DNA from: a virus
Lineage: Duplodnaviria; Heunggongvirae; Uroviricota; Caudoviricetes
IMG/VR virus record: IMGVR_UViG_2706794668_000011
Reading direction: 5' to 3' (one strand)
Length of the DNA: 64,000 nt
The position numbers were made by a program, and so were the translations under genes. A model generated the notes under the pieces. The model saw nothing but the letters and a program-made list of their open reading frames with translations, was not told the origin of the DNA and ran no database searches. Shown here piece by piece: positions 1-64,000 of this stretch (positions within the stretch are counted from its first letter, which is position 1; each line of letters begins with the position of its first letter).

Positions 1-906
1 GTGGATAGCGCACGCGCCCTTATTGCCCGGGGATGGGGAGTAAGCTTAGTCAGCCGTTGTCTCCGGGTGTCGCGTGCGCAGTTGCACGTCATTCTCAGAC
101 GAACCGATGACTGGATGGATGGCCGCCGCAGTCGTCACACTGATGATACGGATGTGCTTCTCCGTATACACCATGTTATCGGAGAGCTGCCCACGTATGG
201 TTATCGTCGGGTATGGGCGCTGCTTCGCAGACAGGCAGAACTTGATGGTATGCCTGCGATCAATGCCAAACGTGTTTACCGGATCATGCGCCAGAATGCG
301 CTGTTGCTTGAGCGAAAACCTGCTGTACCGCCATCGAAACGGGCACATACAGGCAGAGTGGCCGTGAAAGAAAGCAATCAGCGATGGTGCTCTGACGGGT
401 TCGAGTTCTGCTGTGATAACGGAGAGAGACTGCGTGTCACGTTCGCGCTGGACTGCTGTGATCGTGAGGCACTGCACTGGGCGGTGACTACCGGCGGCTT
501 CAACAGTGAAACAGTACAGGACGTCATGCTGGGAGCGGTGGAACGCCGCTTCGGCAACGATCTTCCGTCGTCTCCAGTGGAGTGGCTGACGGATAATGGT
601 TCATGCTACCGGGCTAATGAAACACGCCAGTTCGCCCGGATGTTGGGACTTGAACCGAAGAACACGGCGGTGCGGAGTCCGGAGAGTAACGGAATAGCAG
701 AGAGCTTCGTGAAAACGATAAAGCGTGACTACATCAGTATCATGCCCAAACCAGACGGGTTAACGGCAGCAAAGAACCTTGCAGAGGCGTTCGAGCATTA
801 TAACGAATGGCATCCGCATAGTGCGCTGGGTTATCGCTCGCCACGGGAATATCTGCGGCAGCGGGCTTGTAATGGGTTAAGTGATAACAGATGTCTGGAA
901 ATATAG
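1..906 (+). CDS. insD: IS2 transposase OrfB (InsD), GTG start at window edge
   Basis: 301-aa ORF from track; sequence recognised as IS2 InsD (IS3-family DDE transposase). Confidence 0.9.
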
Positions 907-917
907 GGGCAAATCCA
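1..917 (+). mobile_element. IS2 insertion sequence, right-hand ~0.9 kb (left end and orfA lie upstream of the window)
   Basis: Complete InsD-type ORF at 1-906 followed by terminal sequence ggggcaaatcca ending at 917, recognised from memory as the IS2 right end; DNA downstream is phage-type. Confidence 0.85.
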
Positions 918-1498
918 ATACATCCATTAACAAAGCCATTCCAACAATGCCTGACGTCGGTATCGATGCGCAGGAGTTAAAGGATATCGGCTTTCGTCTC
1001 GTGCTTAGTGGGCATTACCACAACCACAAAGAGGTCATTCCTGGAGTTATCAGTGTCGGTGCACTGACCCATCAAAATTGGGGAGATGTTGGATCTCTGG
1101 CTGGTTACATGATCGTAAACCCGGACGGCAGTTTCAGTCACTACGAAACCAGTGCGCCTAAATTCATTAACCTGGAAGATGATGTTGCTGATGACCAAAT
1201 TCGCGGCAACTACGTGCGTTTCCGCGCCGTAATTGAGAACGATGAAGAAGGCATTAAGTACCAGAACATCCTCAAAACAATGGGCGCAAAAGGTGTCGTG
1301 TGCAACTTCATCCGTAAGTCATCAATGATGGAAGGGACAGCCAGCACAACTGAAACCAGCAAAATCGATAGCCTGGGAGAGTCGGTATCTGCTTATTGCA
1401 AGATTGTCCACGATACTGACGGCGGATTTGATCTGAGCAAGTTGGATATTTTGTGTCAGGAAATCCTCACCGAAGCGGAGAGTTCGGAGGCTGTGTGA
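918..1498 (+). pseudogene. 3' remnant of an SbcD/Mre11-like nuclease gene; 5' part displaced by the IS2 insertion
   Basis: Frame open from inside IS2 to stop at 1498; GHxH phosphoesterase motif (LSGHYHNH) typical of the C-terminal half of Mre11/SbcD; N-terminal metallophosphatase motifs absent; immediately upstream of the SbcC-like gene. Confidence 0.55.
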
Positions 1499-1727
1499 GA
1501 CAAAGTCGTTATGGGAGCTTTCGAGACTTTGCCATCACGATGAAAAGACTTGAACGAGGCCAGACGGTGATGTTTCACAAGCCCTACCCGCCACAAGGAA
1601 ATCCCGTAGCGTTTTATCTTGGAAGGTTAACCAGAAAAGGCGTATTGAGGCGCAGATCCTTCCCGGCGCATACGGAGTTCAGATTGAAAGAAGGTCAAAA
1701 GCTAACACACGGTATCAAAGGTGTTAT

Positions 1728-3644
1728 ATGAAGTTTTTAAAGCTCCAGGTTGAGAATTTTATGGCTATCGCCAGCGCGGAGGTCGAGTTAGATCAGCGTG
1801 GTTTAGTGCTCATTCAGGGTGTTAATAGTGATGATAGTTCCGCATCAAGTAATGGCTCTGGAAAGTCAACGCTAATGAATAGCCTGATGTGGTGTCTTTA
1901 TGGCGAAACAGCTCATGGTGTGAAGGGTGACGATGTGTTGTCTACCGACCATGAAAAGAACTGTCGTGTTGCAGTAACCATCGAGGATGAAGGCAAGAGA
2001 TATGCGATCATTCGTCACCGTAAACACAAAGAGTTCAAAAATCGGCTTATCGTTCGTGGTGAAGACGGCGATATGACGAAAGGCAAAGATGCGCTGACGC
2101 AAGAGTTCGTCGAGCGTCTGATCGGTGCATCTAAAGAGGTTTTCATGGCTTCCATCTATGCGAGCCAAGAAGCTATGCCAGATTTACCTGGAATGTCCGA
2201 CAAAAACCTCAAAACCATCGTAGAAGAAGCCGCTGGCGTTGACAGACTGACACGCGCCTACGCTATTGCTCGTGAGCGAGCTAATGCAGCTGCCGCACGT
2301 ATGGATGTGGTTAAAACCAAATTGGAGTCGACAATCTCGACCATTGAGGCAACACAGTCAGAAATTGAGTCCGCGAAAGCCTCCTCTGAATCATGGGAAC
2401 AAGAGCGTTCTAAACGTTATGACGATGCCCTGGCTGGGCTGGCAAGTGCCGAAGTTGAGTTAACGGAAGTTGAACTTGAGATCCGCACTCTTCCCGAACA
2501 GATCCGTGATACCGAGAAGGCAATCGAAAGTGAGCGCAAAAAGTTAGCCTCAAAAGAAGAACATGACGCCAAGTTGCTCAAAGTTCGTGGTGCGATAACT
2601 GATATTCGGGCAAGCATCAAAGCTACAGAAAATAGTCAGGCTGATGCAATGAACCGCGCGCGTAATTTTAAGACCAAAGCAGAAGAGGTTGGTACTAAAG
2701 TGGGATCACCATGCCCTACTTGTGGCAAAGCCTACTGCGAAGAAGATCTATCAACGGTGAAGGAGAATTTCATTGAACAAGCACGTCAGGAAATTGGTCA
2801 GGCGAAGACACTTGCAGAGGCAATGGCTAAACACAAAACGAATCTTGAGAAAGCGTTAAGCATTGAGTCTGCCCTTGTTAAAACGACACCTGATGTAACG
2901 GCTATCATTGCCCGGATTGAAGAGCTTACGAAACAACTCTCATCTTTGCGTCATCGTGAGAAGGAGATTGTTGCTATTGAGTCTCTTGTGACTCGTGCTC
3001 GTACTGAGGTCGATCGTATATCAAAAGAGATTAATCCGTTTATTGCTCTTATCGCCAGACACGAAGATAACCTGGTATCCAGTAAGTCTACCTTCAAGTC
3101 CTTAAAAGATGAGTTGAAGGCTATTCAGGAACAAACGTTGCTATTGGAAAAAGCTCGTCAGGTCTACTCTCCTGCCGGGGTGCGTTCTCATATTTTGACG
3201 TCTGTTACGCCTTTCCTGAATACACGCACTGCCGAGTATCTCAATACGTTGTCTGACGGGAATATTACTGCTGAGTGGTCGACGATGGATGTCACCAAAA
3301 AAGGTGAGTATCGCGACAAATTCAACATTAGTGTGCAGAAGAAAGGTTCAAGTAAGTCGTTCCAGACCCTCTCTGGTGGTGAGAAGCGGAAGGTTCGCAT
3401 TGCGTGTTCTTTGGCATTGCAGGATCTGGTTAGTAACCGGGCGAGTAAAAACATCGATTTGTTTATCGGCGACGAAATTGACGATGCACTCGATACAGCC
3501 GGTCTTGAACGCCTCATGGGTATTCTGGAGTCCAAAGCTCGCGAGCGAGGTACTGTGCTGATTATCTCCCATAAAGAGATGAAGTCATGGTTCCGGGAAA
3601 CTATTACGCTGGAAGTTAAAGAGGGGCGCAGCTATGTCGTTTAA
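1728..3644 (+). CDS. SbcC/Rad50-like recombination ATPase
   Basis: 638 aa; Walker A GSGKST near N-terminus, long coiled-coil middle, CxxC hook-like motif (CPTCGKAYC), ABC signature LSGGEKRK and Walker B LFIGDEIDD at C-terminus. Confidence 0.8.
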   Translation: MKFLKLQVENFMAIASAEVELDQRGLVLIQGVNSDDSSASSNGSGKSTLMNSLMWCLYGETAHGVKGDDVLSTDHEKNCRVAVTIEDEGKRYAIIRHRKHKEFKNRLIVRGEDGDMTKGKDALTQEFVERLIGASKEVFMASIYASQEAMPDLPGMSDKNLKTIVEEAAGVDRLTRAYAIARERANAAAARMDVVKTKLESTISTIEATQSEIESAKASSESWEQERSKRYDDALAGLASAEVELTEVELEIRTLPEQIRDTEKAIESERKKLASKEEHDAKLLKVRGAITDIRASIKATENSQADAMNRARNFKTKAEEVGTKVGSPCPTCGKAYCEEDLSTVKENFIEQARQEIGQAKTLAEAMAKHKTNLEKALSIESALVKTTPDVTAIIARIEELTKQLSSLRHREKEIVAIESLVTRARTEVDRISKEINPFIALIARHEDNLVSSKSTFKSLKDELKAIQEQTLLLEKARQVYSPAGVRSHILTSVTPFLNTRTAEYLNTLSDGNITAEWSTMDVTKKGEYRDKFNISVQKKGSSKSFQTLSGGEKRKVRIACSLALQDLVSNRASKNIDLFIGDEIDDALDTAGLERLMGILESKARERGTVLIISHKEMKSWFRETITLEVKEGRSYVV

Positions 3645-4377
3645 ATTAAGCCGCTCGCAGTTTTTGCAGGTATTTGCAGTGATGCAGTCGATAAAACTGA
3701 TCAATGGGCATACTTCCAATGGTGCGGCTCCACGTATTCTGTGGGGCAGCAACAATATTGACGGAGTACAATTTGCCGCGTTGCTTGGTCTAATATCCGA
3801 GACGCCATTGATGCAAAGTTTGAAATCACTACCACCTGGATGTATTGCGCCGATCCTGATTAATCCTTTTGTTGAGGGGGGATATCTTCCCAACGTCGGG
3901 CCTGGGTTTATTGCATCCCATGAAAATGAAGATCTTAACATTAATAGCGAAGGGTTCTTTGGGGGAATGGGTGCGCATCACTGTATGGCTTTCACCAACC
4001 TTATTCGACTTGCCAATAAGCGGGTGGATAGTTTGGCATCGCCAGGTGATGCTTTTACTGGTTTCCTTATCCAAAGGAGGGATAAAAAGTACAGTGCGGA
4101 CAAACTACAGTTTGTTGGTAAGTATGGAGAAATGGTAGAAATCGAACTTCAGCTCCCGCATGTTTTAGCAAACGATAGTGCAGACAGTCGGAGGCTGTTG
4201 GGCATCATGCGTCATTTCATAGCAAGTGGCGTTAAACATGCCGTAGATAAACGTGTCACGCAGGAAAATGAGTATTCAGACTTTGCAAACTCTCCCCAAC
4301 CAACGTTGCAAACGGCAATAGTAACCAATTCGTTGGAGGCGAGATTATTGGAAAACCCTATATGGGGAACATGGTAA
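3634..4377 (+). CDS. hypothetical protein
   Basis: 247-aa ORF, RBS gagggg 7 nt upstream, start overlaps stop of upstream gene. Confidence 0.5.
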   Translation: MSFKLSRSQFLQVFAVMQSIKLINGHTSNGAAPRILWGSNNIDGVQFAALLGLISETPLMQSLKSLPPGCIAPILINPFVEGGYLPNVGPGFIASHENEDLNINSEGFFGGMGAHHCMAFTNLIRLANKRVDSLASPGDAFTGFLIQRRDKKYSADKLQFVGKYGEMVEIELQLPHVLANDSADSRRLLGIMRHFIASGVKHAVDKRVTQENEYSDFANSPQPTLQTAIVTNSLEARLLENPIWGTW

Positions 4378-4386
4378 GGAGACTAT

Positions 4387-4956
4387 ATGAGTAAAAAAAT
4401 CAGCGTAGTTGGTGTTGATCCCTCAATGAGCAACTTTGGGCTTGCTGTGGGCACTTTAGACCTTGAAACGGACGAACTTGAGATTCACGACCTTACTCTT
4501 GTTGAGACTAAAGCGGGGAGTAACAAAAAGACCGTTCGTGTGAACAGTGACGATCTGCGCCGAGCCAGTGAAATATGGCGTGTTGCGAAGCCAATCATTG
4601 ATAAGGCAAATATGGTTTTTTGTGAGCTACCGGTTGGGAGCCAAAACTCTCGTTCGCAGACGTCTTACGGTATTTGTATCGGTGTACTTGCGTGTGTGGA
4701 TAAGCCATTGATCCAGGTTACTCCAAACGAAATCAAGCATTTTGTCGGCAATAAACTTACTACATCGAAAGAAGAGATTATCCAGTGGGCTACGAAAAAA
4801 CACTCTAAAGCACCGTGGCTGCGTCGTAAGCAATCTGGACAGGATGTTCTCGTGAACAAAAACGAACATTTGGCTGATGCGGTGGCTGCCATCCATACCG
4901 GTATGCAAACAGATCAGTTCCGCCAGGTGCGCGATGTTCTTAAGTCTCTCATTTGA
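4387..4956 (+). CDS. putative RuvC-fold Holliday-junction resolvase
   Basis: 189 aa; strong RBS aaggag; N-terminal VGVDPS acidic motif and central LADAVAAI motif resemble RuvC/YqgF-family nucleases. Confidence 0.45.
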   Translation: MSKKISVVGVDPSMSNFGLAVGTLDLETDELEIHDLTLVETKAGSNKKTVRVNSDDLRRASEIWRVAKPIIDKANMVFCELPVGSQNSRSQTSYGICIGVLACVDKPLIQVTPNEIKHFVGNKLTTSKEEIIQWATKKHSKAPWLRRKQSGQDVLVNKNEHLADAVAAIHTGMQTDQFRQVRDVLKSLI

Positions 4957-4963
4957 TTTCATT

Positions 4964-4988
4964 GATAGGTAAGTGCTTATCTATTAAC
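4964..4988. promoter_or_regulatory. motif B copy (gataggtaagtgcttatctattaac)
   Basis: Member of the recurring TAGGTAAGT dyad family; begins 8 nt after the upstream stop codon. Confidence 0.5.
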
Positions 4989-4990
4989 AT

Positions 4991-5021
4991 GGGCCACTAT
5001 ATTTAGTGGCCCTCTTTATTT
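4991..5021 (+). terminator. rho-independent terminator-like hairpin abutting the nrdA start
   Basis: gggccacta/tagtggccc stem followed by tctttattt; ends 8 nt before nrdA ATG. Confidence 0.6.
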
Positions 5022-5029
5022 GGTGATAC

Positions 5030-7345
5030 ATGATAAGCATCGTAAAACGTAACGGCCAAACAGAGCCGTTATCCGAAGAAAAATACAACCGCGTCGTAAT
5101 GTATGGCGTAGAAGGCATTCGTGGTGTAAGCGCATCCGCTGTAGCAATGGGAGCTGCGGCCAGCATTTTTGATGGGATGACCACCAGCCAGTTGCATGAG
5201 GCTTTGGTTAAATCTGCCGCTGATTTGATCTCACCAGAAGCACCAAATTACTCACAGGTGGCTGCCCGCCTGAACATTTTTAAAATCCGCAAAGATGCCT
5301 TCGGTCGTTACGACTATCCGAACTTCTACCAACACATTGTCAAGAACGTTAACAAGGGCGTTTATGACAAGGATTTGCTGACACATTATTCGTTTGAAGA
5401 GATCGAAGAACTCGGTAATTACATTAAGCCGAAACGTGACGATCTTTTTGGCTATGCAGCTACGGTGCAGTTGCAAAGCAAATACCTCGTTCAAAACCGT
5501 GTTACTGGTGAGATTCATGAGGGGCCGCAACATATCTATATGCTGGTAGGCATGTGTCTGTTCCAGAATTGGGAAGACGACTGCGCTGGCAAAACACGTA
5601 TGGAGATGGTCAAAGGTTTCTATGACGTTACAAGTACGTTCAAACTGTCTCTGCCCACACCAATCATGGCCGGCGTCCGTACTCCAACCCGTCAGTTCTC
5701 CAGTTGTGTGCTGATTGAGTCTGGCGATAGTCTGAAAGGGATTAGTGCAGCTTCAGCCGCAATTATCGACTACGTTTCACGTCGTGCTGGAATTGGTATT
5801 GGTTTTGGCCGTATCCGTGCGCTGGGCAGCGAGATCCGCAATGGTGAAGCCACCCATACCGGAGTTATTCCATTCCTGAAGCATTTCCAGACGGCTGTTA
5901 AATCTTGTTCGCAAGGTGGTGTTCGTGGTGGCGCAGCAACAGCGTTTTACCCGATCTGGCATCTTGAAGTTGAAAGTCTGCTGGTGGTGAAAAATAACCG
6001 TGGTATTGATGAAAACCGCGTTCGCCATCTTGATTACGGCGTCATGAGTAACCGTCTAATGTACCGTCGACTCGTCAGAAGCGAGAACATCACTCTGTTC
6101 AGCCCGCATGATGTGCCTGATATGTACGAAGCCTTCTTCACAGACCAGGAGCTGTTTGAAAAGCTGTACCATAAATACGAAGCCGATGATTCAATTCGCA
6201 AGAAGTCAGTACCTGCCATTGAGCTGTTCTCATCTCTGATGCAGGAACGAGCGTCCACGGGCCGAATTTATATTGCGAACGTCGATCATATTAATGAGCA
6301 TGGCGCTTTCATTCCTGCTCTTGCACCTGTCCGCCAGTCAAACCTGTGTATGGAGATCACCCTACCTACCCGTCCACTGGCATTTACCGACGACCCGAAC
6401 GGTGAGATCGCGCTATGCACTTTATCCGCTTTTAACCTCGGAGCCATCCGTTCACTGGAGTCTCTTAAAGAGGTGGCGTTCTATGCCGTTGCTGCACTGG
6501 ATTCGTTACTGGATTATCAAGACTATCCGATGGAGGCAGCCGAAGTGCCTGCCAAAGCTCGTCGTAGCCTGGGGATCGGTGTAACCAACTTTGCTTATTA
6601 CCTGGCAAAGAATGGCATTCGTTATTCTGATACCGCTGGTAATAAACTGGTGCATGAAACGTTCGAAGCTATCCAGTATTACCTTCTTGATGCCAGCTGC
6701 CAACTTGCTGAAGCAAAAGGTGAGTGTGACTGGTTTGAGCAGACCAAGTACGCAATTGGTCAGTTGCCGATCGACCATTACCGTTCTTCATTAGACGAAA
6801 GTGGCGAAACCAACTTTGAGTTAAAGATGCCGTGGGAAGAACTGCGTGAACGTATTGCAAAATACGGTCTTCGCAACTCCACACTGACGGCACAAATGCC
6901 ATGCGAGACTTCCAGCCAGATCACTAATTCCACAAACGGCATCGAACCGCCTCGTGGACCGGTGTCGGTGAAATCTTCTAAGGACGGCATCGTTAAGATG
7001 GTCGTGCCTGAGATTGAAAAACTGAAGGAACAGTATGAATACCTGTGGGATATGCCGGACAACCGCGGCTATCTGACAAAGGTGGCGATCATCCAGAAGT
7101 TCTTTGACCAGGCTATTTCGGCCAATACCAACTATGACCCTTCTCGCTTTGAAGGCGATAAAGTCCCAATGATGACGCTACTGTCAGATTTGCTTCTCGC
7201 CTACAAGATGGGAGTTAAAACGCTTTACTACCACAACACCAGAGATGGGGCAGGAAAGCGTGATGACGACGAACCGCAGAATCCACTGACGCAAGCTGTA
7301 GCCGTCGAGCCAGAAGATGAGTGCGACGGAGCCTGCAAAATCTGA
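5030..7345 (+). CDS. nrdA: ribonucleoside-diphosphate reductase large subunit (class Ia)
   Basis: 771 aa; collinear with E. coli NrdA as remembered, including active-site region SCVLIE and C-terminal CxxxxC tail (CDGACKI). Confidence 0.95.
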   Translation: MISIVKRNGQTEPLSEEKYNRVVMYGVEGIRGVSASAVAMGAAASIFDGMTTSQLHEALVKSAADLISPEAPNYSQVAARLNIFKIRKDAFGRYDYPNFYQHIVKNVNKGVYDKDLLTHYSFEEIEELGNYIKPKRDDLFGYAATVQLQSKYLVQNRVTGEIHEGPQHIYMLVGMCLFQNWEDDCAGKTRMEMVKGFYDVTSTFKLSLPTPIMAGVRTPTRQFSSCVLIESGDSLKGISAASAAIIDYVSRRAGIGIGFGRIRALGSEIRNGEATHTGVIPFLKHFQTAVKSCSQGGVRGGAATAFYPIWHLEVESLLVVKNNRGIDENRVRHLDYGVMSNRLMYRRLVRSENITLFSPHDVPDMYEAFFTDQELFEKLYHKYEADDSIRKKSVPAIELFSSLMQERASTGRIYIANVDHINEHGAFIPALAPVRQSNLCMEITLPTRPLAFTDDPNGEIALCTLSAFNLGAIRSLESLKEVAFYAVAALDSLLDYQDYPMEAAEVPAKARRSLGIGVTNFAYYLAKNGIRYSDTAGNKLVHETFEAIQYYLLDASCQLAEAKGECDWFEQTKYAIGQLPIDHYRSSLDESGETNFELKMPWEELRERIAKYGLRNSTLTAQMPCETSSQITNSTNGIEPPRGPVSVKSSKDGIVKMVVPEIEKLKEQYEYLWDMPDNRGYLTKVAIIQKFFDQAISANTNYDPSRFEGDKVPMMTLLSDLLLAYKMGVKTLYYHNTRDGAGKRDDDEPQNPLTQAVAVEPEDECDGACKI

Positions 7346-7404
7346 CATATGGTGGGGTGTATCCCCACCTTCTCTTTGATTTGTAAGCCTTGTTTAAACA
7401 AATA

Positions 7405-7424
7405 GGATAACAACTTGTTTAAAC
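7405..7424. promoter_or_regulatory. motif A copy (ggataacaacttgtttaaac) upstream of nrdB
   Basis: AACAA-N-TTGTT dyad 27 nt upstream of nrdB ATG; adjacent palindrome ttgtttaaacaa at 7391-7402. Confidence 0.55.
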
Positions 7425-7450
7425 ACATCAAAAAGCAAAAGGAAAAACAC

Positions 7451-8592
7451 ATGTCATATTCAACGTTCCGTTTGGGTGCTAATGATGCAACCAAAGAGCC
7501 TATGTTCCTCGGACAATNNNNNNNNNNNNNNNNNNNNNNNNNNNNNNNNNNNNNNNNNNNNNNNNNNNNNNNNNNNNNNNNNNNNNNNNNNNNNNNNNNN
7601 NNNNNNNNNNNNNNNNNNNNNNNNNNNNNNNNNNNNNNNNNNNNNNNNNNNNNNNNNNNNNNNNNNNNNNNNNNNNNNNNNNNNNNNNNNNNNNNNNNNN
7701 NNNNNNNNNNNNNNNNNNNNNNNNNNNNNNNNNNNNNNNNNNNNNNNNNNNNNNNNNNNNNNNNNNNNNNNCGTGGGTTGAAACATGGTCTTTCTCTGAG
7801 ACTATCCATAGCCGCAGCTACACCCACATTATTCGTGGCATGGTGGACGATCCGAGCATTGTTTTTGACGGTATTGTTACGGATGAAGAAATCATCAACC
7901 GAGCGATCAGTATCTCTGCTGAATATGACAGGCTTTATGGGATGACCTGCGAGCGCCAGTCGTTAGGCGAGAAGGAATTTGAGCGTCTGTACGTAAATGA
8001 ATATGGCTGGGAGCCATATCCTTTGCACCGTCAGCTTTTCCGCACGTTGGTGTCCATTAATGCGCTTGAGGCGATCCGTTTCTATGTAAGTTTTGCATGT
8101 ACGTTTGCCTTTGGCGAACGGAAGTTGCTTGAGGGTAACACCAAAATTATGCGCTTTATTGCCCGTGATGAAGCTCTGCATTGCGAAGGAACTGAACGCA
8201 TGATCCGCTTCATGCGTACCGGTCGCGAAGGTTTATTGTGGAAAGAGATTGCTGCTGATGAAGAAAACGTCATTTACGACACCATGAAATCAGTCGCCGA
8301 ACAAGAAATGAACTGGGCCGAGTATCTCTTCAAAGACGGTTCGATGATTGGTTTAAACGCGGATATTTTGAAGACCTATGTAAAATACCGCACCAATCTG
8401 GCTATGAATCGTCTTGGCCTGAAGGCTTTATTTCCAGAGGTTACCACCGATCCGCTGGTCTGGATGAACAAGTGGTTGTTAACCGACACACTGCAAATTG
8501 CACCACAAGAGGCAGAGCAAAGCACATATCTGGTAGGTCAGATCGATTCTACCGTGGACAAGGCTTCTCTAAGCCAGTTTGCAGACCTGTGA
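7451..8592 (+). CDS. nrdB: ribonucleoside-diphosphate reductase small subunit, interrupted by an assembly gap
   Basis: N-terminus MSYSTFRLGANDATKEPMFLGQ and post-gap region VETWSFSETIHSRSYTHII match E. coli NrdB as remembered; the two parts are out of frame across the N run, so the gap size is only approximate. Confidence 0.85.
7518..7771. other. assembly gap (254 N)
   Basis: run of N in the sequence. Confidence 0.99.
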
Positions 8593-8669
8593 ACCGATAC
8601 AAAGCATTATGTAACCTGGCAACGCTGGGCCACAATGGATCACAAGAATTAAGAAGGAACAAAACTAGC

Positions 8670-9539
8670 ATGAACTTTACCAAACTGACTGACCACCTGA
8701 AACTTGCCACCGATCGTCTCATTGGATTTAAGCCAGAACCATATGAGTTGCATGAAGGTCATGGTGTAGCTACTGAAAGTATTTACAAGATGGTCGATCA
8801 GTTTCATGAACTCTTCCAGCATCCGAGACGCGTTATGCCGACACCAGAGCTGCTTCGTCTCCGTGCAAGCCTGATTCATGAAGAAGCTGTAGTGGAAGGT
8901 ATTCCAGCTGCAATGAATGGGGATATTGAGCAACTGCTGGATGCAATGGCCGACTTTTTATACGTTGGTGTTGGTACGATGGTCGCCATCAAAGGTGGTA
9001 TTTCTACCGGCATGACCTATTACACGCAGGAACAGAGCATTGATCGCTTTATGCAGACAATTTTTGTGCCCGGTAACACTGTTTTCGATGATATGGCAAT
9101 GCCATTTCAGGAAGCTCGTGAGGCGTCATGTATGCTCGAAGAGCTGGCAGATAAACTTGAGAACAAGACTGTTAAGGATTCTGAGCTGATTCAGGAACTG
9201 CGCCGTGTCATGAACAAAATCTATGTGGCGTGCATGATGACCTATCGACTGGCTGATTTCCTCGGTATCAATGTAGTCGAGCTGGTTGGCGAAATTCATC
9301 GGTCTAACATGACAAAATTATGGCCTGCTGATGTAGAGGAACGTCGCCAGGCTGTGGCCAACTGCAAATACGACTCTTCAGACCTGGGATTTCGCCATGC
9401 TGATGGCACCGATAAGATGATCGGTTTTCGAATTTCCGATGGAAAGATTCTGAAGTCTCCAACCTATAGTGATGTCGATTTATCCTCCTTTGTTGAGCAA
9501 GCTAAAGCCTCAGCAATGTACGGAATGATCAAAAAATAA
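8670..9539 (+). CDS. putative all-alpha nucleotide pyrophosphohydrolase (MazG/dimeric-dUTPase-like)
   Basis: 290 aa from first ATG after nrdB with RBS aaggaa; acidic motif HEEAVVEG...DIEQLLDAMAD and later EIHRSNMTK resemble MazG-family metal-binding helices. Confidence 0.4.
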   Translation: MNFTKLTDHLKLATDRLIGFKPEPYELHEGHGVATESIYKMVDQFHELFQHPRRVMPTPELLRLRASLIHEEAVVEGIPAAMNGDIEQLLDAMADFLYVGVGTMVAIKGGISTGMTYYTQEQSIDRFMQTIFVPGNTVFDDMAMPFQEAREASCMLEELADKLENKTVKDSELIQELRRVMNKIYVACMMTYRLADFLGINVVELVGEIHRSNMTKLWPADVEERRQAVANCKYDSSDLGFRHADGTDKMIGFRISDGKILKSPTYSDVDLSSFVEQAKASAMYGMIKK

Positions 9540-9541
9540 TT

Positions 9542-9562
9542 GTAGGTGATTATCTACTAATG
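9542..9562. promoter_or_regulatory. motif B copy (gtaggtgattatctactaatg)
   Basis: Starts 3 nt after the upstream stop codon. Confidence 0.4.
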
Positions 9563-9606
9563 TATATTTGATTTGCGTATAAAACTCTGGAACGACTATT
9601 CTTTTT

Positions 9607-9630
9607 GGTGGCCTATGGCCACCATTTTTT
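9607..9630 (+). terminator. rho-independent terminator
   Basis: ggtggcc/ggccacc stem followed by atttttt. Confidence 0.8.
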
Positions 9631-9706
9631 ATCTATCTGGTCTTGTTTTATCAATGAATGTAAACTCACGTGATAAATAATTGATTACTTATCTTCGTGA
9701 GGTTTT

Positions 9707-10810
9707 ATGTCACTCCTTTTGAATCGTGAGCATACGAACGGTCAGGTAACAAACGCATCGTATGCAAAAGTTATTGAGACGGTGCTTAAAAGCGGCGTGC
9801 AGACTGATGATCGCACAGGCACTGGTACTTTAAGCACCTGCTACGTTCCCTCTTACTACATGCTTACTGGTGGGACTGTGCCGCTTATTTCTGGAAAGGC
9901 GGTAAATCTTAAGCCACTGCTTGTCGAACTTGAGTGGTATCTGAAAGGCACGGGCAACATCCAATTTCTTAAGGATAACGGCGTTAAGATTTGGGATGCA
10001 TGGGCCGATGAGAATGGCGATTTGGGGCCGGTTTACGGTAAGCAGTGGCGTCGATGGGAAGATACCCGCATCGTGAGCCATAGTGAATATCTGAGCAAGA
10101 TCGCTACTTTCCGTGAACGCGGGTACAAAGTCGAGGGATACCTGGGTATCAGTGAAGATCGCGTAGTGCTGTCCCGTGAAATCGATCAGCTACAGCGTAT
10201 TGTCGACACACTGCGCACGAACCCTACCGATCGTCGCATCATGCTTAACGCATGGAACGTAGGCGAGCTTGAGGATATGAAACTGCCACCTTGCCACTTT
10301 GTCTTCTCTTTGTGGAGTCGTGAGCTTGATTTTGAAACCCGTTTAACGATGGCAACTGACATTGGTCTTCAACACAGTCGCTTCGGTTATGAGTCTATCT
10401 ACACCAAGATGCTATACGATCTGGAGATGGACGGCAGTGTTACTGAAACTGAACTGGATGAACTTGGAATCCCCAAACGCATCCTCAACTCCTGCCTCGT
10501 ACAGCGTAGCGTAGACACTTTTGTTGGTATGCCATTCAATATTGCTGGCTATGGCATTCTCACTCATTTTCTCGCGAAGATTACGGGTCACATGGCCGGT
10601 GCATTTGTGCATTTTGGCTTTGACGTGCATTTGTACAACAACCACATGGAAGGTGTGTGTGAGCTAATGAAACGACAGGCTCCAGAGCATTCAGATCCGG
10701 TCGTTATTTTCCCTCATGAATGGTCTGAGCTGGATGATTTCAAATGGGACGATATTCTGATTCTTGGCTATGACCCTCTACCGTGGATCAAGGTTCCAGT
10801 GGCGGTGTGA
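9707..10810 (+). CDS. thyA: thymidylate synthase with two internal insertions
   Basis: 367 aa; DRTGTGT, ADENGDLGPVYGKQWR, AWNVGEL and catalytic LPPCH motifs shared with E. coli ThyA; ~40-aa and ~50-aa insertions relative to it. Confidence 0.9.
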   Translation: MSLLLNREHTNGQVTNASYAKVIETVLKSGVQTDDRTGTGTLSTCYVPSYYMLTGGTVPLISGKAVNLKPLLVELEWYLKGTGNIQFLKDNGVKIWDAWADENGDLGPVYGKQWRRWEDTRIVSHSEYLSKIATFRERGYKVEGYLGISEDRVVLSREIDQLQRIVDTLRTNPTDRRIMLNAWNVGELEDMKLPPCHFVFSLWSRELDFETRLTMATDIGLQHSRFGYESIYTKMLYDLEMDGSVTETELDELGIPKRILNSCLVQRSVDTFVGMPFNIAGYGILTHFLAKITGHMAGAFVHFGFDVHLYNNHMEGVCELMKRQAPEHSDPVVIFPHEWSELDDFKWDDILILGYDPLPWIKVPVAV

Positions 10811-10811
10811 T

Positions 10812-11225
10812 ATGGCAAGAGGTATGTATGTCTTATGCGAAATTGAAGGTGTGCTGGCAAATACCAGCCATCGTAAATCTGTACCTGACACGGATGCAGG
10901 CCAGCTCATTGCCGGTGATGAACTCATTTTCCCCACCAGCCGTATGTTGCGTGGTTTTGCTCGCTCAGGGGCTGAAGTGGTGCTTATCAGTAGCCGCTCT
11001 GAAACTCTTGAAGCGCCCACTAAACGATGGCTGAAAGATTTTGGCGTTGATTACGACTGGCTTCATCTCGTACCGAATGGCACCAGTTATGAGAAGCATA
11101 TTAAGCGCACATTAGCGGAGCATAAAGGCGATCTGCTTATCGCTGCGCTGGTGCACGATCCTCGACTCCGTGCCGCTTTAGCTGACTCTCATCATAGACC
11201 GGTCATCTATGAGGTGAGCAAATGA
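10812..11225 (+). CDS. hypothetical protein
   Basis: ATG directly after thyA stop; 3' end overlaps DHFR start; function not recognised. Confidence 0.45.
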   Translation: MARGMYVLCEIEGVLANTSHRKSVPDTDAGQLIAGDELIFPTSRMLRGFARSGAEVVLISSRSETLEAPTKRWLKDFGVDYDWLHLVPNGTSYEKHIKRTLAEHKGDLLIAALVHDPRLRAALADSHHRPVIYEVSK

Positions 11226-11698
11226 AGATGATAGCTGCTGTTGGCCGTAACTATGAGATCGGCATAGCGAACGAACTGCCCTGGCGTTGTTCTACCGATC
11301 TGAAGCTATTTAAGAGACTCACCAAAAACGCCACTGTCGTTATGGGGCGTAAAACGATGGAAAGTCTCAAACGCCCTCTTCCAGAGCGTCATAACCTCGT
11401 TTTGACGCGCTCTCATGGCTTTGTACCAAATGGATTCTACCCTGCTGGTGTGGATGATGTGTTGCGATTACCAGAGCCTGTGTGGGTGATTGGCGGGGAA
11501 CAAATTTACTCGCTATTCATGCCGCATGTTGAAGAGATTTGGCTCTCCCACATCGGCGTTGATGTGCCAAACGCCGATGCATTCTTCCCGGCAAGCATGA
11601 TGCGTAATTTAGGCTTTGTGCCTGTTGAAACAGTTTTTACCCAACGAGCCAGCGAGGAAGAGCCTGGCTTTTCGCAGATCGTATACAGAAGGTCGTAA
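11222..11698 (+). CDS. folA: dihydrofolate reductase
   Basis: 158 aa; pattern AAVGRNYEIG...LPW...VMGRKT...RPLPER...VIGG matches the DHFR fold and E. coli FolA. Confidence 0.9.
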   Translation: MKMIAAVGRNYEIGIANELPWRCSTDLKLFKRLTKNATVVMGRKTMESLKRPLPERHNLVLTRSHGFVPNGFYPAGVDDVLRLPEPVWVIGGEQIYSLFMPHVEEIWLSHIGVDVPNADAFFPASMMRNLGFVPVETVFTQRASEEEPGFSQIVYRRS

Positions 11699-12342
11699 TG
11701 GATTACCGGATTGGGATCACTGGTGCTCAGGGCAGTGGGAAAACAACCCTGGCAAAATATATCGACAAACATTACGGAATCCCTTACGTGGATGCTGGTG
11801 TCGGAAGTTTGATGAGCCGACTCGGTGTTCGAGTAGGTGAGTCTATGCCTCTATATGAGCGGCTTCAGATTCAAATGGAAATCGCAAAGCATATAGAGCT
11901 ACTTACGCGTGGTGTTGAAGGCTTTGTTATCGATCGCACACCTGCTGATGTTATGGCCTACACGTTGGATTTGGTCGGCCATACCAATGAAGATCGATGT
12001 ATTGAGTTAGCCCTCGATATCGAAAAGTTTTGCCACAAAACTGCTATTTCAAACTTTAACGCCATTGCTGGCCTACGCCCGGGAGTCGCTCTCTCAGAGC
12101 GAGATTACTTGCGATCACAACGAGCATCATTAGACCGTCTGTATGTCGCTCGTATTGATGCGTTGATGTGCGGGGAACTGACAAAAATTCACCTGCATCC
12201 GCAAAGGGGGGATCTGCAAACCTTCGTCGTTTCCAACCGATATCGCACGGTTGAAGCAAGAGCCAGATCAGTGATGAGAATGCTAGATAACGCTGTAGAA
12301 AAGATAGAAAACCGGTTCTGTGGTCGAGTGACCGTTCATTAG
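11698..12342 (+). CDS. P-loop nucleotide kinase-like protein (possible dNMP kinase)
   Basis: 214 aa; N-terminal Walker A GAQGSGKTT; context within the dNTP-synthesis module. Confidence 0.55.
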   Translation: MDYRIGITGAQGSGKTTLAKYIDKHYGIPYVDAGVGSLMSRLGVRVGESMPLYERLQIQMEIAKHIELLTRGVEGFVIDRTPADVMAYTLDLVGHTNEDRCIELALDIEKFCHKTAISNFNAIAGLRPGVALSERDYLRSQRASLDRLYVARIDALMCGELTKIHLHPQRGDLQTFVVSNRYRTVEARARSVMRMLDNAVEKIENRFCGRVTVH

Positions 12343-12403
12343 AAATTGTTCGCCTCTTCGACATTGCGACAATAAAACTCTCAAAATGGGTTAAGGATAA
12401 AAA

Positions 12404-12823
12404 ATGTTTAGTGAAATGTTGCTTGAAGATGAACTGGATCGGAAAACAACAGAGGCTTTGATTCGTGTAGCGGACGAACATTCCCGGTCGCTTATGAGCG
12501 ATCGAGAGGCTCGTCTGGCTATTCGTGCCATATTCGAAACTGCGCAGGGGCTTGTTGGCGCACAAGTAGGTGAAGCCATTAACATCGCCATGTCTCAGTT
12601 CAGTGAAGACAGTAAAAAGCCTCTGTTTCCTATGCATTTGATGCTGGCTGGTGGCACGGTGCTTTATATCTCTGTTTGTCTGGATAGCAACCAAATCAAT
12701 ATTCTCAACACTGCGTCAGGTAAGTGGAAAGATCCGATTGTCTGTGAAACCAGTGAAGAAACTTTGAAAAAAGCGGCTCAATTTGTACGTAGCGCACTAC
12801 TTAAGGGCGCTAAGAAGTTGTAA
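12404..12823 (+). CDS. hypothetical protein
   Basis: 139-aa ORF with RBS aagga. Confidence 0.5.
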   Translation: MFSEMLLEDELDRKTTEALIRVADEHSRSLMSDREARLAIRAIFETAQGLVGAQVGEAINIAMSQFSEDSKKPLFPMHLMLAGGTVLYISVCLDSNQINILNTASGKWKDPIVCETSEETLKKAAQFVRSALLKGAKKL

Positions 12824-12832
12824 GGAGTTCTG

Positions 12833-13390
12833 ATGACAACGATTGTTGCAGGCATCGATATCGAGTCTACGGGACTGGATTTCCTTGCTGGTCATAAAAT
12901 TATTGAAATCGCAATTACCCGCTATGAACTGGAGACACAGAGACATATTGATAGTCTGGAGATGCGTTTTAACCCTCGCAGAAACATAGATCCGAAAGCT
13001 CAAGCCGTTCATGGCATTTCATTAGAACAGCTCGCAGCTGAACCTTTGTTGTCAAATCATGCTAGCGAAATTGGCGCTTATATGGAGGCATGTAGTGCGT
13101 GGGTTGCTCATAACGGCGAAGCGTTTGATATACCATTTATTAGACACGAGTTTTCAGGGTATGGAGTAAGACTGCCAGACGTTCCCGTTATAGATACTAT
13201 GTTATCGGGATTGTGGGCCACAGAAGACGGTAAACGTCCTCGCCTTGAAGAATTGGCCTTCTCTCTTGGCTTTATATACGATCATGCCAAAGCACATAGT
13301 GCCTTATATGACACAAACTTAATGATGCAATGCTTCTTTAAGGCACGTAATAAATACGGATTTTTTAAATTACCCTCTGAAATTGTGTAA
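12833..13390 (+). CDS. DnaQ-like 3'-5' exonuclease (DEDDh)
   Basis: 185 aa; Exo I motif GIDIESTG, Exo II HNGEAFDIPF, Exo III HSALYD; strong RBS aaggag. Confidence 0.75.
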   Translation: MTTIVAGIDIESTGLDFLAGHKIIEIAITRYELETQRHIDSLEMRFNPRRNIDPKAQAVHGISLEQLAAEPLLSNHASEIGAYMEACSAWVAHNGEAFDIPFIRHEFSGYGVRLPDVPVIDTMLSGLWATEDGKRPRLEELAFSLGFIYDHAKAHSALYDTNLMMQCFFKARNKYGFFKLPSEIV

Positions 13391-13396
13391 AACAAA

Positions 13397-13436
13397 AGCC
13401 TGCTTTAAAGAGAGTTTGAAGCAGGCTTTCTTTTAA
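13397..13436 (+). terminator. rho-independent terminator
   Basis: agcctgctt/aagcaggct stem followed by ttcttttaaa. Confidence 0.7.
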
Positions 13437-13550
13437 AGAACAGTCGCCTTTCAATCATTTCCTGCCTGTATTTAATACTTTTCCGCCTGATAGGTTTAGT
13501 CAAAATGTAGCCATCGAAACGCAAATGCAACTAAACAGAAGGAGACTTAC

Positions 13551-14360
13551 ATGAGTTCGGTTGAAAATGTAATGACAAATGATGATCTGGATGAGCTGAC
13601 AGCCATGTTGCAATCACTTGATGAACCAGTAAAAAAAGCTGCACAGGTTGAAAATACTGATGATATTGACGATCTGCTTCTCGGCCTCGATGCTGGCGTA
13701 GCCATGAGTTCTGATGATGTTGCCGAAGAACTGTTCAATGAAGAAAAAGCAGGTGATTTCAGCTCTGCTTTAAATGAGTTGGAGTTAGCGCATGAGCCTA
13801 TAAACGTAATTAACGCTGAAAGTGGTGAAGCTGCCGAAAATGAGCCAGAACAGTTGGGGATCATTGAGGTTGAAGATTGTGTTGAGGTTAATGATGAATT
13901 AAAAGTTCAACAGTCAAATGATAGCAATACAAATAAAAAAACTCGTGCTGCAAGAGGTCCTAGTTTTACTTTAAGTGATAAAGATGATTCGTTTTTCAAT
14001 AAAGCAGGCTTAGAAAAAGATATTTTCTTAGACGCTTACGAAAACGCGCCTGTCAAAGCGAAGGATAAGATATTAAACCTTCTTAATTGGTTTAGCGGAG
14101 GTCCAGATATTAGTGTTTACACGGTAATTTCCATGAGACACCTTCTTACAGAAAAGAAGGCTACAAGTAATAGTATTAAGATTGCTTTAATGAGCAATCC
14201 AGAAAAACCGTATCCGCTTAACACTGCGTCAACTCAGGCTGGGCAAATGATGGCTGTATTTCCAGCTACAGGAATTGCCGTTAGAGACGGTGGAAATCTA
14301 ACATTGAACGAAGAATCACCGATCGTTAAGAAGTTTGTCGCGGAGTACACTATTGGATGA
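13551..14360 (+). CDS. hypothetical strongly acidic protein (possible DNA-mimic or anti-restriction protein)
   Basis: 269 aa with RBS aaggag; about 28 percent Asp+Glu in the first ~130 residues and very few basic residues; immediately upstream of the Dam-like methylase. Confidence 0.5.
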   Translation: MSSVENVMTNDDLDELTAMLQSLDEPVKKAAQVENTDDIDDLLLGLDAGVAMSSDDVAEELFNEEKAGDFSSALNELELAHEPINVINAESGEAAENEPEQLGIIEVEDCVEVNDELKVQQSNDSNTNKKTRAARGPSFTLSDKDDSFFNKAGLEKDIFLDAYENAPVKAKDKILNLLNWFSGGPDISVYTVISMRHLLTEKKATSNSIKIALMSNPEKPYPLNTASTQAGQMMAVFPATGIAVRDGGNLTLNEESPIVKKFVAEYTIG

Positions 14361-14438
14361 CGTTCCCCTACTGAAAATAAAGCCCATAGAGAGCTTTATA
14401 GTGCTGGGTAAGATAACCCATACCCAGCACCAAAAAAA

Positions 14439-14483
14439 CGCGCCAGAGAGCTTCTTGTTCGCATTTCTGGCGCGTTTTATTTG
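14439..14483. terminator. bidirectional terminator-like hairpin
   Basis: cgcgccaga/tctggcgcg stem flanked by an A-run on one side and ttttatttg on the other; a second perfect 10-bp hairpin lies at 14401-14430. Confidence 0.6.
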
Positions 14484-14511
14484 ATTGCCATACATAAAAT
14501 CAAATGCAAAA

Positions 14512-14531
14512 ATAGGTATTTACTTACCTAT
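14512..14531. promoter_or_regulatory. motif B copy (ataggtatttacttacctat), near-perfect dyad
   Basis: taggta/taccta inverted repeat 12 nt upstream of dam ATG. Confidence 0.5.
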
Positions 14532-14542
14532 CGAGAAAGAAG

Positions 14543-15136
14543 ATGATTGCAGCCGAAAAAATCAAACAGCGAAAGCGCGACAACTCTCTTCGTGACCTCT
14601 GGAGAACACCTGATTGGCTGTTTTCTGCCATTCAACGTTATCTTGGAGTGACATTTGATGTTGACGTTGCCTGCAACAAGGACAACGCAAAGCTGCCTAA
14701 TTTCATAGGCATTGAGCGTGATGCTTTGAAATCTGAATGGGGACAGCCAGGTACAATTGCCTTCCTCAATCCACCCTACTCCAAAATCTCCCCCTGGATT
14801 GATGCTGCTATACGTGAGCAGGCTCGCGGAGTTACTACAGTGATGCTAATTCCTCAATCCCTCGATACAAAGTGGTATGAGCGTGCAACAGAGTATGCGA
14901 ATGAGACGATTATTCTGTCTGGTGGCCGCGTAGCGTTTGTCGAGCCTGACGTCAATTTGGGTCAGGTAGAAGTAAACATCAACCCCGGTGGCAGTATGCT
15001 CGTTGTTTTTCGAGGATTCTGTCAGGACGCTGGGCACTCTATAAGCAAGATCCCTTTGGACGTCATGAAAAGTCTGGGAGGGTATGATCCTGCGAATGTG
15101 ATCAGGAAAAAAAGACCATCAAAGAAGGCTGCTTAG
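14543..15136 (+). CDS. dam: phage-type DNA N6-adenine methyltransferase (Dam-like)
   Basis: 197 aa; WRTPDWLF, FDVDVAC and LNPPYS motifs characteristic of the small phage Dam family. Confidence 0.8.
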   Translation: MIAAEKIKQRKRDNSLRDLWRTPDWLFSAIQRYLGVTFDVDVACNKDNAKLPNFIGIERDALKSEWGQPGTIAFLNPPYSKISPWIDAAIREQARGVTTVMLIPQSLDTKWYERATEYANETIILSGGRVAFVEPDVNLGQVEVNINPGGSMLVVFRGFCQDAGHSISKIPLDVMKSLGGYDPANVIRKKRPSKKAA

Positions 15137-15167
15137 TTTGTTCTGGCGTCTGTAATTAGCCTGCTTC

Positions 15168-15228
15168 TGTATATATATAAATAACTACATATTAATTATT
15201 AATATACGGAAGCAGGCTGTTTTGTATC
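15168..15228. repeat. long palindromic element, copy 1 (17-bp GC-clamped arms around an AT-rich loop)
   Basis: agcctgcttctgtatat ... atatacggaagcaggct; a near-identical arm sequence occurs at 40904-40959. Confidence 0.7.
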
Positions 15229-15323
15229 AGAGACTCCAGACCTGAACATCACTACAGAATCCACTAGACCCCCTTCCCAGACGCTTTAAAATCGATTTTA
15301 TGAACCACTTTAAGGAAACCAAC

Positions 15324-15554
15324 ATGTCATACCCGACTAATGTCGTTGCGCTCGTAGACAGCGATTTTCTGGCCCAGGCTCGTGAAATGATGAAAGATCG
15401 TGAGCAGGCTTTCAACTTGTACGAGTGGGCAATTAAGTGCTTGCATCTTGGGGAGCATCGCGAACTTGTTGAACAGCTTTTAGGTGAGTTGATCAACGAG
15501 GTGTTTGCCTTGAATGTTCAACTACATGGTCGAGAAAATAATCAATCGAAATGA
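15324..15554 (+). CDS. hypothetical small protein
   Basis: 76 aa from internal ATG preceded by aagga. Confidence 0.4.
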   Translation: MSYPTNVVALVDSDFLAQAREMMKDREQAFNLYEWAIKCLHLGEHRELVEQLLGELINEVFALNVQLHGRENNQSK

Positions 15555-15574
15555 TAGATAAGTACAAACTATTC
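15553..15574. promoter_or_regulatory. motif B variant (gatagataagtacaaactattc)
   Basis: Overlaps the upstream stop codon. Confidence 0.35.
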
Positions 15575-16073
15575 ATAAGATGAATTGTAAGTGCTAAGAT
15601 CTGATAGTTTCCAGTCGTAGACTGGAGACTCGACCTGATGGGTGGGGGTAAGCGTCACTGGCGTCAGGTTTAAAAAAGCTCACTACCAGCGTAGAACCGG
15701 TGCCGTTTAGGTGTCGGGGAAGGGGGAACCAAAGTGAGCGGAGACAAGGGTCACTTTATGATTGTCGAGTCTGGGGTGTTTCGAGAGGTTGAATCCAGTA
15801 CTCCCCTTCATAAAGTGTGGGAAGATCTCGGTTCTGGGGTGCTGTCATCCATAACTTCCCAAGTCTAAGCTGGCAGTAGACTTAGACCATAGCTTTTCAG
15901 GTTATGAAACGACCAGGTTGGTGAGGAATTTTATACTCACCTCCCTGGGAGAGTATTACCTGAAAAGACAACCTCTCACTTCGTTCGAGGTGAACTTCAC
16001 TCACTTCGTTCGTTCAGTTCAGGTTTATAAAAACCTGTTCTGGGAAGTAATTTGTTTATTTTAATAATTATTA

Positions 16074-16098
16074 ACACGCACGCGTGTGCGCACGCGCG
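16074..16098. repeat. 25-nt perfectly alternating purine-pyrimidine tract (acacgcacgcgtgtgcgcacgcgcg)
   Basis: Read directly from the sequence; potential Z-DNA or hairpin former about 40 nt upstream of the rnhA start. Confidence 0.6.
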
Positions 16099-16135
16099 AG
16101 GAAAAATCGGCGCGGCGCTTGATTCAGGAGTTTAT

Positions 16136-16729
16136 ATGACAACGAAGACACCAGCCCGACCGCAAGCAAAAACTCGCAAAAAAGACAAAAACAAAAATTC
16201 TCCCCGCACCAATCCCACAACGCCTGTCGTAGAGTTCAATCCCCAGCTTAAAACCGTGAAAATCTTTAGTGATGGCTCTTGCCTTAAAAATCCGGGTGGC
16301 CCGGGCGGTTACGGTATCGTTCTCCAGTATCGTGGCGAGGAACGCGAGTTCTCAGATGGTTTTCATAGCACCACCAATAACCGCATGGAGATGATGGGGG
16401 CACTTATCGGGCTGGAGCGTTTGAAATATCCATGCAACGTTATTTTGCACTCTGATAGCCAGTATCTGAAAAACGGCATGACACAGTGGATGAAATGGTG
16501 GAAACGCAATGGATGGATGACTTCTGACAAAAAACCGGTAAAGAATGTTGATCTGTGGAAGCGTCTGGATGAGGCCGCAAGTCGACATAATGTTCGCTGG
16601 AAGTGGGTTAAAGGTCACGCCGGGCATCGTGAAAATGAAATATGTGATCGACTCGCGAAGATCGCAGCTTTTTCAGCAGCAGATATGCCTCACAAGAAAG
16701 ATATTGGTTTTGTTTATAACAAACAGTAA
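16136..16729 (+). CDS. rnhA: ribonuclease H (RNase HI type) with basic N-terminal extension
   Basis: Core [18 protein letters not shown]...TNNRME...HSDSQY...KNVDLW...KGHAGH matches E. coli RNase HI; RBS ggag before ATG at 16136. Confidence 0.85.
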
Positions 16730-16746
16730 GTAAGTGTTTACCTATC
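16724..16746. promoter_or_regulatory. motif B variant (cagtaagtaagtgtttacctatc)
   Basis: Contains the rnhA stop codon. Confidence 0.35.
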
Positions 16747-16874
16747 ATTATAAATCATGTATCTTATCGGCGTCAGGATGACAATGTGTCGGTAAGACAC
16801 AGTTCCAGGATGGAACGAGAAAGGCGGCTGGCGATTGCCAGCCGCAACTCTTTATGACACTGGATGGAGTCCAC

Positions 16875-17369
16875 ATGGCACGTCAAACCTATTTCACTTC
16901 TGTAACTAAACGTCCTCGTTCTTTACGTCAAATTTTGGCCGAATTATTTAGCGGTCGTGTTATGTCACGCCTTGATGAACTAGAGACTACCGTTCGGTTG
17001 CTGAATGAACGTTTAGATAATCAAGCGTCAGTTGTTGCGAACGTGTGGGCGATTGTTGCCTCTGGTTCTTCACGCGAAGCGAAAAATGCACGGCCTTTAG
17101 TGAAGGAGAAAAACAACAAGGACAGTTCGAATGGAAAATTTTCAAAGAAAGAGGCTGAAACCAATGGCCTACGTTCTCATTATAGTTTCACTGGCGACGG
17201 TAGCCGTTCCAGCCGGTCAGAGCCTTTTGATGCCGGATTCATCCATCACCACACCTCCGTCGACGACAATTACCACCACTCCAGTAGAGCGACCTGTCAC
17301 TCTGGATGGGATGACGGTGGATGCGATACCTCAAGTTCATCCAGTTACTCAGGATCATGCTGTGACTAA
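16875..17369 (+). CDS. hypothetical protein (low-complexity C-terminus); coding status uncertain
   Basis: ORF in track with internal ATG after ggag; overlaps a second ORF in another frame (17131-17382) that has a signal-peptide-like segment. Confidence 0.3.
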   Translation: MARQTYFTSVTKRPRSLRQILAELFSGRVMSRLDELETTVRLLNERLDNQASVVANVWAIVASGSSREAKNARPLVKEKNNKDSSNGKFSKKEAETNGLRSHYSFTGDGSRSSRSEPFDAGFIHHHTSVDDNYHHSSRATCHSGWDDGGCDTSSSSSYSGSCCD

Positions 17370-17378
17370 GGCGGTTGT

Positions 17379-17567
17379 ATGAACTGGTTTTCAAATCACT
17401 TTGGAAAAATTTGGCTGGCAATTCTTGCCCTCATGGCCGCCGGTTGGGTATCGAACATTATAAAACTTGTTTGCTCTGGCGATCTCCAGTTTCAGGCTGG
17501 CATGACCTTGGCTCGTGTAGTTGGGATTTTTATTTTTCCAGTCGGTTCGGTACTTGGTTATTTCTGA
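17379..17567 (+). CDS. small membrane protein (two predicted hydrophobic helices)
   Basis: 62-aa ORF; segments IWLAILALMAAGWV and VVGIFIFPVGSVLGYF. Confidence 0.35.
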   Translation: MNWFSNHFGKIWLAILALMAAGWVSNIIKLVCSGDLQFQAGMTLARVVGIFIFPVGSVLGYF

Positions 17568-17620
17568 CGGTTGTTAGTGCATATGCATTGACCGTCTTTG
17601 CGTAAGCAATTTATTTAACT

Positions 17621-17638
17621 AGAAAACAACTTGTTTTG
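17621..17638. promoter_or_regulatory. motif A copy (agaaaacaacttgttttg)
   Basis: Perfect AAAACAA-N-TTGTTTT dyad 23 nt upstream of ATG 17661. Confidence 0.6.
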
Positions 17639-17660
17639 ACCAATAACAAAAGGAAAACAC

Positions 17661-18086
17661 ATGTTAGGTTTCTTCAAAAAGAAAACTCGTAAAGCAGTTA
17701 TCGAAGTCAAAAAAATGGAGAACCGTGATGCGGTTGAAGCCACCGTGTGGGGTGGGTACATGATCTCCTATGCCAACGGTACATGCGATGCAAAAGAAAT
17801 TTCCATTCTTGAGAAAACAATTGCAGCTCTGCCTGCATTTTCTCCTTTTGCTGGTGAGATAGCCCAGATGAGCGCCAATATCCGCGCTCAATACGAAGCC
17901 TCACCGCGCCGTGCTAATGCCCAGGCTTTACGTGAGCTGGCGGATGTGGCCGGGACTGATGATGCAGTAGATGTACTTTGTCTGTGCCTTGATATTGCCG
18001 ACCAAGACGGCATTGATGAACCAGAAGAGCAGGCGCTGAAAAAGATCGCCCAGGCGCTTCAGTTGTCACTGGATGCTTATCTCTAA
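17661..18086 (+). CDS. hypothetical protein, possibly TerB-like
   Basis: 141 aa with RBS aaaagg; weak resemblance of helical repeats to TerB-type domains. Confidence 0.45.
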   Translation: MLGFFKKKTRKAVIEVKKMENRDAVEATVWGGYMISYANGTCDAKEISILEKTIAALPAFSPFAGEIAQMSANIRAQYEASPRRANAQALRELADVAGTDDAVDVLCLCLDIADQDGIDEPEEQALKKIAQALQLSLDAYL

Positions 18087-18244
18087 TGCTTGAGAGATTC
18101 CGGCTTGTGACCGTCATTGCTCTTCTGGTGATGGCGGTGTTGGTGGATTTTACGGGAAAGATGATGTCTGTCATTTCTGATGGCGTCCTCATTGGTCTGG
18201 CGATCTACTTCGCTTATCCGCTAGTCCGTAAAGCAACGTGTTAA
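18086..18244 (+). CDS. small hydrophobic protein (52 aa), translationally coupled to the upstream gene
   Basis: ATG overlaps upstream stop (taATG); two hydrophobic stretches; below the ORF-track length cutoff. Confidence 0.3.
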   Translation: MLERFRLVTVIALLVMAVLVDFTGKMMSVISDGVLIGLAIYFAYPLVRKATC

Positions 18245-18349
18245 TGACAAGGGTCAAATGGCCATTGTGTTTCGTTGACCGAAATAGAGAGTTTGCACCT
18301 TTACGTTTAGCTTGCTCCCCTTTTATGCCACATCACAATAAAGCCAATA

Positions 18350-18368
18350 AGAAAACAACTTGTTTAAG
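18350..18368. promoter_or_regulatory. motif A copy (agaaaacaacttgtttaag)
   Basis: 16 nt upstream of ATG 18384. Confidence 0.6.
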
Positions 18369-18383
18369 CATTAAGGAAAACAT

Positions 18384-18953
18384 ATGTGCGAGAAATGCAA
18401 AGCAATAGCTGATGAACAAAACGCCCTATTCGAAGAAATGGATGCTAATGAACTTGTCAAAATGTTAGCCATTCTTCGAGGAATAGAAGACGTTTCCATT
18501 TTTGAGAGAGTGGTTACAGCACTTAATTTTGAGTCCACCTTTGAAGAGCCAACTCAGGTTGTAGCTTTAGCACATCATTTCGGTGTTCATTATCTTGCTG
18601 AAAAACAGAGAGCTGATAAGTTGCAAGAGACTTTGGATATGGTGATCGAGACTCAAGGAACTCATGACAGTAACAAAAGTGAGACGATTATTGCCAGCAA
18701 AGATCGTGAAATTGCCGGGCTTAAATCCTCTCTAACGATGTTGATGTCAGCATTCAATCTGATGTCTTCTCAGGCGGGTTATAAAATGCCATCACTAAAC
18801 AGCGACGATCCGATGGTAGTTCGTCAGCTTTTAGGAGCAATGGCTGACCAACTCGACGACACAAAGAGTCGCCTTGAAGACATGATGCGTGAGTTAAGCC
18901 ATCGACATAACCTCGCAACACAGCCACACAAAGCCTTTCAAAGCTCTAATTGA
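18384..18953 (+). CDS. hypothetical protein
   Basis: 189-aa ORF with RBS aagga. Confidence 0.55.
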   Translation: MCEKCKAIADEQNALFEEMDANELVKMLAILRGIEDVSIFERVVTALNFESTFEEPTQVVALAHHFGVHYLAEKQRADKLQETLDMVIETQGTHDSNKSETIIASKDREIAGLKSSLTMLMSAFNLMSSQAGYKMPSLNSDDPMVVRQLLGAMADQLDDTKSRLEDMMRELSHRHNLATQPHKAFQSSN

Positions 18954-19007
18954 TCTGATATGGCCGCATGATCGGCCATATTATGTTGATAAAAACAAGG
19001 ATGAAAA

Positions 19008-19289
19008 ATGGCATACGGTACAGGGATCTACAATAATAAGGGAGTTAACGTTACCGGCTTCCTTACTCCTATTTTTTTTCTTGATCGATTTACAACCACG
19101 TCAGGCTCTAAGACTTACCCAAATCCACCACCTGGCAAATCATTACATGCTGTGTGCTCATTGATGCCTTTAAATAACGATAACCATGTAAATATACCTA
19201 CACCAACTATCACTATTAACGGCAATACAGTAAGTTGGTCAAATTTATACAAGGGACTTGGATCTTATATATATACATATTGGGGATAA
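19008..19289 (+). CDS. hypothetical protein in AT-rich island
   Basis: 93-aa ORF; local GC clearly below the window average. Confidence 0.35.
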   Translation: MAYGTGIYNNKGVNVTGFLTPIFFLDRFTTTSGSKTYPNPPPGKSLHAVCSLMPLNNDNHVNIPTPTITINGNTVSWSNLYKGLGSYIYTYWG

Positions 19290-19294
19290 CAATA

Positions 19295-19909
19295 ATGTTC
19301 GGGATGTCAATTACTCAGTCAAATGGTAATGTGTGGATGAGTCCAGAATTTACACCGCAAAATTTGATTAATAGGGGGACAATGTCCACGTCTAAAGGTT
19401 CTGTTTTTAAGACTTCAATACCGTCGAACAAATCATGTTTTTTCTTTATAAAAAGCAGTAATAAGGCGAATATGATGTTCGTTCATGAATTTAGAGATGG
19501 GTATAATGTTCTCAGACTGAATCAGGTTGGAGGAAACCCCGGAACGATAACAGTTTATGCTTTTTCTGATATGGTGTTACCACATTCAGGATATGGTATT
19601 GCCATGTATAATAGCGCAGGTAAAATGGTATATCACGGTGAGATGATGCCCCTTGATGCAGAGATTATCACTATTACAAATCCTCAATTTACCATAAATA
19701 TGGGATACCCGTGTGCGATAATGCCTGCAATGGTTGGAGTATATAACTATAGACGAACACCTTACGACAGACCTGTATACGTAACAATGACAGGCGCAAC
19801 GGGAAACCAAATATATAATGGTGAATGGTATTCAAGTAATGTTACATGGAATGTAAAAAAACTATATACAAATAAAGTCCTGGTTATAAATACATCCAAG
19901 TATGATTAG
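19295..19909 (+). CDS. hypothetical protein in AT-rich island
   Basis: 204 aa from ATG preceded by gggga; overlapping-frame ORF in track begins with TTG. Confidence 0.4.
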   Translation: MFGMSITQSNGNVWMSPEFTPQNLINRGTMSTSKGSVFKTSIPSNKSCFFFIKSSNKANMMFVHEFRDGYNVLRLNQVGGNPGTITVYAFSDMVLPHSGYGIAMYNSAGKMVYHGEMMPLDAEIITITNPQFTINMGYPCAIMPAMVGVYNYRRTPYDRPVYVTMTGATGNQIYNGEWYSSNVTWNVKKLYTNKVLVINTSKYD

Positions 19910-20012
19910 TCAATGCCTTTATTTTAAGTATTGCCTGTTAATTTCTATTTAGCACCTTTTTATTTTTGAAATAATTGCATCATTAAACAAATCATTTCTT
20001 AATGGTGCAATT

Positions 20013-21698
20013 ATGAATACAGCCCTTTCCATCATGGGCGATGCCAGCTCAAACACTGCTATCGACTATCGACAGGAAATGAACGTCATCCACGAAATTG
20101 TGGCCGAGTGCGAGAAAGAGATCTCCTTCATGTATCAGGTACACGACTTCGTTTATGGCGATGAACGCCACAACATGATTAATCGCCTGCTTCGACTAAA
20201 CCACCGACCAGATGAAGATCGCTCACGTTTGAATCGAGTCTGGCTGGATAACGTCGATCTGGAATGGGTGAAACAGAATATTTGGGCCGAGTACTGGAGG
20301 AAGGTTACGGATATGACTAACGTTCTGCTGATCATGCCAGCTTCCCGTCGCGACGAGTGGCGTGAGCTATTTATCGAGGGCAAGCAGGAAGTCATCAAAA
20401 CTGACAGAACCGGCTATCAGATGAAGGTTAAAGAGTTCGTTGGTGTACCGGAGTTCAAAGCAGAAACGGTCATACCAACGATGCTTAATTTGCTGAATGA
20501 CAGGCACAAATATCTCTCTGAGCGCGTGTATGGCTTGTTTAAGGCGCTGAGTCCTGCGCACAAGACAAATAAGACAAACGGTTTCAGCGAGCGTCTGATA
20601 ATCGCTGACTGCATTTCTGATTTCTGGCGTGACAGCGTTAGCGTGAACTATCGCAAAGAGGACTACATCGACGATCTGCGTGTCTTGCTTCATTTCTTCG
20701 CGCACAAAGAATTTATTACCATCAACCGCACTGCTGAGGTGCTATCAGCTGCGTATCGGGCAAACGACTGCCAGACCGGTGACTGGATGAACGTCGATGG
20801 AAATCTGATGCGCGTGAAGATGTTCAAGAACGGCAACGTTCACTTTGAAATACATCCTGACGTGGCCTGGAAGTTGAATGAGGTGCTGGCTTACAGTATG
20901 CCTGCTGCAATCCCCGCGCCATGCCGAACTGCGCCAAAAACACGGGCACCAAAGCAGTTCGGGTTAATCCAGAAGACGATCTCCGTGCCGGTTCGCACTG
21001 CGCTTCGTGACGGGCGATTGAGCAAAGACAAAGGCGTATGGTACTTCTCTGATTCAGCTCTCCAGAAGTCGCAGGTGGAAGAGCTTGAGCGCACACTGAG
21101 CTTCATTGGCGGCGTGCAGGAGAAAAAGCACTGGCAGTTCCCGTATGAGATCGGCCATACGCTAAATACGATTGTGGCTACCGGTTTAATACCGGATACA
21201 AAATCACACCAGTTCTACCCTACCCCACGCTTGATTGCTGAGTACGTTGCCAGAGCCACTGAATTGAAGCCTGGTGAGAAGCTGTTGGAGCCTCAAGCCG
21301 GACGTGGGGATCTTCTGGCCTATATTAACGCCGATCTGGAAGATGTTACCTGCATAGAAATCGCACCTCTCTTCGCTGATATCCTGCGTGGAAAAGGGTA
21401 TACGAACACGATTTGCTGCGACTTCATAAAGTGGTCTGAGGACAACGCAGGTTATCAGTTCGACAAAATCGTTATGAACCCGCCGTACTCGCTTGGTCGT
21501 CATAGAGAGCACACGCTGGCTGCGCTGGGGCATCTGAAAGTCGGCGGGCGTCTTGTAGCAGTATTGCCGGGCACTGCGCCAATACTGGACTGGATGACGA
21601 TGGATAATTACGTTTATGCCAGAGGGAAGTCGTTTACCAACGAGTTTGAAGACACAGGGATCACAGTCAGCGTATACGTTTTCAAACGCGTTAAATGA
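20013..21698 (+). CDS. DNA methyltransferase (N6-adenine or N4-cytosine type) with large N-terminal domain of unknown function
   Basis: 561 aa; C-terminal FYPTP, SAM-binding EPQAGRGDLL and catalytic MNPPYS motifs. Confidence 0.7.
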   Translation: MNTALSIMGDASSNTAIDYRQEMNVIHEIVAECEKEISFMYQVHDFVYGDERHNMINRLLRLNHRPDEDRSRLNRVWLDNVDLEWVKQNIWAEYWRKVTDMTNVLLIMPASRRDEWRELFIEGKQEVIKTDRTGYQMKVKEFVGVPEFKAETVIPTMLNLLNDRHKYLSERVYGLFKALSPAHKTNKTNGFSERLIIADCISDFWRDSVSVNYRKEDYIDDLRVLLHFFAHKEFITINRTAEVLSAAYRANDCQTGDWMNVDGNLMRVKMFKNGNVHFEIHPDVAWKLNEVLAYSMPAAIPAPCRTAPKTRAPKQFGLIQKTISVPVRTALRDGRLSKDKGVWYFSDSALQKSQVEELERTLSFIGGVQEKKHWQFPYEIGHTLNTIVATGLIPDTKSHQFYPTPRLIAEYVARATELKPGEKLLEPQAGRGDLLAYINADLEDVTCIEIAPLFADILRGKGYTNTICCDFIKWSEDNAGYQFDKIVMNPPYSLGRHREHTLAALGHLKVGGRLVAVLPGTAPILDWMTMDNYVYARGKSFTNEFEDTGITVSVYVFKRVK

Positions 21699-21719
21699 TA
21701 GGTAAATACTTACTTAATT
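21698..21719. promoter_or_regulatory. motif B copy (ataggtaaatacttacttaatt)
   Basis: Begins at the last base of the methyltransferase stop codon. Confidence 0.45.
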
Positions 21720-21759
21720 TGTGTAAGAATGTAATAACTAAACGATAAGAGAAAAACAT

Positions 21760-22065
21760 ATGAACAACCTCCAGTTAGAGCATTTTAACGTCACAGGCCA
21801 TTCTGATTTTCCTTTCAAGTTTACATTGAAAGGTTATGCAGAGGATGCGGTAGGCCAGATCATTATTGATAAAGGCATCGTTAAGTTTGAGGGGGATTTT
21901 GATGAATCCGCGAAAACATTCATAGACTTCATTGCCAAACGTTGGAGCGAGCAATGGAAAGACCTGGAAAAGCGCGCTAATGAGTTTGATCGGTTCATGG
22001 ATACAATGGATACAGCAAAAGAGGCTCTAGTTGCCAGACCACGGCCCGTATTTGTTCCGAATTGA
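21760..22065 (+). CDS. hypothetical protein
   Basis: 101-aa ORF. Confidence 0.5.
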   Translation: MNNLQLEHFNVTGHSDFPFKFTLKGYAEDAVGQIIIDKGIVKFEGDFDESAKTFIDFIAKRWSEQWKDLEKRANEFDRFMDTMDTAKEALVARPRPVFVPN

Positions 22066-22514
22066 CAGATAAGTCCAGCCTAATCTACGAAGTTAATGTA
22101 GGCGGTAATACATGGGGCGAATGCACAAGAGCTGCATACGTAAGAGCAAAAGACAATGGGGAATTAACCAGAGTTGTTACCAATCACCCAAATAATGAGC
22201 TTAAAGATCACCAAATTCGAGAACTAGTGAATGAGTTGCGGGATATTGCGGTTACGTATCACGGAACGCAGCAATTGCGGGAGAAAATTGCCAGAGCAGT
22301 GAACAACTCGCTCAAAGGTGGACAATCCCAACCGAAACGTATACGAATTACACATATAGGTGAAAACGGAACAGAAATCCCCCAATTTTCTGTTGGGGAC
22401 ATCTTTGATGTACATGGAGAAGAGTTTGGCGAGCCTCACATCACTATGCCTAGTGGCCATGTTTATTGGCTAAGAGCTATGGAGAAATATGGTGATAAAT
22501 GGGAAGTGTTATGA
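22062..22514 (+). CDS. hypothetical protein (probable TTG start coupled to upstream stop)
   Basis: 150-aa ORF with no in-frame ATG near the 5' end; TTG overlaps upstream TGA. Confidence 0.4.
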   Translation: MTDKSSLIYEVNVGGNTWGECTRAAYVRAKDNGELTRVVTNHPNNELKDHQIRELVNELRDIAVTYHGTQQLREKIARAVNNSLKGGQSQPKRIRITHIGENGTEIPQFSVGDIFDVHGEEFGEPHITMPSGHVYWLRAMEKYGDKWEVL

Positions 22515-22527
22515 GGGATGCGAAGTT

Positions 22528-23052
22528 ATGACTAAATTTGGAAAGCTGGAAGCTCATTTGCTAACTCGTAACTACCGCTATGATGTGCATCCATATAGAC
22601 AGTGGATCGATGAAAGCGAAGGAGTTGTTACATTCCCTCTATACAGGTTTGATGGGATGTTGGCCGGGTATCAGACATACAGACCAGGCGCTCCTAAGCA
22701 GCATAGCAATCCGAAGATGGCCCGGTATTTCACACGAGCGCACGGCAGACAGCTACTATGGGGAACCTATCTTCCTTTAAAAGATGGACCGATATGGATA
22801 ACTGAGTCGATTTTTAAAAGTGCAGCAGTGCACAACGCGGGCGGAAATTCGTGGGCGCTGTTAGGTTCGACTTTCTCAGCAGGATTACGTCGTCAACTGG
22901 CAATGCTGCCGTATGACTTTCGCGTAATAGGTGACAATGATGCGGCTGGTGAATCACTTGTGAAGTCTTTCGGAAAAGGTTTTGTGGCCCCGGATCTTGA
23001 CGAGCTACAACCAAATGAAGTGTCTCATTTGATTTTTAGCCATAGCCAATAA
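22528..23052 (+). CDS. hypothetical protein
   Basis: 174 aa from internal ATG. Confidence 0.45.
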   Translation: MTKFGKLEAHLLTRNYRYDVHPYRQWIDESEGVVTFPLYRFDGMLAGYQTYRPGAPKQHSNPKMARYFTRAHGRQLLWGTYLPLKDGPIWITESIFKSAAVHNAGGNSWALLGSTFSAGLRRQLAMLPYDFRVIGDNDAAGESLVKSFGKGFVAPDLDELQPNEVSHLIFSHSQ

Positions 23053-23089
23053 GCATCCCTTCTCCATTAAGGCCACTAGTTGTGGCCTT

Positions 23090-23112
23090 AAACAATTTGT
23101 TTTCTACCTTTT
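23090..23112. promoter_or_regulatory. motif A copy in reverse orientation (aaacaatttgttttctacctttt); left copy of a 23-bp direct repeat
   Basis: Identical 23-mer at 27028-27050. Confidence 0.6.
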
Positions 23113-23188
23113 CTTGTTCGAGAAAATAACGTTCCTTTGTCTGGTGCTATGTACCGATCAGTTGCACTGAGTGAGCTTCTTTCATGTA

Positions 23189-23208
23189 TACTGTGTAAAT
23201 GAACAGTA
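23189..23208. promoter_or_regulatory. LexA (SOS) box
   Basis: tactgtgtaaatgaacagta fits CTGT-N8-ACAG exactly; overlaps a plausible sigma70 promoter (ttgcac ... tgtata) 17 nt upstream of the UmuD'-like gene. Confidence 0.65.
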
Positions 23209-23224
23209 TTGAGGGCAAAACGCT

Positions 23225-23614
23225 ATGGGCTTCCCTTCTCCTGCGGCGGATTATGCTGAGAGCCGTATTTCTCTTGATCAGCAGATAATTAGACATCCTT
23301 CAGCGACCTACTTCATGAGAGCAGCTGATAGTCATCATCGTGAGGGAATATTACAGGGTGCATTGCTGGTGGTTGATTCCTCACTTACCCCGGTTGATGG
23401 TTCTCTGCTTGTATGCGCTCTGGATGGGGAATATCGCGTAAAAAGATACCGGAAGTCTCCACGTCAGCATCTGGAGGATTTAAGAACCGGTAAGAAGGAA
23501 GCATTGCCAAAGGATGACGATGGATGCACGGGCAGCAATGCCGTGTTTGGTGTGATCACTCACATTATCAACGACGCAAGAAGTGGCGAGTTTGATGATT
23601 GTCCTGTGATGTAG
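23225..23614 (+). CDS. UmuD'-like protein (pre-truncated UmuD homologue, HumD type)
   Basis: 129 aa beginning MGFPSPAADY, i.e. at the position of the UmuD Cys24-Gly25 self-cleavage site; shares HPSATYF and VFGVI motifs with UmuD; Ser/Lys dyad positions appear retained. Confidence 0.75.
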   Translation: MGFPSPAADYAESRISLDQQIIRHPSATYFMRAADSHHREGILQGALLVVDSSLTPVDGSLLVCALDGEYRVKRYRKSPRQHLEDLRTGKKEALPKDDDGCTGSNAVFGVITHIINDARSGEFDDCPVM

Positions 23615-23625
23615 GAGAACTGATT

Positions 23626-23651
23626 AGGCGGTGCAATGCACCGCCTTTTTA
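23626..23651 (+). terminator. rho-independent terminator
   Basis: aggcggtg/caccgcct hairpin followed by ttttt; lies 1 nt beyond the apbC stop on the other strand. Confidence 0.65.
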
Positions 23652-24752
23652 TCACACTGCGCGGAATGCGATTTCGCCAGGTATTACTTCACCTTGCCAA
23701 TACATTTGGGCAGCAACGCGATCTGCGAGGTCACGATAAATAGCCGTAAATTCGCTATCTGGACGACTAATAACGGTTGGTGTTCCGTTATCCAGATCTT
23801 CACGAAGAGAGATATGAAGTGGCATTTGGCCTAACAACTGCGTGTTGTATTTCTCGGCCAGTTTCTGTGCTCCACCGGTGCCAAAAATTGGCTCGTGATG
23901 ACCGCAGTTACTGCAAATATGCACACTCATGTTTTCAACGATACCCAGTACCGGCACTTCGACTTTTTCGAACATCACAATGCCTTTCTTCGCATCGATC
24001 AGCGCGATGTCTTGCGGCGTAGTTACCACAACCGCACCAGTTACAGGAATGTTCTGCGCCAGCGTCAATTGAATATCACCAGTGCCCGGTGGCATATCGA
24101 GAACGAGATAGTCCAGATCAGGCCACAGTGTTTCCTGCAACATCTGCATCAGCGCCTTGCTCGCCATCGGTCCACGCCACACCATTGCATTGTCATCGGT
24201 GACCAGATAACCAATAGAGTTGGTTGCCAGGCCATGAGACATGATAGGTGCCATGTGAGTACCGTCCGGTGAGGTTGGACGTTGGTTTTCCGCGCCCAGC
24301 ATGGTTGGAATTGATGGACCATAGATATCGGCATCCAAAATACCAACTTTCGCACCTTCAGCAGCCAAAGCCAGTGCCAAGTTTACTGCTGTGGAGGATT
24401 TACCCACGCCGCCCTTGCCTGAGCTGACGGCGATAATGTTCTTAACGCCATTAATGCCTGGTTGGTTTTTGACGCGCTTAAGCGTGGCAATGTTGTACGA
24501 CAGCTTCCAGTCAATAGCCTTTGCGCCAGTGATACGGAGCAGATCACCACTACATTGCTCTTTCAGGTCTTCAAAAGGCTTATTCCACACGAAAGGCATG
24601 ATTAGTTCGACATGCAGTGTGTCATCCATCAACGCAACATGGTGTAACGCTTTAAGCGTAGTCAAGTTGTGTTTCAGGGTTGGGTGCTGAAAATTAGCCA
24701 GCGTACCGGCTACCATTGCTCTCAGGGCATCCGGCGATTTGGACTCGCTCAT
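23652..24752 (-). CDS. apbC: Fe-S cluster carrier ATPase ApbC/Mrp, host-type
   Basis: 366 aa; very close match over the full length to enterobacterial Mrp as I remember it, including the deviant Walker A SGKGGVGKS and the CxxC motif. Confidence 0.9.
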   Translation of the reverse strand: MSESKSPDALRAMVAGTLANFQHPTLKHNLTTLKALHHVALMDDTLHVELIMPFVWNKPFEDLKEQCSGDLLRITGAKAIDWKLSYNIATLKRVKNQPGINGVKNIIAVSSGKGGVGKSSTAVNLALALAAEGAKVGILDADIYGPSIPTMLGAENQRPTSPDGTHMAPIMSHGLATNSIGYLVTDDNAMVWRGPMASKALMQMLQETLWPDLDYLVLDMPPGTGDIQLTLAQNIPVTGAVVVTTPQDIALIDAKKGIVMFEKVEVPVLGIVENMSVHICSNCGHHEPIFGTGGAQKLAEKYNTQLLGQMPLHISLREDLDNGTPTVISRPDSEFTAIYRDLADRVAAQMYWQGEVIPGEIAFRAV

Positions 24753-24909
24753 CCCGTCTCCTTTATTTTAATTTGCGCAATTGTCGCCTTGTAGTGTACT
24801 CCAGCTACGACATTTAATCATTTATGAGAAATGCTGTTATCACATGGCAGACATAAGGCCATTTTGTTACTATCAAGCCCCTTTTCACTACAAAGAAGTA
24901 ATGCCTACT

Positions 24910-26943
24910 ATGACCCAAGTCGCGAAGAAAATTCTGGTGACGTGCGCGCTGCCGTACGCTAACGGCTCAATCCACCTCGGCCATATGCTGGAGCACATCC
25001 AGGCTGATGTCTGGGTTCGTTACCAGCGAATGCGCGGCCACGAGGTTAATTTCATCTGTGCCGACGATGCCCACGGTACGCCAATCATGCTGAAAGCACA
25101 GCAGCTTGGTATCACACCGGAACAGATGATTGGCGAAATGAGTCAGGAACATCAGACTGATTTCGCAGGCTTTAACATCAGCTATGACAACTATCACTCG
25201 ACGCACAGCGAAGAGAACCGTCAGTTGTCCGAGCTTATCTACTCTCGCCTGAAAGAAAACGGTTTTATTAAAAACCGCACCATCTCACAGCTGTACGATC
25301 CGGAAAAATGCATGTTCCTGCCGGACCGTTTTGTAAAAGGCACCTGCCCGAAATGTAAATCCCCGGATCAATACGGCGATAACTGCGAAGTCTGCGGCGC
25401 GACCTACAGCCCGACTGAATTGATCGAGCCGAAATCGGTGGTTTCTGGCGCTACGCCGGTAATGCGTGATTCTGAACACTTCTTCTTTGATCTGCCCTCT
25501 TTCAGCGAAATGTTGCAGGCATGGACCCGCAGCGGTGCGTTGCAGGAGCAGGTGGCAAATAAAATGCAGGAGTGGTTTGAATCTGGCCTGCAACAGTGGG
25601 ATATCTCCCGCGACGCCCCTTACTTCGGTTTTGAAATTCCGAACGCGCCGGGCAAATATTTCTACGTCTGGCTGGACGCGCCGATTGGCTACATGGGTTC
25701 TTTCAAGAATCTGTGCGACAAGCGCGGCGACAGCGTAAGCTTCGACGAATACTGGAAGAAAGACTCCACCGCCGAGCTGTACCACTTCATCGGCAAAGAT
25801 ATCGTTTACTTCCACAGTCTGTTCTGGCCTGCCATGCTGGAAGGCAGCAACTTCCGCAAGCCGACCAACCTGTTTGTTCACGGCTATGTGACGGTGAACG
25901 GCGCGAAGATGTCCAAGTCTCGCGGCACCTTTATTAAAGCCAGCACCTGGCTGAATCATTTTGACGCTGACAGCCTGCGTTACTACTACACTGCGAAACT
26001 CTCTTCGCGCATTGATGATATCGATCTCAACCTGGAAGATTTCGTTCAGCGCGTGAATGCCGATATCGTGAACAAAGTGGTTAACCTGGCCTCCCGTAAT
26101 GCAGGCTTTATCAACAAGCGTTTTGACGGCGTGCTGACAAGCGAACTGGCTGACCCGCAACTGTACAAAACCTTTACTGATGCCGCTGAAGTGATTGGCG
26201 AAGCATGGGAAAGCCGCGAATTTGGTAAAGCTATCCGTGAAATCATGGCATTGGCTGACCTGGCTAATCGCTATGTCGATGAACAGGCTCCGTGGGTGGT
26301 GGCGAAGCAGGAAGGTCGCGATGCAGATCTGCAGGCGATTTGCTCTATGGGCATTAACCTGTTCCGCGTGCTGATGACGTACCTGAAACCGGTACTGCCG
26401 AAACTGACTGAACGTGCAGAAGCATTCCTGAATACAGAACTGACCTGGGATGGTATCCAGCAACCGCTTCTGGGCCATAAAGTGAATCCGTTCAAGGCAC
26501 TGTATAACCGTATCGATATGAAACAGGTGGAAGCACTGGTGGAAGCATCCAAAGAAGAAGTGAAAGCCACAGCTGCACCGGTAACTGGCCCACTGGCTGA
26601 CGAACCGATTCAGGAAACCATCACCTTTGACGACTTCGCCAAAGTTGACCTGCGTGTGGCGCTGATTGAAAACGCGGAGTTTGTCGAAGGTTCTGACAAA
26701 CTGCTTCGCCTGACGCTGGATCTCGGTGGTGAAAAGCGTAATGTCTTCTCAGGCATCCGTTCCGCTTATCCAGATCCACAGGCACTGATTGGTCGTCACA
26801 CCATTATGGTGGCTAACCTGGCACCACGTAAAATGCGCTTCGGTATCTCTGAAGGCATGGTGATGGCTGCCGGTCCTGGCGGGAAAGATATCTTCCTGTT
26901 AAGCCCGGATGCTGGTGCTAAACCTGGCCACCAGGTTAAGTAA
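24910..26943 (+). CDS. metG: methionyl-tRNA synthetase, host-type
   Basis: 677 aa from [10 protein letters not shown]; HLGH and KMSKS motifs, zinc knuckle CPKCK...CEVCG, C-terminal tRNA-binding domain; near-identical to E. coli MetG as remembered. The track ORF starting at 24781 is an upstream in-frame extension. Confidence 0.95.
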
Positions 26944-26963
26944 TTAAACAACCTCTCTTCGCA

Positions 26964-26990
26964 ATGCCCGGCAACACGCCGGGCATTTTC
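26964..26990 (+). terminator. rho-independent terminator downstream of metG
   Basis: atgcccggc/gccgggcat stem followed by ttt. Confidence 0.7.
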
Positions 26991-27027
26991 ATATAGACAC
27001 AATCCCTCCTGATTTACACAAGCCCTA

Positions 27028-27050
27028 AAACAATTTGTTTTCTACCTTTT
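27028..27050. promoter_or_regulatory. motif A copy in reverse orientation; right copy of the 23-bp direct repeat
   Basis: aaacaatttgttttctacctttt identical to 23090-23112. Confidence 0.6.
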
Positions 27051-27074
27051 GTTGATTGAGATAATAAGCCACAT

Positions 27075-27094
27075 AAGAAAACAACTTGTTTTGG
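27075..27094. promoter_or_regulatory. motif A copy (aagaaaacaacttgttttgg)
   Basis: 11 nt upstream of ATG 27105. Confidence 0.6.
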
Positions 27095-27104
27095 AGTAGT
27101 TGAA

Positions 27105-27404
27105 ATGTTGAACATTACCCAAGCCTACCAGGTGGCATTGATCAGTTCATCTCATACATCAGAGGAAGATGCTCGCCGATTCATGATCGCAAGCAATGAG
27201 CTGGATTGGGTTTCACAAATTGAGTACGGTTGCATTGTCCACGCCGGGTTACAGGACGATGACTGGAAAGATGAGTTGCGTCGATATGGTATATCCGAGG
27301 GTGCGATTGCGAACATTCAGAAAGTACTTGATGTAGGCTTTAACTCTGTACATTTTGATTGTGGCGCACCGGTCGTTGAAGGGCTTGAGTGCTGGCAATG
27401 GTAA
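27105..27404 (+). CDS. hypothetical protein
   Basis: 99-aa ORF with RBS ggag. Confidence 0.5.
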   Translation: MLNITQAYQVALISSSHTSEEDARRFMIASNELDWVSQIEYGCIVHAGLQDDDWKDELRRYGISEGAIANIQKVLDVGFNSVHFDCGAPVVEGLECWQW

Positions 27405-27440
27405 TCCGGCAATCGCTTCATACTAGATAACGGAGAATTT

Positions 27441-27626
27441 ATGCTTAAAGAAGACTCATATCTACTAAAGGCGCTTGAAATGAGTGGCGTTGAACCTACA
27501 GTGAAAAACGCTCACGATATCTACCTTCAGTTTTCGACAGAGCTGAAACAGCTCATAAATAAATATGGAGTGAACGACTCCAGCGTCAAAGCCATGATAG
27601 ATGATGAATTAGACCATCTCATCTAA
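27441..27626 (+). CDS. hypothetical small protein
   Basis: 61-aa ORF with RBS cggag. Confidence 0.4.
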   Translation: MLKEDSYLLKALEMSGVEPTVKNAHDIYLQFSTELKQLINKYGVNDSSVKAMIDDELDHLI

Positions 27627-27749
27627 TCAAACCGTTGATAATGGCGGTCACAATTTGATTCTTTTCTATAAGAACCCGTTGATCGCCACTACTACCCTCC
27701 CATACCAGCAATCACATCATTAAATATCAATAGGTTATGGTTGTTTATA

Positions 27750-28500
27750 CCAATAAGAAAACAACTAAATAACAGATCAACGAAACATCAACGCTTTCTC
27801 CCGATTTGGTCTAAAAAATTGACGTTATCACACATCACTTCTTATACCCGTAATTCTACGCAGCAGATAGCGCCACAGCGTCCAAATTTCACCACAGACG
27901 ACTCAACACACTACCAACAAAAACACACGCTCAAAATCGCTCCCGTTGCGTTACACAACCATATAAACAACTTATTTTCAGGCATAACAAAACAACCAAA
28001 TAACACATATGCCATTACCCAAAACAACCAACCTCTTTATGGCAGGCTACCGAAAAGACCCACCTCTTCTCCCCAGGCTACCGGACAACCAACCTAACTT
28101 TCACAGGCAATCCGAAAACATTCATACGCGCGATACCCACGACACGCCATTACCCAAACAGCGAAGAAACACCTGAACCGCTGAAACCCTAACGAAGCCT
28201 GTAACCGCAAGGTTTCTCTCAATCCCAAAAGACACGAAACATAACAATCACGGGAAACGCCATTACCCAATACACGAATAACTACAAAAGCCTTCACACA
28301 CTCCAGACAAACAACTCAAACACAATAACGAAAGCAATCGCCCACCTGCCATTACTCCATACACGGAGAAGAACAATCACCAAAACGACGAGAACACCCC
28401 CATAGAAGAACCACCGCAAAACTAACGAAACCACATACACCGACAGAGAAAACAACACACCCAATTCACCAACAGAAATAGTCGCCGTATAGAACATTCT
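27750..28500 (+). repeat. ~750-bp AC-rich, G/T-poor low-complexity tract with dispersed short repeats; probably non-coding
   Basis: Strong strand compositional skew; gccattacccaa-type repeat at 28011, 28146, 28259 and 28349; aggctaccg-type repeat at about 28041, 28074 and 28104; ORFs here look like compositional artefacts. Confidence 0.6.
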
Positions 28501-28682
28501 GGAAGGAGTGAGCATTAACGCCTATAGAGAGGTTGAGACAGATAAAACACAACATGTATAGCGAAGAAGCCAGGTATGTATAAGTGGAGAGGGAAGGAGG
28601 GGGGTCGCCTCCTTTTTCGTATTTATTCAACTCCTGATTTTATCCCCCGTAACACCCCCTACGGTCAGCCTTCGGTCCATAC

Positions 28683-28821
28683 AGGGAAAAGGTTGCATCC
28701 AGCTACAGAAACGGCTGGGTTGCCTTCGGGGGAACGGCTGGGGATTTTCAGGGAAACGGTCGAGTTGCCTGTGTGGATTTCGGGAAAAGGCTCGATGCCG
28801 GTTCTGGAACGGCGGCGTACC
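28683..28821. repeat. iteron-like tandem array (six ~20-bp repeats at ~22-23-bp spacing)
   Basis: agggaaaaggttgcatcc / cagaaacggctgggttgcc / cgggggaacggctggggat / agggaaacggtcgagttgcc / cgggaaaaggctcgatgcc / ctggaacggcggcgtacc. Confidence 0.7.
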
Positions 28822-29193
28822 GGTATAGCGAGAGAGAGTTGCAGCTACCCACCTGTAATGTGCGGGAAGAAGAGAGGCGCTCACGTGCAGGCTGACTTGC
28901 TTACCGCTGGATTCCCTCTGAATGCCAGATACAGCGTAATTGTGCCAGACAGCCAGCGGGTCACAATCGATTTCAGTAGGTTTTCGGGGAGAGGATTATT
29001 CTACCCACCAGCCCCGCGGCGCGCGTAGAGCAGAATATCGTAAATACTGGCTCTCGTGTCGTTCCCGGATATTCACTGCCCAGCCTGGCTTTCCCGACAT
29101 AAAATCCTTTTTCGCCTTTATCTTATTGCGATAATAACACCAACAAGTAAACAGCATATTTAGACGTTATAGAAACGAAGTGAGGATGAAGAG

Positions 29194-29412
29194 ATGATTA
29201 AGATGCCTGTGACGGTTGAGGTGTGGGGCGTGGATTCCCTGGCTGAGTGTCTGGATGCAGTGGGGCCGGAGTTGTACCGCAAGTTGTGGTCGTTCGTCCC
29301 GGCAGAAGGGGAATCGCCCAAAGGGAAGGATATCTGGCACCTGCTGAGTGAAGATGAAAAGCGGGAGCTGGTGGGCGCGGTACACAGCGAGTTCCCGGAC
29401 GACCAAGATTAA
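29194..29412 (+). CDS. hypothetical small protein
   Basis: 72-aa ORF with RBS gagga. Confidence 0.45.
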   Translation: MIKMPVTVEVWGVDSLAECLDAVGPELYRKLWSFVPAEGESPKGKDIWHLLSEDEKRELVGAVHSEFPDDQD

Positions 29413-29482
29413 GAGTGAGGCCACCAGCACGGTGGCTTTTGTCGCTATTAACCTCGGGGCAGCGCAGCACCGTAACGATATA

Positions 29483-29542
29483 CTTTGTGGCCGTTTTCTT
29501 ACTGGTATTGTTTACGTAATTCAGAAAACAACATGTTTAAGG
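29483..29542 (+). promoter_or_regulatory. promoter-operator cassette, copy 1 (putative -35 ttgtgg, -10 tattgt, then motif A)
   Basis: ~60-bp direct repeat of 29968-30027 (~85 percent identical); motif A cagaaaacaacatgtttaa at 29522-29540. Confidence 0.55.
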
Positions 29543-29550
29543 ATTGCTTT

Positions 29551-29880
29551 ATGTTTGCAAATATCGACATCAACCAAATTAAGAAATTGACTCAAAAAGA
29601 GTTTGACCAGTTTTATGAGCTGGAAGGTTGGTCTTCCACTCTGATTAATTCAAGATGGGTGCTGGAGCTGATGACTCGTGATGACGCACCTGCTTTGATG
29701 ATTTGCGACATGGGTGAAGATGCTGACTTTATGGATATGAGCGAATTTTGTGTGGACACATACAACCGCAGCCAGAAGTACTACTTCACATGCGATAGCG
29801 AAAATGACGTGATTTCTAAGGTCTATCTTCACCTCGTCCAGCATTGGGACGTTCAGGACTTCCTTGCGATATTCGCGTAA
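29551..29880 (+). CDS. hypothetical protein
   Basis: 109 aa from ATG preceded by aagga. Confidence 0.5.
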   Translation: MFANIDINQIKKLTQKEFDQFYELEGWSSTLINSRWVLELMTRDDAPALMICDMGEDADFMDMSEFCVDTYNRSQKYYFTCDSENDVISKVYLHLVQHWDVQDFLAIFA

Positions 29881-29967
29881 GCCCAACCAAAGCCAGCATT
29901 GCTGGCTTAACTTCATCTGTAGCCGCAGGGAAGAACCTGCATATCGCTCATGCGCCTGATCAATATG

Positions 29968-30027
29968 CTTTGTAGCCGTTTTCTTACTGGTATTATTTAC
30001 GCCATTGAGAAAACAAGTTGTTTACGG
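29968..30027 (+). promoter_or_regulatory. promoter-operator cassette, copy 2 (putative -35 ttgtag, -10 tattat, then motif A)
   Basis: Direct repeat of 29483-29542; motif A gagaaaacaagttgtttac at 30008-30026. Confidence 0.55.
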
Positions 30028-30034
30028 AGTTGTG

Positions 30035-30346
30035 ATGAAAAAATCATTGGTTCTTGGTCTGGACAAAGACCAGAAGAGAAAAGAGAAGCCTGCACTGGTT
30101 GCTCAATTAACTTTGCTGGACATCGTTGCCAATGGAACCTCTATTCGTCTGTTCCGTGAAACAGCGGTGTCTTTCGATAAAAACACCTTTACTCGTTATG
30201 TAATGAATGTTCGTCGCCAGCGTGGAAAAGGCTGGATGGCATTTCAAAGAATGTGGCCGGAACATCAGCTCGAACTGGCTTTGATGGAAGTTAACCGCGT
30301 GGCCCAGCAAGAGATTCAGAGAGCATCAGTGATGGCAATAGCCTGA
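30035..30346 (+). CDS. hypothetical protein
   Basis: 103 aa from ATG preceded by ggag. Confidence 0.5.
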   Translation: MKKSLVLGLDKDQKRKEKPALVAQLTLLDIVANGTSIRLFRETAVSFDKNTFTRYVMNVRRQRGKGWMAFQRMWPEHQLELALMEVNRVAQQEIQRASVMAIA

Positions 30347-30471
30347 TAATGTGCAAGTGGTAATTAGTCGACAGTACGACAGCCCCGCCATCCTTACGGG
30401 GTTTTTTGTATTGTAAGTACATACCTATGTCTATAAAATAGAAAAATAACCAAGACACTATGGAGAGTGAT

Positions 30472-30867
30472 ATGAGCGTTAAACGAGAAAACCTGACAGT
30501 TGATGTCTACTATGCTTCAGAAAGCGCCGAAGGTAAGAATGTAGCTAAAATCACCGTCGTTACGTACAACACCGAAACTGGAACTGAAGTTCAGGCAAGT
30601 ACTATTGTGCGTAAAGGAGATACATCAGGCGGGGAATATGAGGCGCAATATCAGTCCATTTTTGATGCAACGGACCCGTTGTTGTTGAAAATTGAAAGTT
30701 ACTTCCGTAAGGTGAATAAAGAGGTGTTTGAAACCATGATGAATATGGTTAACACCGTATTCGCTTCCAGTCTGAACACTAACACTACCTGGATTGGTCA
30801 GTATGGTCTGCGCATTACCTCCGGCATTCCTGCTGACACCTTAATCCCTGAAAGCGTATTCGCTTAA
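30472..30867 (+). CDS. hypothetical protein
   Basis: 131 aa from ATG preceded by ggagag. Confidence 0.5.
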   Translation: MSVKRENLTVDVYYASESAEGKNVAKITVVTYNTETGTEVQASTIVRKGDTSGGEYEAQYQSIFDATDPLLLKIESYFRKVNKEVFETMMNMVNTVFASSLNTNTTWIGQYGLRITSGIPADTLIPESVFA

Positions 30868-30876
30868 TCCTCTTTG

Positions 30877-30905
30877 AATGGCGCGTAAACCGCGCCATTT
30901 TCTTA
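30877..30905 (+). terminator. rho-independent terminator
   Basis: aatggcgcg/cgcgccatt stem followed by ttcttatg. Confidence 0.7.
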
Positions 30906-30911
30906 TGCCCG

Positions 30912-30931
30912 ATAACAATTTGTTTTCTGCC
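30912..30931. promoter_or_regulatory. motif A copy in reverse orientation (ataacaatttgttttctgcc)
   Basis: 55 nt upstream of ATG 30986. Confidence 0.55.
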
Positions 30932-30985
30932 TTATCTGATTTGTGAAAATGCTTTCACTGAAAGCAACTTGATAAGGAAACCATC

Positions 30986-31360
30986 ATGGGACTTGATATC
31001 TACATTGAGACGCAACCAAAAAACGATCTGAATAACGATGCATCCAGAAAGAAGGTTGCTTACTTCCGTAAGTTCAATGCTCTCTTTGGGTGGATGGAAC
31101 GCAACGTAGGTGAAGTCAAAAATTGTGAGCTTTTAGAATTAACGATGAATGACATTTGTGCTCTGAAAGCTCATTTGATGCACATGAACGAAAGTAACTG
31201 CGAAGAGTACTTACCTACCTGTGAAGGTTTTTTCTTCGGCAGTCAGGAGTACGATGAAGGGTACTGGCATGACGTGGGGGAGTTGAAAAAACTTGTGGAA
31301 GAGCTGATTAAGAACCACGACTTTCACAATAACAGACTGACCTTCTGCGCCTGGTGGTAA
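30986..31360 (+). CDS. hypothetical protein
   Basis: 124-aa ORF with RBS aagga. Confidence 0.5.
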   Translation: MGLDIYIETQPKNDLNNDASRKKVAYFRKFNALFGWMERNVGEVKNCELLELTMNDICALKAHLMHMNESNCEEYLPTCEGFFFGSQEYDEGYWHDVGELKKLVEELIKNHDFHNNRLTFCAWW

Positions 31361-31362
31361 AT

Positions 31363-31506
31363 ATGGGCGATTTCAAGAAACGCCTGAAGGAAAGAGCCGA
31401 GATAGTCAGAAAGCAAAACGCCTCTTCTGTCATCAGATACGCAAGGCAGTTTAGTCGCAACAACAAATCAGTTGAGGAAAAGATCCTTAGCGTAATCGGT
31501 CGATAA
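31363..31506 (+). CDS. small basic protein (47 aa), not in ORF track
   Basis: ATG 2 nt after upstream stop; Arg/Lys-rich; followed by a strong hairpin at 31512-31536. Confidence 0.3.
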   Translation: MGDFKKRLKERAEIVRKQNASSVIRYARQFSRNNKSVEEKILSVIGR

Positions 31507-31554
31507 TTATTAAGGCCACCACTGCTGGTGGCCTTAAATGACCATCCTGTTTCC

Positions 31555-31633
31555 CGCAGGCTAAAAACACCAACCTCTTACCTCCAGGCAACCGACAAAC
31601 CCACCTGTTCCCGTCCGGCTACCGCAACTTTCC
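31555..31633. repeat. second iteron-like family (aggc-t/a-accg-type units, ~30-bp spacing)
   Basis: aggctaaaaacacc / aggcaaccgacaaac / cggctaccgcaactt; same family as repeats at about 28041-28120. Confidence 0.55.
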
Positions 31634-31672
31634 ACTTTGACGCCTTATTCGTACAACGATAATTAACGCCAA

Positions 31673-31693
31673 CAAGAAAACAATTTGTTATTT
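31673..31693. promoter_or_regulatory. motif A copy (caagaaaacaatttgttattt)
   Basis: 18 nt upstream of ATG 31711. Confidence 0.55.
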
Positions 31694-31710
31694 ACGATAA
31701 GGAATTAATC

Positions 31711-32193
31711 ATGAATTTTATCGCTACTGTAAACGCACCCGCACATGGCAATATCGCTGTAACGTTCTCTGACATTGAAAAACGAGTACTTGGTGCATGG
31801 CGCGACAATGAGACGGTAGAACTGTCAGCACAAGAAAAATGCATTATTGCACGCGACATCATTGGCAATCGTCGTTACTCGCGGGTATTTGAGAAAGCGT
31901 ATGTGGTAAATTCTGGATTCGGAACGTTCGTCTTTCCGGTGCGCTCCGGGCGATTCTGCCAGTCCAAGCTGATTGAGTTCGCTACGCAGATTTCTGTCTG
32001 GATTAAAACTCAATCGTCGTTCAAATTTTCCGACGATGAAGCAGTATCGCAGGGGATGCGGATCGCCAACAATGCAATTAAATGCAAAAACATTACGTAT
32101 ACCGCTGGCGTTGATACATGGAAACTGTTTTGCGCTAACTTTATGCTGAATGTATACGCAAGCAACCGCATCCACATCCTTGATGGTGTGTAA
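31711..32193 (+). CDS. hypothetical protein
   Basis: 160-aa ORF with RBS aagga. Confidence 0.5.
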   Translation: MNFIATVNAPAHGNIAVTFSDIEKRVLGAWRDNETVELSAQEKCIIARDIIGNRRYSRVFEKAYVVNSGFGTFVFPVRSGRFCQSKLIEFATQISVWIKTQSSFKFSDDEAVSQGMRIANNAIKCKNITYTAGVDTWKLFCANFMLNVYASNRIHILDGV

Positions 32194-32202
32194 CTGAGAA
32201 GA

Positions 32203-32225
32203 GGGCCAGTAACGGCCCTTTCTCT
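32203..32225 (+). terminator. rho-independent terminator
   Basis: gggcc/ggccc stem followed by tttctct. Confidence 0.6.
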
Positions 32226-32242
32226 ATAGCCACCAGATGCCG

Positions 32243-32329
32243 CAGGGAAATTTTCAGAAACGGCGAGGAACGTATTCATGAACCGACGGGGAACGGCCAG
32301 GATTTTTTCGGGAAACGGCTGCATTCGCC
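32243..32329. repeat. second array of the gggaaacgg-type iteron family
   Basis: cagggaaattttc / cagaaacggcgaggaacg / cggggaacggccaggatt / cgggaaacggctgcattcgcc; homologous to units at 28683-28821. Confidence 0.65.
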
Positions 32330-32593
32330 TTTATGTAGAAAAAACATCGGGAAGCTGGTGGAATCCAACCAGCGGTTGTCGGACAGGTGAGCGGGGAAAA
32401 TTATGATGACTTTCGTCGCCTGAGACATCCAGATTTCTTTCGTAGCGTAATCGCATACGTGATTAAGTGGTGTGATTATGTGAAAAATCACGCGCACATA
32501 ATACGCGAGCGGATACGGAACAAAACAAAATGCCGATCCGCGCCGACAAATAAACGCGGATCACATAGCAAGACTAAAAGCCAATGATTAACT

Positions 32594-32808
32594 ATGCGCT
32601 ATAGCGCAATATAACGCGTTTTAAGCGCGTTAATGTGTTAAGTAATGGGTATGTACTGGCAAGGATATAAAAGCGCGTCTATGGCGTTATTTTGGCGCTT
32701 ATTTTTATGTTGTTGGAGTGAGTCAAAGACAATAAAAAACGCGCCATCATTGGCGCGTTATGGTGGGAGTATTGGAAACGAAAAAAGCGCCCACTATGGG
32801 CGCTATTG
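32594..32808. repeat. cluster of short GCGC-core hairpins in AT-rich DNA
   Basis: tgcgcta/tagcgca 32594-32607; aacgcg/cgcgtt 32614-32632; aacgcgcca/tggcgcgtt 32738-32760; agcgccca/tgggcgct 32786-32804 (flanked by A- and T-runs, terminator for the minus-strand gene ending at 32812); a near-identical hairpin recurs at 33281-33301. Confidence 0.6.
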
Positions 32809-32811
32809 TTT

Positions 32812-33039
32812 TTATTTTTCTAAGCGAATATTAAAACCAGCGTTTAAAAATTCTTGAAGCATTAAAGTAACATCTGCTTCATTGATTCCTGCGCGCGCTC
32901 TATGTTCTACGTCATTGATGTTTATTTTAAACGTTGTTTCATCAACCACTTCAGAACTTAGAGCATATCCAGCTAAACCAGCAATATCATAAACAAGAGT
33001 ATGATTATTGATATTTACGCCAGAGATGAAAATAACCAT
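32812..33039 (-). CDS. hypothetical small protein
   Basis: 75-aa ORF with canonical RBS aaggag 8 nt upstream on the minus strand. Confidence 0.45.
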   Translation of the reverse strand: MVIFISGVNINNHTLVYDIAGLAGYALSSEVVDETTFKININDVEHRARAGINEADVTLMLQEFLNAGFNIRLEK

Positions 33040-33059
33040 GATTAAGCTCCTTAAAAAAA

Positions 33060-33263
33060 TTAAATAGAATTATGAAGTTTTCCGATTAATGCGCTTAAAC
33101 GTAAGTATTCACGTTTACGCTTGCAATCTCGTTTGCTGTTAAGCAAATCAGAAAACGTAAAATTTAATTGGTCGCGTTGCGCGATTAAATCATTGATTAA
33201 TTCTAGTTTATAAGCGCGATACTTTGCGCGATATTCCGCGCGGATCTTGTCATAGCTGACCAT
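33060..33263 (-). CDS. hypothetical small basic protein
   Basis: 67-aa ORF with canonical RBS aaggag; Lys/Arg-rich and helical in character. Confidence 0.45.
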   Translation of the reverse strand: MVSYDKIRAEYRAKYRAYKLELINDLIAQRDQLNFTFSDLLNSKRDCKRKREYLRLSALIGKLHNSI

Positions 33264-33312
33264 TTTTTAAAGCTCCTTTAAAGCGCCCATAGTGGGCGCT
33301 TGATTCCATTAA

Positions 33313-33963
33313 TTACGCTTTGAAAGCGTCAGCTAGATAATTGTAGAAATCATTCTTGATAAAGCGATATTGCTGTGTACCAGCTTTGGCGCTTCCCATT
33401 CCTTTGACTTTCTCAACAAGTCCGAGACGTTCGCAAAGATTGATTAGCTGGTTAGCTTGAGTATAGCCAGCGTCCAATTTAATTTCACACGCTTTTTTAG
33501 CTTCATTCATTAAATCGAAAACAGCGCCATTCGTGAACGTGTCGATCTCGTCGTTAATCATATCGATTAAAGCGAATACACGAGATCCAGACATATCAGC
33601 GACGGAATAAACACATTTTCCAGCTTTAATTGATTTAACCAGATAAACCAGTTTTTCCAGTGAATAACTATTAGTCATAGCGTCACGAAAAAATACTTCT
33701 GGCGCTTGTTTGCTTGCTTTAATCGCATAGTAGAAAACAGAGCATAATTTTTCGTCTTCTACAGCGTTTACGACGTTGTTGATGAAGTAAGCAAGTTTAG
33801 TGGTCGCAGCTTGCATATTTGCTTTGTCTGCTTTAGTGTGCGTACCATTTTTATAATGTTCGTTATATGTTTGAGTTGCCAGATCTGCTTTTTCGCGCAG
33901 TTCGTCGGATACAATAGATGCAGCTTCAATGATGGACTTTTTAGAAATGATAATGTTAGCCAT
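33313..33963 (-). CDS. hypothetical protein
   Basis: 216-aa ORF with RBS aagga. Confidence 0.5.
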   Translation of the reverse strand: MANIIISKKSIIEAASIVSDELREKADLATQTYNEHYKNGTHTKADKANMQAATTKLAYFINNVVNAVEDEKLCSVFYYAIKASKQAPEVFFRDAMTNSYSLEKLVYLVKSIKAGKCVYSVADMSGSRVFALIDMINDEIDTFTNGAVFDLMNEAKKACEIKLDAGYTQANQLINLCERLGLVEKVKGMGSAKAGTQQYRFIKNDFYNYLADAFKA

Positions 33964-34216
33964 GATTTTATTCCTTAGTATAAATATTAAAATTTAACTC
34001 AAGAAAGAAAGTGTTTTGCACTCGTTCCTGATGCGTTCAATTATCGATACGCGAAAAAAGATTGCAAGTGTTTTTTTAAGTTTTTTTGCAGGGATGAAAG
34101 TCCTAGAAATAAATGTTAGATCGTCGAGGGTGTTCCCTAAATAAATAATCGATTCCGGCTTTAGACCTTATATATTTATACGGGGTAGAATTGAAAGAGT
34201 ATAAAATGAATGGCAT

Positions 34217-34250
34217 GTAAAATAATAACCGGACTTAGCCGGTTATTACC
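34217..34250 (-). terminator. rho-independent terminator (minus strand)
   Basis: taataaccgg/ccggttatta stem followed by a U-run on the minus-strand transcript. Confidence 0.7.
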
Positions 34251-34260
34251 CTTATAGAAA

Positions 34261-34782
34261 TTAAAACGGAAGGATTCGTTCAACCCAATCGAAGAAAATA
34301 AGTATTTTTCTACCGTCTTCCAACTTAAGTGTGACTAGACAGGCGTCAACGCCATCTGACGTTCCCTCAATTTCGCGACCGTCTGCCATGTAGACCCTTA
34401 TAGATTTGCCGTTTTGGTAAGCCTGACGACATATCTTAAAAAAGTCACGACGTGATGGCTGATTAACCATCTGTTCATTGTTTAGCGTTAGTCGACCTGT
34501 GAATGAAGTGTCAACCTCTTCTATGCCCGACTCAATTGTGCTAATGCGCTCAAGAGGGAGCCTTATACGATTTGTGTTGCTAAGCGGATCTGGTGTGAGG
34601 TTCAGCTTATTTCTTGCGCTCAATAGCCCGTAGACATACATGCAAAACACTTGGCCGTCTTCGAGAGTGACTCTTACAGGAAATTTTGCACTCCGCCAGA
34701 AGAGCAAGGTACGTTCAGCATGTTCGTAGTCTCGCGGCCATACTTCAGCCGGTATGCCGTAGGTGATGTCCAATGTTCTCAT
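34261..34782 (-). CDS. hypothetical protein
   Basis: 173-aa ORF; 4-nt overlap with upstream gene suggests co-translation. Confidence 0.5.
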   Translation of the reverse strand: MRTLDITYGIPAEVWPRDYEHAERTLLFWRSAKFPVRVTLEDGQVFCMYVYGLLSARNKLNLTPDPLSNTNRIRLPLERISTIESGIEEVDTSFTGRLTLNNEQMVNQPSRRDFFKICRQAYQNGKSIRVYMADGREIEGTSDGVDACLVTLKLEDGRKILIFFDWVERILPF

Positions 34783-35372
34783 TCTGATACTCTTAGAGGT
34801 GTTTTCAGCAACCCAAATTTAAATTCTTTGTTACCAACGACAAAGAAGGGAACCTCAACATAGATTTTTTTATCGACGGATTTAGAGTTCGCTGTTTTCT
34901 GTATGTCACGAACGATACGTTTTGAGGTATTTTCATCGATAAACAATACCTTTCCACTTGTATTCCCTTCAGCCTTGGCGTAAGTAACGATAGGCTCTTC
35001 ATTGCCAACCCTAATGTTTACTTGGCAACCTGTTGTAGCCATTTCATCACAGTAAAGTGTGCCGTCTTGAACTTCCAAAACAATTCCAGATGGCTTCATG
35101 GCTTCGTCAGAGCTTACATTAACGTTTTCTGGTACAGCGGTTCCGTTAATTTGCAACCGTAATCTTTCTTTTCCTGCATTAAGTATTGTTTCTTCTGCGT
35201 TATCTGAGAATCTGAACCAGACTGGTTGAATCAGACCTCGTGATTCGTATTTTAGTACGTCTTCAGAAGTATACATGCTGTACGTTTTTTGCATGTCGGA
35301 GACGATATCTGACAACGCATTGGCGGAAAATGACGAGAGGTATATACAAGCAAGAAGTAACGAACGTTTCAT
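34779..35372 (-). CDS. secreted or periplasmic protein of unknown function
   Basis: 197 aa; N-terminal Sec-type signal peptide MKRSLLLACIYLSSFSANA with AxA cleavage motif. Confidence 0.55.
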   Translation of the reverse strand: MKRSLLLACIYLSSFSANALSDIVSDMQKTYSMYTSEDVLKYESRGLIQPVWFRFSDNAEETILNAGKERLRLQINGTAVPENVNVSSDEAMKPSGIVLEVQDGTLYCDEMATTGCQVNIRVGNEEPIVTYAKAEGNTSGKVLFIDENTSKRIVRDIQKTANSKSVDKKIYVEVPFFVVGNKEFKFGLLKTPLRVSE

Positions 35373-35460
35373 TTTTATACAGCGATTATTGCAAAGTAGA
35401 ATTATAAATATCCAATAGTCTCAAACGATAAGTTTTCAACTGTAAATAGCAGACGTGTTT

Positions 35461-35498
35461 TCTCTAAAAGCTGTGCGGCAAAGGCGTTGTTGCCGCAC
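35461..35498 (-). terminator. terminator-like hairpin (minus strand)
   Basis: gtgcggcaa/ttgccgcac stem with short U-run. Confidence 0.45.
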
Positions 35499-35553
35499 TC
35501 TGTCTATTAGCTCTTCAAGTCTGGCAATTCTGAAATTGACTAAGAATCCAATA

Positions 35554-35832
35554 TTACGGCAGTTTGCTTAGAATTTGCTCTAAATCTTCCTTTGTCATAT
35601 TAGAGTTCTCATAGATGCGCATGATTTTCTCACGAGCCTTAGCAGAGACTCCAACGGCAGATGAAACTTTGTCAAATTCAGCCATCGTCATCGTCTCCAG
35701 AATGGTATTGATAACTTCAGCCTTAGACATTTTGATGTTTTTTTCTTTTAGTTTCATTTGAAACTTTCCAAGTTTGTCATTGGCCTTATCGGACAATGCC
35801 ACCTGACAATAAGTTGTTTTCTTTTCGCTCAT
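35554..35832 (-). CDS. hypothetical protein
   Basis: 92-aa ORF starting 3 nt after the helicase stop. Confidence 0.45.
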   Translation of the reverse strand: MSEKKTTYCQVALSDKANDKLGKFQMKLKEKNIKMSKAEVINTILETMTMAEFDKVSSAVGVSAKAREKIMRIYENSNMTKEDLEQILSKLP

Positions 35833-35834
35833 AA

Positions 35835-37394
35835 CTAATCTCGTTTCAGAACTCCAAAATCGAATGCGCCATCAATAGGCAATACACCTTCTGCAAAGCC
35901 AGGTGTGGTGTCGATGATGTGTTTTCGCTCATAAGAGTGAGACAACAGGTATTTGTTGCTAATGTCAATGAAATCAGTGATAAAACACACGTTTGCCTGA
36001 TTCTTCTTGGCTCGTAAGCCACGACCGACACGCTGCCTCATTTCAACTTCTGCTTTCCCACCACCAGCAAGAATGACCGCACCAACGCTTGGCACATCAA
36101 CACCGACATCCAGAATAGTCGAGCCTATTAAAACATCTATTTCTCCAGACGCTAAACTGTTCAGCTTTGCTTGCCTTGTCGCCTGGTTAGATTCCCCATA
36201 GATGAAGTCAACTCTAAGGCCGGACTCTTTCATCATTTCCATCAGGATTTGCCCGTGGCGTTTAAGGCGAACCAGAGTCATACAATTGAGAGAATGTTGC
36301 TTATAGAGCAATGCTTCGCGCACAATGGCCTCGTTACGTCCCAAATTATACACGATCCCCAACTGATAAGCCTTTTGGTAGGCGGTGCTCATACCAACTC
36401 TAAAATTGAGGTGTTTGTTGGCAAGTTCGGCCTTGATTCTGGCCTCGTCTGGCTTGTAGGCAACTTTATGATAAAGGAAGTACGGCTTTGCCAGAATGCC
36501 TCGATCAATCAGATACTTTTCTGTGACTTTAATTTCAATTCGCCCGGCCACCGCCATCAGGCGCATGTTGGCTTCCGTCGAATCCTTCATGAACGGCGTG
36601 GCTGTAAGCGCCAGACGATAGTCTGCGTTCACACATAATCTGGCGATGTCATAGAAATTTGAGCCTGAAGACTCATGCGCCTCTTCCAGAATAAGAAGAG
36701 AGACACTTGAAAGGAAGCGTTTCACCAACTCCCGACGTTTGAGGTGGTAGCTTTTCTTATCTGGTGTTGCATCGCGTGGTGGTTCTTCGAGGAAACTTGC
36801 AAGAGTTTGAACTGTAGCGACGTTGATATGTCGTGATACCTGGAACTCACCCGAGCCAATGACTCCAACCTTTTGGTCTTTTAACCACGGTTCGCCATTT
36901 TTGGCGCGGTAGTCGATGGATCTCTGGAAGTTTTCGGCCATTTGAAACATCAGAACAGAGCGGGTTGTTAAAAATAATGTCATTCGACCGATACGTGCAG
37001 CTGCTTTGCAGGCAACGTTAGATTTCCCGCCACCAGTAGCGATCTGCGCAATCATCATTCCCTCTCGAACCAGTGTTTCCACAGTCTGATCCTGATACGC
37101 ATAATCAGGATTGTATGGGAATGGGTTAACCGCCGGATTTGGTTTACCAAGCGCCGGGGCTTTGTCTTTGCGGATATGAACACATTTGATGCCCGCCTTG
37201 TTCAAATTAGCCGCCACGGGCTTGGCAAAGCCAGCAGGGAACGAGTTTTTGCTCCAGTTGAACATTGTGCTTGTGCCCTTCCAGTCGCCAGCCTCGACTT
37301 CGTAGCTCAACATTTGCTGCACCAGTTGCTTTACCTTGTCATCTGCGCCAGAAATAAGCGCATTTACTGCGTTAGATACAATCCGAACAGTCAT
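35835..37394 (-). CDS. superfamily-2 DNA/RNA helicase (DEAH-like)
   Basis: 519 aa; motif I ATGGGKS, motif II LEEAHE, motif III LTATPF, motif VI QRVGRGLR. Confidence 0.8.
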   Translation of the reverse strand: MTVRIVSNAVNALISGADDKVKQLVQQMLSYEVEAGDWKGTSTMFNWSKNSFPAGFAKPVAANLNKAGIKCVHIRKDKAPALGKPNPAVNPFPYNPDYAYQDQTVETLVREGMMIAQIATGGGKSNVACKAAARIGRMTLFLTTRSVLMFQMAENFQRSIDYRAKNGEPWLKDQKVGVIGSGEFQVSRHINVATVQTLASFLEEPPRDATPDKKSYHLKRRELVKRFLSSVSLLILEEAHESSGSNFYDIARLCVNADYRLALTATPFMKDSTEANMRLMAVAGRIEIKVTEKYLIDRGILAKPYFLYHKVAYKPDEARIKAELANKHLNFRVGMSTAYQKAYQLGIVYNLGRNEAIVREALLYKQHSLNCMTLVRLKRHGQILMEMMKESGLRVDFIYGESNQATRQAKLNSLASGEIDVLIGSTILDVGVDVPSVGAVILAGGGKAEVEMRQRVGRGLRAKKNQANVCFITDFIDISNKYLLSHSYERKHIIDTTPGFAEGVLPIDGAFDFGVLKRD

Positions 37395-37435
37395 AAACCT
37401 CTTTCCTTAGTGCCTTTTGTATGTTATTTGGCTAT

Positions 37436-37462
37436 TATAATAAGTAAGTGATTACTTAGTGG
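37436..37462. promoter_or_regulatory. motif B variant (tataataagtaagtgattacttagtgg) in divergent promoter region
   Basis: taagta/tactta inverted repeat between helicase and ParB-like gene starts. Confidence 0.4.
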
Positions 37463-37476
37463 ATTGTAGCAATAAA

Positions 37477-38157
37477 ATGGACGTAAAAATCACGATTTTG
37501 CAGGTTGATGTTGCCAACCTTCGCCCGAATACCTGGAACACCAATTCGGTTGGTGCGCAGAATTTCGAAAAACTGAAAGGTTCTATCGAAAAATTGGGCT
37601 TTTTTAAGCCAATTTTGGCTCGTGAACTTGAAGATGGATTTTTTGAAATCCTCGGCGGCGAACATCGCTGGCGTGCCGCTATTGAGCAAGGAATTTCAAC
37701 GGTTCCAGTGCTTTCTGTGGGCAAAATTAGCGATGTCGTAGCTAAACAGATGTCACTGGTGGACAACGAGCGATACGGTGAAGACGACCAAATCGCATTG
37801 CAACGCTTCATTGAAGAAATTCAGTCAGAACTTGACTATCAACTGTCTGAAATCGCCCCGTATGACGACGAAATCTCGATGGTTTTAGCAAAAGAGGCGG
37901 CAATCGACCTTGAAGCACTGGAGGCGTTGTCTCGTGGTAGTGATGAGCCTGTCGATACCGACAAACGAGAGAAAACCGAACGTGTGGGGGCGGAACATCA
38001 GACCATGCGCTTCAAAGTAACTTTCGATGCGTCAGATCGTGTTGCAGAAACCATAAAAAACATCATCAAAGAGCAGGCTATTAACACCGGTAATGAAATG
38101 GAGAACGCTGGTGAGGCTCTGGTGTGGCTGGTCGACTACTACAAGGAGCGTATGTAA
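37477..38157 (+). CDS. ParB/Srx-fold protein 1
   Basis: N-terminal ParB-type motif LGGEHRWRAA; start taken at first ATG (the track ORF starts at GTG 37459). Confidence 0.6.
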   Translation: MDVKITILQVDVANLRPNTWNTNSVGAQNFEKLKGSIEKLGFFKPILARELEDGFFEILGGEHRWRAAIEQGISTVPVLSVGKISDVVAKQMSLVDNERYGEDDQIALQRFIEEIQSELDYQLSEIAPYDDEISMVLAKEAAIDLEALEALSRGSDEPVDTDKREKTERVGAEHQTMRFKVTFDASDRVAETIKNIIKEQAINTGNEMENAGEALVWLVDYYKERM

Positions 38158-38825
38158 TGACCAAAAAGTTTGAAATCGTATATCGCGACCCGGCAGATCT
38201 TATTCCCTATGAGATGAATGCCAAAAAGCATGATGAACAGCAGATCAGAGATCTGGCCGCAGCCATTAAAAAGCGCGGATTTGACCAGCCAATTACGGTC
38301 GATAAGAACGACGTAATTATTACTGGCCACGGCCGTCGTGAGGCTGCAATTTTTGCTGGACTTGAGCGTGTACCGGTTATTGTTCGCGATGATCTCAGTG
38401 ATGACGAGGTTCGTGCGAAGCGCCTTGAAGATAACCGACTTGCCAGCATTGATTACGATGCAATTAAGCTACAGAAAGAGCTTGAGTCGCTTGTTCTGGA
38501 CGATATCGAGGTTTTCGGCTTCGAAGAGCGTGAGTTGAATGTTCTCGTTGGCAGTATGACAGAAGAAATGGACACCGACTCGCTAGTTATCGATCTTGGC
38601 GAAGAAACTAAACGACAGAAGGATGAACACACCGAGATCAGTCGTGAAGTTGCAGCGGAAGAAGTACGTGTTGTCGACGTATTGGGCTTTAAAACGCTTC
38701 CTGCTGGCTCTGCCATTGTTGTTGGTGATTTGCTTGCCCACATGGAAGAAATGACGGGAGAAAGCGGGGTAGACGCATTTGTGGCATATGCGGAGAAAAT
38801 CTCTTCCGGGGAGATGGCTGCATGA
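38157..38825 (+). CDS. ParB/Srx-fold protein 2 (tandem paralogue)
   Basis: ParB-type motif ITGHGRREAA; RBS aaggag; ATG overlaps upstream stop. Confidence 0.65.
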   Translation: MTKKFEIVYRDPADLIPYEMNAKKHDEQQIRDLAAAIKKRGFDQPITVDKNDVIITGHGRREAAIFAGLERVPVIVRDDLSDDEVRAKRLEDNRLASIDYDAIKLQKELESLVLDDIEVFGFEERELNVLVGSMTEEMDTDSLVIDLGEETKRQKDEHTEISREVAAEEVRVVDVLGFKTLPAGSAIVVGDLLAHMEEMTGESGVDAFVAYAEKISSGEMAA

Positions 38826-39460
38826 GCAAATACATCATCAACGTATCGTTTCAGACACGCGTAAATAAAACCACGCGCACGTTGGAAATCGCTGAGTCGT
38901 TCGGGCTTGGCCTGGACGAAAAAGAGTGGACGCTTTACGACAATCTGGAGCTGGAAGTGAAGCAGGGCGATGTGGTGTACATCACCGGCCAATCCGGTTC
39001 CGGCAAATCCGTTGTGCTGCGCGAGTTGCAACGACAGATGAAGGATGAAGGGCTGTCTGTAGCCTCCATCGATGATTTTACCTTCGATAATGAGGTTAAC
39101 GTCATCGATCAGTTGGGCAAAACGACCAGTGATGCGCTTGGGTTGTTATCTATGGCTGGTCTGAACGATGCATATCTGTTTGTTCGCAAGCCTTCTGAAA
39201 TGTCAGACGGCCAGAAATATCGTCTCAAGATTGCCAAACTGATTGAGTCAGGCGCTAAAGTATGGGCTGCTGACGAGTTCGGCGCTGTTCTAGACCGTGT
39301 AACCGCTCAGGTTGTGGCGTCTAACCTCCAGCGTGCCGCTCGAAAGGTTGGTGCGACGGTAATGGTGGCGACGACTCACGAAGACCTGAAGAACGCGCTG
39401 CGCCCGGATATGCAGATCACCAAGCACTACAAAGAACGCGTGAAGGTGGAATATGCCTGA
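38822..39460 (+). CDS. ABC-type ATPase (nucleotide-binding-domain fold only)
   Basis: 212 aa; Walker A GQSGSGKS, signature-like SDGQKYR, Walker B VWAADEFG, H-loop TTHED; overlaps upstream stop. Confidence 0.6.
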   Translation: MSKYIINVSFQTRVNKTTRTLEIAESFGLGLDEKEWTLYDNLELEVKQGDVVYITGQSGSGKSVVLRELQRQMKDEGLSVASIDDFTFDNEVNVIDQLGKTTSDALGLLSMAGLNDAYLFVRKPSEMSDGQKYRLKIAKLIESGAKVWAADEFGAVLDRVTAQVVASNLQRAARKVGATVMVATTHEDLKNALRPDMQITKHYKERVKVEYA

Positions 39461-39707
39461 TTTGAAGATCGTAGAGCTGAAGCCATCGAAAGAGACTGAT
39501 AACAACAACGTGGAAGTCATCCGCCTGCTGGAAGAAGCACTTCAGCACGCCAGAGAAGGAAAAAGCCAGAGCCTGGCGCTGTTGATGATCAACAACGACG
39601 GCAGTGTTCTTGATTGCTGGCATAACGGCGGGCGCCCGTATGTCATGGTAGGGGCGATGGAGTCTCTTCGCCTGGATTTCATCAATGCCAATATCGAGCG
39701 CAGGTGA
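39453..39707 (+). CDS. hypothetical small protein
   Basis: 84-aa ORF overlapping upstream stop. Confidence 0.45.
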   Translation: MPDLKIVELKPSKETDNNNVEVIRLLEEALQHAREGKSQSLALLMINNDGSVLDCWHNGGRPYVMVGAMESLRLDFINANIERR

Positions 39708-39712
39708 TCGAC

Positions 39713-40603
39713 ATGGCAGATATCATCATCAAACGCTACCGCCCTGAAGAGTTTCCGCGTCATCTGGACTTTCTGGAGCGAATGACTGTCACAAAGGGAA
39801 CTGTAGAGGACTGGCACGCTCTTAAGTCGCTTCACTACAAAACAGACGGCAAACCTTTCGCGCCAACTTACTATCGCTGCGAACTTGATGACCGTCTGGT
39901 GGGCGTCGTGGTTATGGCTTACCCGAAACTACTGTTGGCACCTCGCCACCGCATGTTTCCTAAGTTGAAACCAACCACTAATACCACCGTAGCTAACCAG
40001 TACTGGGGTCGGTACGTGAATAACAACTTTGCGGTGATCAGTCGCTCAGTTGTGGATACTCAGTATCGTGGCGTAGGCGTCTCTTATCGAATGATTAACC
40101 TGGTTAGCAGGATGCATGACCGGCCAATCATTGAGATCCAGTCCTCGATGAGCAAATACAATCCCTTCGCCATGAAAGCAGGGTTTAAGTTCATCCGCCC
40201 TGAGCGACCGAAGAGCTATGAAAGTGCACTGCGTGTATTCCAGCGCCATTTCCGTTCCGACCCTGGTGATAACGAGGCGATCGTCAAAGAGTTGTTCGCA
40301 ATGAGCGAGTCTCGTCGTCGCCGTGCACTGCGTGATCTGGTGGCGGACTACCACAAGAACAGTTCCCTGGCAAAAGCTGGGCGGAATCGTGGCACGACGA
40401 TTCAGGACATTGCCGACAGTCTGGTGGACGAGGCCAGCATTGTGAAGCTGCTCAAGGACATTCACAACCTGAGCTTTACGTCTCCGTTGTATGGTGTGTA
40501 CCGAAACCCTGACTTTGGTCGTCGACTGCCTGACACGCTGCCACTGCTGGCATTCGACAAACAACCTTTGGATAAACCGTTAGAAATTGCTTTACCGGCA
40601 TAA
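39713..40603 (+). CDS. GNAT-like acyltransferase-fold protein with C-terminal extension
   Basis: 296 aa from ATG after aggtga; QYRGVGVSYRMI resembles the GNAT acyl-CoA-binding motif. Confidence 0.45.
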   Translation: MADIIIKRYRPEEFPRHLDFLERMTVTKGTVEDWHALKSLHYKTDGKPFAPTYYRCELDDRLVGVVVMAYPKLLLAPRHRMFPKLKPTTNTTVANQYWGRYVNNNFAVISRSVVDTQYRGVGVSYRMINLVSRMHDRPIIEIQSSMSKYNPFAMKAGFKFIRPERPKSYESALRVFQRHFRSDPGDNEAIVKELFAMSESRRRRALRDLVADYHKNSSLAKAGRNRGTTIQDIADSLVDEASIVKLLKDIHNLSFTSPLYGVYRNPDFGRRLPDTLPLLAFDKQPLDKPLEIALPA

Positions 40604-40612
40604 GGATTTGCC

Positions 40613-40879
40613 ATGACGTTAACCGACAAACAAAAGGACATCATCAAAACGCTCAATCTCGGTTATGAGCGAGGTCATCTACTTGATCTGGACGAATTGC
40701 TTGAAGTTTTGCCGTACAAGACAACCAAGCAAAGCATCCAGTTCTCAATTCGCGCTCTGATAAAAAAGGGGCTGGTGGAGAAAGGACATACGCGCCAACG
40801 CAGTGACAATCGCTATCACCGCCGGACTCTTGGGTTAACCACTTTAGGTCGAGCCAAAGCGAAGTTACTGGTGATGTAA
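40613..40879 (+). CDS. small winged-helix-like DNA-binding protein
   Basis: 88 aa, RBS aagga; basic C-terminal half; helix-turn-helix character inferred only. Confidence 0.4.
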   Translation: MTLTDKQKDIIKTLNLGYERGHLLDLDELLEVLPYKTTKQSIQFSIRALIKKGLVEKGHTRQRSDNRYHRRTLGLTTLGRAKAKLLVM

Positions 40880-40903
40880 TCGGTCTGGGAGCTTATTTAA
40901 AGA

Positions 40904-40959
40904 CCTGCTTCTGTATATATAAATAATAAGTAACTTATTAAATATATACAGAAGCAGGC
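40904..40959. repeat. long palindromic element, copy 2 (perfect 17-bp arms cctgcttctgtatatat)
   Basis: Perfect inverted repeat around a 22-nt AT-rich loop; same arm sequence as 15168-15228; sits between the wHTH gene and terS. Confidence 0.7.
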
Positions 40960-40993
40960 TTAGTAAGACATGCCCAGACCTAATTAAACACCC

Positions 40994-41010
40994 CAGAAAA
41001 CAAGTTGGTT
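40994..41010. promoter_or_regulatory. motif A copy (cagaaaacaagttggtt)
   Basis: First of two copies upstream of terS. Confidence 0.5.
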
Positions 41011-41021
41011 AGCATATGCAG

Positions 41022-41037
41022 TAAACAAGTTGTTTTA
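41022..41037. promoter_or_regulatory. motif A copy (taaacaagttgtttta)
   Basis: 39 nt upstream of terS ATG. Confidence 0.55.
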
Positions 41038-41075
41038 GAGCGCATGGACGCGCTCTGTGTGTTTTAGAGGGATCT

Positions 41076-41708
41076 ATGACGGTCGAAAAAGACGAGGTAA
41101 AAACTCGCCTGACACCAGCGGAGTGGGCCGAAGCTGAAGCCAAATGGACGTCAGGCGAATATACACTCTCAAAGCTGGAGGAAGAGTACGGCATTCGTCG
41201 TGAAACACTCTCCAGACATTTCAAAAAGCGAGGATTAGAGAAAGGCGCGGACTCTGTTGGGAAGATGGTTCGTGAGTCTCTTAAATCTGACGCAGAGCTT
41301 CGCGCTAAAGCCCGTGCGGAAAAGATAGAAGAACGTCGTACACGTTATGACGGCTGGGCGTATGCGTTGGGGCAGATGGTGATGGTCGAAGTCACTACGG
41401 CCAAACGTGAGGGTAAGCCTTTAGGGGCGATTGAGGATTCTCTCAAGAGCTTACAGAGAGCCAGTAATACTCTTGCAAAATGCTTTGAAGTTTCGTCCAA
41501 AGCATTGGGCATGGATCATGCGGAAAATGACGAGGAAGAAATTCCGAACCTGGTATTTGGTGAGCTTACGCCTTCCCAGGTGGCGAAATTACGTCAGGAA
41601 GACGACGAGCCTGAAATCATCGATGACGAATTGCTTGAGACGTTGGAAGAAGAAGCTCTAAGCGAATTTGATGCGACAGATGATGGAAGTGAAGGGGAGG
41701 ACGAATAA
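41076..41708 (+). CDS. terminase small subunit (putative)
   Basis: 210 aa; N-terminal HTH-like segment, acidic C-terminus; immediately precedes the large terminase. Confidence 0.65.
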   Translation: MTVEKDEVKTRLTPAEWAEAEAKWTSGEYTLSKLEEEYGIRRETLSRHFKKRGLEKGADSVGKMVRESLKSDAELRAKARAEKIEERRTRYDGWAYALGQMVMVEVTTAKREGKPLGAIEDSLKSLQRASNTLAKCFEVSSKALGMDHAENDEEEIPNLVFGELTPSQVAKLRQEDDEPEIIDDELLETLEEEALSEFDATDDGSEGEDE

Positions 41709-42964
41709 TGGCAATCCCGTCCTCGCTCAGTCTTGTGCAACTGCATTCTGGACAGATGAAAGTCTTCCAGTCTCCGCATCGATTTAAAGTTGTTTGTGCT
41801 GGTCGACGCTGGGGAAAATCCCGGTTGTCGATCTCCACTATTATTCGTGCGGCGGCAAAGGAAAAAAAGCAAAGAGTCTGGTATGTCGCTCCTACTTACC
41901 AGATGGCTCGCCAGATTTTGTGGGACGATCTACAGGAAGTTCTGCCTCGTAAGTGGGTTAGGAAAAAGAACGACACCACGATGACAATCGTGTTGAAGAA
42001 CGGTTCGGAGATCGCCCTCAAAGGTGCTGATAAGCCTGACACTCTGCGCGGCGTAGCGTTGCATTTTGTAGTGCTTGATGAATTTCAGGATATGAAGGCT
42101 GACACCTGGTACAAGGTGTTACGACCTACTCTTTCATCGACACGCGGCGGTGCACTGATCATTGGTACGCCAAAAGGCTTCTCGGAATTTCACAAACTGT
42201 GGACTATAGGCCAGAACGTAGAGCTGCAAAGAAAGGGACAGTGGAAGAGCTGGCAGTTTGTAACTGCCGATTCTCCGTTTGTACCTACGGCGGAAATTGA
42301 AGCTGCTAAGAACGATATGGACCCGAAATCGTTCGCTCAGGAGTACCTGGCGAGCTTTGAGAACATGTCCGGGCGCGTTTACTACCCGTTCGATCGTAAC
42401 GTGCATGTAAAACCGCTTCAGTTCAACCCTCGGTTGCCTATATGGGTAGGGCAGGACTTCAACATTGACCCGATGTCTTCAGTAATTTTGCAACCTCAGC
42501 CAAATGGTGAGCTATGGGCAATTGATGAATTGGTGCTCTTTTCCTCTAACACGGCAGAAGTTTGTGATGAGCTTGAGAGACGCTTCTGGCGCTGGAAATC
42601 ACAGGTAACGGTATTTCCAGATCCGGCAGGTGCTTATCGCCAACATGCTCGTGGGGAGTCTGACGTAGACATATTCAAAGAGAAGGGATTCTTACGTGTC
42701 GATTATTCGAAAAAGCACCCGCCAATTGCGGATCGTGTTAATGCTGTTAACCGAATGCTGATGTCCGCATCTGGAGATATCCGGCTGTATATCGATCCGA
42801 AGTGCAAGCATTTGATTGATTCACTGGAAAAAGTCATCTACAAGCCTGGAACACGAGATATGGATAAGACAGGTGGCATTGAGCATAGTGCAGACGCATT
42901 GGGCTATCCAGTACATCGTAGGTATCCAGTAAAAAATCGTGTTATTCTTGGTGGTTCTCGATAG
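41708..42964 (+). CDS. terminase large subunit
   Basis: 418 aa; Walker A CAGRRWGKS, Walker B VVLDEF, C-terminal nuclease-like acidic motifs. Confidence 0.8.
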   Translation: MAIPSSLSLVQLHSGQMKVFQSPHRFKVVCAGRRWGKSRLSISTIIRAAAKEKKQRVWYVAPTYQMARQILWDDLQEVLPRKWVRKKNDTTMTIVLKNGSEIALKGADKPDTLRGVALHFVVLDEFQDMKADTWYKVLRPTLSSTRGGALIIGTPKGFSEFHKLWTIGQNVELQRKGQWKSWQFVTADSPFVPTAEIEAAKNDMDPKSFAQEYLASFENMSGRVYYPFDRNVHVKPLQFNPRLPIWVGQDFNIDPMSSVILQPQPNGELWAIDELVLFSSNTAEVCDELERRFWRWKSQVTVFPDPAGAYRQHARGESDVDIFKEKGFLRVDYSKKHPPIADRVNAVNRMLMSASGDIRLYIDPKCKHLIDSLEKVIYKPGTRDMDKTGGIEHSADALGYPVHRRYPVKNRVILGGSR

Positions 42965-42982
42965 GTAAGTAATTATCTAAGG
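42961..42982. promoter_or_regulatory. motif B copy (ataggtaagtaattatctaagg)
   Basis: Contains the terL TAG stop. Confidence 0.5.
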
Positions 42983-42990
42983 TTATTCAA

Positions 42991-44565
42991 ATGGAATTGA
43001 ACGACAAACAAATTAAGGATCTGGTGGCGCGACGCCACCCGGAATACGAAAAGAAAAAAGAACATTGGGACTTCCTCGCCAGCACTTACGCTGGCGGGCG
43101 TGGTTGGTTTACAGACAATATCTTTCGTTACTTTAAAGAGGGAGATCAGGAGTTTAAGGAGCGAGTTGAACGTGCTTATCGCTTCAACCACACTCGTGAG
43201 GTGGTAAACCTCATCAACAAATATCTCTTTAAAGAAGACATTCATAGAAATATCGAAGAGGCACCAGAGCAGATCCGCAATTTCTGGAAACGTGCGACTC
43301 GCCAGAATGCCTCTATTGACTCATTTATGGCCGCTATTGATTTGCAGTCGTCTATTTACGGTCGCATATGGGTTGTTGTCGATAGCACGATGAGTGGTGA
43401 TGTTGAGTCAGTAGCTGACGAGAAAAAGAAAGATGCTCGCGCCTACGCCTACTGGATTTCACCTCAGCAAATGCTGGATGTGGCATGGGACGACGACGGG
43501 AATATGTTGTGGGCGTTAATTGTGGAAGTCGCTCGTGATGACGCAGATCCTTTTACTTCTACAGGTCAGGAATACCAACGTTATCGTCTGTGGACACAAA
43601 ACGAGTGGTATCTGTTCCGTGAGGAAGTGAAGAAGGGCGCTGGTGGAGCAGGTCGCCGTCAGGCAAAAGTTATTTTAGAGGATAGCGGTGAGCATAATCT
43701 CGGCGTAGTTCCTGTGTTTCCTGTTGATTGTATTGGAGAAAGTGAATCACCGTATTTCAGCCCATCGTTGATCGATGATATCGCTTATCTTGATCGTGCG
43801 GTTGCAAACTATCTGTCAAACCTTGATGCCATTATTCAGGATCAGACATTTAGCCAGTTGGCTATACCGGTACAGTCGCTTTTACCTGGTGATGAAAACC
43901 ACACTAAAGTGCTTGAAATGGGCACAAAGCGAGTCTTCACCTACGATTCTGAAGGTGGAAACCAGCCGTTTTATCTGTCACCAGACCCGAAACAAGCTCA
44001 GATGATCATCACTACGATTAAGACGGTGATTAACGAAATCTACCATTCAGTTGGTGTAGCTGGTGAGCGAACGAAGCAGGACAACGCACAGGGAATCGAT
44101 AATTCATCTGGTGCCGCAAAAATGTATGACTTCCAGCGTGTAAATAGCTTGCTTGTCACAAAAGCAGAGCGTCTGGAAAGGGCTGAACGCCAAATCATGC
44201 TACTGGTTGCGAAATGGATGGGGGTAGATCTGGACGAAGACCACTCTTTAATTGCGTATCCAGAAAGTTTCGATATTCGTGGCCTTACTGATGAATTTTC
44301 TGTTGCCGAGAAACTGTCATTACTTCAGGCACCGGACTCTGTACGTCGTCACCAGATGGAAATGCTTATTGAGAAGATTTTCCCGAACATTACTGAGGCG
44401 ATGAAAAAGGAATTTGATAAAGATCTCTTGAATTTTCCTCCAAAAAATGATCTAAATACCCTTGAAAATAAGTCAGTACTTACTTATGATCGTGGTGCAG
44501 CCCAAGAAAGCGGGCAAGATCAACCCCGAGGGAATGGGGACTCATCTACTCAAGAGAACGAGTGA
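42991..44565 (+). CDS. portal protein
   Basis: 524 aa; position directly after terL and before scaffold and capsid genes. Confidence 0.75.
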   Translation: MELNDKQIKDLVARRHPEYEKKKEHWDFLASTYAGGRGWFTDNIFRYFKEGDQEFKERVERAYRFNHTREVVNLINKYLFKEDIHRNIEEAPEQIRNFWKRATRQNASIDSFMAAIDLQSSIYGRIWVVVDSTMSGDVESVADEKKKDARAYAYWISPQQMLDVAWDDDGNMLWALIVEVARDDADPFTSTGQEYQRYRLWTQNEWYLFREEVKKGAGGAGRRQAKVILEDSGEHNLGVVPVFPVDCIGESESPYFSPSLIDDIAYLDRAVANYLSNLDAIIQDQTFSQLAIPVQSLLPGDENHTKVLEMGTKRVFTYDSEGGNQPFYLSPDPKQAQMIITTIKTVINEIYHSVGVAGERTKQDNAQGIDNSSGAAKMYDFQRVNSLLVTKAERLERAERQIMLLVAKWMGVDLDEDHSLIAYPESFDIRGLTDEFSVAEKLSLLQAPDSVRRHQMEMLIEKIFPNITEAMKKEFDKDLLNFPPKNDLNTLENKSVLTYDRGAAQESGQDQPRGNGDSSTQENE

Positions 44566-44586
44566 TAAGTAACAAAAGGAATTTTT

Positions 44587-45474
44587 ATGAATCTGTGGCA
44601 AATGCTTTTGGCCCGTCGTGGTCTGATGGATGTCGCTGAAGCGCATGAGCGTGGAGGCGCTGGCGGTGTAGCTGCTGATAATGAGCAGAGTACACAAGAT
44701 CCTGACAAACAGGGTGAACAAAAAGAGCAGCCGAAGGGCGATGACGAATACGCTGGCATGACTCAGGAAGAGTTACTGGCCGAACTTCGTAAAACCAAGA
44801 AAGCTGGTGCTGAACTGCTGAAGGAGAACATGAAGCGCAAAGAGAAAGAGCGCACATTGGCCGATCAGCTTGCTCAGTACGGTGATATCGACCCGGCGCG
44901 TGCTCGCCAGCTTTTAGAGGCTGAACAGGCCGCAGAAAACACACGTCGTGAGGCGGAGCAAGCTGAACTGGAGCGTCGTGGTGAGTTCGATGCTGTTAAA
45001 AAACAGATGATCGAAGCACACCAGGCAGAGCTGGCACAGCGTGACGAACGTTATGCAGCACTGGAAAGTGAAAACGCATCACTGAAATCTCAATTAGTTG
45101 AGATGACCGTTGGCGCGTCATTTAGTAATTCTGCCTTCCTTCGTGACAAAGTTCTAATGACTCCCGCGAAAGCTCGCGTGATCTACGGTTCTCATTTTGA
45201 AGTCGGTGATGACGGTAGCGTAGTGGGTTATGACAAACCGGCAGGCCACAAAGATCGAGCTGTTCTGGTTGACGGTGAAGGAAACACGTTGTCATTTGAA
45301 TCTGCGATTGAACGCATTGTGCGGGCAGATCCAGAGGCTGACGCAGTCATGCGCAGCGAAGCCAAACAGGGTGCTGGTTCTAATAGCAAACCAACCCATA
45401 AGGTAGTCCAACAGAAGTCTAAGTCGACGATGGACAAGTTGACCTCTGGTCTTGGGAAAATTGGACTTAAGTAA
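44587..45474 (+). CDS. scaffolding protein
   Basis: 295 aa, highly charged and coiled-coil-rich; between portal and capsid. Confidence 0.6.
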   Translation: MNLWQMLLARRGLMDVAEAHERGGAGGVAADNEQSTQDPDKQGEQKEQPKGDDEYAGMTQEELLAELRKTKKAGAELLKENMKRKEKERTLADQLAQYGDIDPARARQLLEAEQAAENTRREAEQAELERRGEFDAVKKQMIEAHQAELAQRDERYAALESENASLKSQLVEMTVGASFSNSAFLRDKVLMTPAKARVIYGSHFEVGDDGSVVGYDKPAGHKDRAVLVDGEGNTLSFESAIERIVRADPEADAVMRSEAKQGAGSNSKPTHKVVQQKSKSTMDKLTSGLGKIGLK

Positions 45475-45499
45475 CATCTAAATCAAAGGGAATTGATAG

Positions 45500-46420
45500 A
45501 TGCCATTACTGCGTGAAGAAGCTGAAAAGCTATCCAATAATGAACTTGAACAGGGTGTGATCGAAACTATCATCGATCGCGATGACCTGTTTGCGATTCT
45601 GCCTTTTATGAAGATTAACTCGAAGGCATATCTTTATAATCGCGAAGCAACGCTTAGTGAAGCGACCTTTATTGATGTAAACGATACTATTGCGGAAGGC
45701 GCAGCAACATTCAGCGAACATGTTGCAAAACTGCGTATTCTGGCTGGTGACGTTGACGTTGATAAATTCTTAGCAACAACTATGTCCGATACTAACAATC
45801 AGTTGGCTGTTCAGGTTCGCCAGAAAGTTAAAGGTCTGGCTCGTGCATTCCGTCGAAATCTGATCTTGGGTAATTCTGAAACTAATACCAAAGCGTTTGA
45901 TGGTATTCCGCGTCTGATGCACAAAGATCAGAAGATCGACATTGCTGGTGCATCTATGACTTTCTCTATGTTCGACGAGCTGGTCGATGCGGTGAAAGAT
46001 TTGGGCGCTGACTGCATCATGATGCGTTCAGAGCACCTGCGTGCTTACCGTGCGCTGCTGCGTACAGTAAACGTAGGCCCGTCTGAAATCATGATGGAGA
46101 ACTTCGGTCGTCCTATGCTGTGCCATAATGGTATTCCATTTATTGTTAACGACTTCATTCCTAAAAATGGGGTTAAAGTTACTGAAGATTCAGAGCAGAA
46201 AACGGAAGGCCAGGAAGGCACTGCTAACATTTATTGTCTGCATTTGTCAGAAGAAAATGGTCTTACCGGTCTGTATGGCGGTGACAATGCTGGTATCGTT
46301 GTGGAGAACATTGGCACGGTACAGAATAAAGATGCAGTACGTACTCGTGTGAAATGGTACTGCTCTCTGGCGAATAAGCACGATAAGGCTATCGCTGCAC
46401 TGAACAATGTAAAAATTTAA
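45500..46420 (+). CDS. major capsid protein
   Basis: 306 aa; position and size; strong terminator downstream. Confidence 0.7.
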   Translation: MPLLREEAEKLSNNELEQGVIETIIDRDDLFAILPFMKINSKAYLYNREATLSEATFIDVNDTIAEGAATFSEHVAKLRILAGDVDVDKFLATTMSDTNNQLAVQVRQKVKGLARAFRRNLILGNSETNTKAFDGIPRLMHKDQKIDIAGASMTFSMFDELVDAVKDLGADCIMMRSEHLRAYRALLRTVNVGPSEIMMENFGRPMLCHNGIPFIVNDFIPKNGVKVTEDSEQKTEGQEGTANIYCLHLSEENGLTGLYGGDNAGIVVENIGTVQNKDAVRTRVKWYCSLANKHDKAIAALNNVKI

Positions 46421-46427
46421 CTAAAAT

Positions 46428-46450
46428 AATAGGTGTGTAATTACCTATGC
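46428..46450. promoter_or_regulatory. motif B copy (aataggtgtgtaattacctatgc)
   Basis: taggt/accta dyad 8 nt after the capsid stop. Confidence 0.5.
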
Positions 46451-46454
46451 TTAA

Positions 46455-46481
46455 GGGTGGGCTATACGCCCACCCTTTTTG
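46455..46481 (+). terminator. rho-independent terminator after capsid gene
   Basis: gggtgggc/gcccaccc stem followed by tttttg. Confidence 0.8.
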
Positions 46482-46517
46482 TAGGTTTTAAATATGCCTG
46501 TATAGCGAGAAAGCGTA

Positions 46518-46952
46518 ATGAAACCAGCAAAAATTCGTTTATTGGAACCGCAATTTTCTGATTATTCGGGAATGTTGTGTGGAGTTAAGTTTGAGAATGG
46601 GGTATCCGTTTCCGAGTTACCTTTTATCGACCAGCAGAGGATTTGTGCATCAATGCGCGCATCAACTGTTGAGGGTAAAAACGTTTCTCCATCTGCTGCA
46701 TATGGCGAACGTAATGATCTGAACGTAGATCAGATTGTTGAGCCATCAGCACCTGACATTGTTCCAATGAAGCGCGGAACGGCAGATGAACCAGCTAAAC
46801 CAATTCAAACTTTCACACGGGAAGAACTGGAGTCAATTGCTGATAGTGAGGGTATTGCCGGTTTACGTTTAATTGGGAATAAGATTGGTGTTAAGGCGAA
46901 AGGAATTGTCGAAATGATTGACGGCATCATGAAAGCACAAGGCGGTGAGTAA
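46518..46952 (+). CDS. hypothetical head-associated protein
   Basis: 144-aa ORF in head module. Confidence 0.5.
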   Translation: MKPAKIRLLEPQFSDYSGMLCGVKFENGVSVSELPFIDQQRICASMRASTVEGKNVSPSAAYGERNDLNVDQIVEPSAPDIVPMKRGTADEPAKPIQTFTREELESIADSEGIAGLRLIGNKIGVKAKGIVEMIDGIMKAQGGE

Positions 46953-47785
46953 TGGCGCAGATCGACTCGTATCGTAGCGGTGAAGCTGTTTCTCTTTCAT
47001 TTGCCTTCAACGTGCTGGATATCGAATCTGCCACCTACACAGTAAAGGACAGCACCGGGGCTATTCTCGTTGATGGCGAGCCGCTAGAAATTACCAGCGG
47101 TCAAATGTCGATTCCGGTTGTCGTGTCGGCTGAATATAACCAGCTCTCTGAGAAAGAACGAGATCTGCGGTACGTCATTGTGAAGGCTGTTGCATCGGGC
47201 CTTACGCATGAAGAGCGTCAAATGTATGTTCTGCTGAATACTTTTGAACTGTCGATACCAGAACAGTCGTTTGCAACTGTCGCTGATGCTCAAATGCAGG
47301 CGATCGATATGCTGAATGGGGACACTTTGCTGTCGGATGGTGAAGGCTTAATGCGCAAGCGTCTCATTGAGGCTACAAGACGTATTAAAACTTTACCGTT
47401 CTCAATCCGCAAAATTCTACGTATCGACTTTGACCGATACGATCGCCCTCAAAATATGCTGAATGTGTATGACATTCCGTGGGGAGCAGATGGAGCGTAC
47501 CGGCATGATTTAGTCGATTGGGAAAAGATGACTCAGGAGAAGTTTGAAGAGTTCCCTGACTACTTCAAAGAAGCGTTAATGCTAGCCGTTGTTAATGAAG
47601 CGTGTGAGATAGCAAATGGCAATGATATCGTCGCAGCACGAGAGGATGGCATTTTGTCAGAATCGATCGGTGAAACGACCAACATGTATCGTACAGGTAA
47701 ATCAGCAAACGTGCATGTTGCTCGCAGCACCTGGCGTTTACTGATCCGTTATATAGACAATCGTATGATTGTTCGACGTTCGTAA
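46952..47785 (+). CDS. hypothetical head-tail joining protein
   Basis: 277-aa ORF; ATG overlaps upstream stop. Confidence 0.5.
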   Translation: MAQIDSYRSGEAVSLSFAFNVLDIESATYTVKDSTGAILVDGEPLEITSGQMSIPVVVSAEYNQLSEKERDLRYVIVKAVASGLTHEERQMYVLLNTFELSIPEQSFATVADAQMQAIDMLNGDTLLSDGEGLMRKRLIEATRRIKTLPFSIRKILRIDFDRYDRPQNMLNVYDIPWGADGAYRHDLVDWEKMTQEKFEEFPDYFKEALMLAVVNEACEIANGNDIVAAREDGILSESIGETTNMYRTGKSANVHVARSTWRLLIRYIDNRMIVRRS

Positions 47786-47856
47786 TGTCTTTCTCATTAT
47801 TTGGTTTTGGAAGCAATAGTTTTGGCTGGCAATGAGATCGACAACAGGGAGAGAGC

Positions 47857-48201
47857 GTGAATATTTCATGGCAAACAGAAATTGCGATCTACCGCTTTGG
47901 CACAAAGAACGTCTACGGTGAAGCGCAATTGCAGTTCGTCAGGAAGACGAATGTCGGTGTAGTTAAATTCGAACAGAGTAATGAGAAATCGTCAGTTCGT
48001 GCTGATAGCTCTGGTAGTCGTGGCAAGGCGAGTCTGGAGCTGTTTGATGCTGTGTTAGTTGTCCCTTTGGAATCGGCTGTACAACTTGATGATGTACTGA
48101 TCCTTGAAGGTCAAAAATTAAAGGTGTCCAGTGTTCATCGCCGCTGGGGGCTACGAGGAAGACCTGGGCATCTTGAAGTAGGGGCGAATATATGGGTCTG
48201 A
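47857..48201 (+). CDS. hypothetical neck protein (GTG start)
   Basis: 114-aa ORF with RBS gggagag. Confidence 0.45.
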   Translation: MNISWQTEIAIYRFGTKNVYGEAQLQFVRKTNVGVVKFEQSNEKSSVRADSSGSRGKASLELFDAVLVVPLESAVQLDDVLILEGQKLKVSSVHRRWGLRGRPGHLEVGANIWV

Positions 48202-48665
48202 AATACGATGCGCATCAGTTCAAACGTGCGGGGAATAGACTCAACAACAGCCAGAAAGCATTTAAGCGATATCTTATTCGGGATATGGAAAAGCTGGCGC
48301 GTTTGGTTGAGCGCCTCAGCCGTGCAATGGCCCCGCTGGAAACCGGATCTCTGGAGACAGCCATCTTTGCTAGGGTGATTAAAGAAGGTTATTCAGGGCT
48401 GCGCATTGAGCTTTCTGTGTCTGGAGCAAAGCCACGTCAGGGGCATCCTGGCGTAGAAGTAGGTGACTATGCTAAGTACATGGAGCTGGGCAAATACCGT
48501 CTCGGTTATCTTTCTCGAATGAAGAACGTGACAAACCCACCAATTGAAGGTGTAAAACCTCGTGTTGGTCCACACTTTCTGGAAAGAGCGGTGGAAATTA
48601 GCGAGAAGCAGTTCTCCGAAGCGATTCTTGAGGCTGCCAAAAAAGCCGGGTTTACGAGAGGTTAA
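48192..48665 (+). CDS. putative neck/tail-component protein
   Basis: 157-aa ORF in the head-tail connector region; family assignment by position only. Confidence 0.45.
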   Translation: MGLKYDAHQFKRAGNRLNNSQKAFKRYLIRDMEKLARLVERLSRAMAPLETGSLETAIFARVIKEGYSGLRIELSVSGAKPRQGHPGVEVGDYAKYMELGKYRLGYLSRMKNVTNPPIEGVKPRVGPHFLERAVEISEKQFSEAILEAAKKAGFTRG

Positions 48666-48666
48666 T

Positions 48667-49050
48667 GTGTTTATTGAAGCATTTGCAAATTTGATGCAGA
48701 AGGCAAAGATTGGCACGGTAGGGACAGACATTTTCTGTCATTACTTACCTGCCTATGTCAAATCCGGTGTCCTGCTTATTAACCCAAATACCGGTATCAG
48801 TATCGATCATGAGTTACAGGGCTTTTATCATGAGTCGTTCACAATCATTGTGCGTGGCTCGTCAATTACAACGACTATTGAGAAAGCGCGTAAGATCATT
48901 GATATGTTTCCCGTAGAGGAAACGGAATCTGGAGAGGTCTATTTTCGACTTGTACGGCCTATGGCTATGCCTGTCGTTTATCCGAAAAATGATGGATCGT
49001 TAATAGAAGCCGGTATTCCAGTTGAATTTGCTGGCTATTTATTGAATTAA
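48667..49050 (+). CDS. putative tail completion protein (GTG start)
   Basis: 128 aa from GTG with RBS gagagg; the track ORF extends upstream into the previous gene. Confidence 0.45.
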   Translation: MFIEAFANLMQKAKIGTVGTDIFCHYLPAYVKSGVLLINPNTGISIDHELQGFYHESFTIIVRGSSITTTIEKARKIIDMFPVEETESGEVYFRLVRPMAMPVVYPKNDGSLIEAGIPVEFAGYLLN

Positions 49051-49053
49051 ATA

Positions 49054-49080
49054 AATAGGTAAGTATATACTTAAATATAG
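49054..49080. promoter_or_regulatory. motif B copy (aataggtaagtatatacttaaatatag)
   Basis: 4 nt after upstream stop, 44 nt before the major tail gene. Confidence 0.5.
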
Positions 49081-49123
49081 CGCAATGAATGCGTGAAATT
49101 AACGGAAAAAGGAGTTTCCATCA

Positions 49124-49861
49124 ATGTCTAATACCCATGTAAAAAACATCAAGCTTGGTGCCTGCAAGGTATCATTTGGTGGTGTGGATCTGGGTTACAC
49201 CAAAGGTGGTGTTCAGGTTGAAGTAGCCACTGAAACGCTTAAAGTTACAGTCGATCAACAAGGTCAGACAGTAATCTCTGAATTGGTTCAGGGGCGTAAC
49301 ATTACCATTACCGCACCTCTGGCCGAGTCTGTGCTCAAAAACATGGTCGATCTTATGCCTGGTTCTACTTTGAGCGAAGATGACAACTCCGTCACCATCA
49401 CATCTGCACAGGGCGTAAATCTGATCAACGTGGCGAAGGAACTCGTCCTGACACCGCAGGACACCACCGACTATGTGTTGACGCTCCCGAAAGCGGCAAC
49501 CGCTGGCAACTTCACTATGTCCTACCAGTCTGATGATGTACGTGTGTTCTCTGTTCAGTTCAACGCGTACCCTGATGATGAGGGGGTTCTTGGCAAAATG
49601 AGTGGCCCAAAACCGGTGAAAAACGTGACGATTACACCTGAATCTCCGAGTGTAAAGGTCGGGGCGACAGTTCAACTGACTGCTAATTTCACCCCAGATG
49701 ATGTAGTTGATAAAACAGGCGTATGGTCATCTGATAATAAAAAAGCCACTGTTGATCACACTGGTCTTGTGCGTGGTGTGGAACAAGGTTCTGCAAACAT
49801 ATCATTCACCAGCAATAGCGGTAGCAAGAAAGTAACCAAATTAGTGACGGTTAATCAATAA
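49124..49861 (+). CDS. major tail protein with C-terminal Ig-like domain
   Basis: 245 aa; RBS aaaggag; C-terminal ~80 aa look like a Big_2-type Ig domain; precedes G/GT and tape measure as in lambda gpV. Confidence 0.7.
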   Translation: MSNTHVKNIKLGACKVSFGGVDLGYTKGGVQVEVATETLKVTVDQQGQTVISELVQGRNITITAPLAESVLKNMVDLMPGSTLSEDDNSVTITSAQGVNLINVAKELVLTPQDTTDYVLTLPKAATAGNFTMSYQSDDVRVFSVQFNAYPDDEGVLGKMSGPKPVKNVTITPESPSVKVGATVQLTANFTPDDVVDKTGVWSSDNKKATVDHTGLVRGVEQGSANISFTSNSGSKKVTKLVTVNQ

Positions 49862-49928
49862 TCAAGCAACTTATTAATCTATAAATTGAGGCTCATGATG
49901 GGCCTCTCTTTTAAAAGGATTTTAACAA

Positions 49929-50246
49929 ATGACAAAATTACTCGATCTCGACTCCATCCTACCTCCTAAAAAAAGTGTCAAATTTGGCGGCCAGGAATAT
50001 CCCATCGTTGAAATGACGGTAGGTCTGTTCGTTTCCATTAAGCAGATGGAAGGTAAAGATCTGACCAATATGTCTCCTGTTGAGCAAGTGACAGCTTATG
50101 CAGATCTGGTTCGCAAGGTTATCCCTTCAGTGCCCGACGAAGTTCTTGAAAAACTGACTGTTCCGCAACTTCAGCAGATCTTCACCTTCGCTATGGAAGT
50201 GATTGATGAAGAAAACGAAAAAGCGGCTGGCGAAGGGGCAAAGTAA
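49929..50246 (+). CDS. tail assembly chaperone (G-like)
   Basis: 105 aa, acidic C-terminus, directly upstream of the tape-measure gene. Confidence 0.7.
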   Translation: MTKLLDLDSILPPKKSVKFGGQEYPIVEMTVGLFVSIKQMEGKDLTNMSPVEQVTAYADLVRKVIPSVPDEVLEKLTVPQLQQIFTFAMEVIDEENEKAAGEGAK

Positions 50247-50596
50247 TTTCCCGCGATGAATCCGGGACAAGGACCGTCTCAATAGATCTCGGATTCTATT
50301 TCAGTCGTATAGTTGCTCACTACGCCGTGTCGCCGTTAGAACTACTGAACATCCCTCTCACGATGTTCTGGATGCTCAGTCGCAACATCGACCGTCTACG
50401 TGCGGAAGAGGATGTCCGCAACCTGCAAGTCGCTCGCGCTGCTCAGGCAGATGGCGAGGGCGTGAAGGCGTTCATGGAGGGTTTGCAACTCAGGATTGGA
50501 AGACCAGTCGTAACAGATAAAGTCTACGATCCAAGCCAGGATAGGGCAGACCCTGACGCCAAAGAGCAACTGATGCAAATATTTGGCAGAGGATGA
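49929..50596 (+). CDS. tail assembly chaperone GT-like fusion by predicted programmed -1 frameshift
   Basis: The -1 frame is open from 50210 to 50596 and overlaps the last 37 nt of the G frame; A-rich slippery stretch gaaaaag at 50217-50223. Confidence 0.5.
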
Positions 50597-50603
50597 CAAG
50601 GGA

Positions 50604-53600
50604 ATGTCACAAAACGTAGAGTTTATCCTGTCGCTGGAAGACAAACAGTTTACAGCGTCAATCGATCGTGCGGGAAAACTGCTTACTCGATTTGGTGAGC
50701 AGGTAACAAAGCCTGCTCAAAAAATCCAAACCTTTGAACGCTCTTTGGGTTCGGTCGCCCGTATCATTGGCGTTCTGGAAAGCAAGCTCGATTCTACGGC
50801 AGATAAACTACAGGATGTAGCTGTCGGTTTTGAGCTTGCTTCAGATGCTACGCGTAAAATGCGTGGCAACATCACCAGCCTCAATTCTGGTCTTAAAGCT
50901 CTGATTGAGCGCGTCGATACGACAACTTCTTCAGTAGATAAACTCACCGCGTCATTACGTAAAGTGCAATCAGAGCTAAATGATTTCTCTGACTGGGCGA
51001 CCTATGCAAGCAAAAGCGCAAGCCGTTTTGGTACGGAGGTCAAAGAAGCCTCTGCGTCCGTGAGTGGCATGAATACGCGCCTTAACACCACGACGAAGCG
51101 ACTCAGTAATTGGGGTGTGACAACAAGCCAGGCTGCCGAGGGACTAAAAAAAGTTCGTGAGCAGATGGACGAAGTTATCGGACGTCAGCAACTCATTAAC
51201 AAGCCTGTACGCGTTCGCACATCAGGAAGCGGAAATGGTGGGGGTAGCGGTGGACGTGGTGGTTACTCTTGGCATATCGGTAAAAATAACGAAGGCAGTA
51301 TGTTCTCTGGCCTTCGTGGCAACATTTTCCTGCTTGGTGAGATCGGAGATGCTGCAAGAACCGTCACCAGTATCATGTTTGGTTGGCAGAAGCCTATTAT
51401 TGAAGCTGCGGCCGAAATGGAACGTATGCGGGTGATGCTTCGAGGGTTGAATAAGGAGAAGTCCAACCCGGGCCAGGCTGCCGCTGATGATATGAAGTAC
51501 ATCGTAGACATGGCTCAAAATGCGCCGTTCGCGATGCAGGCGTTAACAGACTCCTTCGTGAAGTTTCGTTCTGCTGGCTTAGATCCAACCGATGGTTCTC
51601 TGAAGGCGCTGGTGGACTCCGTTGCTCGTTTTGGTGGTGATAGTGAGCTGTTGAAACGTGCGGCTGTGGCCGTTCAGCAGATGTCCGGTAAGGGCGTTGT
51701 GTCAATGGAAGAGCTACGTCAGCAATTAGGTGAAGCCGTTCCTAACGCGATGCAGGCAATGGCAGACGCCGCAGGCATCACTATGGGGGAACTGACTAAA
51801 GCCGTTGCCAGCGGTACGGTTGAGGCAAAACAGGCGTTGTCTCTGATGTTTGTTGGTCTGCGTGCGGAGAATGAGAACGCAGCGAAAGACATGATGCAAA
51901 CCTACACAGGTGCGCTGGCGCAACTTCAGACGTCATTCACGTTATTTGCTGATCGGGTTGGTCAGGCCGGATATCTGGATTCTCTATCGAAGGGGATGAA
52001 AGAACTGGCTTCAATCATGAATAGCGCCGAAGGGATTTCGTTTGCCAATTCTTTAGGTTCGGGGTTAACGACGGCAATCGATGGGTTGCGTCAGCTTGCT
52101 CAATGGTTAGCAAAGAACCAAGAGCTGGTAATTAATCTCGGTAAGGTCGTGGCCGCGATGGTTGCGTTCAAACTGATGCGAGCAGGGATCATGGGAGTAG
52201 TTGGCGCAGGCAGCAAGATGGTTAGCACCTTTGCCACGATGGCGACCGCCATACAGACTCCATTTAACCTCGGCGCTACAGCAGTAACTCGATTCAATCG
52301 TGCGGCACGTATGGGGCTGGCTCCGATCCCCTCTCTTATTTTCGCCATCCGTGGGGCGATTACGGGGCTTAAAGGCGCTTTTGCTGGATTAACGGCGTTC
52401 ATTGCAGCAAATCCTATAGGGGCAGCATTTACAGTTGCCACTGTAGCTGTTGCTGGCCTAATCACGTACATGACCATGCTCCGCAGCGAAACTTCAAAGG
52501 TCGTTGACGAGATTAGGAAAATACCAGAGGCGATGACGGCGGCCAAACGTGCACAAATGGCCGACCGCGCAGAAAAGCTCGAAAAGCAGATTCTTGCTGA
52601 TCAACGAGCATTAAAAACTGGTGAGGGTGTTAATTACGTATCTAACTCTGCCGGTGTTATTACTCACAAAGAGTCGAAGGCTGACATCGAAGCACGCCTG
52701 AAAAAAAATCAGGAAGAGTATCAAAAGATAACCGGCACGATAGCTCTTGGTGACGGCGCTGTAGCAAAGCGTTTGGCTAAAGAGGCTGCCGAATCTCAGA
52801 TTGAGAAAATTCGAGCGGAAAACCAGATTTTCGCGGCAACATTCGTGAAAGCCCGGCAGGAGGCTCTGGATAAGATCCAGAAAATCAATGATGACGGTTC
52901 ACTTTCAGATGACGAAAAGAACAAGCTATTGGCACCGTTACGTGAAACGGTAAACAAAAGCTATCTGGAGCCTGCGCAAAAACTGGTTGATTCATTTTCT
53001 TCTCGTAAGAATGCTACCGAGAAGCAAATAGCGACTCTTAATGATCAGCTTGAAAAAGCCAAAAAGGATGGAAATACCGAGCAAATCCAGAAACTGCAAG
53101 GCAGTATCCGTGGTTATCAGGAGCATTTGGAAGCCGTTGCTCAGGAACTGACACAGGCAGAGTTCGAGAGAGATAACGCGGCCAAAACTGGTAAGGGCGT
53201 AATGTCAAACCAGGGGACTGTTCTTGGGTTAGGTACAACTGATAAAGCTGCTCAGAAGGCGCTGGCGCAATATATGCGAAACCAGATGGATTCTGCGACT
53301 TATCAACGTACTTTGCCTGACGGCACTCCGATGATGGACTTCGAAGGTAAGCCGATTATTGGGCCTAAACAACTCAAGACGCAGCTTAATTTGCAGAAAG
53401 CATCCAGTGCCAGCTCTCTGGAGAAAATGAGCGATGAAGAGCGTGCCGCAGCCATTGCCGCACTGACTAAAGCTCGTGAACAGGATGCCGCAGCCGCCGA
53501 GAAAGCAGCCCAACGATCAGCTAATGCCTCGCAGCGTGCGGCCAAGAAAGAACAGACAGCGCAACAGAAACTGGCAGCCGGATACCAGAAGGCTCTGGAT

Positions 53601-55160
53601 AAAGCCGATCAGCTTATGGGGCAAATGGGTGAAAGCTCTAAGGCTACGGTATCGTTTGATCAGTCTCTTCGCGATACAACGAAATCGCTGACAGATTTGG
53701 CTAATGCGGTTCCTAACGAGTTCATCACTCAAGAGATGATCGACAAGGCGAAAAAACGTCTTGAAGACCTCAAAAATGCGACACCTGAATATCGCGAGAT
53801 GTTTAATCGCCGCAATGTTGAGCAGATGATCTCCACCTGGGCACCGGAGTCGGATTCCATTATTAGTGCTGGCTATACGCCGTCTCGTGAAGAGAAAGTT
53901 GCTGATTTCGAAGACACCTACAACCGCAATCTCAAAGCGTTGATAGAACTTCGTGATAAGGCGTCTGATCCTAAAGTTGTGGCGCTTTATACAAAGAAAA
54001 TCAATCAACTGATTGCTGCTGGCAATACCGCGCTTATTAAAGAGACGGGGACTGCGACGCAGAAGTTGGCACTGGAATACGAAAACCTGGCAGAGCAGAT
54101 CGAAAGCACCTGGACTGATTTGTTTAGTGGCTTAACTGATGTCCTGACTGATTTCGTTATTAACGGGAAGATGAGTTTCTCCAGCCTATCTCAGTCCATT
54201 TTGAAAGATATCACCAATATGGTCGTGAAGTCGCAAATCACGCTGCCTCTAATGAACATGTTGGGGATGGGAACCACCGCAGCTGGTAGTTCACAGAGTG
54301 GTAATTTGCTGACCGGGGTTGCTTCCGCCGTTGCCAATCAAGGGGTACGAATGGGCAACACTGTTAACGGCGACAAGTCGGTAGGAGAAGCCACGAAGGA
54401 GACGTCCAGTTCGGTAACTGGATTAGGGCAAACAACACAGCAGACCACCAGCGCAATTGGCACTGCAACAAATGCGATTGGTAGCTGGGTATCAGGGCTA
54501 TTTGATAGCACTGAAGCCAAAGATGCCGAGACAAAAGCCGTGAAGGACTCCATCTTCTCGATGCAGAACCTCAGCTCTGTTACCGGCGCGCTGTCTGCCG
54601 CGTTTGCAATGCTTGGAGCTAATGCTTCCGGCTCTGGTAATAAGTGGTTGAGTTTTGGAGCAACGGTTGCATCTGGTCTTGTTTCAGCTTGGGCTGGCGG
54701 TGGTTTCGACAGCTTGACATCAAGCTCTGCTAAAACCGCAACCAGCAGTGTGGCTGACGGAACTAAAGGCATTCCTGCAATCCCGAAGTTTGCAAATGGA
54801 GGAATATTCGGAAAAGACGGCGTGATCCCGCTCCGGGCATACCAGAAAGGCGGTATTGCTAACTCGCCTCAATTAGCGTTGTTTGGGGAAGGTTCTATGA
54901 ATGAGGCGTATGTTCCATTGCCTGATGGCCGAACAATCCCTGTAACGCTCAGTACCGATGGTATGAGTGGAGGCGGAAATGTTCTTTCTCCTGTATCAAT
55001 TGAGATCAACGTCCATAGTGACGGTAGCACAACTGAATCCGGCGATACAGAAAGCATATGGAACAATGCCGCTCAACGGATGAAAGCAATCGCGCTTGAG
55101 ACTATCGCTCAAGAGAAACGCCCTGGCGGATCACTCAACCCAAACACTCAACGTAACTAA
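50604..55160 (+). CDS. tail tape measure protein
   Basis: ~1518 aa from first ATG (the track ORF begins at TTG 50583); long helical protein in the canonical position. Confidence 0.9.
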   Translation: MSQNVEFILSLEDKQFTASIDRAGKLLTRFGEQVTKPAQKIQTFERSLGSVARIIGVLESKLDSTADKLQDVAVGFELASDATRKMRGNITSLNSGLKALIERVDTTTSSVDKLTASLRKVQSELNDFSDWATYASKSASRFGTEVKEASASVSGMNTRLNTTTKRLSNWGVTTSQAAEGLKKVREQMDEVIGRQQLINKPVRVRTSGSGNGGGSGGRGGYSWHIGKNNEGSMFSGLRGNIFLLGEIGDAARTVTSIMFGWQKPIIEAAAEMERMRVMLRGLNKEKSNPGQAAADDMKYIVDMAQNAPFAMQALTDSFVKFRSAGLDPTDGSLKALVDSVARFGGDSELLKRAAVAVQQMSGKGVVSMEELRQQLGEAVPNAMQAMADAAGITMGELTKAVASGTVEAKQALSLMFVGLRAENENAAKDMMQTYTGALAQLQTSFTLFADRVGQAGYLDSLSKGMKELASIMNSAEGISFANSLGSGLTTAIDGLRQLAQWLAKNQELVINLGKVVAAMVAFKLMRAGIMGVVGAGSKMVSTFATMATAIQTPFNLGATAVTRFNRAARMGLAPIPSLIFAIRGAITGLKGAFAGLTAFIAANPIGAAFTVATVAVAGLITYMTMLRSETSKVVDEIRKIPEAMTAAKRAQMADRAEKLEKQILADQRALKTGEGVNYVSNSAGVITHKESKADIEARLKKNQEEYQKITGTIALGDGAVAKRLAKEAAESQIEKIRAENQIFAATFVKARQEALDKIQKINDDGSLSDDEKNKLLAPLRETVNKSYLEPAQKLVDSFSSRKNATEKQIATLNDQLEKAKKDGNTEQIQKLQGSIRGYQEHLEAVAQELTQAEFERDNAAKTGKGVMSNQGTVLGLGTTDKAAQKALAQYMRNQMDSATYQRTLPDGTPMMDFEGKPIIGPKQLKTQLNLQKASSASSLEKMSDEERAAAIAALTKAREQDAAAAEKAAQRSANASQRAAKKEQTAQQKLAAGYQKALDKADQLMGQMGESSKATVSFDQSLRDTTKSLTDLANAVPNEFITQEMIDKAKKRLEDLKNATPEYREMFNRRNVEQMISTWAPESDSIISAGYTPSREEKVADFEDTYNRNLKALIELRDKASDPKVVALYTKKINQLIAAGNTALIKETGTATQKLALEYENLAEQIESTWTDLFSGLTDVLTDFVINGKMSFSSLSQSILKDITNMVVKSQITLPLMNMLGMGTTAAGSSQSGNLLTGVASAVANQGVRMGNTVNGDKSVGEATKETSSSVTGLGQTTQQTTSAIGTATNAIGSWVSGLFDSTEAKDAETKAVKDSIFSMQNLSSVTGALSAAFAMLGANASGSGNKWLSFGATVASGLVSAWAGGGFDSLTSSSAKTATSSVADGTKGIPAIPKFANGGIFGKDGVIPLRAYQKGGIANSPQLALFGEGSMNEAYVPLPDGRTIPVTLSTDGMSGGGNVLSPVSIEINVHSDGSTTESGDTESIWNNAAQRMKAIALETIAQEKRPGGSLNPNTQRN

Positions 55161-55202
55161 CTATCGACTGCCCCGGTCGGGGCAGTCTCACAAGGATGTG
55201 AG

Positions 55203-55538
55203 ATGGAAAGACAAACGTTTAATTGGTATCCAGATTACGAATCTGAAAAGAGCGTAAAACCGAATGTAACGGTACTTAATTTTGGTGATGACTACGAGCA
55301 GCGACAGGCTCAAGGTCTTAATCGTATTAAAGAAGAATGGTCGTTAACCTTTACCAGATCATACAACGAAATTAATGCAATCGATGACTTCCTTACTGAG
55401 CGATCAGGTGTTGAATCGTTCTATTGGGTTAATCCAAGAGGCAAGCAGATTGTAGTTGTATGTGACAGTCATACGGTCAAGAGATATCAGGGGTACTGTG
55501 TCTTAACTGCTACATTCAGACAAGTATTTGAGGCTTAA
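55203..55538 (+). CDS. minor tail protein, lambda gpM-like
   Basis: 111 aa; FGDDYEQR...GLN pattern as in lambda M (FGDGYSQR...GLN). Confidence 0.7.
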   Translation: MERQTFNWYPDYESEKSVKPNVTVLNFGDDYEQRQAQGLNRIKEEWSLTFTRSYNEINAIDDFLTERSGVESFYWVNPRGKQIVVVCDSHTVKRYQGYCVLTATFRQVFEA

Positions 55539-55544
55539 GTATCT

Positions 55545-55570
55545 GGATAAGTAAGTACTAATTTACTATC
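55545..55570. promoter_or_regulatory. motif B variant (ggataagtaagtactaatttactatc)
   Basis: 7 nt after the M-like stop; followed by hairpin 55576-55598. Confidence 0.4.
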
Positions 55571-55620
55571 ATTGTGGCGCTGACAGGATGTCAGCGCCTA
55601 CTTATTTCAAGGATGAAACA

Positions 55621-56319
55621 ATGGGAATTAAAGCTGATATTCAGAGCTTATCTCCCTCTGCACTCATTGAGTTGTTCGTACTGGATATGTCGAACACAAC
55701 TTCAGGGGGGAAGCTATTCTTCCACGCCGGAACAAACGAACTGATGCAACCGGTCGTCTGGCAAGGAGTGACATACGAGCCGTGGCCAATCAAAGCATCA
55801 GGCTTTGACAAAACTGGCCAGGGAACGTTGCCACGTCCAAAAATTCAGGTATCGAACTTTGCCGGAACCGTCTCTGCGGAAGTTCAGGCGAACGACGATC
55901 TTGTTGGCTGCCGCATTATTCGCAAGATGACGCTGGCTCGCTTCCTCGATGCCGTTAATTTTAAAGACGGCAACCCAACAGCAGATCCAAACCAACATTT
56001 CCCGGATGAAATGTGGTTTATCGAACAGAAAACTCTCGAAACTCATCAGGTTGTCGAGTTTGAATTGTCCAGTGTGTTCGATTTGATGGGGGTACAACTG
56101 CCGTATCGTCAGATCATTAAAAACACCTGCCCGTGGAAATACCGAGGGCCAGAATGCGGCTATACCGGTCCATATTTCGACAAAAATAACCAGCAGACGT
56201 CTATGTCTGGTGCGGATTACTGCACAAAACGTTATGACGCCTGTAATGCGCGTCGGAATTATTTTGCCGACGGTGTGATCCATTTTGGTGGATTTATTGG
56301 AGCTACGCGGTATGGGTAA
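55621..56319 (+). CDS. minor tail protein, lambda gpL-like
   Basis: 232 aa from ATG with RBS aagga; ARFLDAVNF and CxW(K/T)YRG...ECGY(T/S)GP motifs as in lambda L; the track start 55588 lies inside a hairpin. Confidence 0.75.
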   Translation: MGIKADIQSLSPSALIELFVLDMSNTTSGGKLFFHAGTNELMQPVVWQGVTYEPWPIKASGFDKTGQGTLPRPKIQVSNFAGTVSAEVQANDDLVGCRIIRKMTLARFLDAVNFKDGNPTADPNQHFPDEMWFIEQKTLETHQVVEFELSSVFDLMGVQLPYRQIIKNTCPWKYRGPECGYTGPYFDKNNQQTSMSGADYCTKRYDACNARRNYFADGVIHFGGFIGATRYG

Positions 56320-57109
56320 TAAAGCAATCCCTGAGCTTGGCTCTGACGTTATGCAGCAAATCTATCTCTGCGCCATAAATCGCTACCCTAATGAAGCGTG
56401 TGGCTTTCTGGTTAGAACTAATGGCGACAAATATCGCTTTATGGAAGCGCGGAATGTTTCGGAGAACCCGCAGAACACTTTTGTAATGCACGTTGACGAC
56501 ATTATGGCGGCTGAGGATGCGGGTGATGTTATCGCAATCTGGCATTCACATACTGATGAATCAGCAGAAGCATCTGATGCCGATCGTGCAGGCTGCGAAG
56601 CGACGGAAGTTCCGTGGATGATTCTGGCTATTCGCAAGAATGTTGAGGGAGATGCCCCTTTCCATTTTAGCGAGATGAATGTGATCACACCTGATGGTTT
56701 CGAAATGCCATACCTGTGCAGACCGTATGTATTTGGCGTATTCGATTGCTGGATGTTGTGTCGGGACTATTTGAAGCGTGAGTTTAACGTCGAACTAAAC
56801 CCGAACGCACACCTGCATATTCCATCGTGGTACACCGGCGATAACGACATTCTCGACCAGAACTACCGAAACGAAGGATTGGTACGGCTTGCGCCCGGAA
56901 CAGAACCTCAACGTGGGGACGTCTTCTTTATCCAATACGGAAAAATGCCTGACCACTGTGCGGTTTATATCGGCGATGGAATGATTCTTCATCACCAGAT
57001 CGACCGCCTTAGTTGTCGTGCTTATTACGGCGGGATGTATCAGAAACATACGACGCATCACTTGCGTCACAGAGACTTGCTCAAGGGAGATGAGACGTGT
57101 CTGAGTTAG
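56312..57109 (+). CDS. tail assembly protein, lambda gpK-like (JAB/MPN plus NlpC/P60-like regions)
   Basis: HSHTDES...SDAD metalloprotease-like motif and downstream Cys/His motif (FDCWML ... H); ATG overlaps L stop. Confidence 0.7.
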   Translation: MGNKAIPELGSDVMQQIYLCAINRYPNEACGFLVRTNGDKYRFMEARNVSENPQNTFVMHVDDIMAAEDAGDVIAIWHSHTDESAEASDADRAGCEATEVPWMILAIRKNVEGDAPFHFSEMNVITPDGFEMPYLCRPYVFGVFDCWMLCRDYLKREFNVELNPNAHLHIPSWYTGDNDILDQNYRNEGLVRLAPGTEPQRGDVFFIQYGKMPDHCAVYIGDGMILHHQIDRLSCRAYYGGMYQKHTTHHLRHRDLLKGDETCLS

Positions 57110-57690
57110 TTCATGTGCAGCTTGGCGGCCCTATGGCCAAACATTTTGGCCGCCACTGGCATCTAAAGGTGCGCAATACAAAACAGGCTCTGGATTTAAT
57201 TGAGGCCAATAAGCCTGGTTTTAAAGCATGGATGAAGCGCAATATCAAAACCTATGACAGATACCACATCCAGATCACCAATAAACAGGGCCACAAGTGG
57301 TCTGTGGACGAGAGTGAATATCAGATGATGGGGCAGTCTGACAACATTGCCAAAATCCGCATTACCCCTGTTCCGCGAGGAAGCGGCGGATCTGCTTTTG
57401 GGTGGTTTCAGACGGTAGTAGGGGCCGCTTTGTTGGTTGTATCGGCGGTAATGATGCCCGCTCTTGCCCCTCTCGGTTTGTCACTGATGATGGGCGGTAT
57501 AGCGCAAATCATATCTCCGCAAGCCACTAACGAAAGTGTGAGGCAGGCGGATAACTCGAACTCTTATTACTTTGATGGACCTCAAAACACAACAAACCAG
57601 GGGAACCCTGTACAGCTTATCTATGGCGAGGAAATTTTAGTTGGCTCACAGGTCGTGAGTTCTTCTATCACCATCGACCAGCTTATGTAA
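57097..57690 (+). CDS. tail assembly protein, lambda gpI-like (GTG start)
   Basis: 197 aa; RBS agggag; central hydrophobic stretch; position between K-like and J-like genes. Confidence 0.65.
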   Translation: MSELVHVQLGGPMAKHFGRHWHLKVRNTKQALDLIEANKPGFKAWMKRNIKTYDRYHIQITNKQGHKWSVDESEYQMMGQSDNIAKIRITPVPRGSGGSAFGWFQTVVGAALLVVSAVMMPALAPLGLSLMMGGIAQIISPQATNESVRQADNSNSYYFDGPQNTTNQGNPVQLIYGEEILVGSQVVSSSITIDQLM

Positions 57691-57706
57691 TCAAGGATTT
57701 TTGGAC

Positions 57707-60700
57707 ATGGAACAGTTCAAGAAGAAAAAGTTACCTCTATTAATTGCAGGTTCTGGTGGCAAAAAAAGTAGCAAAAGCTCTAGTCGCACACCAGTTGAAG
57801 CAGACGATACCGTAAATTCTCGTGCTATGGCCTCTATTCTCGATCTTCTTGGAGAAGGCGTAATTGGCGGCTTGGTAAATGGCGCAAGATCTATTTTTGT
57901 CGACGATTTGCCCATAGTAAATGAAGACGGCTCTTCAAACTTTAGCGGAATTTCATGGGATTTTCGAGACGGCTCGCAAGACCAGACACCAATGTCTGGC
58001 TTTGATTTCGTCGAAACACCTAAATCGATCAATATCCAACTAAAGAAATCGCATTATGTGACGGTTTCAATAGATAACGATGAGGCCGATCGTGTTCGAG
58101 TCATCATGAAGTTCCCTTCTCTGCGAAGAATAGACCAAAAAACGGGTGATACAAACGGCACTACCGTTGAGTATAAGTTCCAGATCTCAAATGGAGATTC
58201 AACATTTGTAGATGTGGTCGCAGAAGGTGAAAAAAACGTTGGTATTAAGTTAACAGCGAAGAAAACCGGTGCTTATTATCGTAGTTATGAGCTGAAGTTA
58301 CCCAAGCCAGGTCGGGCATACAGTGTTCGAGTAGTTCGTATTACTGATGATAACAGCGGTCAGTATCTTTATAACGATACATGGGTGGACTCAATCGGTG
58401 AGATCGTTGATACACCGATGAACTACCCAAACTCTGCGTTGGTGGGACTGAAGGTTAATTCTGAGCAGTTTGGCGGCTCTATGCCTTCTCGTTCCTATCT
58501 GGTGCGGGGATTAAAAATTCGCGTACCATCAAACTACAACGAGGCTAGCAACACTTATGATGGCGTATGGGATGGCTCTTTTAAGCTGTTGTCATCTTCA
58601 AACCCTGCGTGGATTCTCTTCGACTTGCTTACCAATTCTCGATATGGGCTTGGTCAGTATGTGTCGGAATCTATGATTGATCTCGGCCAACTGTACCAGA
58701 TCGGTCGATATTGTGACGAAGAGGTTGATGATGGCTTTGGTGGTAAAGAGAAACGCTTTGCAATCAATACGCAGATCACCAGTAGACAGGATGCATACCG
58801 ACTAATTCAGGATATTGCCGGTGCATTCCGCGGCATGGTGTTTTGGGCTGGTGGCATGGTTAACATCATGCAGGATAGCCCATCAGATCCAGTAATGATG
58901 TTTACCAACTCGAACGTCAAAGATGGATTGTTTACCTATAAAGGTTCTGCGCGTAAAGATCGCCCATCCGTTGCGCTCGTAACCTACAACAACAAGGAGG
59001 ACGGTTATAAGCAAAACATTGAGTACGTTGAAGATCAGGACGCAATGCGCCGTTATGGTGAGCGTAAAACAGAAGTCGTAGCATTTGGATGTACAAGCCG
59101 AGGCCAGGCTCACCGAGTTGGTTTGTGGCTTTTGTATACCGCCAGAATGGAGTCGGATGTAATTACATTTACTGCCGGTTTAGACGCCTCATTTCTGATG
59201 CCCGGTGAAACCGTTCTGATTCAGAACAAATATCGTGCAGGTAAACGTAACTCCGGTCGAATTGTGGAGTTTACCAAAAACAGCATCACTCTCGATGCGC
59301 CTGTGTCGTTAGCTAAAAGCGGCAGCTTTATTCGGATATTGAATCAGGAAGGCAAAATCGTTGAACGCGATGTTCTTGAAACTGGCGAAAACATAACAAA
59401 GGTTACGTTTTCAAAAGCTCTGTCGTCAGCGGAAACGCCTGTTTTGAACGGTGTATGGACAATCACAGAACCAGATCTCGAACCTATGCGCGTTCGCATC
59501 GTTAACATCGCTCAGGGGGAAACGTCGGGTAGCTTTGACATCACCGCTGTTGAGAACAATCCGTCTAAATATGAGGCAATCGACAATGGTGCAACGCTTA
59601 TCCCGCAGAATACGACGGTATTGGACCCGACTTACTCCAAGCCGTCTAATTTGCAAATCACCGAAGGGACTTATCTCTCAAGCCCAGGCAACCTGTCAGT
59701 AAAACTGACTGCAACATGGGAAGGGAAATCTCCAGAGTATTGGATCAGTTGGCGACGTTCTGATGAAAACAATGTATCGAACTGGCAATCGGCACGTGTA
59801 ACCGAAGAGCAATACGAAATCGTTAATGTCGCGGAGAATGGACGCTACGACTTCCAACTGTATGCGGTTTCATTCAACGGTAAAAAAACAGAGATTATCA
59901 GTACCGTTTATCAGGTGCTGGGCACAATGACACCGCCGGATGCACCAACGTCATTAACGGCCGTTGGAGACTATCGTAATGTGATACTGAATTGGGTTAA
60001 TCCAGATTCGGTAGACCTTGATCACATTAATGTTTACGCATCCCAGACCAACAATCTGGATACGGCGAAACTGATCGCAGAGTCTGCAAGCACCACCTTT
60101 ACACATTCTGGTCTTGGGGATAGTGAAACTTGGTATTACTGGGTTAGATCAGCAAATAAGCGTGGCATGTTGAGTCGCCCAAACTCAAATCTTGGTACAG
60201 AGGCCACAACGCGAGATGTTCTTTCATTTTTAGCCAATAAAATTACCTCGTCAGAACTTGGCCAGGCTTTAAATGAGGAAATTGACAGTAAGGCTTCTCA
60301 ACAAGCTGTTGATGAAATCAATAATCATATCGATCAGAGCGTCGAATCTCTGGAAGGTGAAATTTCCGCATTAAATAAGGAGCTAACGAGTAGTATCGAT
60401 GAGTTCAAAACATCGTTTACTGAACGCAGCGAGACACTGGAGAATGCGCAAAGCGAGCTTAGAACGGAAGTTTCTAGCACTCGGGAAAAAGTAGATGATG
60501 CATTACGACAAGTTGAAAATTCAAATGCAGCACTTATTGAACTACGTAATACAGTATCAAAACAAGGTGATTCTGTTGCTGGTGTCGTAGAAGCAGCAAA
60601 TGCGGCACTTGAAAATGCATCATCTTTAATTGCCGAAGAGCGTAAAGTTCGTGCACAAGCAGATCTAGCGAATGCTAAAAAGATAGAAACGATGAGATCA

Positions 60701-62413
60701 TCGGTTGATGAAAGTGTTGCGGCTGTAGAAGAAATGCGGAGAACGGTTGCTGAGGTAGGAAGAGTAAGTTCAGAAATCACAACTAATCTTGAAGCCATTT
60801 CTAAGACAAATATCGATCTTGCGTTGCGGCAGGACGAAGATCAGCACAGACAGCTGGTAAATAACGCGAAAATTGCCACGACTCAAAAGATTCTTGTCGA
60901 TGATGTGTCAGCAATGGCGTCTAAGGTTGAAGAGATACGAGCCGAGATTGGTGACAACATTCGAGCATCTATTCTCGAAGAAGCGACAGCCAGAACTGAT
61001 GGTGATAATGCGTTAGCCAATCGTGTGACACAATTACAGAGTAAATTTGAAGGTGATATCAGTGCCGCAATAAGGACCGAACAATCTGCAAGAGCATCGG
61101 CCAATGAGACTCTTTCAAAGCAGATCACACAACTGGAGTCTAAAGTAAATACTGATATTTCAACCGCTATTAGAGAAGAGCAACAAACAAGAGCAACGCA
61201 AGATGAAGCATTATCAAGGCAAATAACTCAACTTCAAACAAAAGTTAATAACGATATATCTGCTGCTATTAAAAGTGAGCAACAAGCGCGAGTTAGCGGC
61301 GATTCAGCGTTATCCACACAAATTAATCAATTGCAGGCAAAAGTAGATGATGACATATCAGCTGCTATTAATGAGGAAAGAGAAGCCAGAGCATCAGGCG
61401 ATAGTGCACTATCAAGAGAAGTTAGTAGTTTAAAAACAAAAACAGGTAAAGACATTGCAGCGGCGGTAGCAGTTGAAACCAAAGCAAGAACTGACGCTAA
61501 CGATGCATTATCCAGACAAATTTCTTCTCTTACTACGAGGGCTAATAATCTTCAGTCCTCGATAGAGCGAGAATCGACATCTCGTACAAGTCAGGATTCT
61601 GCCATTGCAAAAGACTTGGCAAGTTTTAAAACAAAAACTGCTAAGGATATAAGTGCAGCTGTTGCGGTTGAAACTCAAGCAAGAGCTGCCGCTGATACCG
61701 CATTGACGTCGCAGATTAACTCACTAAAGACACAAACAGGTAAAGATATAAAGGCTGCTGTAGCAGAAGAGACGAAAGCCAGAACTGATGCTGATGCAGC
61801 GCTTTCGACAAGGGTAACTAATCTCCAGTCGCAAACAACAAATTATATCAATGCAGCGATTACGTCAGAGTCAAAGGCCAGAACAAGTGCAGACAACGCT
61901 CTAGGAAAACGAATTGATACACTGAAAGCGTCTGTAGATGGAAATGTTGCCGTTATTCAGCAGCAGGCTTCTGCTATAGCTGACGCTAATAGAAAAGTAT
62001 CAACCTCGTACACATTGAAGATGGAAACTTCAACGAGTGGTGGGCAGAAGTATGTAGCGGGCATTGCGCTGGGTATTGATACAACGGGGCTTTCTCAGTT
62101 TTTGGTGCGGGCAGATCGATTTGGTTTGGTCAACAATGTTAATGGGAAGATCACAACGCCATTTGTTATCGAAAACAGCGTTGCGTATATGAACGGTGCT
62201 TATATCAAAGATGGCACTATCACAAACGCAAAGGTAGGTGACTTACAATCAACAAACTTCGTAAGAGGACGAGCCGGATGGAGATTTGGCAAAAACGGAA
62301 CGCTTGAGATTAACGGTAACAGTGGAGGAAATGGGAGATTAGTTATCAATGGGCAGAGAATCGACGTTTACGACGACAATAATGTACTCAGGGTAAGAAT
62401 TGGTCGACTTTGA
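57707..62413 (+). CDS. central tail fibre / host-specificity protein, lambda gpJ-like, with C-terminal coiled-coil repeat extension
   Basis: ~1568 aa; position after I-like gene; FN3-like middle region; ~10 periodic ~29-aa repeats (DISAAI..EQQAR..D.ALS.QI.QL) encoded at about 60990-61940. Confidence 0.85.
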   Translation: MEQFKKKKLPLLIAGSGGKKSSKSSSRTPVEADDTVNSRAMASILDLLGEGVIGGLVNGARSIFVDDLPIVNEDGSSNFSGISWDFRDGSQDQTPMSGFDFVETPKSINIQLKKSHYVTVSIDNDEADRVRVIMKFPSLRRIDQKTGDTNGTTVEYKFQISNGDSTFVDVVAEGEKNVGIKLTAKKTGAYYRSYELKLPKPGRAYSVRVVRITDDNSGQYLYNDTWVDSIGEIVDTPMNYPNSALVGLKVNSEQFGGSMPSRSYLVRGLKIRVPSNYNEASNTYDGVWDGSFKLLSSSNPAWILFDLLTNSRYGLGQYVSESMIDLGQLYQIGRYCDEEVDDGFGGKEKRFAINTQITSRQDAYRLIQDIAGAFRGMVFWAGGMVNIMQDSPSDPVMMFTNSNVKDGLFTYKGSARKDRPSVALVTYNNKEDGYKQNIEYVEDQDAMRRYGERKTEVVAFGCTSRGQAHRVGLWLLYTARMESDVITFTAGLDASFLMPGETVLIQNKYRAGKRNSGRIVEFTKNSITLDAPVSLAKSGSFIRILNQEGKIVERDVLETGENITKVTFSKALSSAETPVLNGVWTITEPDLEPMRVRIVNIAQGETSGSFDITAVENNPSKYEAIDNGATLIPQNTTVLDPTYSKPSNLQITEGTYLSSPGNLSVKLTATWEGKSPEYWISWRRSDENNVSNWQSARVTEEQYEIVNVAENGRYDFQLYAVSFNGKKTEIISTVYQVLGTMTPPDAPTSLTAVGDYRNVILNWVNPDSVDLDHINVYASQTNNLDTAKLIAESASTTFTHSGLGDSETWYYWVRSANKRGMLSRPNSNLGTEATTRDVLSFLANKITSSELGQALNEEIDSKASQQAVDEINNHIDQSVESLEGEISALNKELTSSIDEFKTSFTERSETLENAQSELRTEVSSTREKVDDALRQVENSNAALIELRNTVSKQGDSVAGVVEAANAALENASSLIAEERKVRAQADLANAKKIETMRSSVDESVAAVEEMRRTVAEVGRVSSEITTNLEAISKTNIDLALRQDEDQHRQLVNNAKIATTQKILVDDVSAMASKVEEIRAEIGDNIRASILEEATARTDGDNALANRVTQLQSKFEGDISAAIRTEQSARASANETLSKQITQLESKVNTDISTAIREEQQTRATQDEALSRQITQLQTKVNNDISAAIKSEQQARVSGDSALSTQINQLQAKVDDDISAAINEEREARASGDSALSREVSSLKTKTGKDIAAAVAVETKARTDANDALSRQISSLTTRANNLQSSIERESTSRTSQDSAIAKDLASFKTKTAKDISAAVAVETQARAAADTALTSQINSLKTQTGKDIKAAVAEETKARTDADAALSTRVTNLQSQTTNYINAAITSESKARTSADNALGKRIDTLKASVDGNVAVIQQQASAIADANRKVSTSYTLKMETSTSGGQKYVAGIALGIDTTGLSQFLVRADRFGLVNNVNGKITTPFVIENSVAYMNGAYIKDGTITNAKVGDLQSTNFVRGRAGWRFGKNGTLEINGNSGGNGRLVINGQRIDVYDDNNVLRVRIGRL

Positions 62414-62442
62414 TTATGGAAAAAAATATTTTTATCGATAAT

Positions 62443-62466
62443 AATAGGTAGTTACATACTTAATGG
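62443..62466. promoter_or_regulatory. motif B copy (aataggtagttacatacttaatgg)
   Basis: Between J-like stop and Stf-like start; followed by hairpin 62465-62485. Confidence 0.45.
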
Positions 62467-62507
62467 TGGGCAAGGATAGCCCACCTGATTAAAGGAGCAG
62501 ATTCAAC

Positions 62508-64000
62508 ATGTGGTACAGGGAAGGTACTATCACATTTACACAAGGCAGCAATACTCTGGTTGGTGCTGGGACAGCATGGAACGTTACGGCCAATGGTGTG
62601 TTGCCTGGCATGATTGTCGTCGCACCTGATAATAAATTGTATGAAATTAAAAGCGTAACAAATGACACAACCTTAACGTTGGTTGAAAACTATACTGGTG
62701 AAACGCAAAGTGATATACCATGTAGGATCATCACTACCTACGAAGGAGATTTGACACAGTTTAGTGCGAGATTTACGGCTCTTTTATCACGAATGTCTGG
62801 TGATGCAAAAACAGTTCGAAATTGGTTAACTGCCGTAGATGAAGTTACTCTTGAGCGAGAAGATGGCACTAATGTTAATGTAAAACCTCTTTCTAAGATT
62901 ATCGCGGAGCATAATAAGCACGTAGAATGGTATGAAAATAATACTAACGCAATTAATTCCGCAGGAGATAAAGCAAAACAGGCTGCGGCCAGTGCGTCGG
63001 CTGCGGCGAAGAGTGCGAATCTAGCAAGCAGTAAGGCTACTCAGGCATCTAATAGTGCGTTGGATGCTACAGCGTCTAAAAATGCAGCAAATAAAAGTGC
63101 ATCAAGTGCTAAAGCATCAGAAACAAGTGCTTTAGAGGCGAAGAACGCAGCTGCAATTTCTGCATCAACAGCTTCCACTAAGGCAACAGAAGCCACAAGT
63201 TCGGCTAATGCTGCGTTGGTCTCTAAAGAGGCTGCAAAATTATCTGAAATGAATGCTGCTTCTGGTGCTGGCAGTGCATCAACTTCTGCAAATCAGGCTA
63301 GAGAGTCGGCAAGGTCTGCGAAGACATCCGCTAATCAGGCTTCAACTTATGCGTCTGCTGCTAGAGCTTCGAAGGATGAAGCTAGCCGAAAGTCTGCTGA
63401 AGCCTCAACTAGTGCTAGTAACGCATCATCGAAATCAGCTGAATCTGCGGCTAAAGCAGAAGAAGCAAAGCAAAGCCAAACATCAGCACTTGCATCGGCA
63501 GAGCGTGCAGAGATAGCTGCTACTAGAGCAGAAAGAGCTTTGTCAGCGATATCATTACATGATGCCAGTTTGACTATGAAGGGTATTGTCAAATTAAGCA
63601 GTGAGACGAGCAGTTCGTCAGAAGAATTTGCAGCAACACCAAAAGCAGTAAAGGCTGCGTTTGATCTTGCTAAATCAAAATATACTGCAAATGACGCGAC
63701 AACTTCACAAAAAGGGCTGGTTCAATTAAGTAGCGATACAAATAACGCCTCTGAATCATTGGCCGCAACAACAAAAGCGGTTAAAAGTGTAAAGGATCTT
63801 GCTGATAGAAAAGCAGCAATCAACAGCCCAGCATTTACTGGCACACCAACGGCACCAACGGCGACTCAAGGCACTAATAATACGCAAATTGCCACAACTG
63901 CTTATGTAAGAGAAGCGATCTCAGGTCTTGTAGGATCATCACCTGAAGCGCTTGATACTCTTAATGAGTTGGCAAGGGCTTTGGGTGATGATCCCGATTT
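62508..64000 (+). CDS. side tail fibre protein, lambda Stf-like (3' end beyond window)
   Basis: RBS aaggag; open to the window end; Ala/Ser-rich repeats and KGLVQLSS...AATTKAVK...SPAFTGTPTAPTA..GTNNTQIATTAYV...PEALDTLNELA segment closely parallel lambda Stf as remembered. Confidence 0.8.
   Translation, partial: MWYREGTITFTQGSNTLVGAGTAWNVTANGVLPGMIVVAPDNKLYEIKSVTNDTTLTLVENYTGETQSDIPCRIITTYEGDLTQFSARFTALLSRMSGDAKTVRNWLTAVDEVTLEREDGTNVNVKPLSKIIAEHNKHVEWYENNTNAINSAGDKAKQAAASASAAAKSANLASSKATQASNSALDATASKNAANKSASSAKASETSALEAKNAAAISASTASTKATEATSSANAALVSKEAAKLSEMNAASGAGSASTSANQARESARSAKTSANQASTYASAARASKDEASRKSAEASTSASNASSKSAESAAKAEEAKQSQTSALASAERAEIAATRAERALSAISLHDASLTMKGIVKLSSETSSSSEEFAATPKAVKAAFDLAKSKYTANDATTSQKGLVQLSSDTNNASESLAATTKAVKSVKDLADRKAAINSPAFTGTPTAPTATQGTNNTQIATTAYVREAISGLVGSSPEALDTLNELARALGDDPD

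Follow-up and report, generated by a model that had tools for sequence, protein, structure and literature searches.

The 64,000-nt stretch analysed here in full (the window) combines lambda-like tail genes, a set of nucleotide-metabolism genes and features of plasmid type, raising the question of whether it stems from an integrated prophage, a virulent phage, a plasmid that has lost its phage functions or a phage whose prophage is itself a plasmid. An initial annotation proposed the last of these, an element resembling Salmonella phage SSU5 and plasmid pHCM2, and comparison with complete records bears this out.

Identity and relatives of the element

By BLASTN, positions 913-64000 were 99.98-100% identical at the nucleotide level to three circular S. 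sonnei plasmids of 107-109 kb (p1538007_2, CP104415.1; pMHMC-002, NZ_CP053753.1; and LR213459.1) with the same gene order and proteins. The first of these (p1538007_02 in the source) was placed in the “pWPMR2-like” clade K within the SSU5 supergroup; it shows high conservation among extensively drug-resistant S. sonnei, in which its lineage has been tracked and found in 18% of the UK isolates scanned (bioRxiv 10.1101/2025.09.12.675607); the supergroup was defined by Pfeifer et al. (2021; PMC7969092). Over this range a single 4.9-kb deletion separates the window from p1538007_2, and through this near-identity to a clade K plasmid the window almost certainly represents ~60% of an SSU5-supergroup phage-plasmid from the E. 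coli/Shigella branch (pWPMR2/p1538007_2-like clade K). The same near-certainty, held jointly for both statements, applies to the element being a temperate siphovirus that persists as a low-copy, circular plasmid prophage of ~107 kb and not as an integrated one. The lineage is that of the E. coli/Shigella branch (clade K, adjoining the pSLy3 subgroup) and not the Salmonella SSU5_pHCM2 group sensu stricto. SSU5-group phage-plasmids are already catalogued and the element type is already described; this is an ordinary member of a well-known family, and its classification adds nothing new beyond the value of labelling the contig a phage-plasmid in place of ‘cryptic plasmid’ or integrated prophage.

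Collinear homologues in SSU5 (NC_018843.1) and pHCM2 (NC_003385.1) were found for 57-58 of the 72 window proteins (counted at ≥50% coverage; median amino acid identity, 87%; summed identity divided by 72, 0.65), and the nucleotide-metabolism, head and tail modules are shared. Nucleotide identity to these two reaches only 78-80% (for SSU5, across both conserved arms by BLASTN), and megablast gave no match over 21.7-40.9 kb of the window. Both lack its metG-apbC, TerB-like, toprim and HumD-like genes, both differ from it in the fibre and the J C-terminus, and their Rep is ~50% identical to that of the S. sonnei element, whose tyrosine recombinase is missing from SSU5. Closer to the window are NC_018651.1 (E. 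coli O104:H4 2009EL-2050), CP054387.1 (‘Escherichia phage CMS-2020a’), PhiR41_1 and Cyrano (pLF82, OV696614.1), which cover 85-98% of the query segments at 92-100% nucleotide identity. Identity to E. coli plasmids and to the phages PhiR41_1 and Cyrano was 97-99%. The metG-apbC cassette is common to the window and its plasmid relatives. Many of the E. coli relatives have, in addition, a gene for an Ig-like domain among their head genes, and the tail-fibre end and accessory regions differ. Cyrano and the S. sonnei element share ParA, integrase and HTH genes at 97-99.5% identity, whereas the Rep initiators of Cyrano and the S. sonnei clade are only ~50% identical.

The relatives are circular and, at 107-109 kb, lie within the 94-126 kb reported for SSU5-supergroup replicons (PMC12977533). 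Among 5,426 complete E. coli genomes, the head/packaging module occurred in 240, at 253 places, all 253 of them on plasmids. The replication initiator, the Rep iterons and ParA all lie outside the window, and the plasmid nature of this copy is taken from its identity to complete records. An integrated lambdoid prophage, the reading that the initial annotation had set against its own, would account for the lambda-type tail tip genes and for the tyrosine recombinase encoded by the full element, but it is already contradicted and has virtually no probability left: none of the 253 places was chromosomal, the best hits are circular plasmids, the window contains neither integrase nor att site, the lambdoid early region is missing, and the replication and nucleotide modules are of SSU5 type. 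A strictly virulent SSU5-like phage genome is just as improbable; one genome announcement terms SSU5 virulent and Salmonella-specific (PMC5427195), but hundreds of isolates carry near-identical sequences as resident plasmids, and the window contains both IS2 and a metG-apbC cassette of host type, as is typical of an element that has long resided in cells.

Packaging, head and tail genes

The siphovirus module of the phage-plasmid occupies 41076-64000 on the plus strand, and its packaging and head genes (41076-49861) encode proteins with 80-97% amino acid identity to SSU5_001-012:

41076-41708, plus: terS-like DNA-binding protein
41708-42964, plus: large terminase subunit, TerL
42991-44565, plus: portal
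44587-45474, plus: DUF6651 protein
45500-46420, plus: major capsid protein
46518-49050, plus: head-tail genes
49124-49861, plus: tail protein with an Ig-domain (Big_2)
49929-64000, plus: tail gene block, comprising the following
49929-50246, plus: G, by ORF architecture
50213-50596, plus: T, open in the -1 frame, ending 8 nt 5' of the tape measure gene
50604-55160, plus: tape measure protein (1518 aa) with the lambda C-terminal domain
55203-55538, plus: M (PF05939, 2.6e-35)
55621-56319, plus: L (PF05100, 1e-96)
56312-57109, plus: K (NlpC/P60 and JAB)
57097-57690, plus: I (phrog_32 tail assembly, 7e-63)
57707-62413, plus: J (Phage-tail_3, FNIII-A_GpJ, Phage_Tail_Tip)
62508-64000, plus: Stf side tail fibre (Phage_fiber_2), truncated by the window end with the first 497 of its 876 aa present

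TerL, portal, capsid protein, tape measure protein and M-L-K-I-J are intact, as is the fibre up to the window end. The gpM, gpL, gpK (JAB and NlpC/P60), gpI and gpJ families follow the tape measure protein in lambda order, and the tip and side fibre belong to the same Pfam/PHROG families as those of lambda, while the rest of the genome is not lambdoid. The lambda-type tail recognised from sequence is thus upheld by Pfam/PHROG for M-L-K-I-J-Stf, whereas the G/GT chaperone part of that claim comes from ORF architecture: the PHROG families hit by G and T have no known function, and their overlapping-ORF geometry fits G/GT. No classical X_XXY_YYZ heptamer is present, the lambda slippery site G_GGA_AAG is absent, and the candidate sites (GAAAAAG and GCA_AAG_TAA) are non-canonical. 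By domain content, the window encodes for the virion TerS/TerL, portal and capsid protein, a tail tube decorated with an Ig domain, the 1518-aa tape measure, the M-L-K-I-J tip and the side fibre, with putative tail chaperones G and GT from a -1 frameshift.

Nucleotide and DNA metabolism

The window starts inside an IS2 element inserted in an SbcD-like gene, and beyond a neighbouring SbcC-like gene lies a DNA- and nucleotide-metabolism block (5030-16729) whose members pass Pfam cut-offs and are collinear with SSU5_078-090 (80-89% amino acid identity):

1-917, plus: right-hand 917 bp of IS2 with the InsD transposase (rve and HTH_21 domains), 99.7-99.9% identical to IS2 in many records
917-1498, plus: SbcD-like metallophosphoesterase remnant, residues 169-361, mapped by tblastn
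1728-3644, plus: SbcC-like ATPase (AAA_23/SMC_N/SbcC_Walker_B domains)
5030-7345, plus: nrdA
7451-8592, plus: nrdB, including a run of N at 7518-7771
8670-9539, plus: MazG/PRA-PH-like
9707-10810, plus: thyA
11222-11698, plus: DHFR
11698-12342, plus: AAA kinase-like
12833-13390, plus: 3'-5' exonuclease, RNase T-type
14543-15136, plus: Dam
16136-16729, plus: RNase HI

The SbcD-like/SbcC-like block (917-3644) is 82-88% identical at the amino acid level to SSU5 and pHCM2. With the SSU5 group set aside, the phage NrdA proteins closest to that of the window are T4-like (~50% amino acid identity) and T5-like (~33%). A frameshifted nrdB was rejected, the apparent gene split being the masked run of 254 N. 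NrdAB, ThyA, DHFR, RNase H, Dam, the exonuclease and the SbcC-like protein, all named in the initial annotation, pass their Pfam cut-offs; its SbcD-like gene is a 3' remnant only, because IS2 (1-917) interrupts it. Going by this domain content, the element would supply replication with its own dNTPs through NrdAB, ThyA, DHFR and the MazG-like enzyme, and would process DNA with RNase H, the 3'-5' exonuclease, SbcCD and Dam.

Accessory genes and a captured host-type cassette

Downstream of this block are accessory genes and genes of unassigned function (17661-21698), followed by the junction of a deletion, an S24 peptidase gene and a host-type cassette:

17661-18086, plus: TerB-like gene
20013-21698, plus: DUF4942 protein with a methyltransferase-like C-terminus, 92% identical to SSU5_095
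22024-22035: deletion junction at which 4,915 bp of p1538007_2 are missing, overlapping by 12 bp (blastn and protein mapping)
23189-23208, plus: LexA box TACTGTGTAAATGAACAGTA preceding the HumD-like gene
23225-23614, plus: S24 peptidase gene, UmuD'/P1 HumD-like, 88% nucleotide identity to the P1 humD region
23652-26943: captured cassette, both genes full length
23652-24752, minus: apbC/mrp (NCBIfam equivalog)
24910-26943, plus: metG (NCBIfam equivalog)

The two cassette genes score as NCBIfam equivalogs at 759 and 1018 bits (apbC/mrp and metG, respectively). The cassette shares ~90% nucleotide identity with the E. coli chromosomal locus and occurs at 224 plasmid places with 95-99% identity, and is absent from SSU5 and pHCM2.

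Lesions of this copy and virion production

Two features set the window apart from p1538007_2: the IS2 within its SbcD-like gene, and the loss of 4,915 bp carrying accessory genes (ead/Ea22-like, DUF551 and others), a deletion that joins two truncated ORFs. Neither the IS2/sbcD junction nor the deletion junction was found in any PLSDB plasmid, and together the two lesions could mark a decaying copy. S. sonnei genomes contain many insertion sequences, and an IS2-mediated cointegrate, with the IS2 at the window start linking this copy to the chromosome or to a second plasmid, would also fit the missing PLSDB match of the IS2 junction. Such a fusion is very unlikely, as a plain IS2 insertion fits the data equally well and the sister plasmid pMHMC-002 has IS2 elsewhere yet stays an ordinary 109-kb circle.

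Somewhat less improbable, though still unlikely, is a cryptic phage-derived plasmid of the same family that no longer makes virions and is inherited only vertically. The broken SbcD-like gene and the private deletion are in keeping with this, as are the high conservation and mostly vertical inheritance of clade K in S. sonnei and the historical description of pHCM2 as cryptic (bioRxiv 10.1101/2025.09.12.675607); further, a Klebsiella SSU5-like plasmid predicted to be an intact SSU5-like prophage was characterised by its authors as a plasmid protecting the host from transferable DNA (PMC8969562). On the other side, all mapped structural and packaging ORFs from terS to J are intact and 100% identical to p1538007_2, and both IS2 and the deletion fall in non-structural genes. 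Close relatives also make particles. Virion DNA was obtained for Cyrano, which has 5.5 copies per cell and responds to ciprofloxacin with a 39-fold induction, and an observed siphovirus with a ~259 nm tail was assigned to it (PMC9928086); packaging in virions is also listed for several SSU5_pHCM2-type elements (PMC12977533). No report of virions from the S. sonnei clade itself was found in the literature.

Plasmid maintenance functions

The functions by which the favoured element, a phage-plasmid, would be maintained lie in the 43 kb beyond the window, which in near-identical full-length records also encode a DnaE polymerase, DnaB-like helicase, primase, ligase and T4-like UvsX/UvsY/gp32. A RepB-family gene with 13 ACCGCTGACAGCATA iterons (at least 13 copies around the gene) is located at 22326-24078 of CP104415, upstream of the window, and a ParA-type ATPase (91% identical to SSU5_033) at 98469-99137; neither the Rep gene nor ParA was found within the 64 kb. 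In these near-identical full-length records, maintenance falls to a RepB/RepA-family initiator with at least 13 flanking iterons and a ParA-type ATPase. Within the window, the region between the cassette and the terminase genes contains the following:

27627-29196, plus: conserved non-coding 1.6 kb, ~68% identical and in the same position in SSU5 and pHCM2
28027-28110: three bipartite ~30-bp units, ACC(A/C)ACCT-N9-CAGGC(T/A)A
29197-32193, plus: six small genes of unassigned function, most with a promoter-like element and a palindrome 5'
31541-31621: second bipartite array, three ~30-bp units
32815-37394, minus: the sole long minus-strand block, with three small genes, a FljA-family regulator, two genes of unassigned function and a helicase
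34264-34782, minus: FljA-family regulator (PF03614, 1.4e-68; phrog_1444 ‘transcriptional repressor’)
35838-37394, minus: DEAD/DEAH helicase, by helicase domains
37477-40879, plus: six-gene block immediately 5' of the terminase genes, 88-98.6% amino acid identity to SSU5
37477-38157 and 38157-38825, plus: two ParB_N proteins
38822-39460, plus: ABC-type ATPase
within 37477-40879, plus: 84-aa protein, 296-aa protein (phrog_886) and 88-aa protein

The initial annotation had reached the right class partly for the wrong reasons, in that it drew on repeat arrays, ParB-like genes and a missing integrase. Repeat arrays do exist in the window, but their reading as Rep iterons was rejected: the bipartite consensus differs, the ACCGCTGACAGCATA iterons flank Rep outside the window, and the window lacks matches to the Rep iteron consensus beyond chance level (four hits at three mismatches versus 1.5 expected). 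Both ParB-like proteins are real in that ParB_N passes the Pfam cut-off in each, and the first aligns with Spo0J residues 23-171; the match to a ParABS ParB did not hold, the full-length ParB/Spo0J family scoring 43 bits (TIGR00180, cut-off 58.45), and the adjacent ATPase is ABC-type, with the ParA-type gene elsewhere in the element. These genes are at most candidate members of the partition system. The window has no integrase or att site, its sole ‘integrase core’ (rve) domain being that of the IS2 transposase, but the complete element carries a tyrosine recombinase outside it. The idea that the ParB_N/ABC-ATPase block and the helicase form a defence system was also rejected, PADLOC giving only partial domain-level hits and no complete system, and a PDB sequence search returned nothing usable for the 296-aa or the FljA-like protein.

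Both bipartite arrays (3 + 3 units) are kept at orthologous places in SSU5 and pHCM2. The 1.6-kb region comprises a G-rich half and an A+C-rich half (~75% A+C over 27900-28500), the latter containing GCCATTACCC repeats. Over 27.6-29.2 kb there was no Rfam hit at the gathering threshold or at E-value ≤1, and no fold signal (fold z-score, -0.71). The only weak Rfam hits were terminator hairpins at 32.7 kb.

A dispersed palindrome and its possible part in control of lysogeny

A candidate global operator had been proposed from sequence, and the scan strengthens the case for one. The palindrome AACAA-N-TTGTT occurs in 10 exact copies in the window versus 0.14 expected, all 10 intergenic and 12-123 nt 5' of plus-strand start codons:

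7409-41034: span of the copies, which start at 7409, 17625, 18354, 23091, 27029, 27080, 30012, 30914, 31679 and 41024

The whole element contains 13 copies, SSU5 13 and pHCM2 15, and copies are kept at orthologous promoters in SSU5 and pHCM2 though the flanks diverge. The form of the motif first tried, AACAANNTTGTT, gave no hits, the true spacer being a single base. In a scan of viral contigs the extended motif gave mostly lone chance hits, with clusters on contigs of ~90-112 kb, and added nothing to what was known. AACAA-N-TTGTT is accordingly a credible candidate for a dispersed operator, and the finding may be unreported: the literature searched offered no description of the palindrome, of the 1.6-kb region with bipartite arrays, or of lysogeny control in the SSU5-group family. 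A sigma-70 consensus scan of 26.9-33.4 kb gave fewer hits than shuffles, so the promoter calls beside the palindromes come from manual reading and conservation only. The scientific value is modest, consisting of a statistically solid, conserved operator candidate and conserved bipartite arrays, which provide handles on lysogeny control in a clinically widespread family.

Tentatively, and with some doubt, AGAAAACAA-N-TTGTTT could be the operator of one master regulator that silences many SSU5-supergroup promoters in the manner of P1 C1, and the 1.6-kb non-coding stretch with its arrays a switch or lytic-origin region. The putative regulon may include nrdB, terS, the ParA-type gene, the DnaB-like helicase gene and the row of small early genes, and candidate binders may be the FljA-family protein (34264-34782) and the HTH protein beside the recombinase. 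In the favoured phage-plasmid reading, control would be exerted by one DNA-binding regulator at palindromes just 3' of sigma-70-like promoters of many operons, much as by P1 C1. P1 offers a parallel as a plasmid prophage with an iteron-type Rep, a partition system and one motif at many promoters (the last predicted for this element), but it is a myovirus with unrelated structural genes, and its operator is an asymmetric 17-mer and not the AACAA-N-TTGTT palindrome. An SOS input is likely, given the LexA box before the P1-related HumD-like gene and the ciprofloxacin induction of the relative Cyrano.

Identity and class of the element

Using megablast on three overlapping pieces of the window (22–25 kb each), it was possible to match positions 913–64000 to circular Shigella sonnei plasmids at 99.98–100% identity:

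p1538007_2 (CP104415.1), 107,358 bp, a complete plasmid taken here to represent the full element
pMHMC-002 (NZ_CP053753.1), 109,437 bp
LR213459.1

The near-identical plasmids are typed as non-mobilizable in PLSDB. Elements from E. coli had 92–100% identity to the window and have been deposited as plasmids (e.g., NC_018651.1, O104:H4) or as phages (CMS-2020a, PhiR41_1, and Cyrano), while Salmonella phage SSU5 aligned at 78–80% nucleotide identity over 918–21730 and 40941–62673. Annotations of near-identical records were carried onto the window by tblastn, yielding 72 genes, and key genes were checked with profile libraries. For protein comparison, the sequences of SSU5 and the S. Typhi plasmid pHCM2 were reassembled from fetched loci. 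Homologues (≥50% coverage) were present in SSU5 and pHCM2 for 57–58 of the 72 proteins, all collinear (median identity, 87%; relatedness as summed identity/72, 0.65). The nucleotide and gene-sharing comparisons both support the SSU5/pHCM2-like phage-plasmid proposed in the initial annotation.

An integrated lambdoid prophage was considered as the alternative, and 5,426 complete E. coli genomes were screened for the head/packaging segment (41000–47800). The segment occurred in 240 genomes at 253 places, none chromosomal; because all 253 were on plasmids, an integrated lambdoid prophage is ruled out for the family.

The SSU5 supergroup, as defined by Pfeifer et al. (PMC7969092), comprises SSU5_pHCM2, pSLy3, pKpn, and pMT1. 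A 2025 preprint (10.1101/2025.09.12.675607) names p1538007_02 as a member of clade K (‘pWPMR2-like’), a highly conserved clade mostly from XDR S. sonnei that adjoins clade J, the pSLy3 subgroup. Cyrano (pLF82, OV696614.1), an E. coli relative, is present at 5.5 copies per cell and is induced 39-fold by ciprofloxacin, and a siphovirus with a ~259 nm tail has been observed and ascribed to it (PMC9928086). As clade K and Cyrano have been described, the element type is already known, and the evidence supports placing the element among SSU5-supergroup phage-plasmids that have already been described for the S. sonnei/E. coli branch. Possibly new material is limited to a conserved operator candidate and to repeat arrays in a conserved non-coding region.

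Plasmid maintenance genes

The genes responsible for the plasmid state of the element all lie outside the window, in which no Rep protein, ParA protein, or Rep iteron consensus was found. In the full element, a RepB-family initiator and 13 ACCGCTGACAGCATA iterons occur 1–3.5 kb upstream of the window start (CP104415.1 22326–24078), and a ParA-type ATPase is encoded past the right end. The Rep of the S. sonnei clade shares only ~50% identity with its counterparts in SSU5, pHCM2, and Cyrano, compared to 89–99.5% for ParA, which fits the rule of ‘conserved phage genes, variable plasmid genes’. The reported lack of an integrase holds for the 64-kb window but is not diagnostic, since the whole element encodes a tyrosine recombinase adjoining an HTH ‘putative repressor’ (CP104415.1 4221–5705 for the pair, with the HTH gene at 5319–5705). 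The recombinase and HTH protein are 84% and 65% identical to those of pHCM2 and 97% identical to those of Cyrano, whereas SSU5 lacks both.

Tail and nucleotide modules

The lambda-type tail tip set (M, L, K, I, J, Stf) was borne out by Pfam and PHROG families, with the fibre following M, L, K, I, and J in lambda gene order:

M, lambda-type tail tip (PF05939)
L, lambda-type tail tip (PF05100)
K, lambda-type tail tip (JAB and NlpC/P60)
I, lambda-type tail tip (phrog_32)
J, lambda-type tail tip (Phage-tail_3, FNIII-A_GpJ, Phage_Tail_Tip)
62508–64000, side fibre, cut by the window end (Phage_fiber_2 repeats)

The tape measure protein (1518 aa) has the lambda C-terminal domain. The 3′ part of J contains three diverged 68-nt repeats (61431–61792). 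Only the N-terminal 18% of the side fibre is in common with the SSU5 fibre, a divergence that suggests a different receptor specificity. For the proposed G/GT chaperone, which would be made by −1 frameshift, the ORF arrangement fits: a putative T is open in the −1 frame (50213–50596), overlaps the end of G (49929–50246), and is separated from the tape measure gene by 8 nt. A canonical slippery heptamer was not found and the PHROG matches of G and T include no family of known function, leaving a putative pair on geometry only.

Matches above Pfam cut-offs were obtained for NrdA, NrdB, ThyA, DHFR, a 3′–5′ exonuclease, Dam, RNase H, and an SbcC-like ATPase, as the initial annotation had proposed, though the SbcD half of its SbcCD-like pair is reduced to a remnant. 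Outside of the SSU5 group, the nearest phage relatives of NrdA were T4-like (~50% aa identity) and T5-like (~33%), such that ‘T4/T5-like nucleotide module’ is a fair functional label, with T4-like the closer. The apparent split of nrdB into two ORFs is an artefact of a masked run of 254 Ns (7518–7771), the flanks of which are identical to intact nrdB.

Differences from relatives and lesions private to this copy

Genes unshared with SSU5 and pHCM2 cluster at 17.6–35.4 kb, including TerB-like, toprim, HumD-like, apbC, metG, and several small ORFs. Conversely, SSU5 (SSU5_006) and pHCM2 possess an Ig-like structural gene after the capsid gene that is missing from the window at 46420–46518. The capsid gene and the next gene are only 97 nt apart there, and an Ig-like gene is annotated in the head region of many E. 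coli relatives.

1–917, right 917 bp of IS2, inserted in an SbcD-like metallophosphoesterase gene
22024–22035, junction of a 4,915-bp deletion relative to p1538007_2 (12-bp overlap)
23189–23614, canonical LexA box TACTGTGTAAATGAACAGTA 16 nt upstream of a UmuD′/P1 HumD-like gene
23652–26943, apbC and metG, full-length, host-type, divergent as on the chromosome

Within 1–1498, the IS2 leaves only residues 169–361 of the SbcD-like protein, and the deletion removed accessory genes, ead/Ea22-like and DUF551 ones among them. Both junctions are absent from the 72,556 plasmids of PLSDB. In pMHMC-002, an IS2 lies inside the region deleted here. From terS to J, each structural ORF that was mapped is intact, with 100% identity to its counterpart in p1538007_2. 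The HumD-like region is 88% identical to the humD region of phage P1. The apbC–metG pair has ~90% nucleotide identity to the E. coli chromosomal locus, is absent from SSU5 and pHCM2, and is found on plasmids at 224 places in E. coli genomes; it looks like an old capture that would give the host a second methionyl-tRNA synthetase. A literature search found no mention of metG together with SSU5.

Conserved block upstream of the terminase genes

37477–38825, plus strand, two ParB_N proteins
37477–40879, six-gene block directly upstream of terS (two ParB_N, an ABC-type ATPase, and 84-aa, 296-aa, and 88-aa proteins)

The two proteins described as ParB-like are real by domain match to ParB_N but fall below the ParB family cut-off, and the ATPase gene that follows them is ABC-type. 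The block has 88–98.6% aa identity to SSU5, and three of its proteins (96–99%) outrank the capsid and most tail proteins in conservation. No defence system was recognised in the block.

Repeat arrays and a candidate operator

28027–28110, bipartite array, three units
31541–31621, bipartite array, three units
27627–29196, conserved non-coding stretch of 1.6 kb

The initial annotation had recognised iteron arrays. Two conserved arrays do exist, 3.5 kb apart, with units of ACC(A/C)ACCT-N9-CAGGC(T/A)A at ~30-bp spacing, but these are not Rep iterons, which are ACCGCTGACAGCATA, lie outside of the window, and have no consensus match within it. The bipartite pattern is confined to two orthologous loci in the 105-kb genomes and is conserved in SSU5 and pHCM2; the arrays look like protein-binding arrays. 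One half of the non-coding stretch is ~75% A+C with GCCATTACCC repeats. There was no Rfam match or fold signal in the stretch.

The suggested global operator motif corresponds to a palindrome, AACAA-N-TTGTT, with 10 exact copies in the window compared to 0.14 expected from shuffles (~70-fold enriched), starting at:

7409, 17625, 18354, 23091, 27029, 27080, 30012, 30914, 31679, and 41024

The full plasmid and SSU5 each have 13 copies, and pHCM2 has 15. All 10 window copies are intergenic, 12–123 nt upstream of plus-strand start codons (nrdB and terS among the genes), and the palindrome also precedes the ParA-type and DnaB-like genes of the full element. Alignment of upstream regions revealed that the extended form AGAAAACAANTTGTTT is exactly retained at orthologous promoters of SSU5 and pHCM2 amid diverging flanks. 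The palindrome is usually ~13–15 nt downstream of a −10-like hexamer, where a repressor operator would be expected. It is a candidate dispersed operator. No description of the motif was found in a literature search. The gene at 34264–34782 (minus strand), annotated as a ‘transcriptional regulator’ and located in the only long minus-strand block of the window, encodes an FljA-family protein (PF03614, repressor of phase-1 flagellin, 1.4e-68), a candidate for the control of lysogeny.

Follow-up and report, generated by a model that had tools for sequence, protein, structure and literature searches.

Scattered between the genes of the phage genome studied here is a recurring palindrome of 20-26 bp, motif B (consensus ATGATAGGTAAGTACTTACCTATCAT). 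The window, that is, the whole stretch of 64,000 nucleotides that was analyzed, is from an E. coli SSU5-like phage-plasmid. It holds about 15 copies of motif B, and 25-33 copies are found per genome. The motif is symmetric, enriched, intergenic and deeply conserved, and its arms are not under selection for base pairing. Our leading interpretation, to which we give about an even chance, is that the copies are dispersed operators of the CYRAN_45-family lysogeny repressor and that they keep the lytic genes silent; in it, both the protein that binds and the sign of its effect are inferred.

The conserved information of motif B is concentrated in the core GGTAAGTACTTACC. A search of the window with the pattern TARGTA-N6-TAYYTA, allowing at most one mismatch, returned 28 strand-matches corresponding to 15 loci, against 0.94 expected, and none of 100 shuffles reached as high a count. 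With a 26-column weight matrix, 21 matches above 15 bits were found, compared with 0.2 in Markov-2 simulations. An earlier note, made from the sequence alone, had listed 12 copies of a recurring intercistronic inverted repeat. All 12 were recovered at the same positions, and the description itself was borne out, with 15 loci where about one was expected and nearly all of them between genes. Three further good copies were found beyond that list (9673-9692, 30409-30428 and 44468-44487), and the copy at 9542 proved to be a variant shortened by 4 bp (GTAGGTGATTATCTAC). Matrix matches at 15170 and 40916 were set aside as parts of another element, a palindrome some 55-60 bp long. The copies and their neighboring features are as follows, in window coordinates; motif B, being a palindrome, is entered without a strand.

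4962-4990: promoter-like TTGATA-17-TAACAT, whose spacer holds the motif B copy at 4965..4984
4965..4984: motif B (ATAGGTAAGTGCTTATCTAT) at the RuvC-like/nrdA junction, 8 nt past the stop; kept in Cyrano and SSU5
4991..5012, plus strand: terminator-like hairpin, 3 nt past the 26-bp form of the copy at 4965
9542..9561: short variant of motif B (GTAGGTGATTATCTAC, arms 4 bp closer), 17.4 bits; just past the stop of the MazG-like gene
9673..9692: motif B, additional copy, 25.0 bits; 14 nt 5' of the thyX start and downstream of a terminator at 9606-9624
14485-14513: promoter-like TTGCCA-17-AAAAAT, which would put the motif B copy at 14512..14531 over +1
14512..14531: motif B (ATAGGTATTTACTTACCTAT), 11 nt 5' of the start of a methyltransferase gene
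15554..15573: motif B, 19.6 bits; overlaps the stop of a small ORF
16726..16745: motif B, overlapping the stop of the RNase H gene
21698..21717: motif B, overlapping the stop of the DUF4942 gene and followed by a conserved TGTAAGAAT (-10-like)
30409..30428: motif B, weaker additional copy, 16.3 bits; in the accessory-gene region
37434..37439, minus strand: perfect TATAAT (-10) of the helicase operon, abutting motif B; read from the sequence
37440..37459: motif B, in the 82 bp that separate the divergent UvsW-like helicase (minus strand) and ParB-like (plus strand) operons
42961..42980: motif B, sharing bases with the terL stop (TAG) and including the Shine-Dalgarno sequence of the portal gene (TAAGG)
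44462-44490: TTGAAA-17-TATGAT, whose spacer holds the motif B copy at 44468..44487
44468..44487: motif B, additional copy, 27.7 bits; inside the 3' end of the portal ORF
46429..46448: motif B, past the Ig-like-domain gene (itself after the major capsid gene), with an intrinsic terminator directly next
49055..49074: motif B, at the junction of the tail-completion and major tail genes
55547..55566: motif B, past the minor tail protein M gene; a terminator follows
62444..62463: motif B, past the J-like tail gene; a GC hairpin follows
46455-46471 and 55576-55598: terminator-like hairpins after motif B copies, similar to that at 4991

All copies in the window except that at 44468 fall outside long ORFs, and they are present in early and late modules alike. 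Most copies were said to start within 0-10 nt of the upstream stop codon; in 10 of the 15 the core starts no more than 12 nt before or 8 nt after such a stop, and others abut the next start instead. The gap from core to start codon is 10-17 nt at 9673, 14512, 37440 and 42961. Incorporation of stop codons into the motif was confirmed at terL (TAG) and at the RNase H gene, and the best explanation for this overlap is that an AT-rich site containing TAG/TAA has been fitted into very short gaps between genes. GC-rich hairpins, said to follow about half of the copies, lie within 1-5 nt at 4991, 46455 and 55576, but those at 9606 and 16824 are farther off; by reading of the sequence, another begins around 62464.

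Promoter-like matches coincide with seven of the 15 loci. Copies lie in the spacer of good sigma-70 matches at 4962 and 44462 in the window and at 57443 in Cyrano (TTGAAA-17-TATCAT, read from the sequence). Including these three, overlap of the motif with the -35 to +1 region of a promoter predicted from sequence is clear at 4962, 14485, 44462, Cyrano 57443 and the helicase promoter. The copy at 30409 has promoter-like matches on both strands (30411-30439) and orthologues at 96683 in Cyrano and 93162 in SSU5. Several copies in the structural operon, located after stops, before terminators or on a Shine-Dalgarno sequence, have no recognizable promoter. No -10 element was found at a fixed distance downstream of the motif, nor any conserved element outside the palindrome. 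The strand of the best matrix match is roughly even, being minus for 12 of 29 sites in Cyrano and 15 of 29 in SSU5, and motif B has neither a directional feature nor a bias toward gene direction.

A search of relatives for the motif, as the earlier note had proposed, found copies kept at orthologous junctions, clearly so in Cyrano, SSU5 and Klebsiella pJN2-26, whose whole genomes have 29, 29 and 33 matrix matches, respectively. The 26-mer at 44468 is identical in Cyrano and SSU5. Related palindromes with the core RGTAAR-NN-YTTACY occur about 28 times in distant relatives from Acinetobacter (terL 59% identical; 27-29 sites) and Aeromonas (terL 53% identical; 28 sites against 0.9 expected). The helicase/ParB-like junction also bears a copy in Acinetobacter (87801) and Aeromonas (8784), as does the terL/portal junction in Acinetobacter (80469). 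The core has been kept across clades whose proteins share only 35-60% identity, and these comparisons of sequence indicate that it is held by purifying selection at orthologous junctions across genera.

It is the sequence of motif B, not its ability to pair, that is conserved. Complementarity between the arms of single copies did not exceed column-shuffle expectation in any of three clades (z = -1.46, -0.95 and -1.06), and many mismatches between the arms within copies are transversions. Mismatches of the G·U type numbered 25, 12 and 13 in the sense orientation and 20, 11 and 32 in the antisense orientation, the last pair being from Aeromonas. No Rfam 15 family matched anywhere in the window at the gathering threshold. 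The identity of motif B as an intrinsic terminator or RNase site was not supported: pairing is not maintained by covariation and the G·U mismatches are not confined to the transcribed strand.

The candidate reader of these sites is CYRAN_45, a 128-aa XRE-type helix-turn-helix protein whose gene lies beside the integrase gene, outside the window. The authors of PMC9928086 regard it as the master repressor, and its transcript level in LF82 lysogens is 10 times background (PMC9928086). Members of the family are encoded by 865 PLSDB plasmids, with enterobacterial genus counts nearly equal to those of terL; the closest relatives of the window carry such a gene, and homologues are found in Acinetobacter (38% identity) and Aeromonas (31%). 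The CYRAN_45 promoter, TTTACA-16-TAATAT, is followed directly by C-R-R-TAAG-Y-ACTTACC, which places the motif core over the predicted +1. This arrangement is kept in E. coli, Klebsiella, Yersinia pMT, S. Typhi pHCM2 and Cronobacter. At this promoter the copy consists of the 14-bp core only and has a low matrix score (10 bits in Cyrano, 17.7 in Klebsiella). In Aeromonas, a motif copy lies 56 nt upstream of the CYRAN_45 homologue, and in Acinetobacter at least two degenerate copies (matrix matches at 35357 and 35413) are upstream of it, with a third discerned by eye. The putative assignment to CYRAN_45 draws on this co-occurrence in three independent clades, for which a chance probability of a few per cent was estimated. 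Against it, the core of the motif is more stable than is usual for an immunity operator; among the clades that share it, the repressors have only 31-56% identity. SSU5 retains all of the sites yet lacks the integrase-repressor segment, which would be compatible with recent loss of the repressor but also with a different binding protein.

In the scheme that we propose, motif B would be an operator with two-fold symmetry that a dimeric regulator of the phage recognizes in double-stranded DNA, with some 25-33 operators spread across the lytic modules, early and late, of SSU5-type phage-plasmids. As long as the phage persists as a plasmid (lysogeny), dimers of the repressor would sit on palindromes located in the spacer/-35 region or over the +1 of sigma-70-type promoters heading lytic units, or merely in short gaps. 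A bound dimer would keep transcription from starting, and perhaps from reading through, as at the C1 operators of P1 or the stoperators of mycobacteriophages; at those copies of the structural operon that have no recognizable promoter, we can only infer such a roadblock role. The repressor would regulate its own gene through the copy that covers the start site of that gene's promoter, and loss of repressor activity upon DNA damage would free all units at once.

Expression was assessed in public RNA-seq data from lysogens, which have very low lytic read counts. There, genes behind the promoter matches at 4962, 14485, 44462 and Cyrano 57443 are at the detection floor and the ParB-like genes are at background, while transcription of the helicase operon in LF82 lysogens reaches 5-12 times background. 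In all, three site-adjacent promoters are active in lysogens, those before CYRAN_34, before CYRAN_81 (the Cyrano orthologue of the copy at 15554, site 78474, lies 5' to this gene) and of the helicase operon. Occupancy of a site, judged from these three, does not therefore simply mean "off". In the macrophage-6h sample, a site marks the beginning of several of the most-induced units (genes 56-57, 60-62 and 12-13). Induction was stronger for the first gene downstream of a site than for other genes (median 2.76 vs 1.92 log2, one-sided p = 0.02), and the transcript level rose by 2.5 log2 across the Cyrano orthologue of site 49055. The expression-step signal at sites was gone after control for the size of the intergenic gap (p = 0.17).

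Among other readings, the one that fares best, although we consider it fairly unlikely, is that a phage protein of the lytic phase reads the sites as a global activator or organizer, or uses them as loading sites of the KorB/Noc/ParB type. The rival binders would be a MarR-like winged-helix protein or a ParB-like pair and the ABC-type ATPases of its operon:

37477-38157 (ParB1) and 38157-38825 (ParB2), plus strand: ParB_N-domain pair (Pfam PF02195), the first genes after the motif B copy at 37440
40613..40879, plus strand: 88-aa winged-helix protein just upstream of terS; phrog_900; conserved in three clades

The winged-helix protein and both ParB_N proteins are kept in the three clades in one operon upstream of the terminase genes, with a motif copy directly 5' of ParB1 in each. 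The AlphaFold2 model of the winged-helix protein (pLDDT 81; TM 0.67-0.77 to MarR-like folds) predicts with confidence a dimer-type DNA-binding fold, and by inspection the segment that putatively forms its recognition helix is well kept from E. coli to Acinetobacter; the homologues in Acinetobacter and Aeromonas are weak. The ParB-like proteins have PDB sequence matches to Spo0J and Noc. A small RHH-like protein at 35554-35832 is a further conserved DNA-binding candidate. The presence of sites in SSU5, which lacks the XRE repressor, also favors a lytic reader. Palindromes scattered without regard to promoter distance are typical of KorB OB, ParB parS and Noc sites; motif B resembles KorB OB (RK2), ParB-parS and Noc systems in this respect, in the presence of ParB-family genes and in having one site directly 5' of the ParB-like operon. 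In contrast to those systems, ParB-like genes stay silent here while the phage is a plasmid and their products lack a recognizable helix-turn-helix; they have GGEHR/GHGR motifs rather than the GERRxR CTP-binding motif, and the sites are unlike parS or OB. By inspection, ParB1 has no clear helix-turn-helix and its region aligned to Spo0J is acidic; its structure model was unusable (pLDDT 37). Since the winged-helix and ParB-like genes are at background in lysogens, their products cannot explain the silence of good site-bearing sigma-70 promoters. In addition, an activator needs a fixed position relative to the -10 element, and none was found, while the core at +1 of the repressor promoter and the copies in promoter spacers occupy repressive positions. 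The more specific proposal, that the palindromes are loading or recognition sites for a KorB/Noc/ParB-SMC-like lytic module composed of two ParB/Srx-fold proteins, two ABC-type ATPases and the winged-helix protein, we regard as unlikely. If true, such a module would mark, compact or insulate a genome of about 100 kb at about 30 points during lytic growth, and could couple transcription-unit boundaries to genome organization or packaging.

It is similarly improbable that motif B is itself a promoter, either a sigma-70 promoter that is symmetric, perhaps bidirectional, and directs transcription outward from its -10-like arms (TATCAT/TATAAT), or an activator-dependent promoter of the P1 late type, with an inverted repeat centered near -20 plus a -10 element. 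Both arms alike score as -10 hexamers (12 of 24 downstream vs 10 of 24 upstream in Cyrano), and perfect TATAAT arms occur in Acinetobacter. Also in keeping with a promoter are the TATAAT abutting the palindrome at the lysogen-active helicase operon, the promoter-like matches at seven of 15 loci, and the rise of transcript level across some sites. The late promoters of P1 contain a 9-bp inverted repeat bound by Lpa (PMC10695390). As in those, motif B can be viewed as an inverted repeat just upstream of or overlapping a -10-like hexamer, its center falling at about -19.5 to -22.5 if one arm is taken as the -10; it differs in not being late-only, in having -10-like hexamers on both arms and in the many copies too near to start codons. 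With an arm as the -10, the transcript would at many sites begin at a distance of 0-10 nt from the start codon, or past the Shine-Dalgarno sequence; these sites include 42961 and 14512 in the window and about 10 in Aeromonas with d = 3-13, although the genes there have normal Shine-Dalgarno sequences. Moreover, the spacer of ATGATA-N14-TATCAT is too short for sigma-70, the conserved core GGTAAGTACTTACC is not a sigma-70 element, the sites show no bias for gene direction, and early and late modules both carry them. The suggestion that motif B is a late or middle promoter or activator site thus survives in part: it behaves as a symmetric, promoter-associated, predicted protein-binding DNA site linked to regulation, but a repressor is the more probable reader than an activator.

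A function at the RNA level, as a processing or stabilizing hairpin, a termination aid or a three-frame stop that insulates cistrons, is very unlikely. The motif often has a stop codon on one side and a terminator on the other, a stem of 8-9 bp could form from the palindrome, and at many junctions the motif is transcribed, because the Shine-Dalgarno sequence of the next gene overlaps or follows it. As an RNA processing site, a role put forward in the earlier note, motif B is disfavored by the lack of covariation between arms within copies in any clade, the absence of a sense-strand G·U preference (reversed in Aeromonas, 13 vs 32) and the lack of an Rfam match; the distance to start codons is also variable. 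The intercistronic RNase III sites of T7 are likewise recurring inverted repeats on polycistronic transcripts, but these are RNA stems of about 20 bp conserved as structures, whereas motif B shows no pairing covariation or strand bias. The proposed three-frame stop was not upheld either. Stops in all three frames were present in six of 17 scored matrix matches on the plus strand, compared with 3.5% of AT-rich control 26-mers; most copies lack them and the consensus is open in one frame per strand. Least probable of all is a non-regulatory repeat, either a recombination linker at module boundaries or a REP/MITE-type selfish palindrome, as might be supposed for a short multicopy intergenic palindrome in phages of a mosaic family: each copy is one 26-bp unit that no repeat structure flanks, the points where similarity between the window and Cyrano breaks off do not fall at the copies, and these occupy orthologous junctions across genera, with the core under purifying selection even where proteins are 35-60% identical.

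For operators of a CYRAN_45-type repressor, the closest analogues would be the C1 operators of P1 and the stoperators of mycobacteriophages. In P1, a single repressor, C1, acts on operators dispersed over the plasmid-prophage genome, including sites at its own gene, and the operators overlap sigma-70 promoters. The likeness is that both are phage-plasmids in which one repressor (here a candidate) would control many lytic units through tens of dispersed sites, and that the motif B core is found at the candidate repressor's own promoter in five enteric genera. Unlike motif B, a palindrome of 20-26 bp with a 128-aa XRE-type candidate reader, the P1 operators are asymmetric 17-mers bound by the unrelated C1. 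The late operons of P1 are controlled indirectly via Lpa (for an outline of P1 regulation, see PMC10695390), whereas motif B is also found within the structural operon. Motif B resembles the stoperators in its copy number (stoperators: about 25-35 per genome), in its placement in very short gaps, often on stop or start codons, in early and late regions, and in its independence of promoters. The stoperators of L5 and other Cluster A phages, the sites of the gp71 repressor, are 13 bp, asymmetric and fixed in orientation relative to transcription; motif B, in contrast, is symmetric and has no orientation bias, and the proteins are not homologous.

SSU5-type phage-plasmids include S. Typhi pHCM2, Y. 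pestis pMT1 and many resistance-carrying plasmids of Klebsiella and E. coli, and a terL homologue is present in more than 1000 PLSDB records. In the searchable literature, we found nothing on the control of lysis and lysogeny in this group. A palindrome of about 20 bp at 25-33 putative regulatory points per genome, together with a named candidate repressor, amounts to a testable map of the circuit. If the operator interpretation is true, the design of one repressor with many dispersed operators, as in P1 and the Cluster A mycobacteriophages, would extend to a third, unrelated lineage, in this case with a symmetric site whose core is conserved from the Enterobacteriaceae to Acinetobacter and Aeromonas.

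The window represents an SSU5-like phage-plasmid of E. coli, with 98.9% identity to Escherichia phage CMS-2020a (CP054387.1), 95% to Cyrano (pLF82) and about 80% to Salmonella phage SSU5. Collinearity with Cyrano 63.8-108.4 kb followed by 0-22.9 kb defines its gene content as recombination and nucleotide-metabolism genes, an accessory region, a UvsW-like helicase, a ParB-like operon, terminase, and head and tail genes. A run of 254 N, either an assembly gap or a masked stretch, occupies 7518-7771 downstream of the nrdA ORF, where the corresponding part of Cyrano carries nrdA/nrdB.

All 12 copies of the intercistronic motif B reported in the earlier note were found at their positions, and a 26-column weight matrix built from them converged on the palindrome ATGATAGGTAAGTACTTACCTATCAT. 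Matches scoring above 15 bits numbered 21 in the window versus 0.2 in Markov-2 simulated sequence, and a search for TARGTA-N6-TAYYTA with at most one mismatch gave 28 strand-matches, representing 15 loci, versus 0.94 expected from a shuffle control. Additional good copies lie at 9673, 30409 and 44468, and the copy at 9542 is a variant that is 4 bp shorter. Matrix matches at 15170 and 40916 were assigned to a separate family of ~55-60-bp palindromes and not to motif B. With the exception of copy 44468, which sits within the 3' end of the portal ORF, all copies are outside long ORFs. In 10 of the 15 copies the core starts within a span from 12 nt ahead of the upstream stop codon to 8 nt past it, others adjoin the next start codon instead, and terminator-like GC hairpins are found 1-5 nt past several copies. 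The idea that the motif generally supplies stops in all three frames did not hold, as only 6 of the 17 copies scored have all-frame stops and one frame of the consensus has no stop; the stop codon overlap seems incidental to a TAG/TAA-rich site lying in very short gaps.

The longer palindromes, RCCTGCTTCTG-TATATA-(AT-rich)-TATATAC-AGAAGCAGGY, number three per genome.

15158-15218, window: long palindrome
40903-40961, window: long palindrome
~31150-31215, Cyrano: long palindrome

One follows the parA operon and another the methyltransferase gene; the last lies between terS and the gene for the 88-aa winged-helix protein, at the point where the Cyrano and SSU5 records start. Candidate roles are dispersed centromere-like sites (as in N15), bidirectional termination, or a link to packaging. 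A second palindrome, (A)GAAAACAA-N-TTGTTTT(C), usually lies 20-40 nt upstream of start codons, and an extended ribosome-binding context, AAAGGAAAAACACATG, is common to many early genes.

7409, 17625, 18354, 23091, 27029, 27080, 30012, 30914, 31679, 40997, 41024: second palindrome
7441-7453, 17651-17663: ribosome-binding context, window
33525, 46749, 59096, 63322, 70361, 84673, 85895: ribosome-binding context, Cyrano

The GAAAACAA palindrome clusters among the accessory genes, where few motif B copies occur, and also precedes terS. It is probably the "motif A" of the earlier note, and may be an operator for a second regulator. Downstream of the RNase H gene is a conserved block (~16780-16850) with apparently compensatory differences from SSU5 (GTGTC..GACAC/GTACC..GGTAC), after which there is a strong bidirectional terminator (16824-16845). 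This block could be a structured RNA; it gave zero Rfam matches.

The matrix matched 29 sites in the whole genome of Cyrano, 29 in that of SSU5 and 33 in that of Klebsiella phage pJN2-26, with the junctions shared between genomes. In orthologous intergenic alignments the conserved blocks are motif B, terminators and ribosome-binding sites, and orthologous copies of the motif vary at single positions while keeping their fit to the consensus. The family is a large one: terL has homologues in over 1000 PLSDB plasmids, among them lineages from Acinetobacter (59% identity) and Aeromonas (53%). The Acinetobacter plasmid pCMCVTAb1-Ab59 carries 27-29 copies of ATTATTAGTAAGCGCTTACTAATAAT, the motif from which its commonest 8-10-mers derive, and an Aeromonas jandaei plasmid (55% G+C) carries 28 copies of ATCAGTAAAYAYTTACTGAT versus 0.9 expected. 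The core common to enteric, Acinetobacter and Aeromonas sites is RGTAAR-NN-YTTACY. The earlier note had held that a lack of motif conservation at orthologous junctions would count against it; such junctions are clearly occupied across clades, with terL/portal, tape-measure/M and helicase/ParB carrying sites even in distant ones. Mosaic breakpoints between the window and Cyrano did not track motif B sites. Full-text searches of the searchable literature, using the motif sequences and promoters or palindromes of SSU5, pHCM2 and pMT1, found no description of the motif. Motif B is real, strongly non-random and deeply conserved.

A hairpin in the + strand RNA was suspected first, since C-to-T changes in the right arm would give G·U pairs, but this signal was gone, and the hairpin rejected, once both mismatch classes were counted and columns were shuffled in the three clades. 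The + strand mismatches in Cyrano and SSU5 were 59 G·U-type, 54 A·C-type and 137 other, so that the G·U type was not commoner than the A·C type. Site sets from Cyrano, Acinetobacter and Aeromonas were oriented by gene and their right-arm letters dealt among copies; complementary arm positions per copy were not above the shuffle (z = -1.46, -0.95 and -1.06, respectively), and sense/antisense G·U counts were 25/20, 12/11 and 13/32. Rfam returned zero family matches in the window. Together, the arm-pairing and mismatch tests indicate that the palindrome arises from each half separately fitting one half-site consensus. Such independent fit, as read from the sequences, is the expected signature of a two-fold symmetric protein on duplex DNA and not of selection for pairing. 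Motif B is very probably a symmetric DNA site to which a protein is predicted to bind.

No conserved element was found outside the 26 bp. An activator site with a fixed downstream -10, like those for P1 Lpa or T4 MotA, was rejected when offset scans in Cyrano, Acinetobacter and Aeromonas gave no directional enrichment, and no -10 at a fixed distance farther downstream was found in any of the three clades. Elements resembling TGTAAGAAT lie after some copies in the early region, and the outer arms of the motif themselves resemble -10 elements (TATCAT; TATAAT in Acinetobacter), equally on both sides (12 vs 10 of 24 in Cyrano). If an arm served as the -10, predicted starts at many sites would fall 0-10 nt from the start codon, bypassing evident Shine-Dalgarno sequences: that of portal is inside copy 42961, an ATG lies 11 nt past copy 14512, and about ten Aeromonas sites have d = 3-13. 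The symmetric arms, the lack of a fixed -10 and starts too near the ATG argue that motif B is neither a self-sufficient promoter nor a fixed-geometry activator site. Several copies are instead placed within or beside promoter-like sequences.

4962: TTGATA-17-TAACAT, motif B in the 17-bp spacer
44462: TTGAAA-17-TATGAT, motif B in the 17-bp spacer
Cyrano 57443: TTGAAA-17-TATCAT, motif B in the 17-bp spacer
14485: TTGCCA-17-AAAAAT, motif B over +1
Into the helicase operon: perfect TATAAT, adjoining motif B

These predicted placements, in the spacer, over +1 and adjoining the -10, are typical operator positions.

Expression was assessed from the RNA-seq table for LF82, the host of Cyrano (PMC9928086). 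In lysogens nearly all site-adjoining genes are at the detection floor, including those behind the 10/12-match promoters listed above; three site-adjoining promoters are active. In the macrophage-6h sample, CYRAN_46, which is divergent from the repressor gene, rises about 90-fold, and several of the most induced units begin at a motif B site, with steps of +3.6 log2 across Cyrano site 57443 (genes 56-57), +3.65 log2 across site 59396 (genes 60-62) and +2.5 log2 across site 9015 (genes 12-13). Transcript level drops past site-plus-terminator junctions. The first genes past a site have a median induction of 2.76 log2 versus 1.92 for other genes (p = 0.02). Junctions with a site show larger expression steps than junctions overall (p = 0.003), but not larger than those with a gap of at least 40 nt (p = 0.17). 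This expression evidence is suggestive only.

A reader of the site should be common to the three clades, and a three-way comparison leaves few DNA-binding candidates.

Outside the window: CYRAN_45, a 128-aa XRE-type repressor
37477-38157 and 38157-38825, + strand: two ParB_N proteins, ParB1 and ParB2
40613-40879, + strand: 88-aa protein upstream of terS, confident MarR-like winged-helix model
35554-35832, - strand: 92-aa protein after the UvsW-like helicase gene

CYRAN_45 is the master repressor in the view of the LF82 authors (PMC9928086), and its transcript is 10 times background in LF82 lysogens, in which the ParB-like and winged-helix genes are silent. Homologues are found in Acinetobacter (38% identity) and Aeromonas (31%). 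The gene is present in 865 PLSDB plasmids, with enterobacterial genus counts that nearly match those of terL, and is also carried by the closest relatives of the window. At the CYRAN_45-family promoter, TTTACA-16-TAATAT is followed directly by C-R-R-TAAG-Y-ACTTACC, so that the motif core covers the predicted start site; this block was seen in E. coli, Klebsiella, Y. pestis pMT, S. Typhi pHCM2 and Cronobacter. In Aeromonas a full motif copy lies 56 nt upstream of the repressor homologue, and in Acinetobacter the upstream region has at least two degenerate copies and a third by eye. The decisive lead on the identity of the reader comes from the repressor promoter region. The recognition helix, N-x-x-x-L/V-S-x-I-K-x-G, is fairly conserved in an alignment inspected by eye, which fits the conserved motif core. 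The most economical reading would be an autoregulated repressor whose operator recurs at lytic units. Motif B would most likely, although at roughly even chances, serve the XRE-type lysogeny repressor of this phage-plasmid family as its dispersed operator.

Several observations weigh against assigning the sites to the repressor. SSU5 keeps its motif B sites but is without the integrase-repressor segment, which equally allows another reader. This segment of ~3.7 kb, encoding integrase and XRE repressor, is absent from SSU5 (~42.5-42.8 kb vs Cyrano 39-43 kb) and present in Cyrano, Klebsiella phages and ~865 plasmids; its absence suggests that SSU5, the type phage, is a recently repressor-less lytic isolate or derivative. 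The copy at the repressor promoter is without outer arms, and the core is stable while repressors diverge to 31-56% identity, a pattern uncommon among immunity systems. For many copies in the structural operon no promoter is visible; if functional, they would, by analogy with stoperators, serve as roadblocks or insulators.

Sites of the KorB/ParB type are a live minority alternative, favored by the ParB-like operon that adjoins a motif B copy. The operon (37477-40879), directly upstream of the terminase genes, is conserved in the three clades and silent in lysogens. It encodes two ParB/Srx-fold proteins (GGEHR, GHGR motifs), an ABC-type ATPase, the ATPase-like phrog_886 and the 88-aa winged-helix protein; ParB1 starts 17 nt past a motif B copy, without an obvious Shine-Dalgarno. 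The AlphaFold2 model of ParB1 (pLDDT 37) was unusable, and the RHH-like beta-alpha-alpha pattern at its C terminus offers no more than a hint. Homology searches with ParB1 and the 88-aa protein found close SSU5-family relatives only, and Pfam and NCBIfam gave only sub-threshold matches for the small candidate proteins (RHH_4, PadR, Sta1/Lrs14). The 92-aa protein is expressed at 12 times background in LF82 lysogens. Its counterparts in Acinetobacter and Aeromonas are syntenic and 97-99 aa long; the protein is ribbon-helix-helix-like by eye, with a sub-threshold Pfam match to RHH_4 only.

An FljA-like regulator (34261-34782, - strand) is an unlikely reader, having no Acinetobacter homologue and only a marginal Aeromonas match. 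It matches Pfam Flag1_repress (PF03614, E = 1e-68) over its full length; FljA, which represses phase-1 flagellin, belongs to this family. The protein is also found in Cyrano, SSU5 and Klebsiella pJN2-26, and may be a moron acting on host flagellin expression. A phage sigma factor was rejected as reader, with no tblastn homologue in Cyrano or SSU5; a sigma-70-family gene is located at 30780-31445 of the Acinetobacter plasmid NZ_CP016299.1, between a CobS-like ATPase gene and dnaE.

P1, itself a phage-plasmid, has dispersed C1 operators that work in a similar way, and the stoperators of mycobacteriophage L5 are similar in copy number and in their intergenic, stop/start-overlapping placement. Unlike both, motif B is symmetric and its candidate protein is unrelated; it lacks the asymmetry and orientation that define stoperators. 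The likeness to P1 late promoters, which consist of an inverted repeat plus a -10 (PMC10695390), is superficial. As a dispersed operator, motif B would be a new variation on a known regulatory design, a repressor with dispersed operators, and through it the lysis-lysogeny circuit, so far unstudied in this clinically widespread family of phage-plasmids, becomes directly testable.

Follow-up and report, generated by a model that had tools for sequence, protein, structure and literature searches.

A 64,000-nucleotide stretch of DNA from a tailed-phage record (IMG/VR IMGVR_UViG_2706794668_000011; the window) repeats one short palindrome ahead of many genes, which raises the question of whether this is a shared control site and which protein would read it. 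The window belongs to an SSU5-like phage-plasmid, with 99.98% identity to the Shigella sonnei plasmid CP104415.1. The palindrome, here called motif A, is the 15-base near-palindrome AAAACAA-N-TTGTTTT, of which we found no description in the literature searched. Its spacer is exactly one base, and a three-base spacer gives zero matches in the window. Information content is 1.3–1.8 bits at 12 positions and the centre is free. The fuller form, AG-AAAACAA-n-TTGTTT-A, is slightly asymmetric, and 57 of 74 sites have the AG flank on just one side.

The initial annotation had the motif recurring upstream of many genes; it is commoner than composition predicts and enriched outside genes. With up to two mismatches the window contains 14 copies against 0.68 expected, with up to one mismatch 9 against 0.03, and a weight matrix at ≥14 bits gives 14 sites against 0.14. 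Density in the window is 22 per 100 kb, about 180 times that in 816 kb of enterobacterial chromosome (0.12 per 100 kb), where there is one weak match only. The complete element CP104415.1 carries 20 copies, 18 of them intergenic, the intergenic share of the element being only 13%. All 12 copies listed earlier are present (starting at 7407, 17623, 18352, 23089, 27027, 27078, 29525, 30010, 30912, 31677, 40997 and 41022), and the start-codon distances hold, at 10–121 nt. Two matches lie beyond that list (27964–27978 and 35806–35820), plus a degenerate partner at 30961–30975. The sites in the window are as follows, with copies placed after or before a promoter's −10 called downstream-type or upstream-type.

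7407–7421, plus strand: downstream-type copy (ATAACAACTTGTTTA), 18.5 bits; nrdB start (7451) 29 nt on
17623–17637, plus strand: perfect downstream-type copy, 24.4 bits; 23 nt to ATG 17661 of a TerB/TciA-like gene
18352–18366, plus strand: downstream-type copy, 25.7 bits; 17 nt to ATG 18384
23089–23103, minus strand: inverted upstream-type copy (TAAACAATTTGTTTT-CT), 26.4 bits
27027–27041, minus strand: perfect upstream-type copy; 18 nt to TGaGATAAT (−10 hexamer 27060–27065)
27078–27092, plus strand: perfect downstream-type copy, starting 12 nt past GATAAT; 12 nt to ATG 27105
27964–27978, plus strand: copy absent from the earlier list (TAAACAACTTATTTT), 18.1 bits; 30 nt to ATG 28009
29525–29539, plus strand: downstream-type copy, 23.1 bits, TGgTATTGT before it; 11 nt to ATG 29551
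30010–30024, plus strand: downstream-type copy, 27.3 bits, TGgTATTAT before it; 10 nt to ATG 30035
30912–30926, minus strand: upstream-type copy, 25.4 bits; 18 nt to TGtGAAAAT (−10 hexamer 30945–30950)
30961–30975, plus strand: degenerate downstream partner (AAAGCAACTTGATAA, 4 mismatches) before ATG 30986, read from the sequence
31677–31691, plus strand: downstream-type copy, 20.8 bits, cGATAAT before it; 19 nt to ATG 31711
35806–35820, no strand assigned: match inside an ORF (codons 4–9 of a 92-aa ORF)
40997–41011, plus strand: first copy of the terS pair (AAAACAAGTTGGTTA), 25 bp from the second
41022–41036, minus strand: second copy of the terS pair (TAAACAAGTTGTTTT), then a leader hairpin and T run (41037–41065) and terS ATG 41076

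The match at 35806–35820 is probably due to chance and outside the system, because it lies inside an ORF and is unconserved: in close relatives synonymous changes erode it, and the Salmonella and Klebsiella lineages lack it.

Most copies begin about 12 nt past a −10-like element, often TGnGATAAT, and the copy centre is therefore near +13; about three quarters of all copies have this position downstream of the −10. A second copy, inverted, is present at some promoters and ends 18 nt ahead of the −10, its centre near −38. These upstream-type copies make up 13 of 74 sites and lie outside any inferred leader. They are exact inversions of the downstream ones, AG flank included, and the flank always faces the −10 element. 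Hence, the earlier observation that copies occur in either orientation stands, the upstream ones being inverted, but orientation independence does not, given that the site is asymmetric and points one way relative to the −10. A TGn-extended −10-like nonamer, scored as TGn[G/T/A]Annn[A/T]T, is found 11–13 nt ahead of the copy in 19 of 75 non-redundant contexts, the remaining copies having weaker −10-like boxes, and a −10-like hexamer is found 12–13 nt ahead in 20 of 75. The distance from copy to ATG varies over tens of nucleotides (10–34 nt at clear downstream-type copies), and in five genomes the spacing within a pair is always either 51 or 25 bp. No recognisable −35 accompanies these promoters, and several, such as those of terS and cobT, have poor −10 elements. 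Because a simple −35/−10 scan at the motif A sites found no promoter, and because we infer the start sites, promoters were assigned from the −10-like elements only. Two upstream-type copies follow hairpins: the 30912 copy is preceded by an intrinsic-terminator-like hairpin and T run, and the 23089 copy has a hairpin immediately before it, a −10-like GAAAAT (23122–23127) 18 nt past its end, an S24 peptidase at 23225 as the next gene and no downstream partner.

The dispersed, promoter-linked dyad is conserved across the whole SSU5-like family. Motif A stands at matching promoters in SSU5, Cyrano, two Klebsiella phage-plasmids and Yersinia pestis pMT1, with 21 copies in SSU5, 16 in 50 kb of pJN2-26, 15 in 50 kb of pKSB1_7G.2 and 7 in pMT1; Cyrano has the same motif in the same layout. 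The 27027 and 27078 copies are 51 bp apart, and the same 51-bp pair recurs in SSU5, pJN2-26, Cyrano and pMT1. The 7407 copy is kept in SSU5, Cyrano and pJN2-26, where it is doubled at 25 bp, the 27964 copy is conserved in Cyrano, and SSU5 and pJN2-26 have a good copy at the position matching the degenerate 30961–30975. Before terS, the palindromes are invariant across 17 distinct relatives and the 10 nt between them variable, and some relatives are one copy short by an exact 25-bp unit. In the 40 kb of Pectobacterium plasmid Drgb1 that was examined there is no motif A network.

Deviations from the consensus bear on whether the site is read as DNA or as folded RNA. There are 132 one-sided, pairing-breaking deviations against 8 double Watson–Crick ones, and no compensatory covariation between the halves was found. 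As RNA, the motif folds with only 0 to −1.8 kcal/mol, and shuffled sequences do as well (z near 0). The one-sided deviations and the unstable hairpin point to recognition of double-stranded DNA and not of a folded structure. The weak hairpin, the lack of covariation and the lack of any Rfam family matching the motif speak against an intrinsic terminator or structured RNA element.

Published RNA-seq of LF82(Cyrano) lysogens shows the genes behind motif A at background (terS 7.1, CYRAN_101 7.5, cobT 7.8 and nrdB 12.9, background 9.8; PMC9928086 supplement). In the same data the ParA operon is expressed at 50–89 despite its downstream-type copy, the gene of a 92-aa protein reaches 114, the gene of an FljA-family protein is expressed, and the ParB_N genes are silent (PMC9928086 supplement). 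Silence in the lysogen is indirect evidence for repression and fits activator-dependent promoters just as well as repressed ones.

Together, the conservation, the repressor-typical position and the silent lysogen genes make a genome-wide set of repressor operators, as proposed initially, the best reading. We consider it rather likely that motif A is an operator common to about twenty transcription units, through which a global repressor silences phage genes in the plasmid state. The predicted positions, roughly +6 to +20 and −45 to −31, are the usual places of repressor action. About twenty host-type (sigma-70) promoters would each combine a −10, often extended by TGn, with the shared operator, and one element-encoded regulator, a dimer or pseudo-dimer, would occupy AG-AAAACAA-n-TTGTTT-A. 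At most promoters the site would span about +6 to +20, so that bound protein could block open-complex formation or promoter escape; some would have a second inverted site over about −45 to −31, the place of −35 contacts. With such paired sites always 51 bp apart, some five helical turns, two bound units may be in contact across the promoter. Replication, nucleotide-metabolism and small early genes and the terS late operon would thus be kept off during plasmid replication. That the site acts by repression and that a single protein reads it are, like the start sites, each something we infer, and a perfectly symmetric dimer leaves the one-sided AG flank unexplained.

Three genes in the window are candidates for the regulator.

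34261–34782, minus strand: FljA-family protein, 173 aa, two Sm/Hfq-like domains (PF03614)
35554–35832, minus strand: 92-aa protein with a ribbon-helix-helix-like N-terminus by sequence pattern, after a UvsW-like helicase
40613–40879, plus strand: wHTH-like protein, 88 aa, weak LexA_DNA_bind match (E 0.07)

The FljA-family protein matches PF03614 over its full length (E 1.4e-68), is conserved in the SSU5-like family and is encoded in a conserved block of genes running opposite to the lytic ones. Its counterpart in pKSB1_7G.2 has 38–39% identity and lacks the N-terminal VWPRDY that is otherwise invariant; motif A there is unchanged. The 92-aa protein aligns in register with CopG by hhalign, not significantly, has an AF2 model of low confidence and falls to 33% identity across the family range in which the motif is invariant. 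The wHTH-like gene, just upstream of the terS sites and 78–89% identical in pKSB1_7G.2 and pMT1, had been put forward as one candidate for the regulator; at 7.8 against a background of 9.8 in lysogens (PMC9928086 supplement) it is a poor candidate for a lysogenic repressor. The element also has two ParB_N-domain genes and, about 5 kb past the window, a 222-aa ParA (matching MipZ/CbiA/ParA) and, behind it, a small protein whose sequence pattern is ribbon-helix-helix-like (record 99143–99496). This post-ParA protein is ≥95% identical in 735 of 797 plasmids from six genera, and a relative has a weak RHH_1 match (E 0.019); hhalign against ParG and a PDB profile search were not significant. The pKSB1 version, 55% identical, keeps the putative beta-strand IKSRTMS and helix start TRSDVIRAA unchanged, and the putative reading strand is nearly unchanged in a Drgb1 homologue. 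In pMT1 there is no homologue of it or of its ParA, and the partition system is of the ParB family. Covariation links no candidate to motif A because the motif does not vary, and every candidate has some point against it. Possible readers are the FljA-family protein, the two ribbon-helix-helix-like proteins and a host factor.

An operator at the RNA level, with the FljA-family protein binding leaders, blocking translation and speeding mRNA decay, much as FljA acts on fliC mRNA or T4 RegA on many early mRNAs, is in our judgement unlikely. Downstream-type copies would be transcribed as the first ~20 nt of each leader, most fall after the inferred start site and ahead of the Shine–Dalgarno sequence, 10–34 nt from the ATG, the AG flank is strand-specific and lysogens express the protein; ACATCAAGTTGTAAT, in the Salmonella/Citrobacter fliC leader, has the core CAAGTTGT in common with the motif. 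However, upstream-type copies, before the promoter or straight after terminators and at a fixed 51 bp, would play no part, and the halves are exactly complementary, yet form an unstable hairpin without compensatory change. The fliC likeness amounts to 1 bit only (a chance of ~0.03–0.04 per leader), is missing in the E. coli leader and is conserved in taxa that, as far as we know, generally lack fljA, and the diverged pKSB1_7G.2 protein without VWPRDY coexists with an unchanged motif. We see little chance, too, that the post-ParA protein binds the motif as two inverted heptads and represses all motif A promoters, its own included, much like omega of pSM19035 or KorB of RK2, despite the downstream-type copy at its own operon promoter in four lineages, the intermediate lysogen level of that operon, as for an autoregulated gene, a near-identity among plasmids that parallels the invariance of the motif, the two segments unchanged in the pKSB1 version and the RHH_1 match of a relative. 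Against this, pMT1 keeps its 7 sites, including the terS pair, without the protein, Drgb1 has a homologue but no network in the 40 kb examined, and the searches for a ribbon-helix-helix fold (hhalign against ParG, PDB profiles) were not significant.

The motif could instead be an activator site or core promoter element that turns −35-less promoters on in lytic growth, for example via the wHTH protein. The missing −35s and the poor −10s of terS and cobT suit this, the upstream copy overlaps the −35 region like class II activator sites, and the wHTH gene, in a ParB-like operon directly ahead of terS, is silent in the lysogen together with its proposed targets. Some phages encode late activators directly ahead of terS. 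We nevertheless hold activation to be improbable, given that about three quarters of the copies lie at about +13, where activators rarely act, and that many extended −10s are near consensus and should need no activation. A conserved Enterobacterales host protein as the reader would account for a motif that is invariant in elements of Escherichia, Shigella, Salmonella, Klebsiella and Yersinia, while the FljA-like and 92-aa proteins drop to 38% and 33% identity over the same range. However, with a single weak match in the 816 kb of chromosome and the network absent from the more distant Pectobacterium relative, this seems very improbable, and no E. coli transcription factor known to us has such a consensus.

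A repressor operator network finds its closest precedent in phage P1, a plasmid prophage of about 100 kb in which one repressor, C1, holds many lytic operons off through one short sequence at many scattered promoters. The analogy drawn initially stands for the network logic but not for the operator type: P1 C1 operators are asymmetric 17-mers (ATTGCTCTAATAAATTT) read by a large protein, whereas motif A is a 15-bp near-palindrome of other sequence. No C1-family gene is annotated in CP104415.1, Cyrano or SSU5. As sequence and reader differ, P1 is therefore an analogy and not a case of membership. The KorB/KorA system of IncP plasmid RK2 resembles motif A in its palindromic operator with a central unpaired base and about a dozen copies at promoters throughout the replicon, one class of sites lying just upstream of the −35, near where the −38 copies lie here. 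Its regulator is a partition protein, and the element has its two ParB_N-domain genes, silent in the lysogen; however, the RK2 sequence differs (TTTAGCSGCTAAA), and most motif A copies are downstream of the −10 and not upstream or at a distance. Omega of pSM19035 binds 7-bp heptads in pairs, direct or inverted, at several promoters, and motif A may be viewed as one inverted heptad pair. Omega and ParG (TP228) are partition repressors, and the element has a small ParA with a ribbon-helix-helix-like partner whose own promoter carries the motif. However, omega uses arrays of 7–10 heptads at three promoters, as opposed to single pairs at about twenty, and it speaks against a regulon of the omega/ParG type that the regulator does not accompany the network everywhere (pMT1 has 7 sites and no homologue).

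Salmonella FljA and T4 RegA act on mRNA leaders, where most motif A copies would be. FljA is known to act on just one host mRNA (fliC), whereas RegA targets many early mRNAs. The element encodes a true FljA-family protein, but the likeness of its motif to the fliC leader is marginal, and both the strict dyad symmetry and the upstream copies favour a site read as DNA. A FljA-type operator confined to transcribed 5′ leaders is contradicted by the 13 of 74 upstream-type copies. That the FljA-family protein reads motif A in some form, as duplex DNA, leader RNA or both, we regard as a tentative possibility. On duplex DNA, the pseudo-dyad of its two domains would account for the slight asymmetry of the site. 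The only role known so far for this tandem Sm/Hfq-like protein is to repress a single flagellin mRNA. If the element's FljA-family protein is the reader, the master switch between lysis and lysogeny in SSU5-like phage-plasmids would come from a family of flagellar phase-variation regulators, and the FljA of Salmonella would have been domesticated from a phage repressor.

SSU5-like phage-plasmids are very common, and a single 15-bp site, the dispersed near-palindrome AAAACAA-N-TTGTTTT (motif A), marks a proposed regulon of the element at about 20 promoters. The window is 99.98% identical to the Shigella sonnei plasmid p1538007_2 (CP104415.1, 107,358 bp), differing by a 4.9-kb segment found only in the plasmid and by a masked run of N at window 7518-7771. 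Because these 254 N mask part of nrdB, the apparently broken reading frame of that gene is an artefact. Close relatives include Escherichia phages CMS-2020a, PhiR41_1 and Cyrano, with Salmonella phage SSU5 more distant, and the window is therefore an SSU5-like phage-plasmid. The family partition gene is present in about 800 plasmid records from Klebsiella, Escherichia, Enterobacter, Salmonella and others, and the family takes in S. Typhi plasmids and much of Yersinia pestis pMT1. The literature describes resistance genes carried on phage-plasmids (PMC9600943, PMC12217456). Nearly all genes of the element lie on the + strand, the main exception being a conserved block at 32.8-37.4 kb that encodes a UvsW-like helicase, a 92-aa protein, a FljA-family protein and others.

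The half-sites of motif A are one base apart, and a form with a three-base spacer has zero matches in the window. For AAAACAANTTGTTTT the window holds 3 perfect copies (0.00 expected), 9 copies with at most one mismatch (0.03 expected) and 14 with at most two (0.68 expected), and a weight matrix derived from 41 sites finds 14 sites at or above the cut-off of 14 bits versus 0.14 expected. The initial annotation had listed 12 copies as a candidate operator network; all 12 are present, along with a copy at 27964 and a degenerate partner copy at 30961 that it did not list. In the complete plasmid, 18 of the 20 sites with at most two mismatches are intergenic, versus an intergenic share of 13% of the DNA. 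The window has a motif A density of 22 per 100 kb, versus 0.12 per 100 kb (one weak match) in a matrix scan of 816 kb of enterobacterial chromosome. In the viral contigs scanned outside the SSU5-like group, AT-rich DNA gave just isolated or chance matches. A match at 35806 was rejected as an autoregulatory site of the 92-aa gene; it falls in codons 4-9 of the ORF, is not conserved and is explained by the codons.

Alignment of the sites places motif A in a larger directional arrangement. Most copies are of a downstream type, AG-AAAACAA-n-TTGTTT-A, which starts 12 nt past a -10-like element that is often extended (TGaGATAAT, TGgTATTAT, TGcGATAAT) and often preceded by a terminator-like hairpin and T run of the preceding gene. 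Five genomes supplied 75 non-redundant contexts; in 19 of these the end of a TGn-extended -10-like nonamer lies 11-13 nt upstream of the site, and in 20 a gap of 12-13 nt separates the site from the end of a -10-like hexamer. Spacing from site to ATG spreads over tens of nucleotides (10-34 nt at clear downstream-type copies); with the -10 distance fixed and the ATG distance variable, it is the promoter, not the ribosome-binding site, that anchors the palindrome. Were transcription to start about 7 nt past the -10 element, a downstream-type site would cover about +6 to +20. Motif A promoters have no conserved -35 element, and a generic -35/-10 scan of 26900-32300 found no promoter at motif A sites and fewer matches than in shuffles, so these promoters are not callable with that tool. 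Copies of a second, upstream type are the exact inversion, TAAACAA-n-TTGTTTT-CT, ending 18 nt before the -10 hexamer with their centre at about -38. They lie in the window at three positions:

23089, upstream-type copy of motif A
27027, upstream-type copy of motif A
30912, upstream-type copy of motif A

Where both types occur at one promoter they are spaced by 51 bp, while two copies spaced by 25 bp are found before terS and, in Klebsiella, before nrdB; below 200 bp these are the sole spacings in the plasmid, SSU5, pJN2-26 and Cyrano. The AG flank is one-sided in 57 of 74 sites, always towards the -10 element.

Motif A is present with the same sequence and layout in SSU5 (21 sites) and in Cyrano, at 16 sites in 50 kb of the Klebsiella phage-plasmid pJN2-26, and in the divergent Klebsiella plasmid pKSB1_7G.2 at 15 sites in 50 kb and, in addition, at parA and helicase. 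Y. pestis pMT1 has 7 sites, among them the terS pair and one 51-bp pair, all at promoters common to SSU5-like elements; it thus keeps control sites of its phage ancestor. Upstream of terS, 17 distinct relatives keep both palindromes and vary freely in the intervening 10 nt, and some are one copy short by exactly one 25-bp unit. The network is absent from the 40 kb examined of a more distant relative, Pectobacterium Drgb1, which was uninformative as a covariation test, having neither the network nor an enriched variant AAATAAnTTATTT. Drgb1 promoters bear other palindromes, for example TATGTA-n-TACATA, and this distant SSU5-like plasmid has its own Hfq gene just 5' of the replicative helicase (23234-23455 of its stretch L317).

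The halves of motif A are exactly complementary, which leaves two readings: a hairpin, or duplex DNA recognised by a symmetric protein. A hairpin or terminator was rejected: a loop cannot form from one base, the most favourable alternative fold (0 to -1.8 kcal/mol) does no better than shuffles, and 93 distinct cores carry 132 one-sided departures that break pairing versus 8 double Watson-Crick changes. No known RNA family in Rfam matched in the window, and upstream-type copies would fall outside the leader since they are placed before the promoter or directly after terminators. For these reasons we favour recognition of motif A as double-stranded DNA.

Published RNA-seq of E. coli LF82 carrying Cyrano (PMC9928086, supplementary file 2) has a background of 9.8 normalised counts. 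The motif A-linked genes terS (7.1), CYRAN_101 (7.5), cobT (7.8), TciA-like (7.0), CYRAN_87 (7.1), nrdB (12.9), CYRAN_105/106 (about 12.5) and helicase (21) are all listed at background, the exception being the ParA operon at 50-89 counts (PMC9928086). Direct repression fits the silence, during plasmid life, of promoters that have near-consensus extended -10 elements, and on balance we consider it probable that a regulator at a site of about 17 bp represses the -35-less promoters. One regulator would bind near +13 at most promoters and, at some, near -38 as well; once bound, it would shut the promoters during plasmid maintenance, and the 51-bp pairs would probably cooperate across the promoter. 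Where transcription starts, in which direction the site acts and which protein reads it are all inferences within this mechanism. Silence in the lysogen, on its own, would fit a need for an activator equally well; motif A as an activator site seems to us improbable. An S24 peptidase (window 23225-23614, + strand), with a LexA/UmuD-like C-terminal domain and no DNA-binding domain, is among the best-expressed conserved genes of the Cyrano lysogen at 148 counts (PMC9928086), and may link DNA damage to induction.

Six candidates for the regulator were weighed, four of them encoded at these loci:

Window 40613-40879, wHTH protein with a weak LexA_DNA_bind match
Window 34261-34782, - strand, FljA-family protein annotated 'transcriptional regulator', with a full-length PF03614 match (E 1.4e-68)
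Window 35554-35832, 92-aa protein with a ribbon-helix-helix-like N-terminus
CP104415.1 98469-99496 (16780-17807 of L003, a stretch of that plasmid), outside the window, partition module of a 222-aa ParA and a small protein (gene at CP104415.1 99143-99496)

The wHTH protein, put forward in the initial annotation, is 78-89% identical in pKSB1_7G.2 and pMT1 (89% in pMT1); its candidacy is undercut by the lysogen data, in which the gene and its whole operon are at background (PMC9928086). The 92-aa protein has the top expression among conserved small proteins in the lysogen (114; PMC9928086) and a homologue at 62% identity in pMT1. Its putative DNA-reading strand differs among lineages, its promoter bears a different palindrome (motif B), its structure prediction is of low confidence (pLDDT 57), and hhalign comparisons with CopG and Mnt were not significant. 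A CI-like HTH repressor beside the integrase, outside the window, was rejected: motif A is absent from its own control region, and SSU5 has no integrase-adjacent repressor module at the matching position, yet carries 21 motif A sites. The CI-like HTH has a homologue at 63% identity in pMT1.

FljA is the repressor of phase-1 flagellin, and a more surprising possibility is that its relative here reads motif A. The gene belongs to the core of SSU5-like phage-plasmids from at least seven genera, with a pMT1 homologue at 69% identity, and the structure model predicts two tandem Sm/Hfq-like domains behind a highly conserved N-terminal peptide, ITYGIPAEVWPRDY, that is disordered in the model. Lysogens show expression of it, at 18 counts in overnight culture and log2 7-8 during growth (PMC9928086). 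A leader-RNA operator for such a protein is unlikely: the dyad and the upstream copies speak for DNA recognition, the Salmonella fliC leader (ACATCAAGTTGTAAT) resembles motif A just marginally, and the pKSB1_7G.2 protein is just 38-39% identical and has lost the otherwise invariant VWPRDY while motif A is unchanged there. The small ParA-linked protein has a basic tail and, by sequence pattern, a ribbon-helix-helix-like core; 735 of 797 plasmids, which span six genera, have it with 95% identity or more, a conservation far above the rest of the element, and its own promoter bears motif A in four lineages. However, pMT1 keeps its motif A sites without this protein, comparisons with ParG and with PDB profiles were not significant, and we regard a regulon of the ParA-linked protein as improbable. 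pMT1 has a ParB-family system in place of the small ParA module. Binding by a host factor is very improbable, with nothing in its support and the one weak match in the enterobacterial chromosome against it.

The proposed repressor network resembles in logic the P1 C1 operators, the KorA/KorB regulon of RK2 and the omega regulon of pSM19035, but belongs to none of them. Its site has another sequence, and the proteins that define those systems are here absent, silent or unproven. The analogy with P1 C1 first drawn for these sites holds for the network logic and not for membership. In the papers that a literature search covered we found no description of motif A or of SSU5-type immunity control, and nothing on the choice between plasmid life and lysis in the SSU5-like family. 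Motif A offers a bait to find the repressor, predicts the promoters that fire on induction, and its cassettes are compact, repressible promoter-terminator parts for engineering.

At the window junction 22024-22035, the extra 4.9 kb of CP104415.1 is bounded by homologous cassettes (47656 and 52776), each consisting of a hairpin, motif A and a promoter; such repeated cassettes seem to be recombination points that shuffle accessory genes. Motif B, a second dispersed palindrome (TAAGTA-N2-6-TACTTA), has two exact copies in the window versus 0 expected:

37441-37458, motif B, in the divergent helicase/ParB-like promoter region
49060-49073, motif B, before the tail gene at 49124

More than 10 copies lie at promoters in pKSB1_7G.2 (stretch L318), and a related sequence, GGTAAG-TG-CTTACC, adjoins the CI-like HTH gene (about 5733-5746 of stretch L002); another regulator probably has motif B as its operators. 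The terS leader (window 41037-41065) has, between the motif A pair and the ribosome-binding site, a hairpin that is conserved, AGAGCGC-atggac-GCGCTCT (-13.8 kcal/mol), with GTGTGTTTT after it; through this terminator-like element, expression of the late operon may require antitermination. Further 5' of terS, a 26-nt sequence conserved in relatives, ACTTATTAAATATATAC(A/G)GAAGCAGG (window 40933-40958), is found again elsewhere in the plasmid, there in palindromic form with arms of 26 bp (L003 19047-19099; CP104415.1 about 100736-100788), and could serve in packaging, partition or replication.
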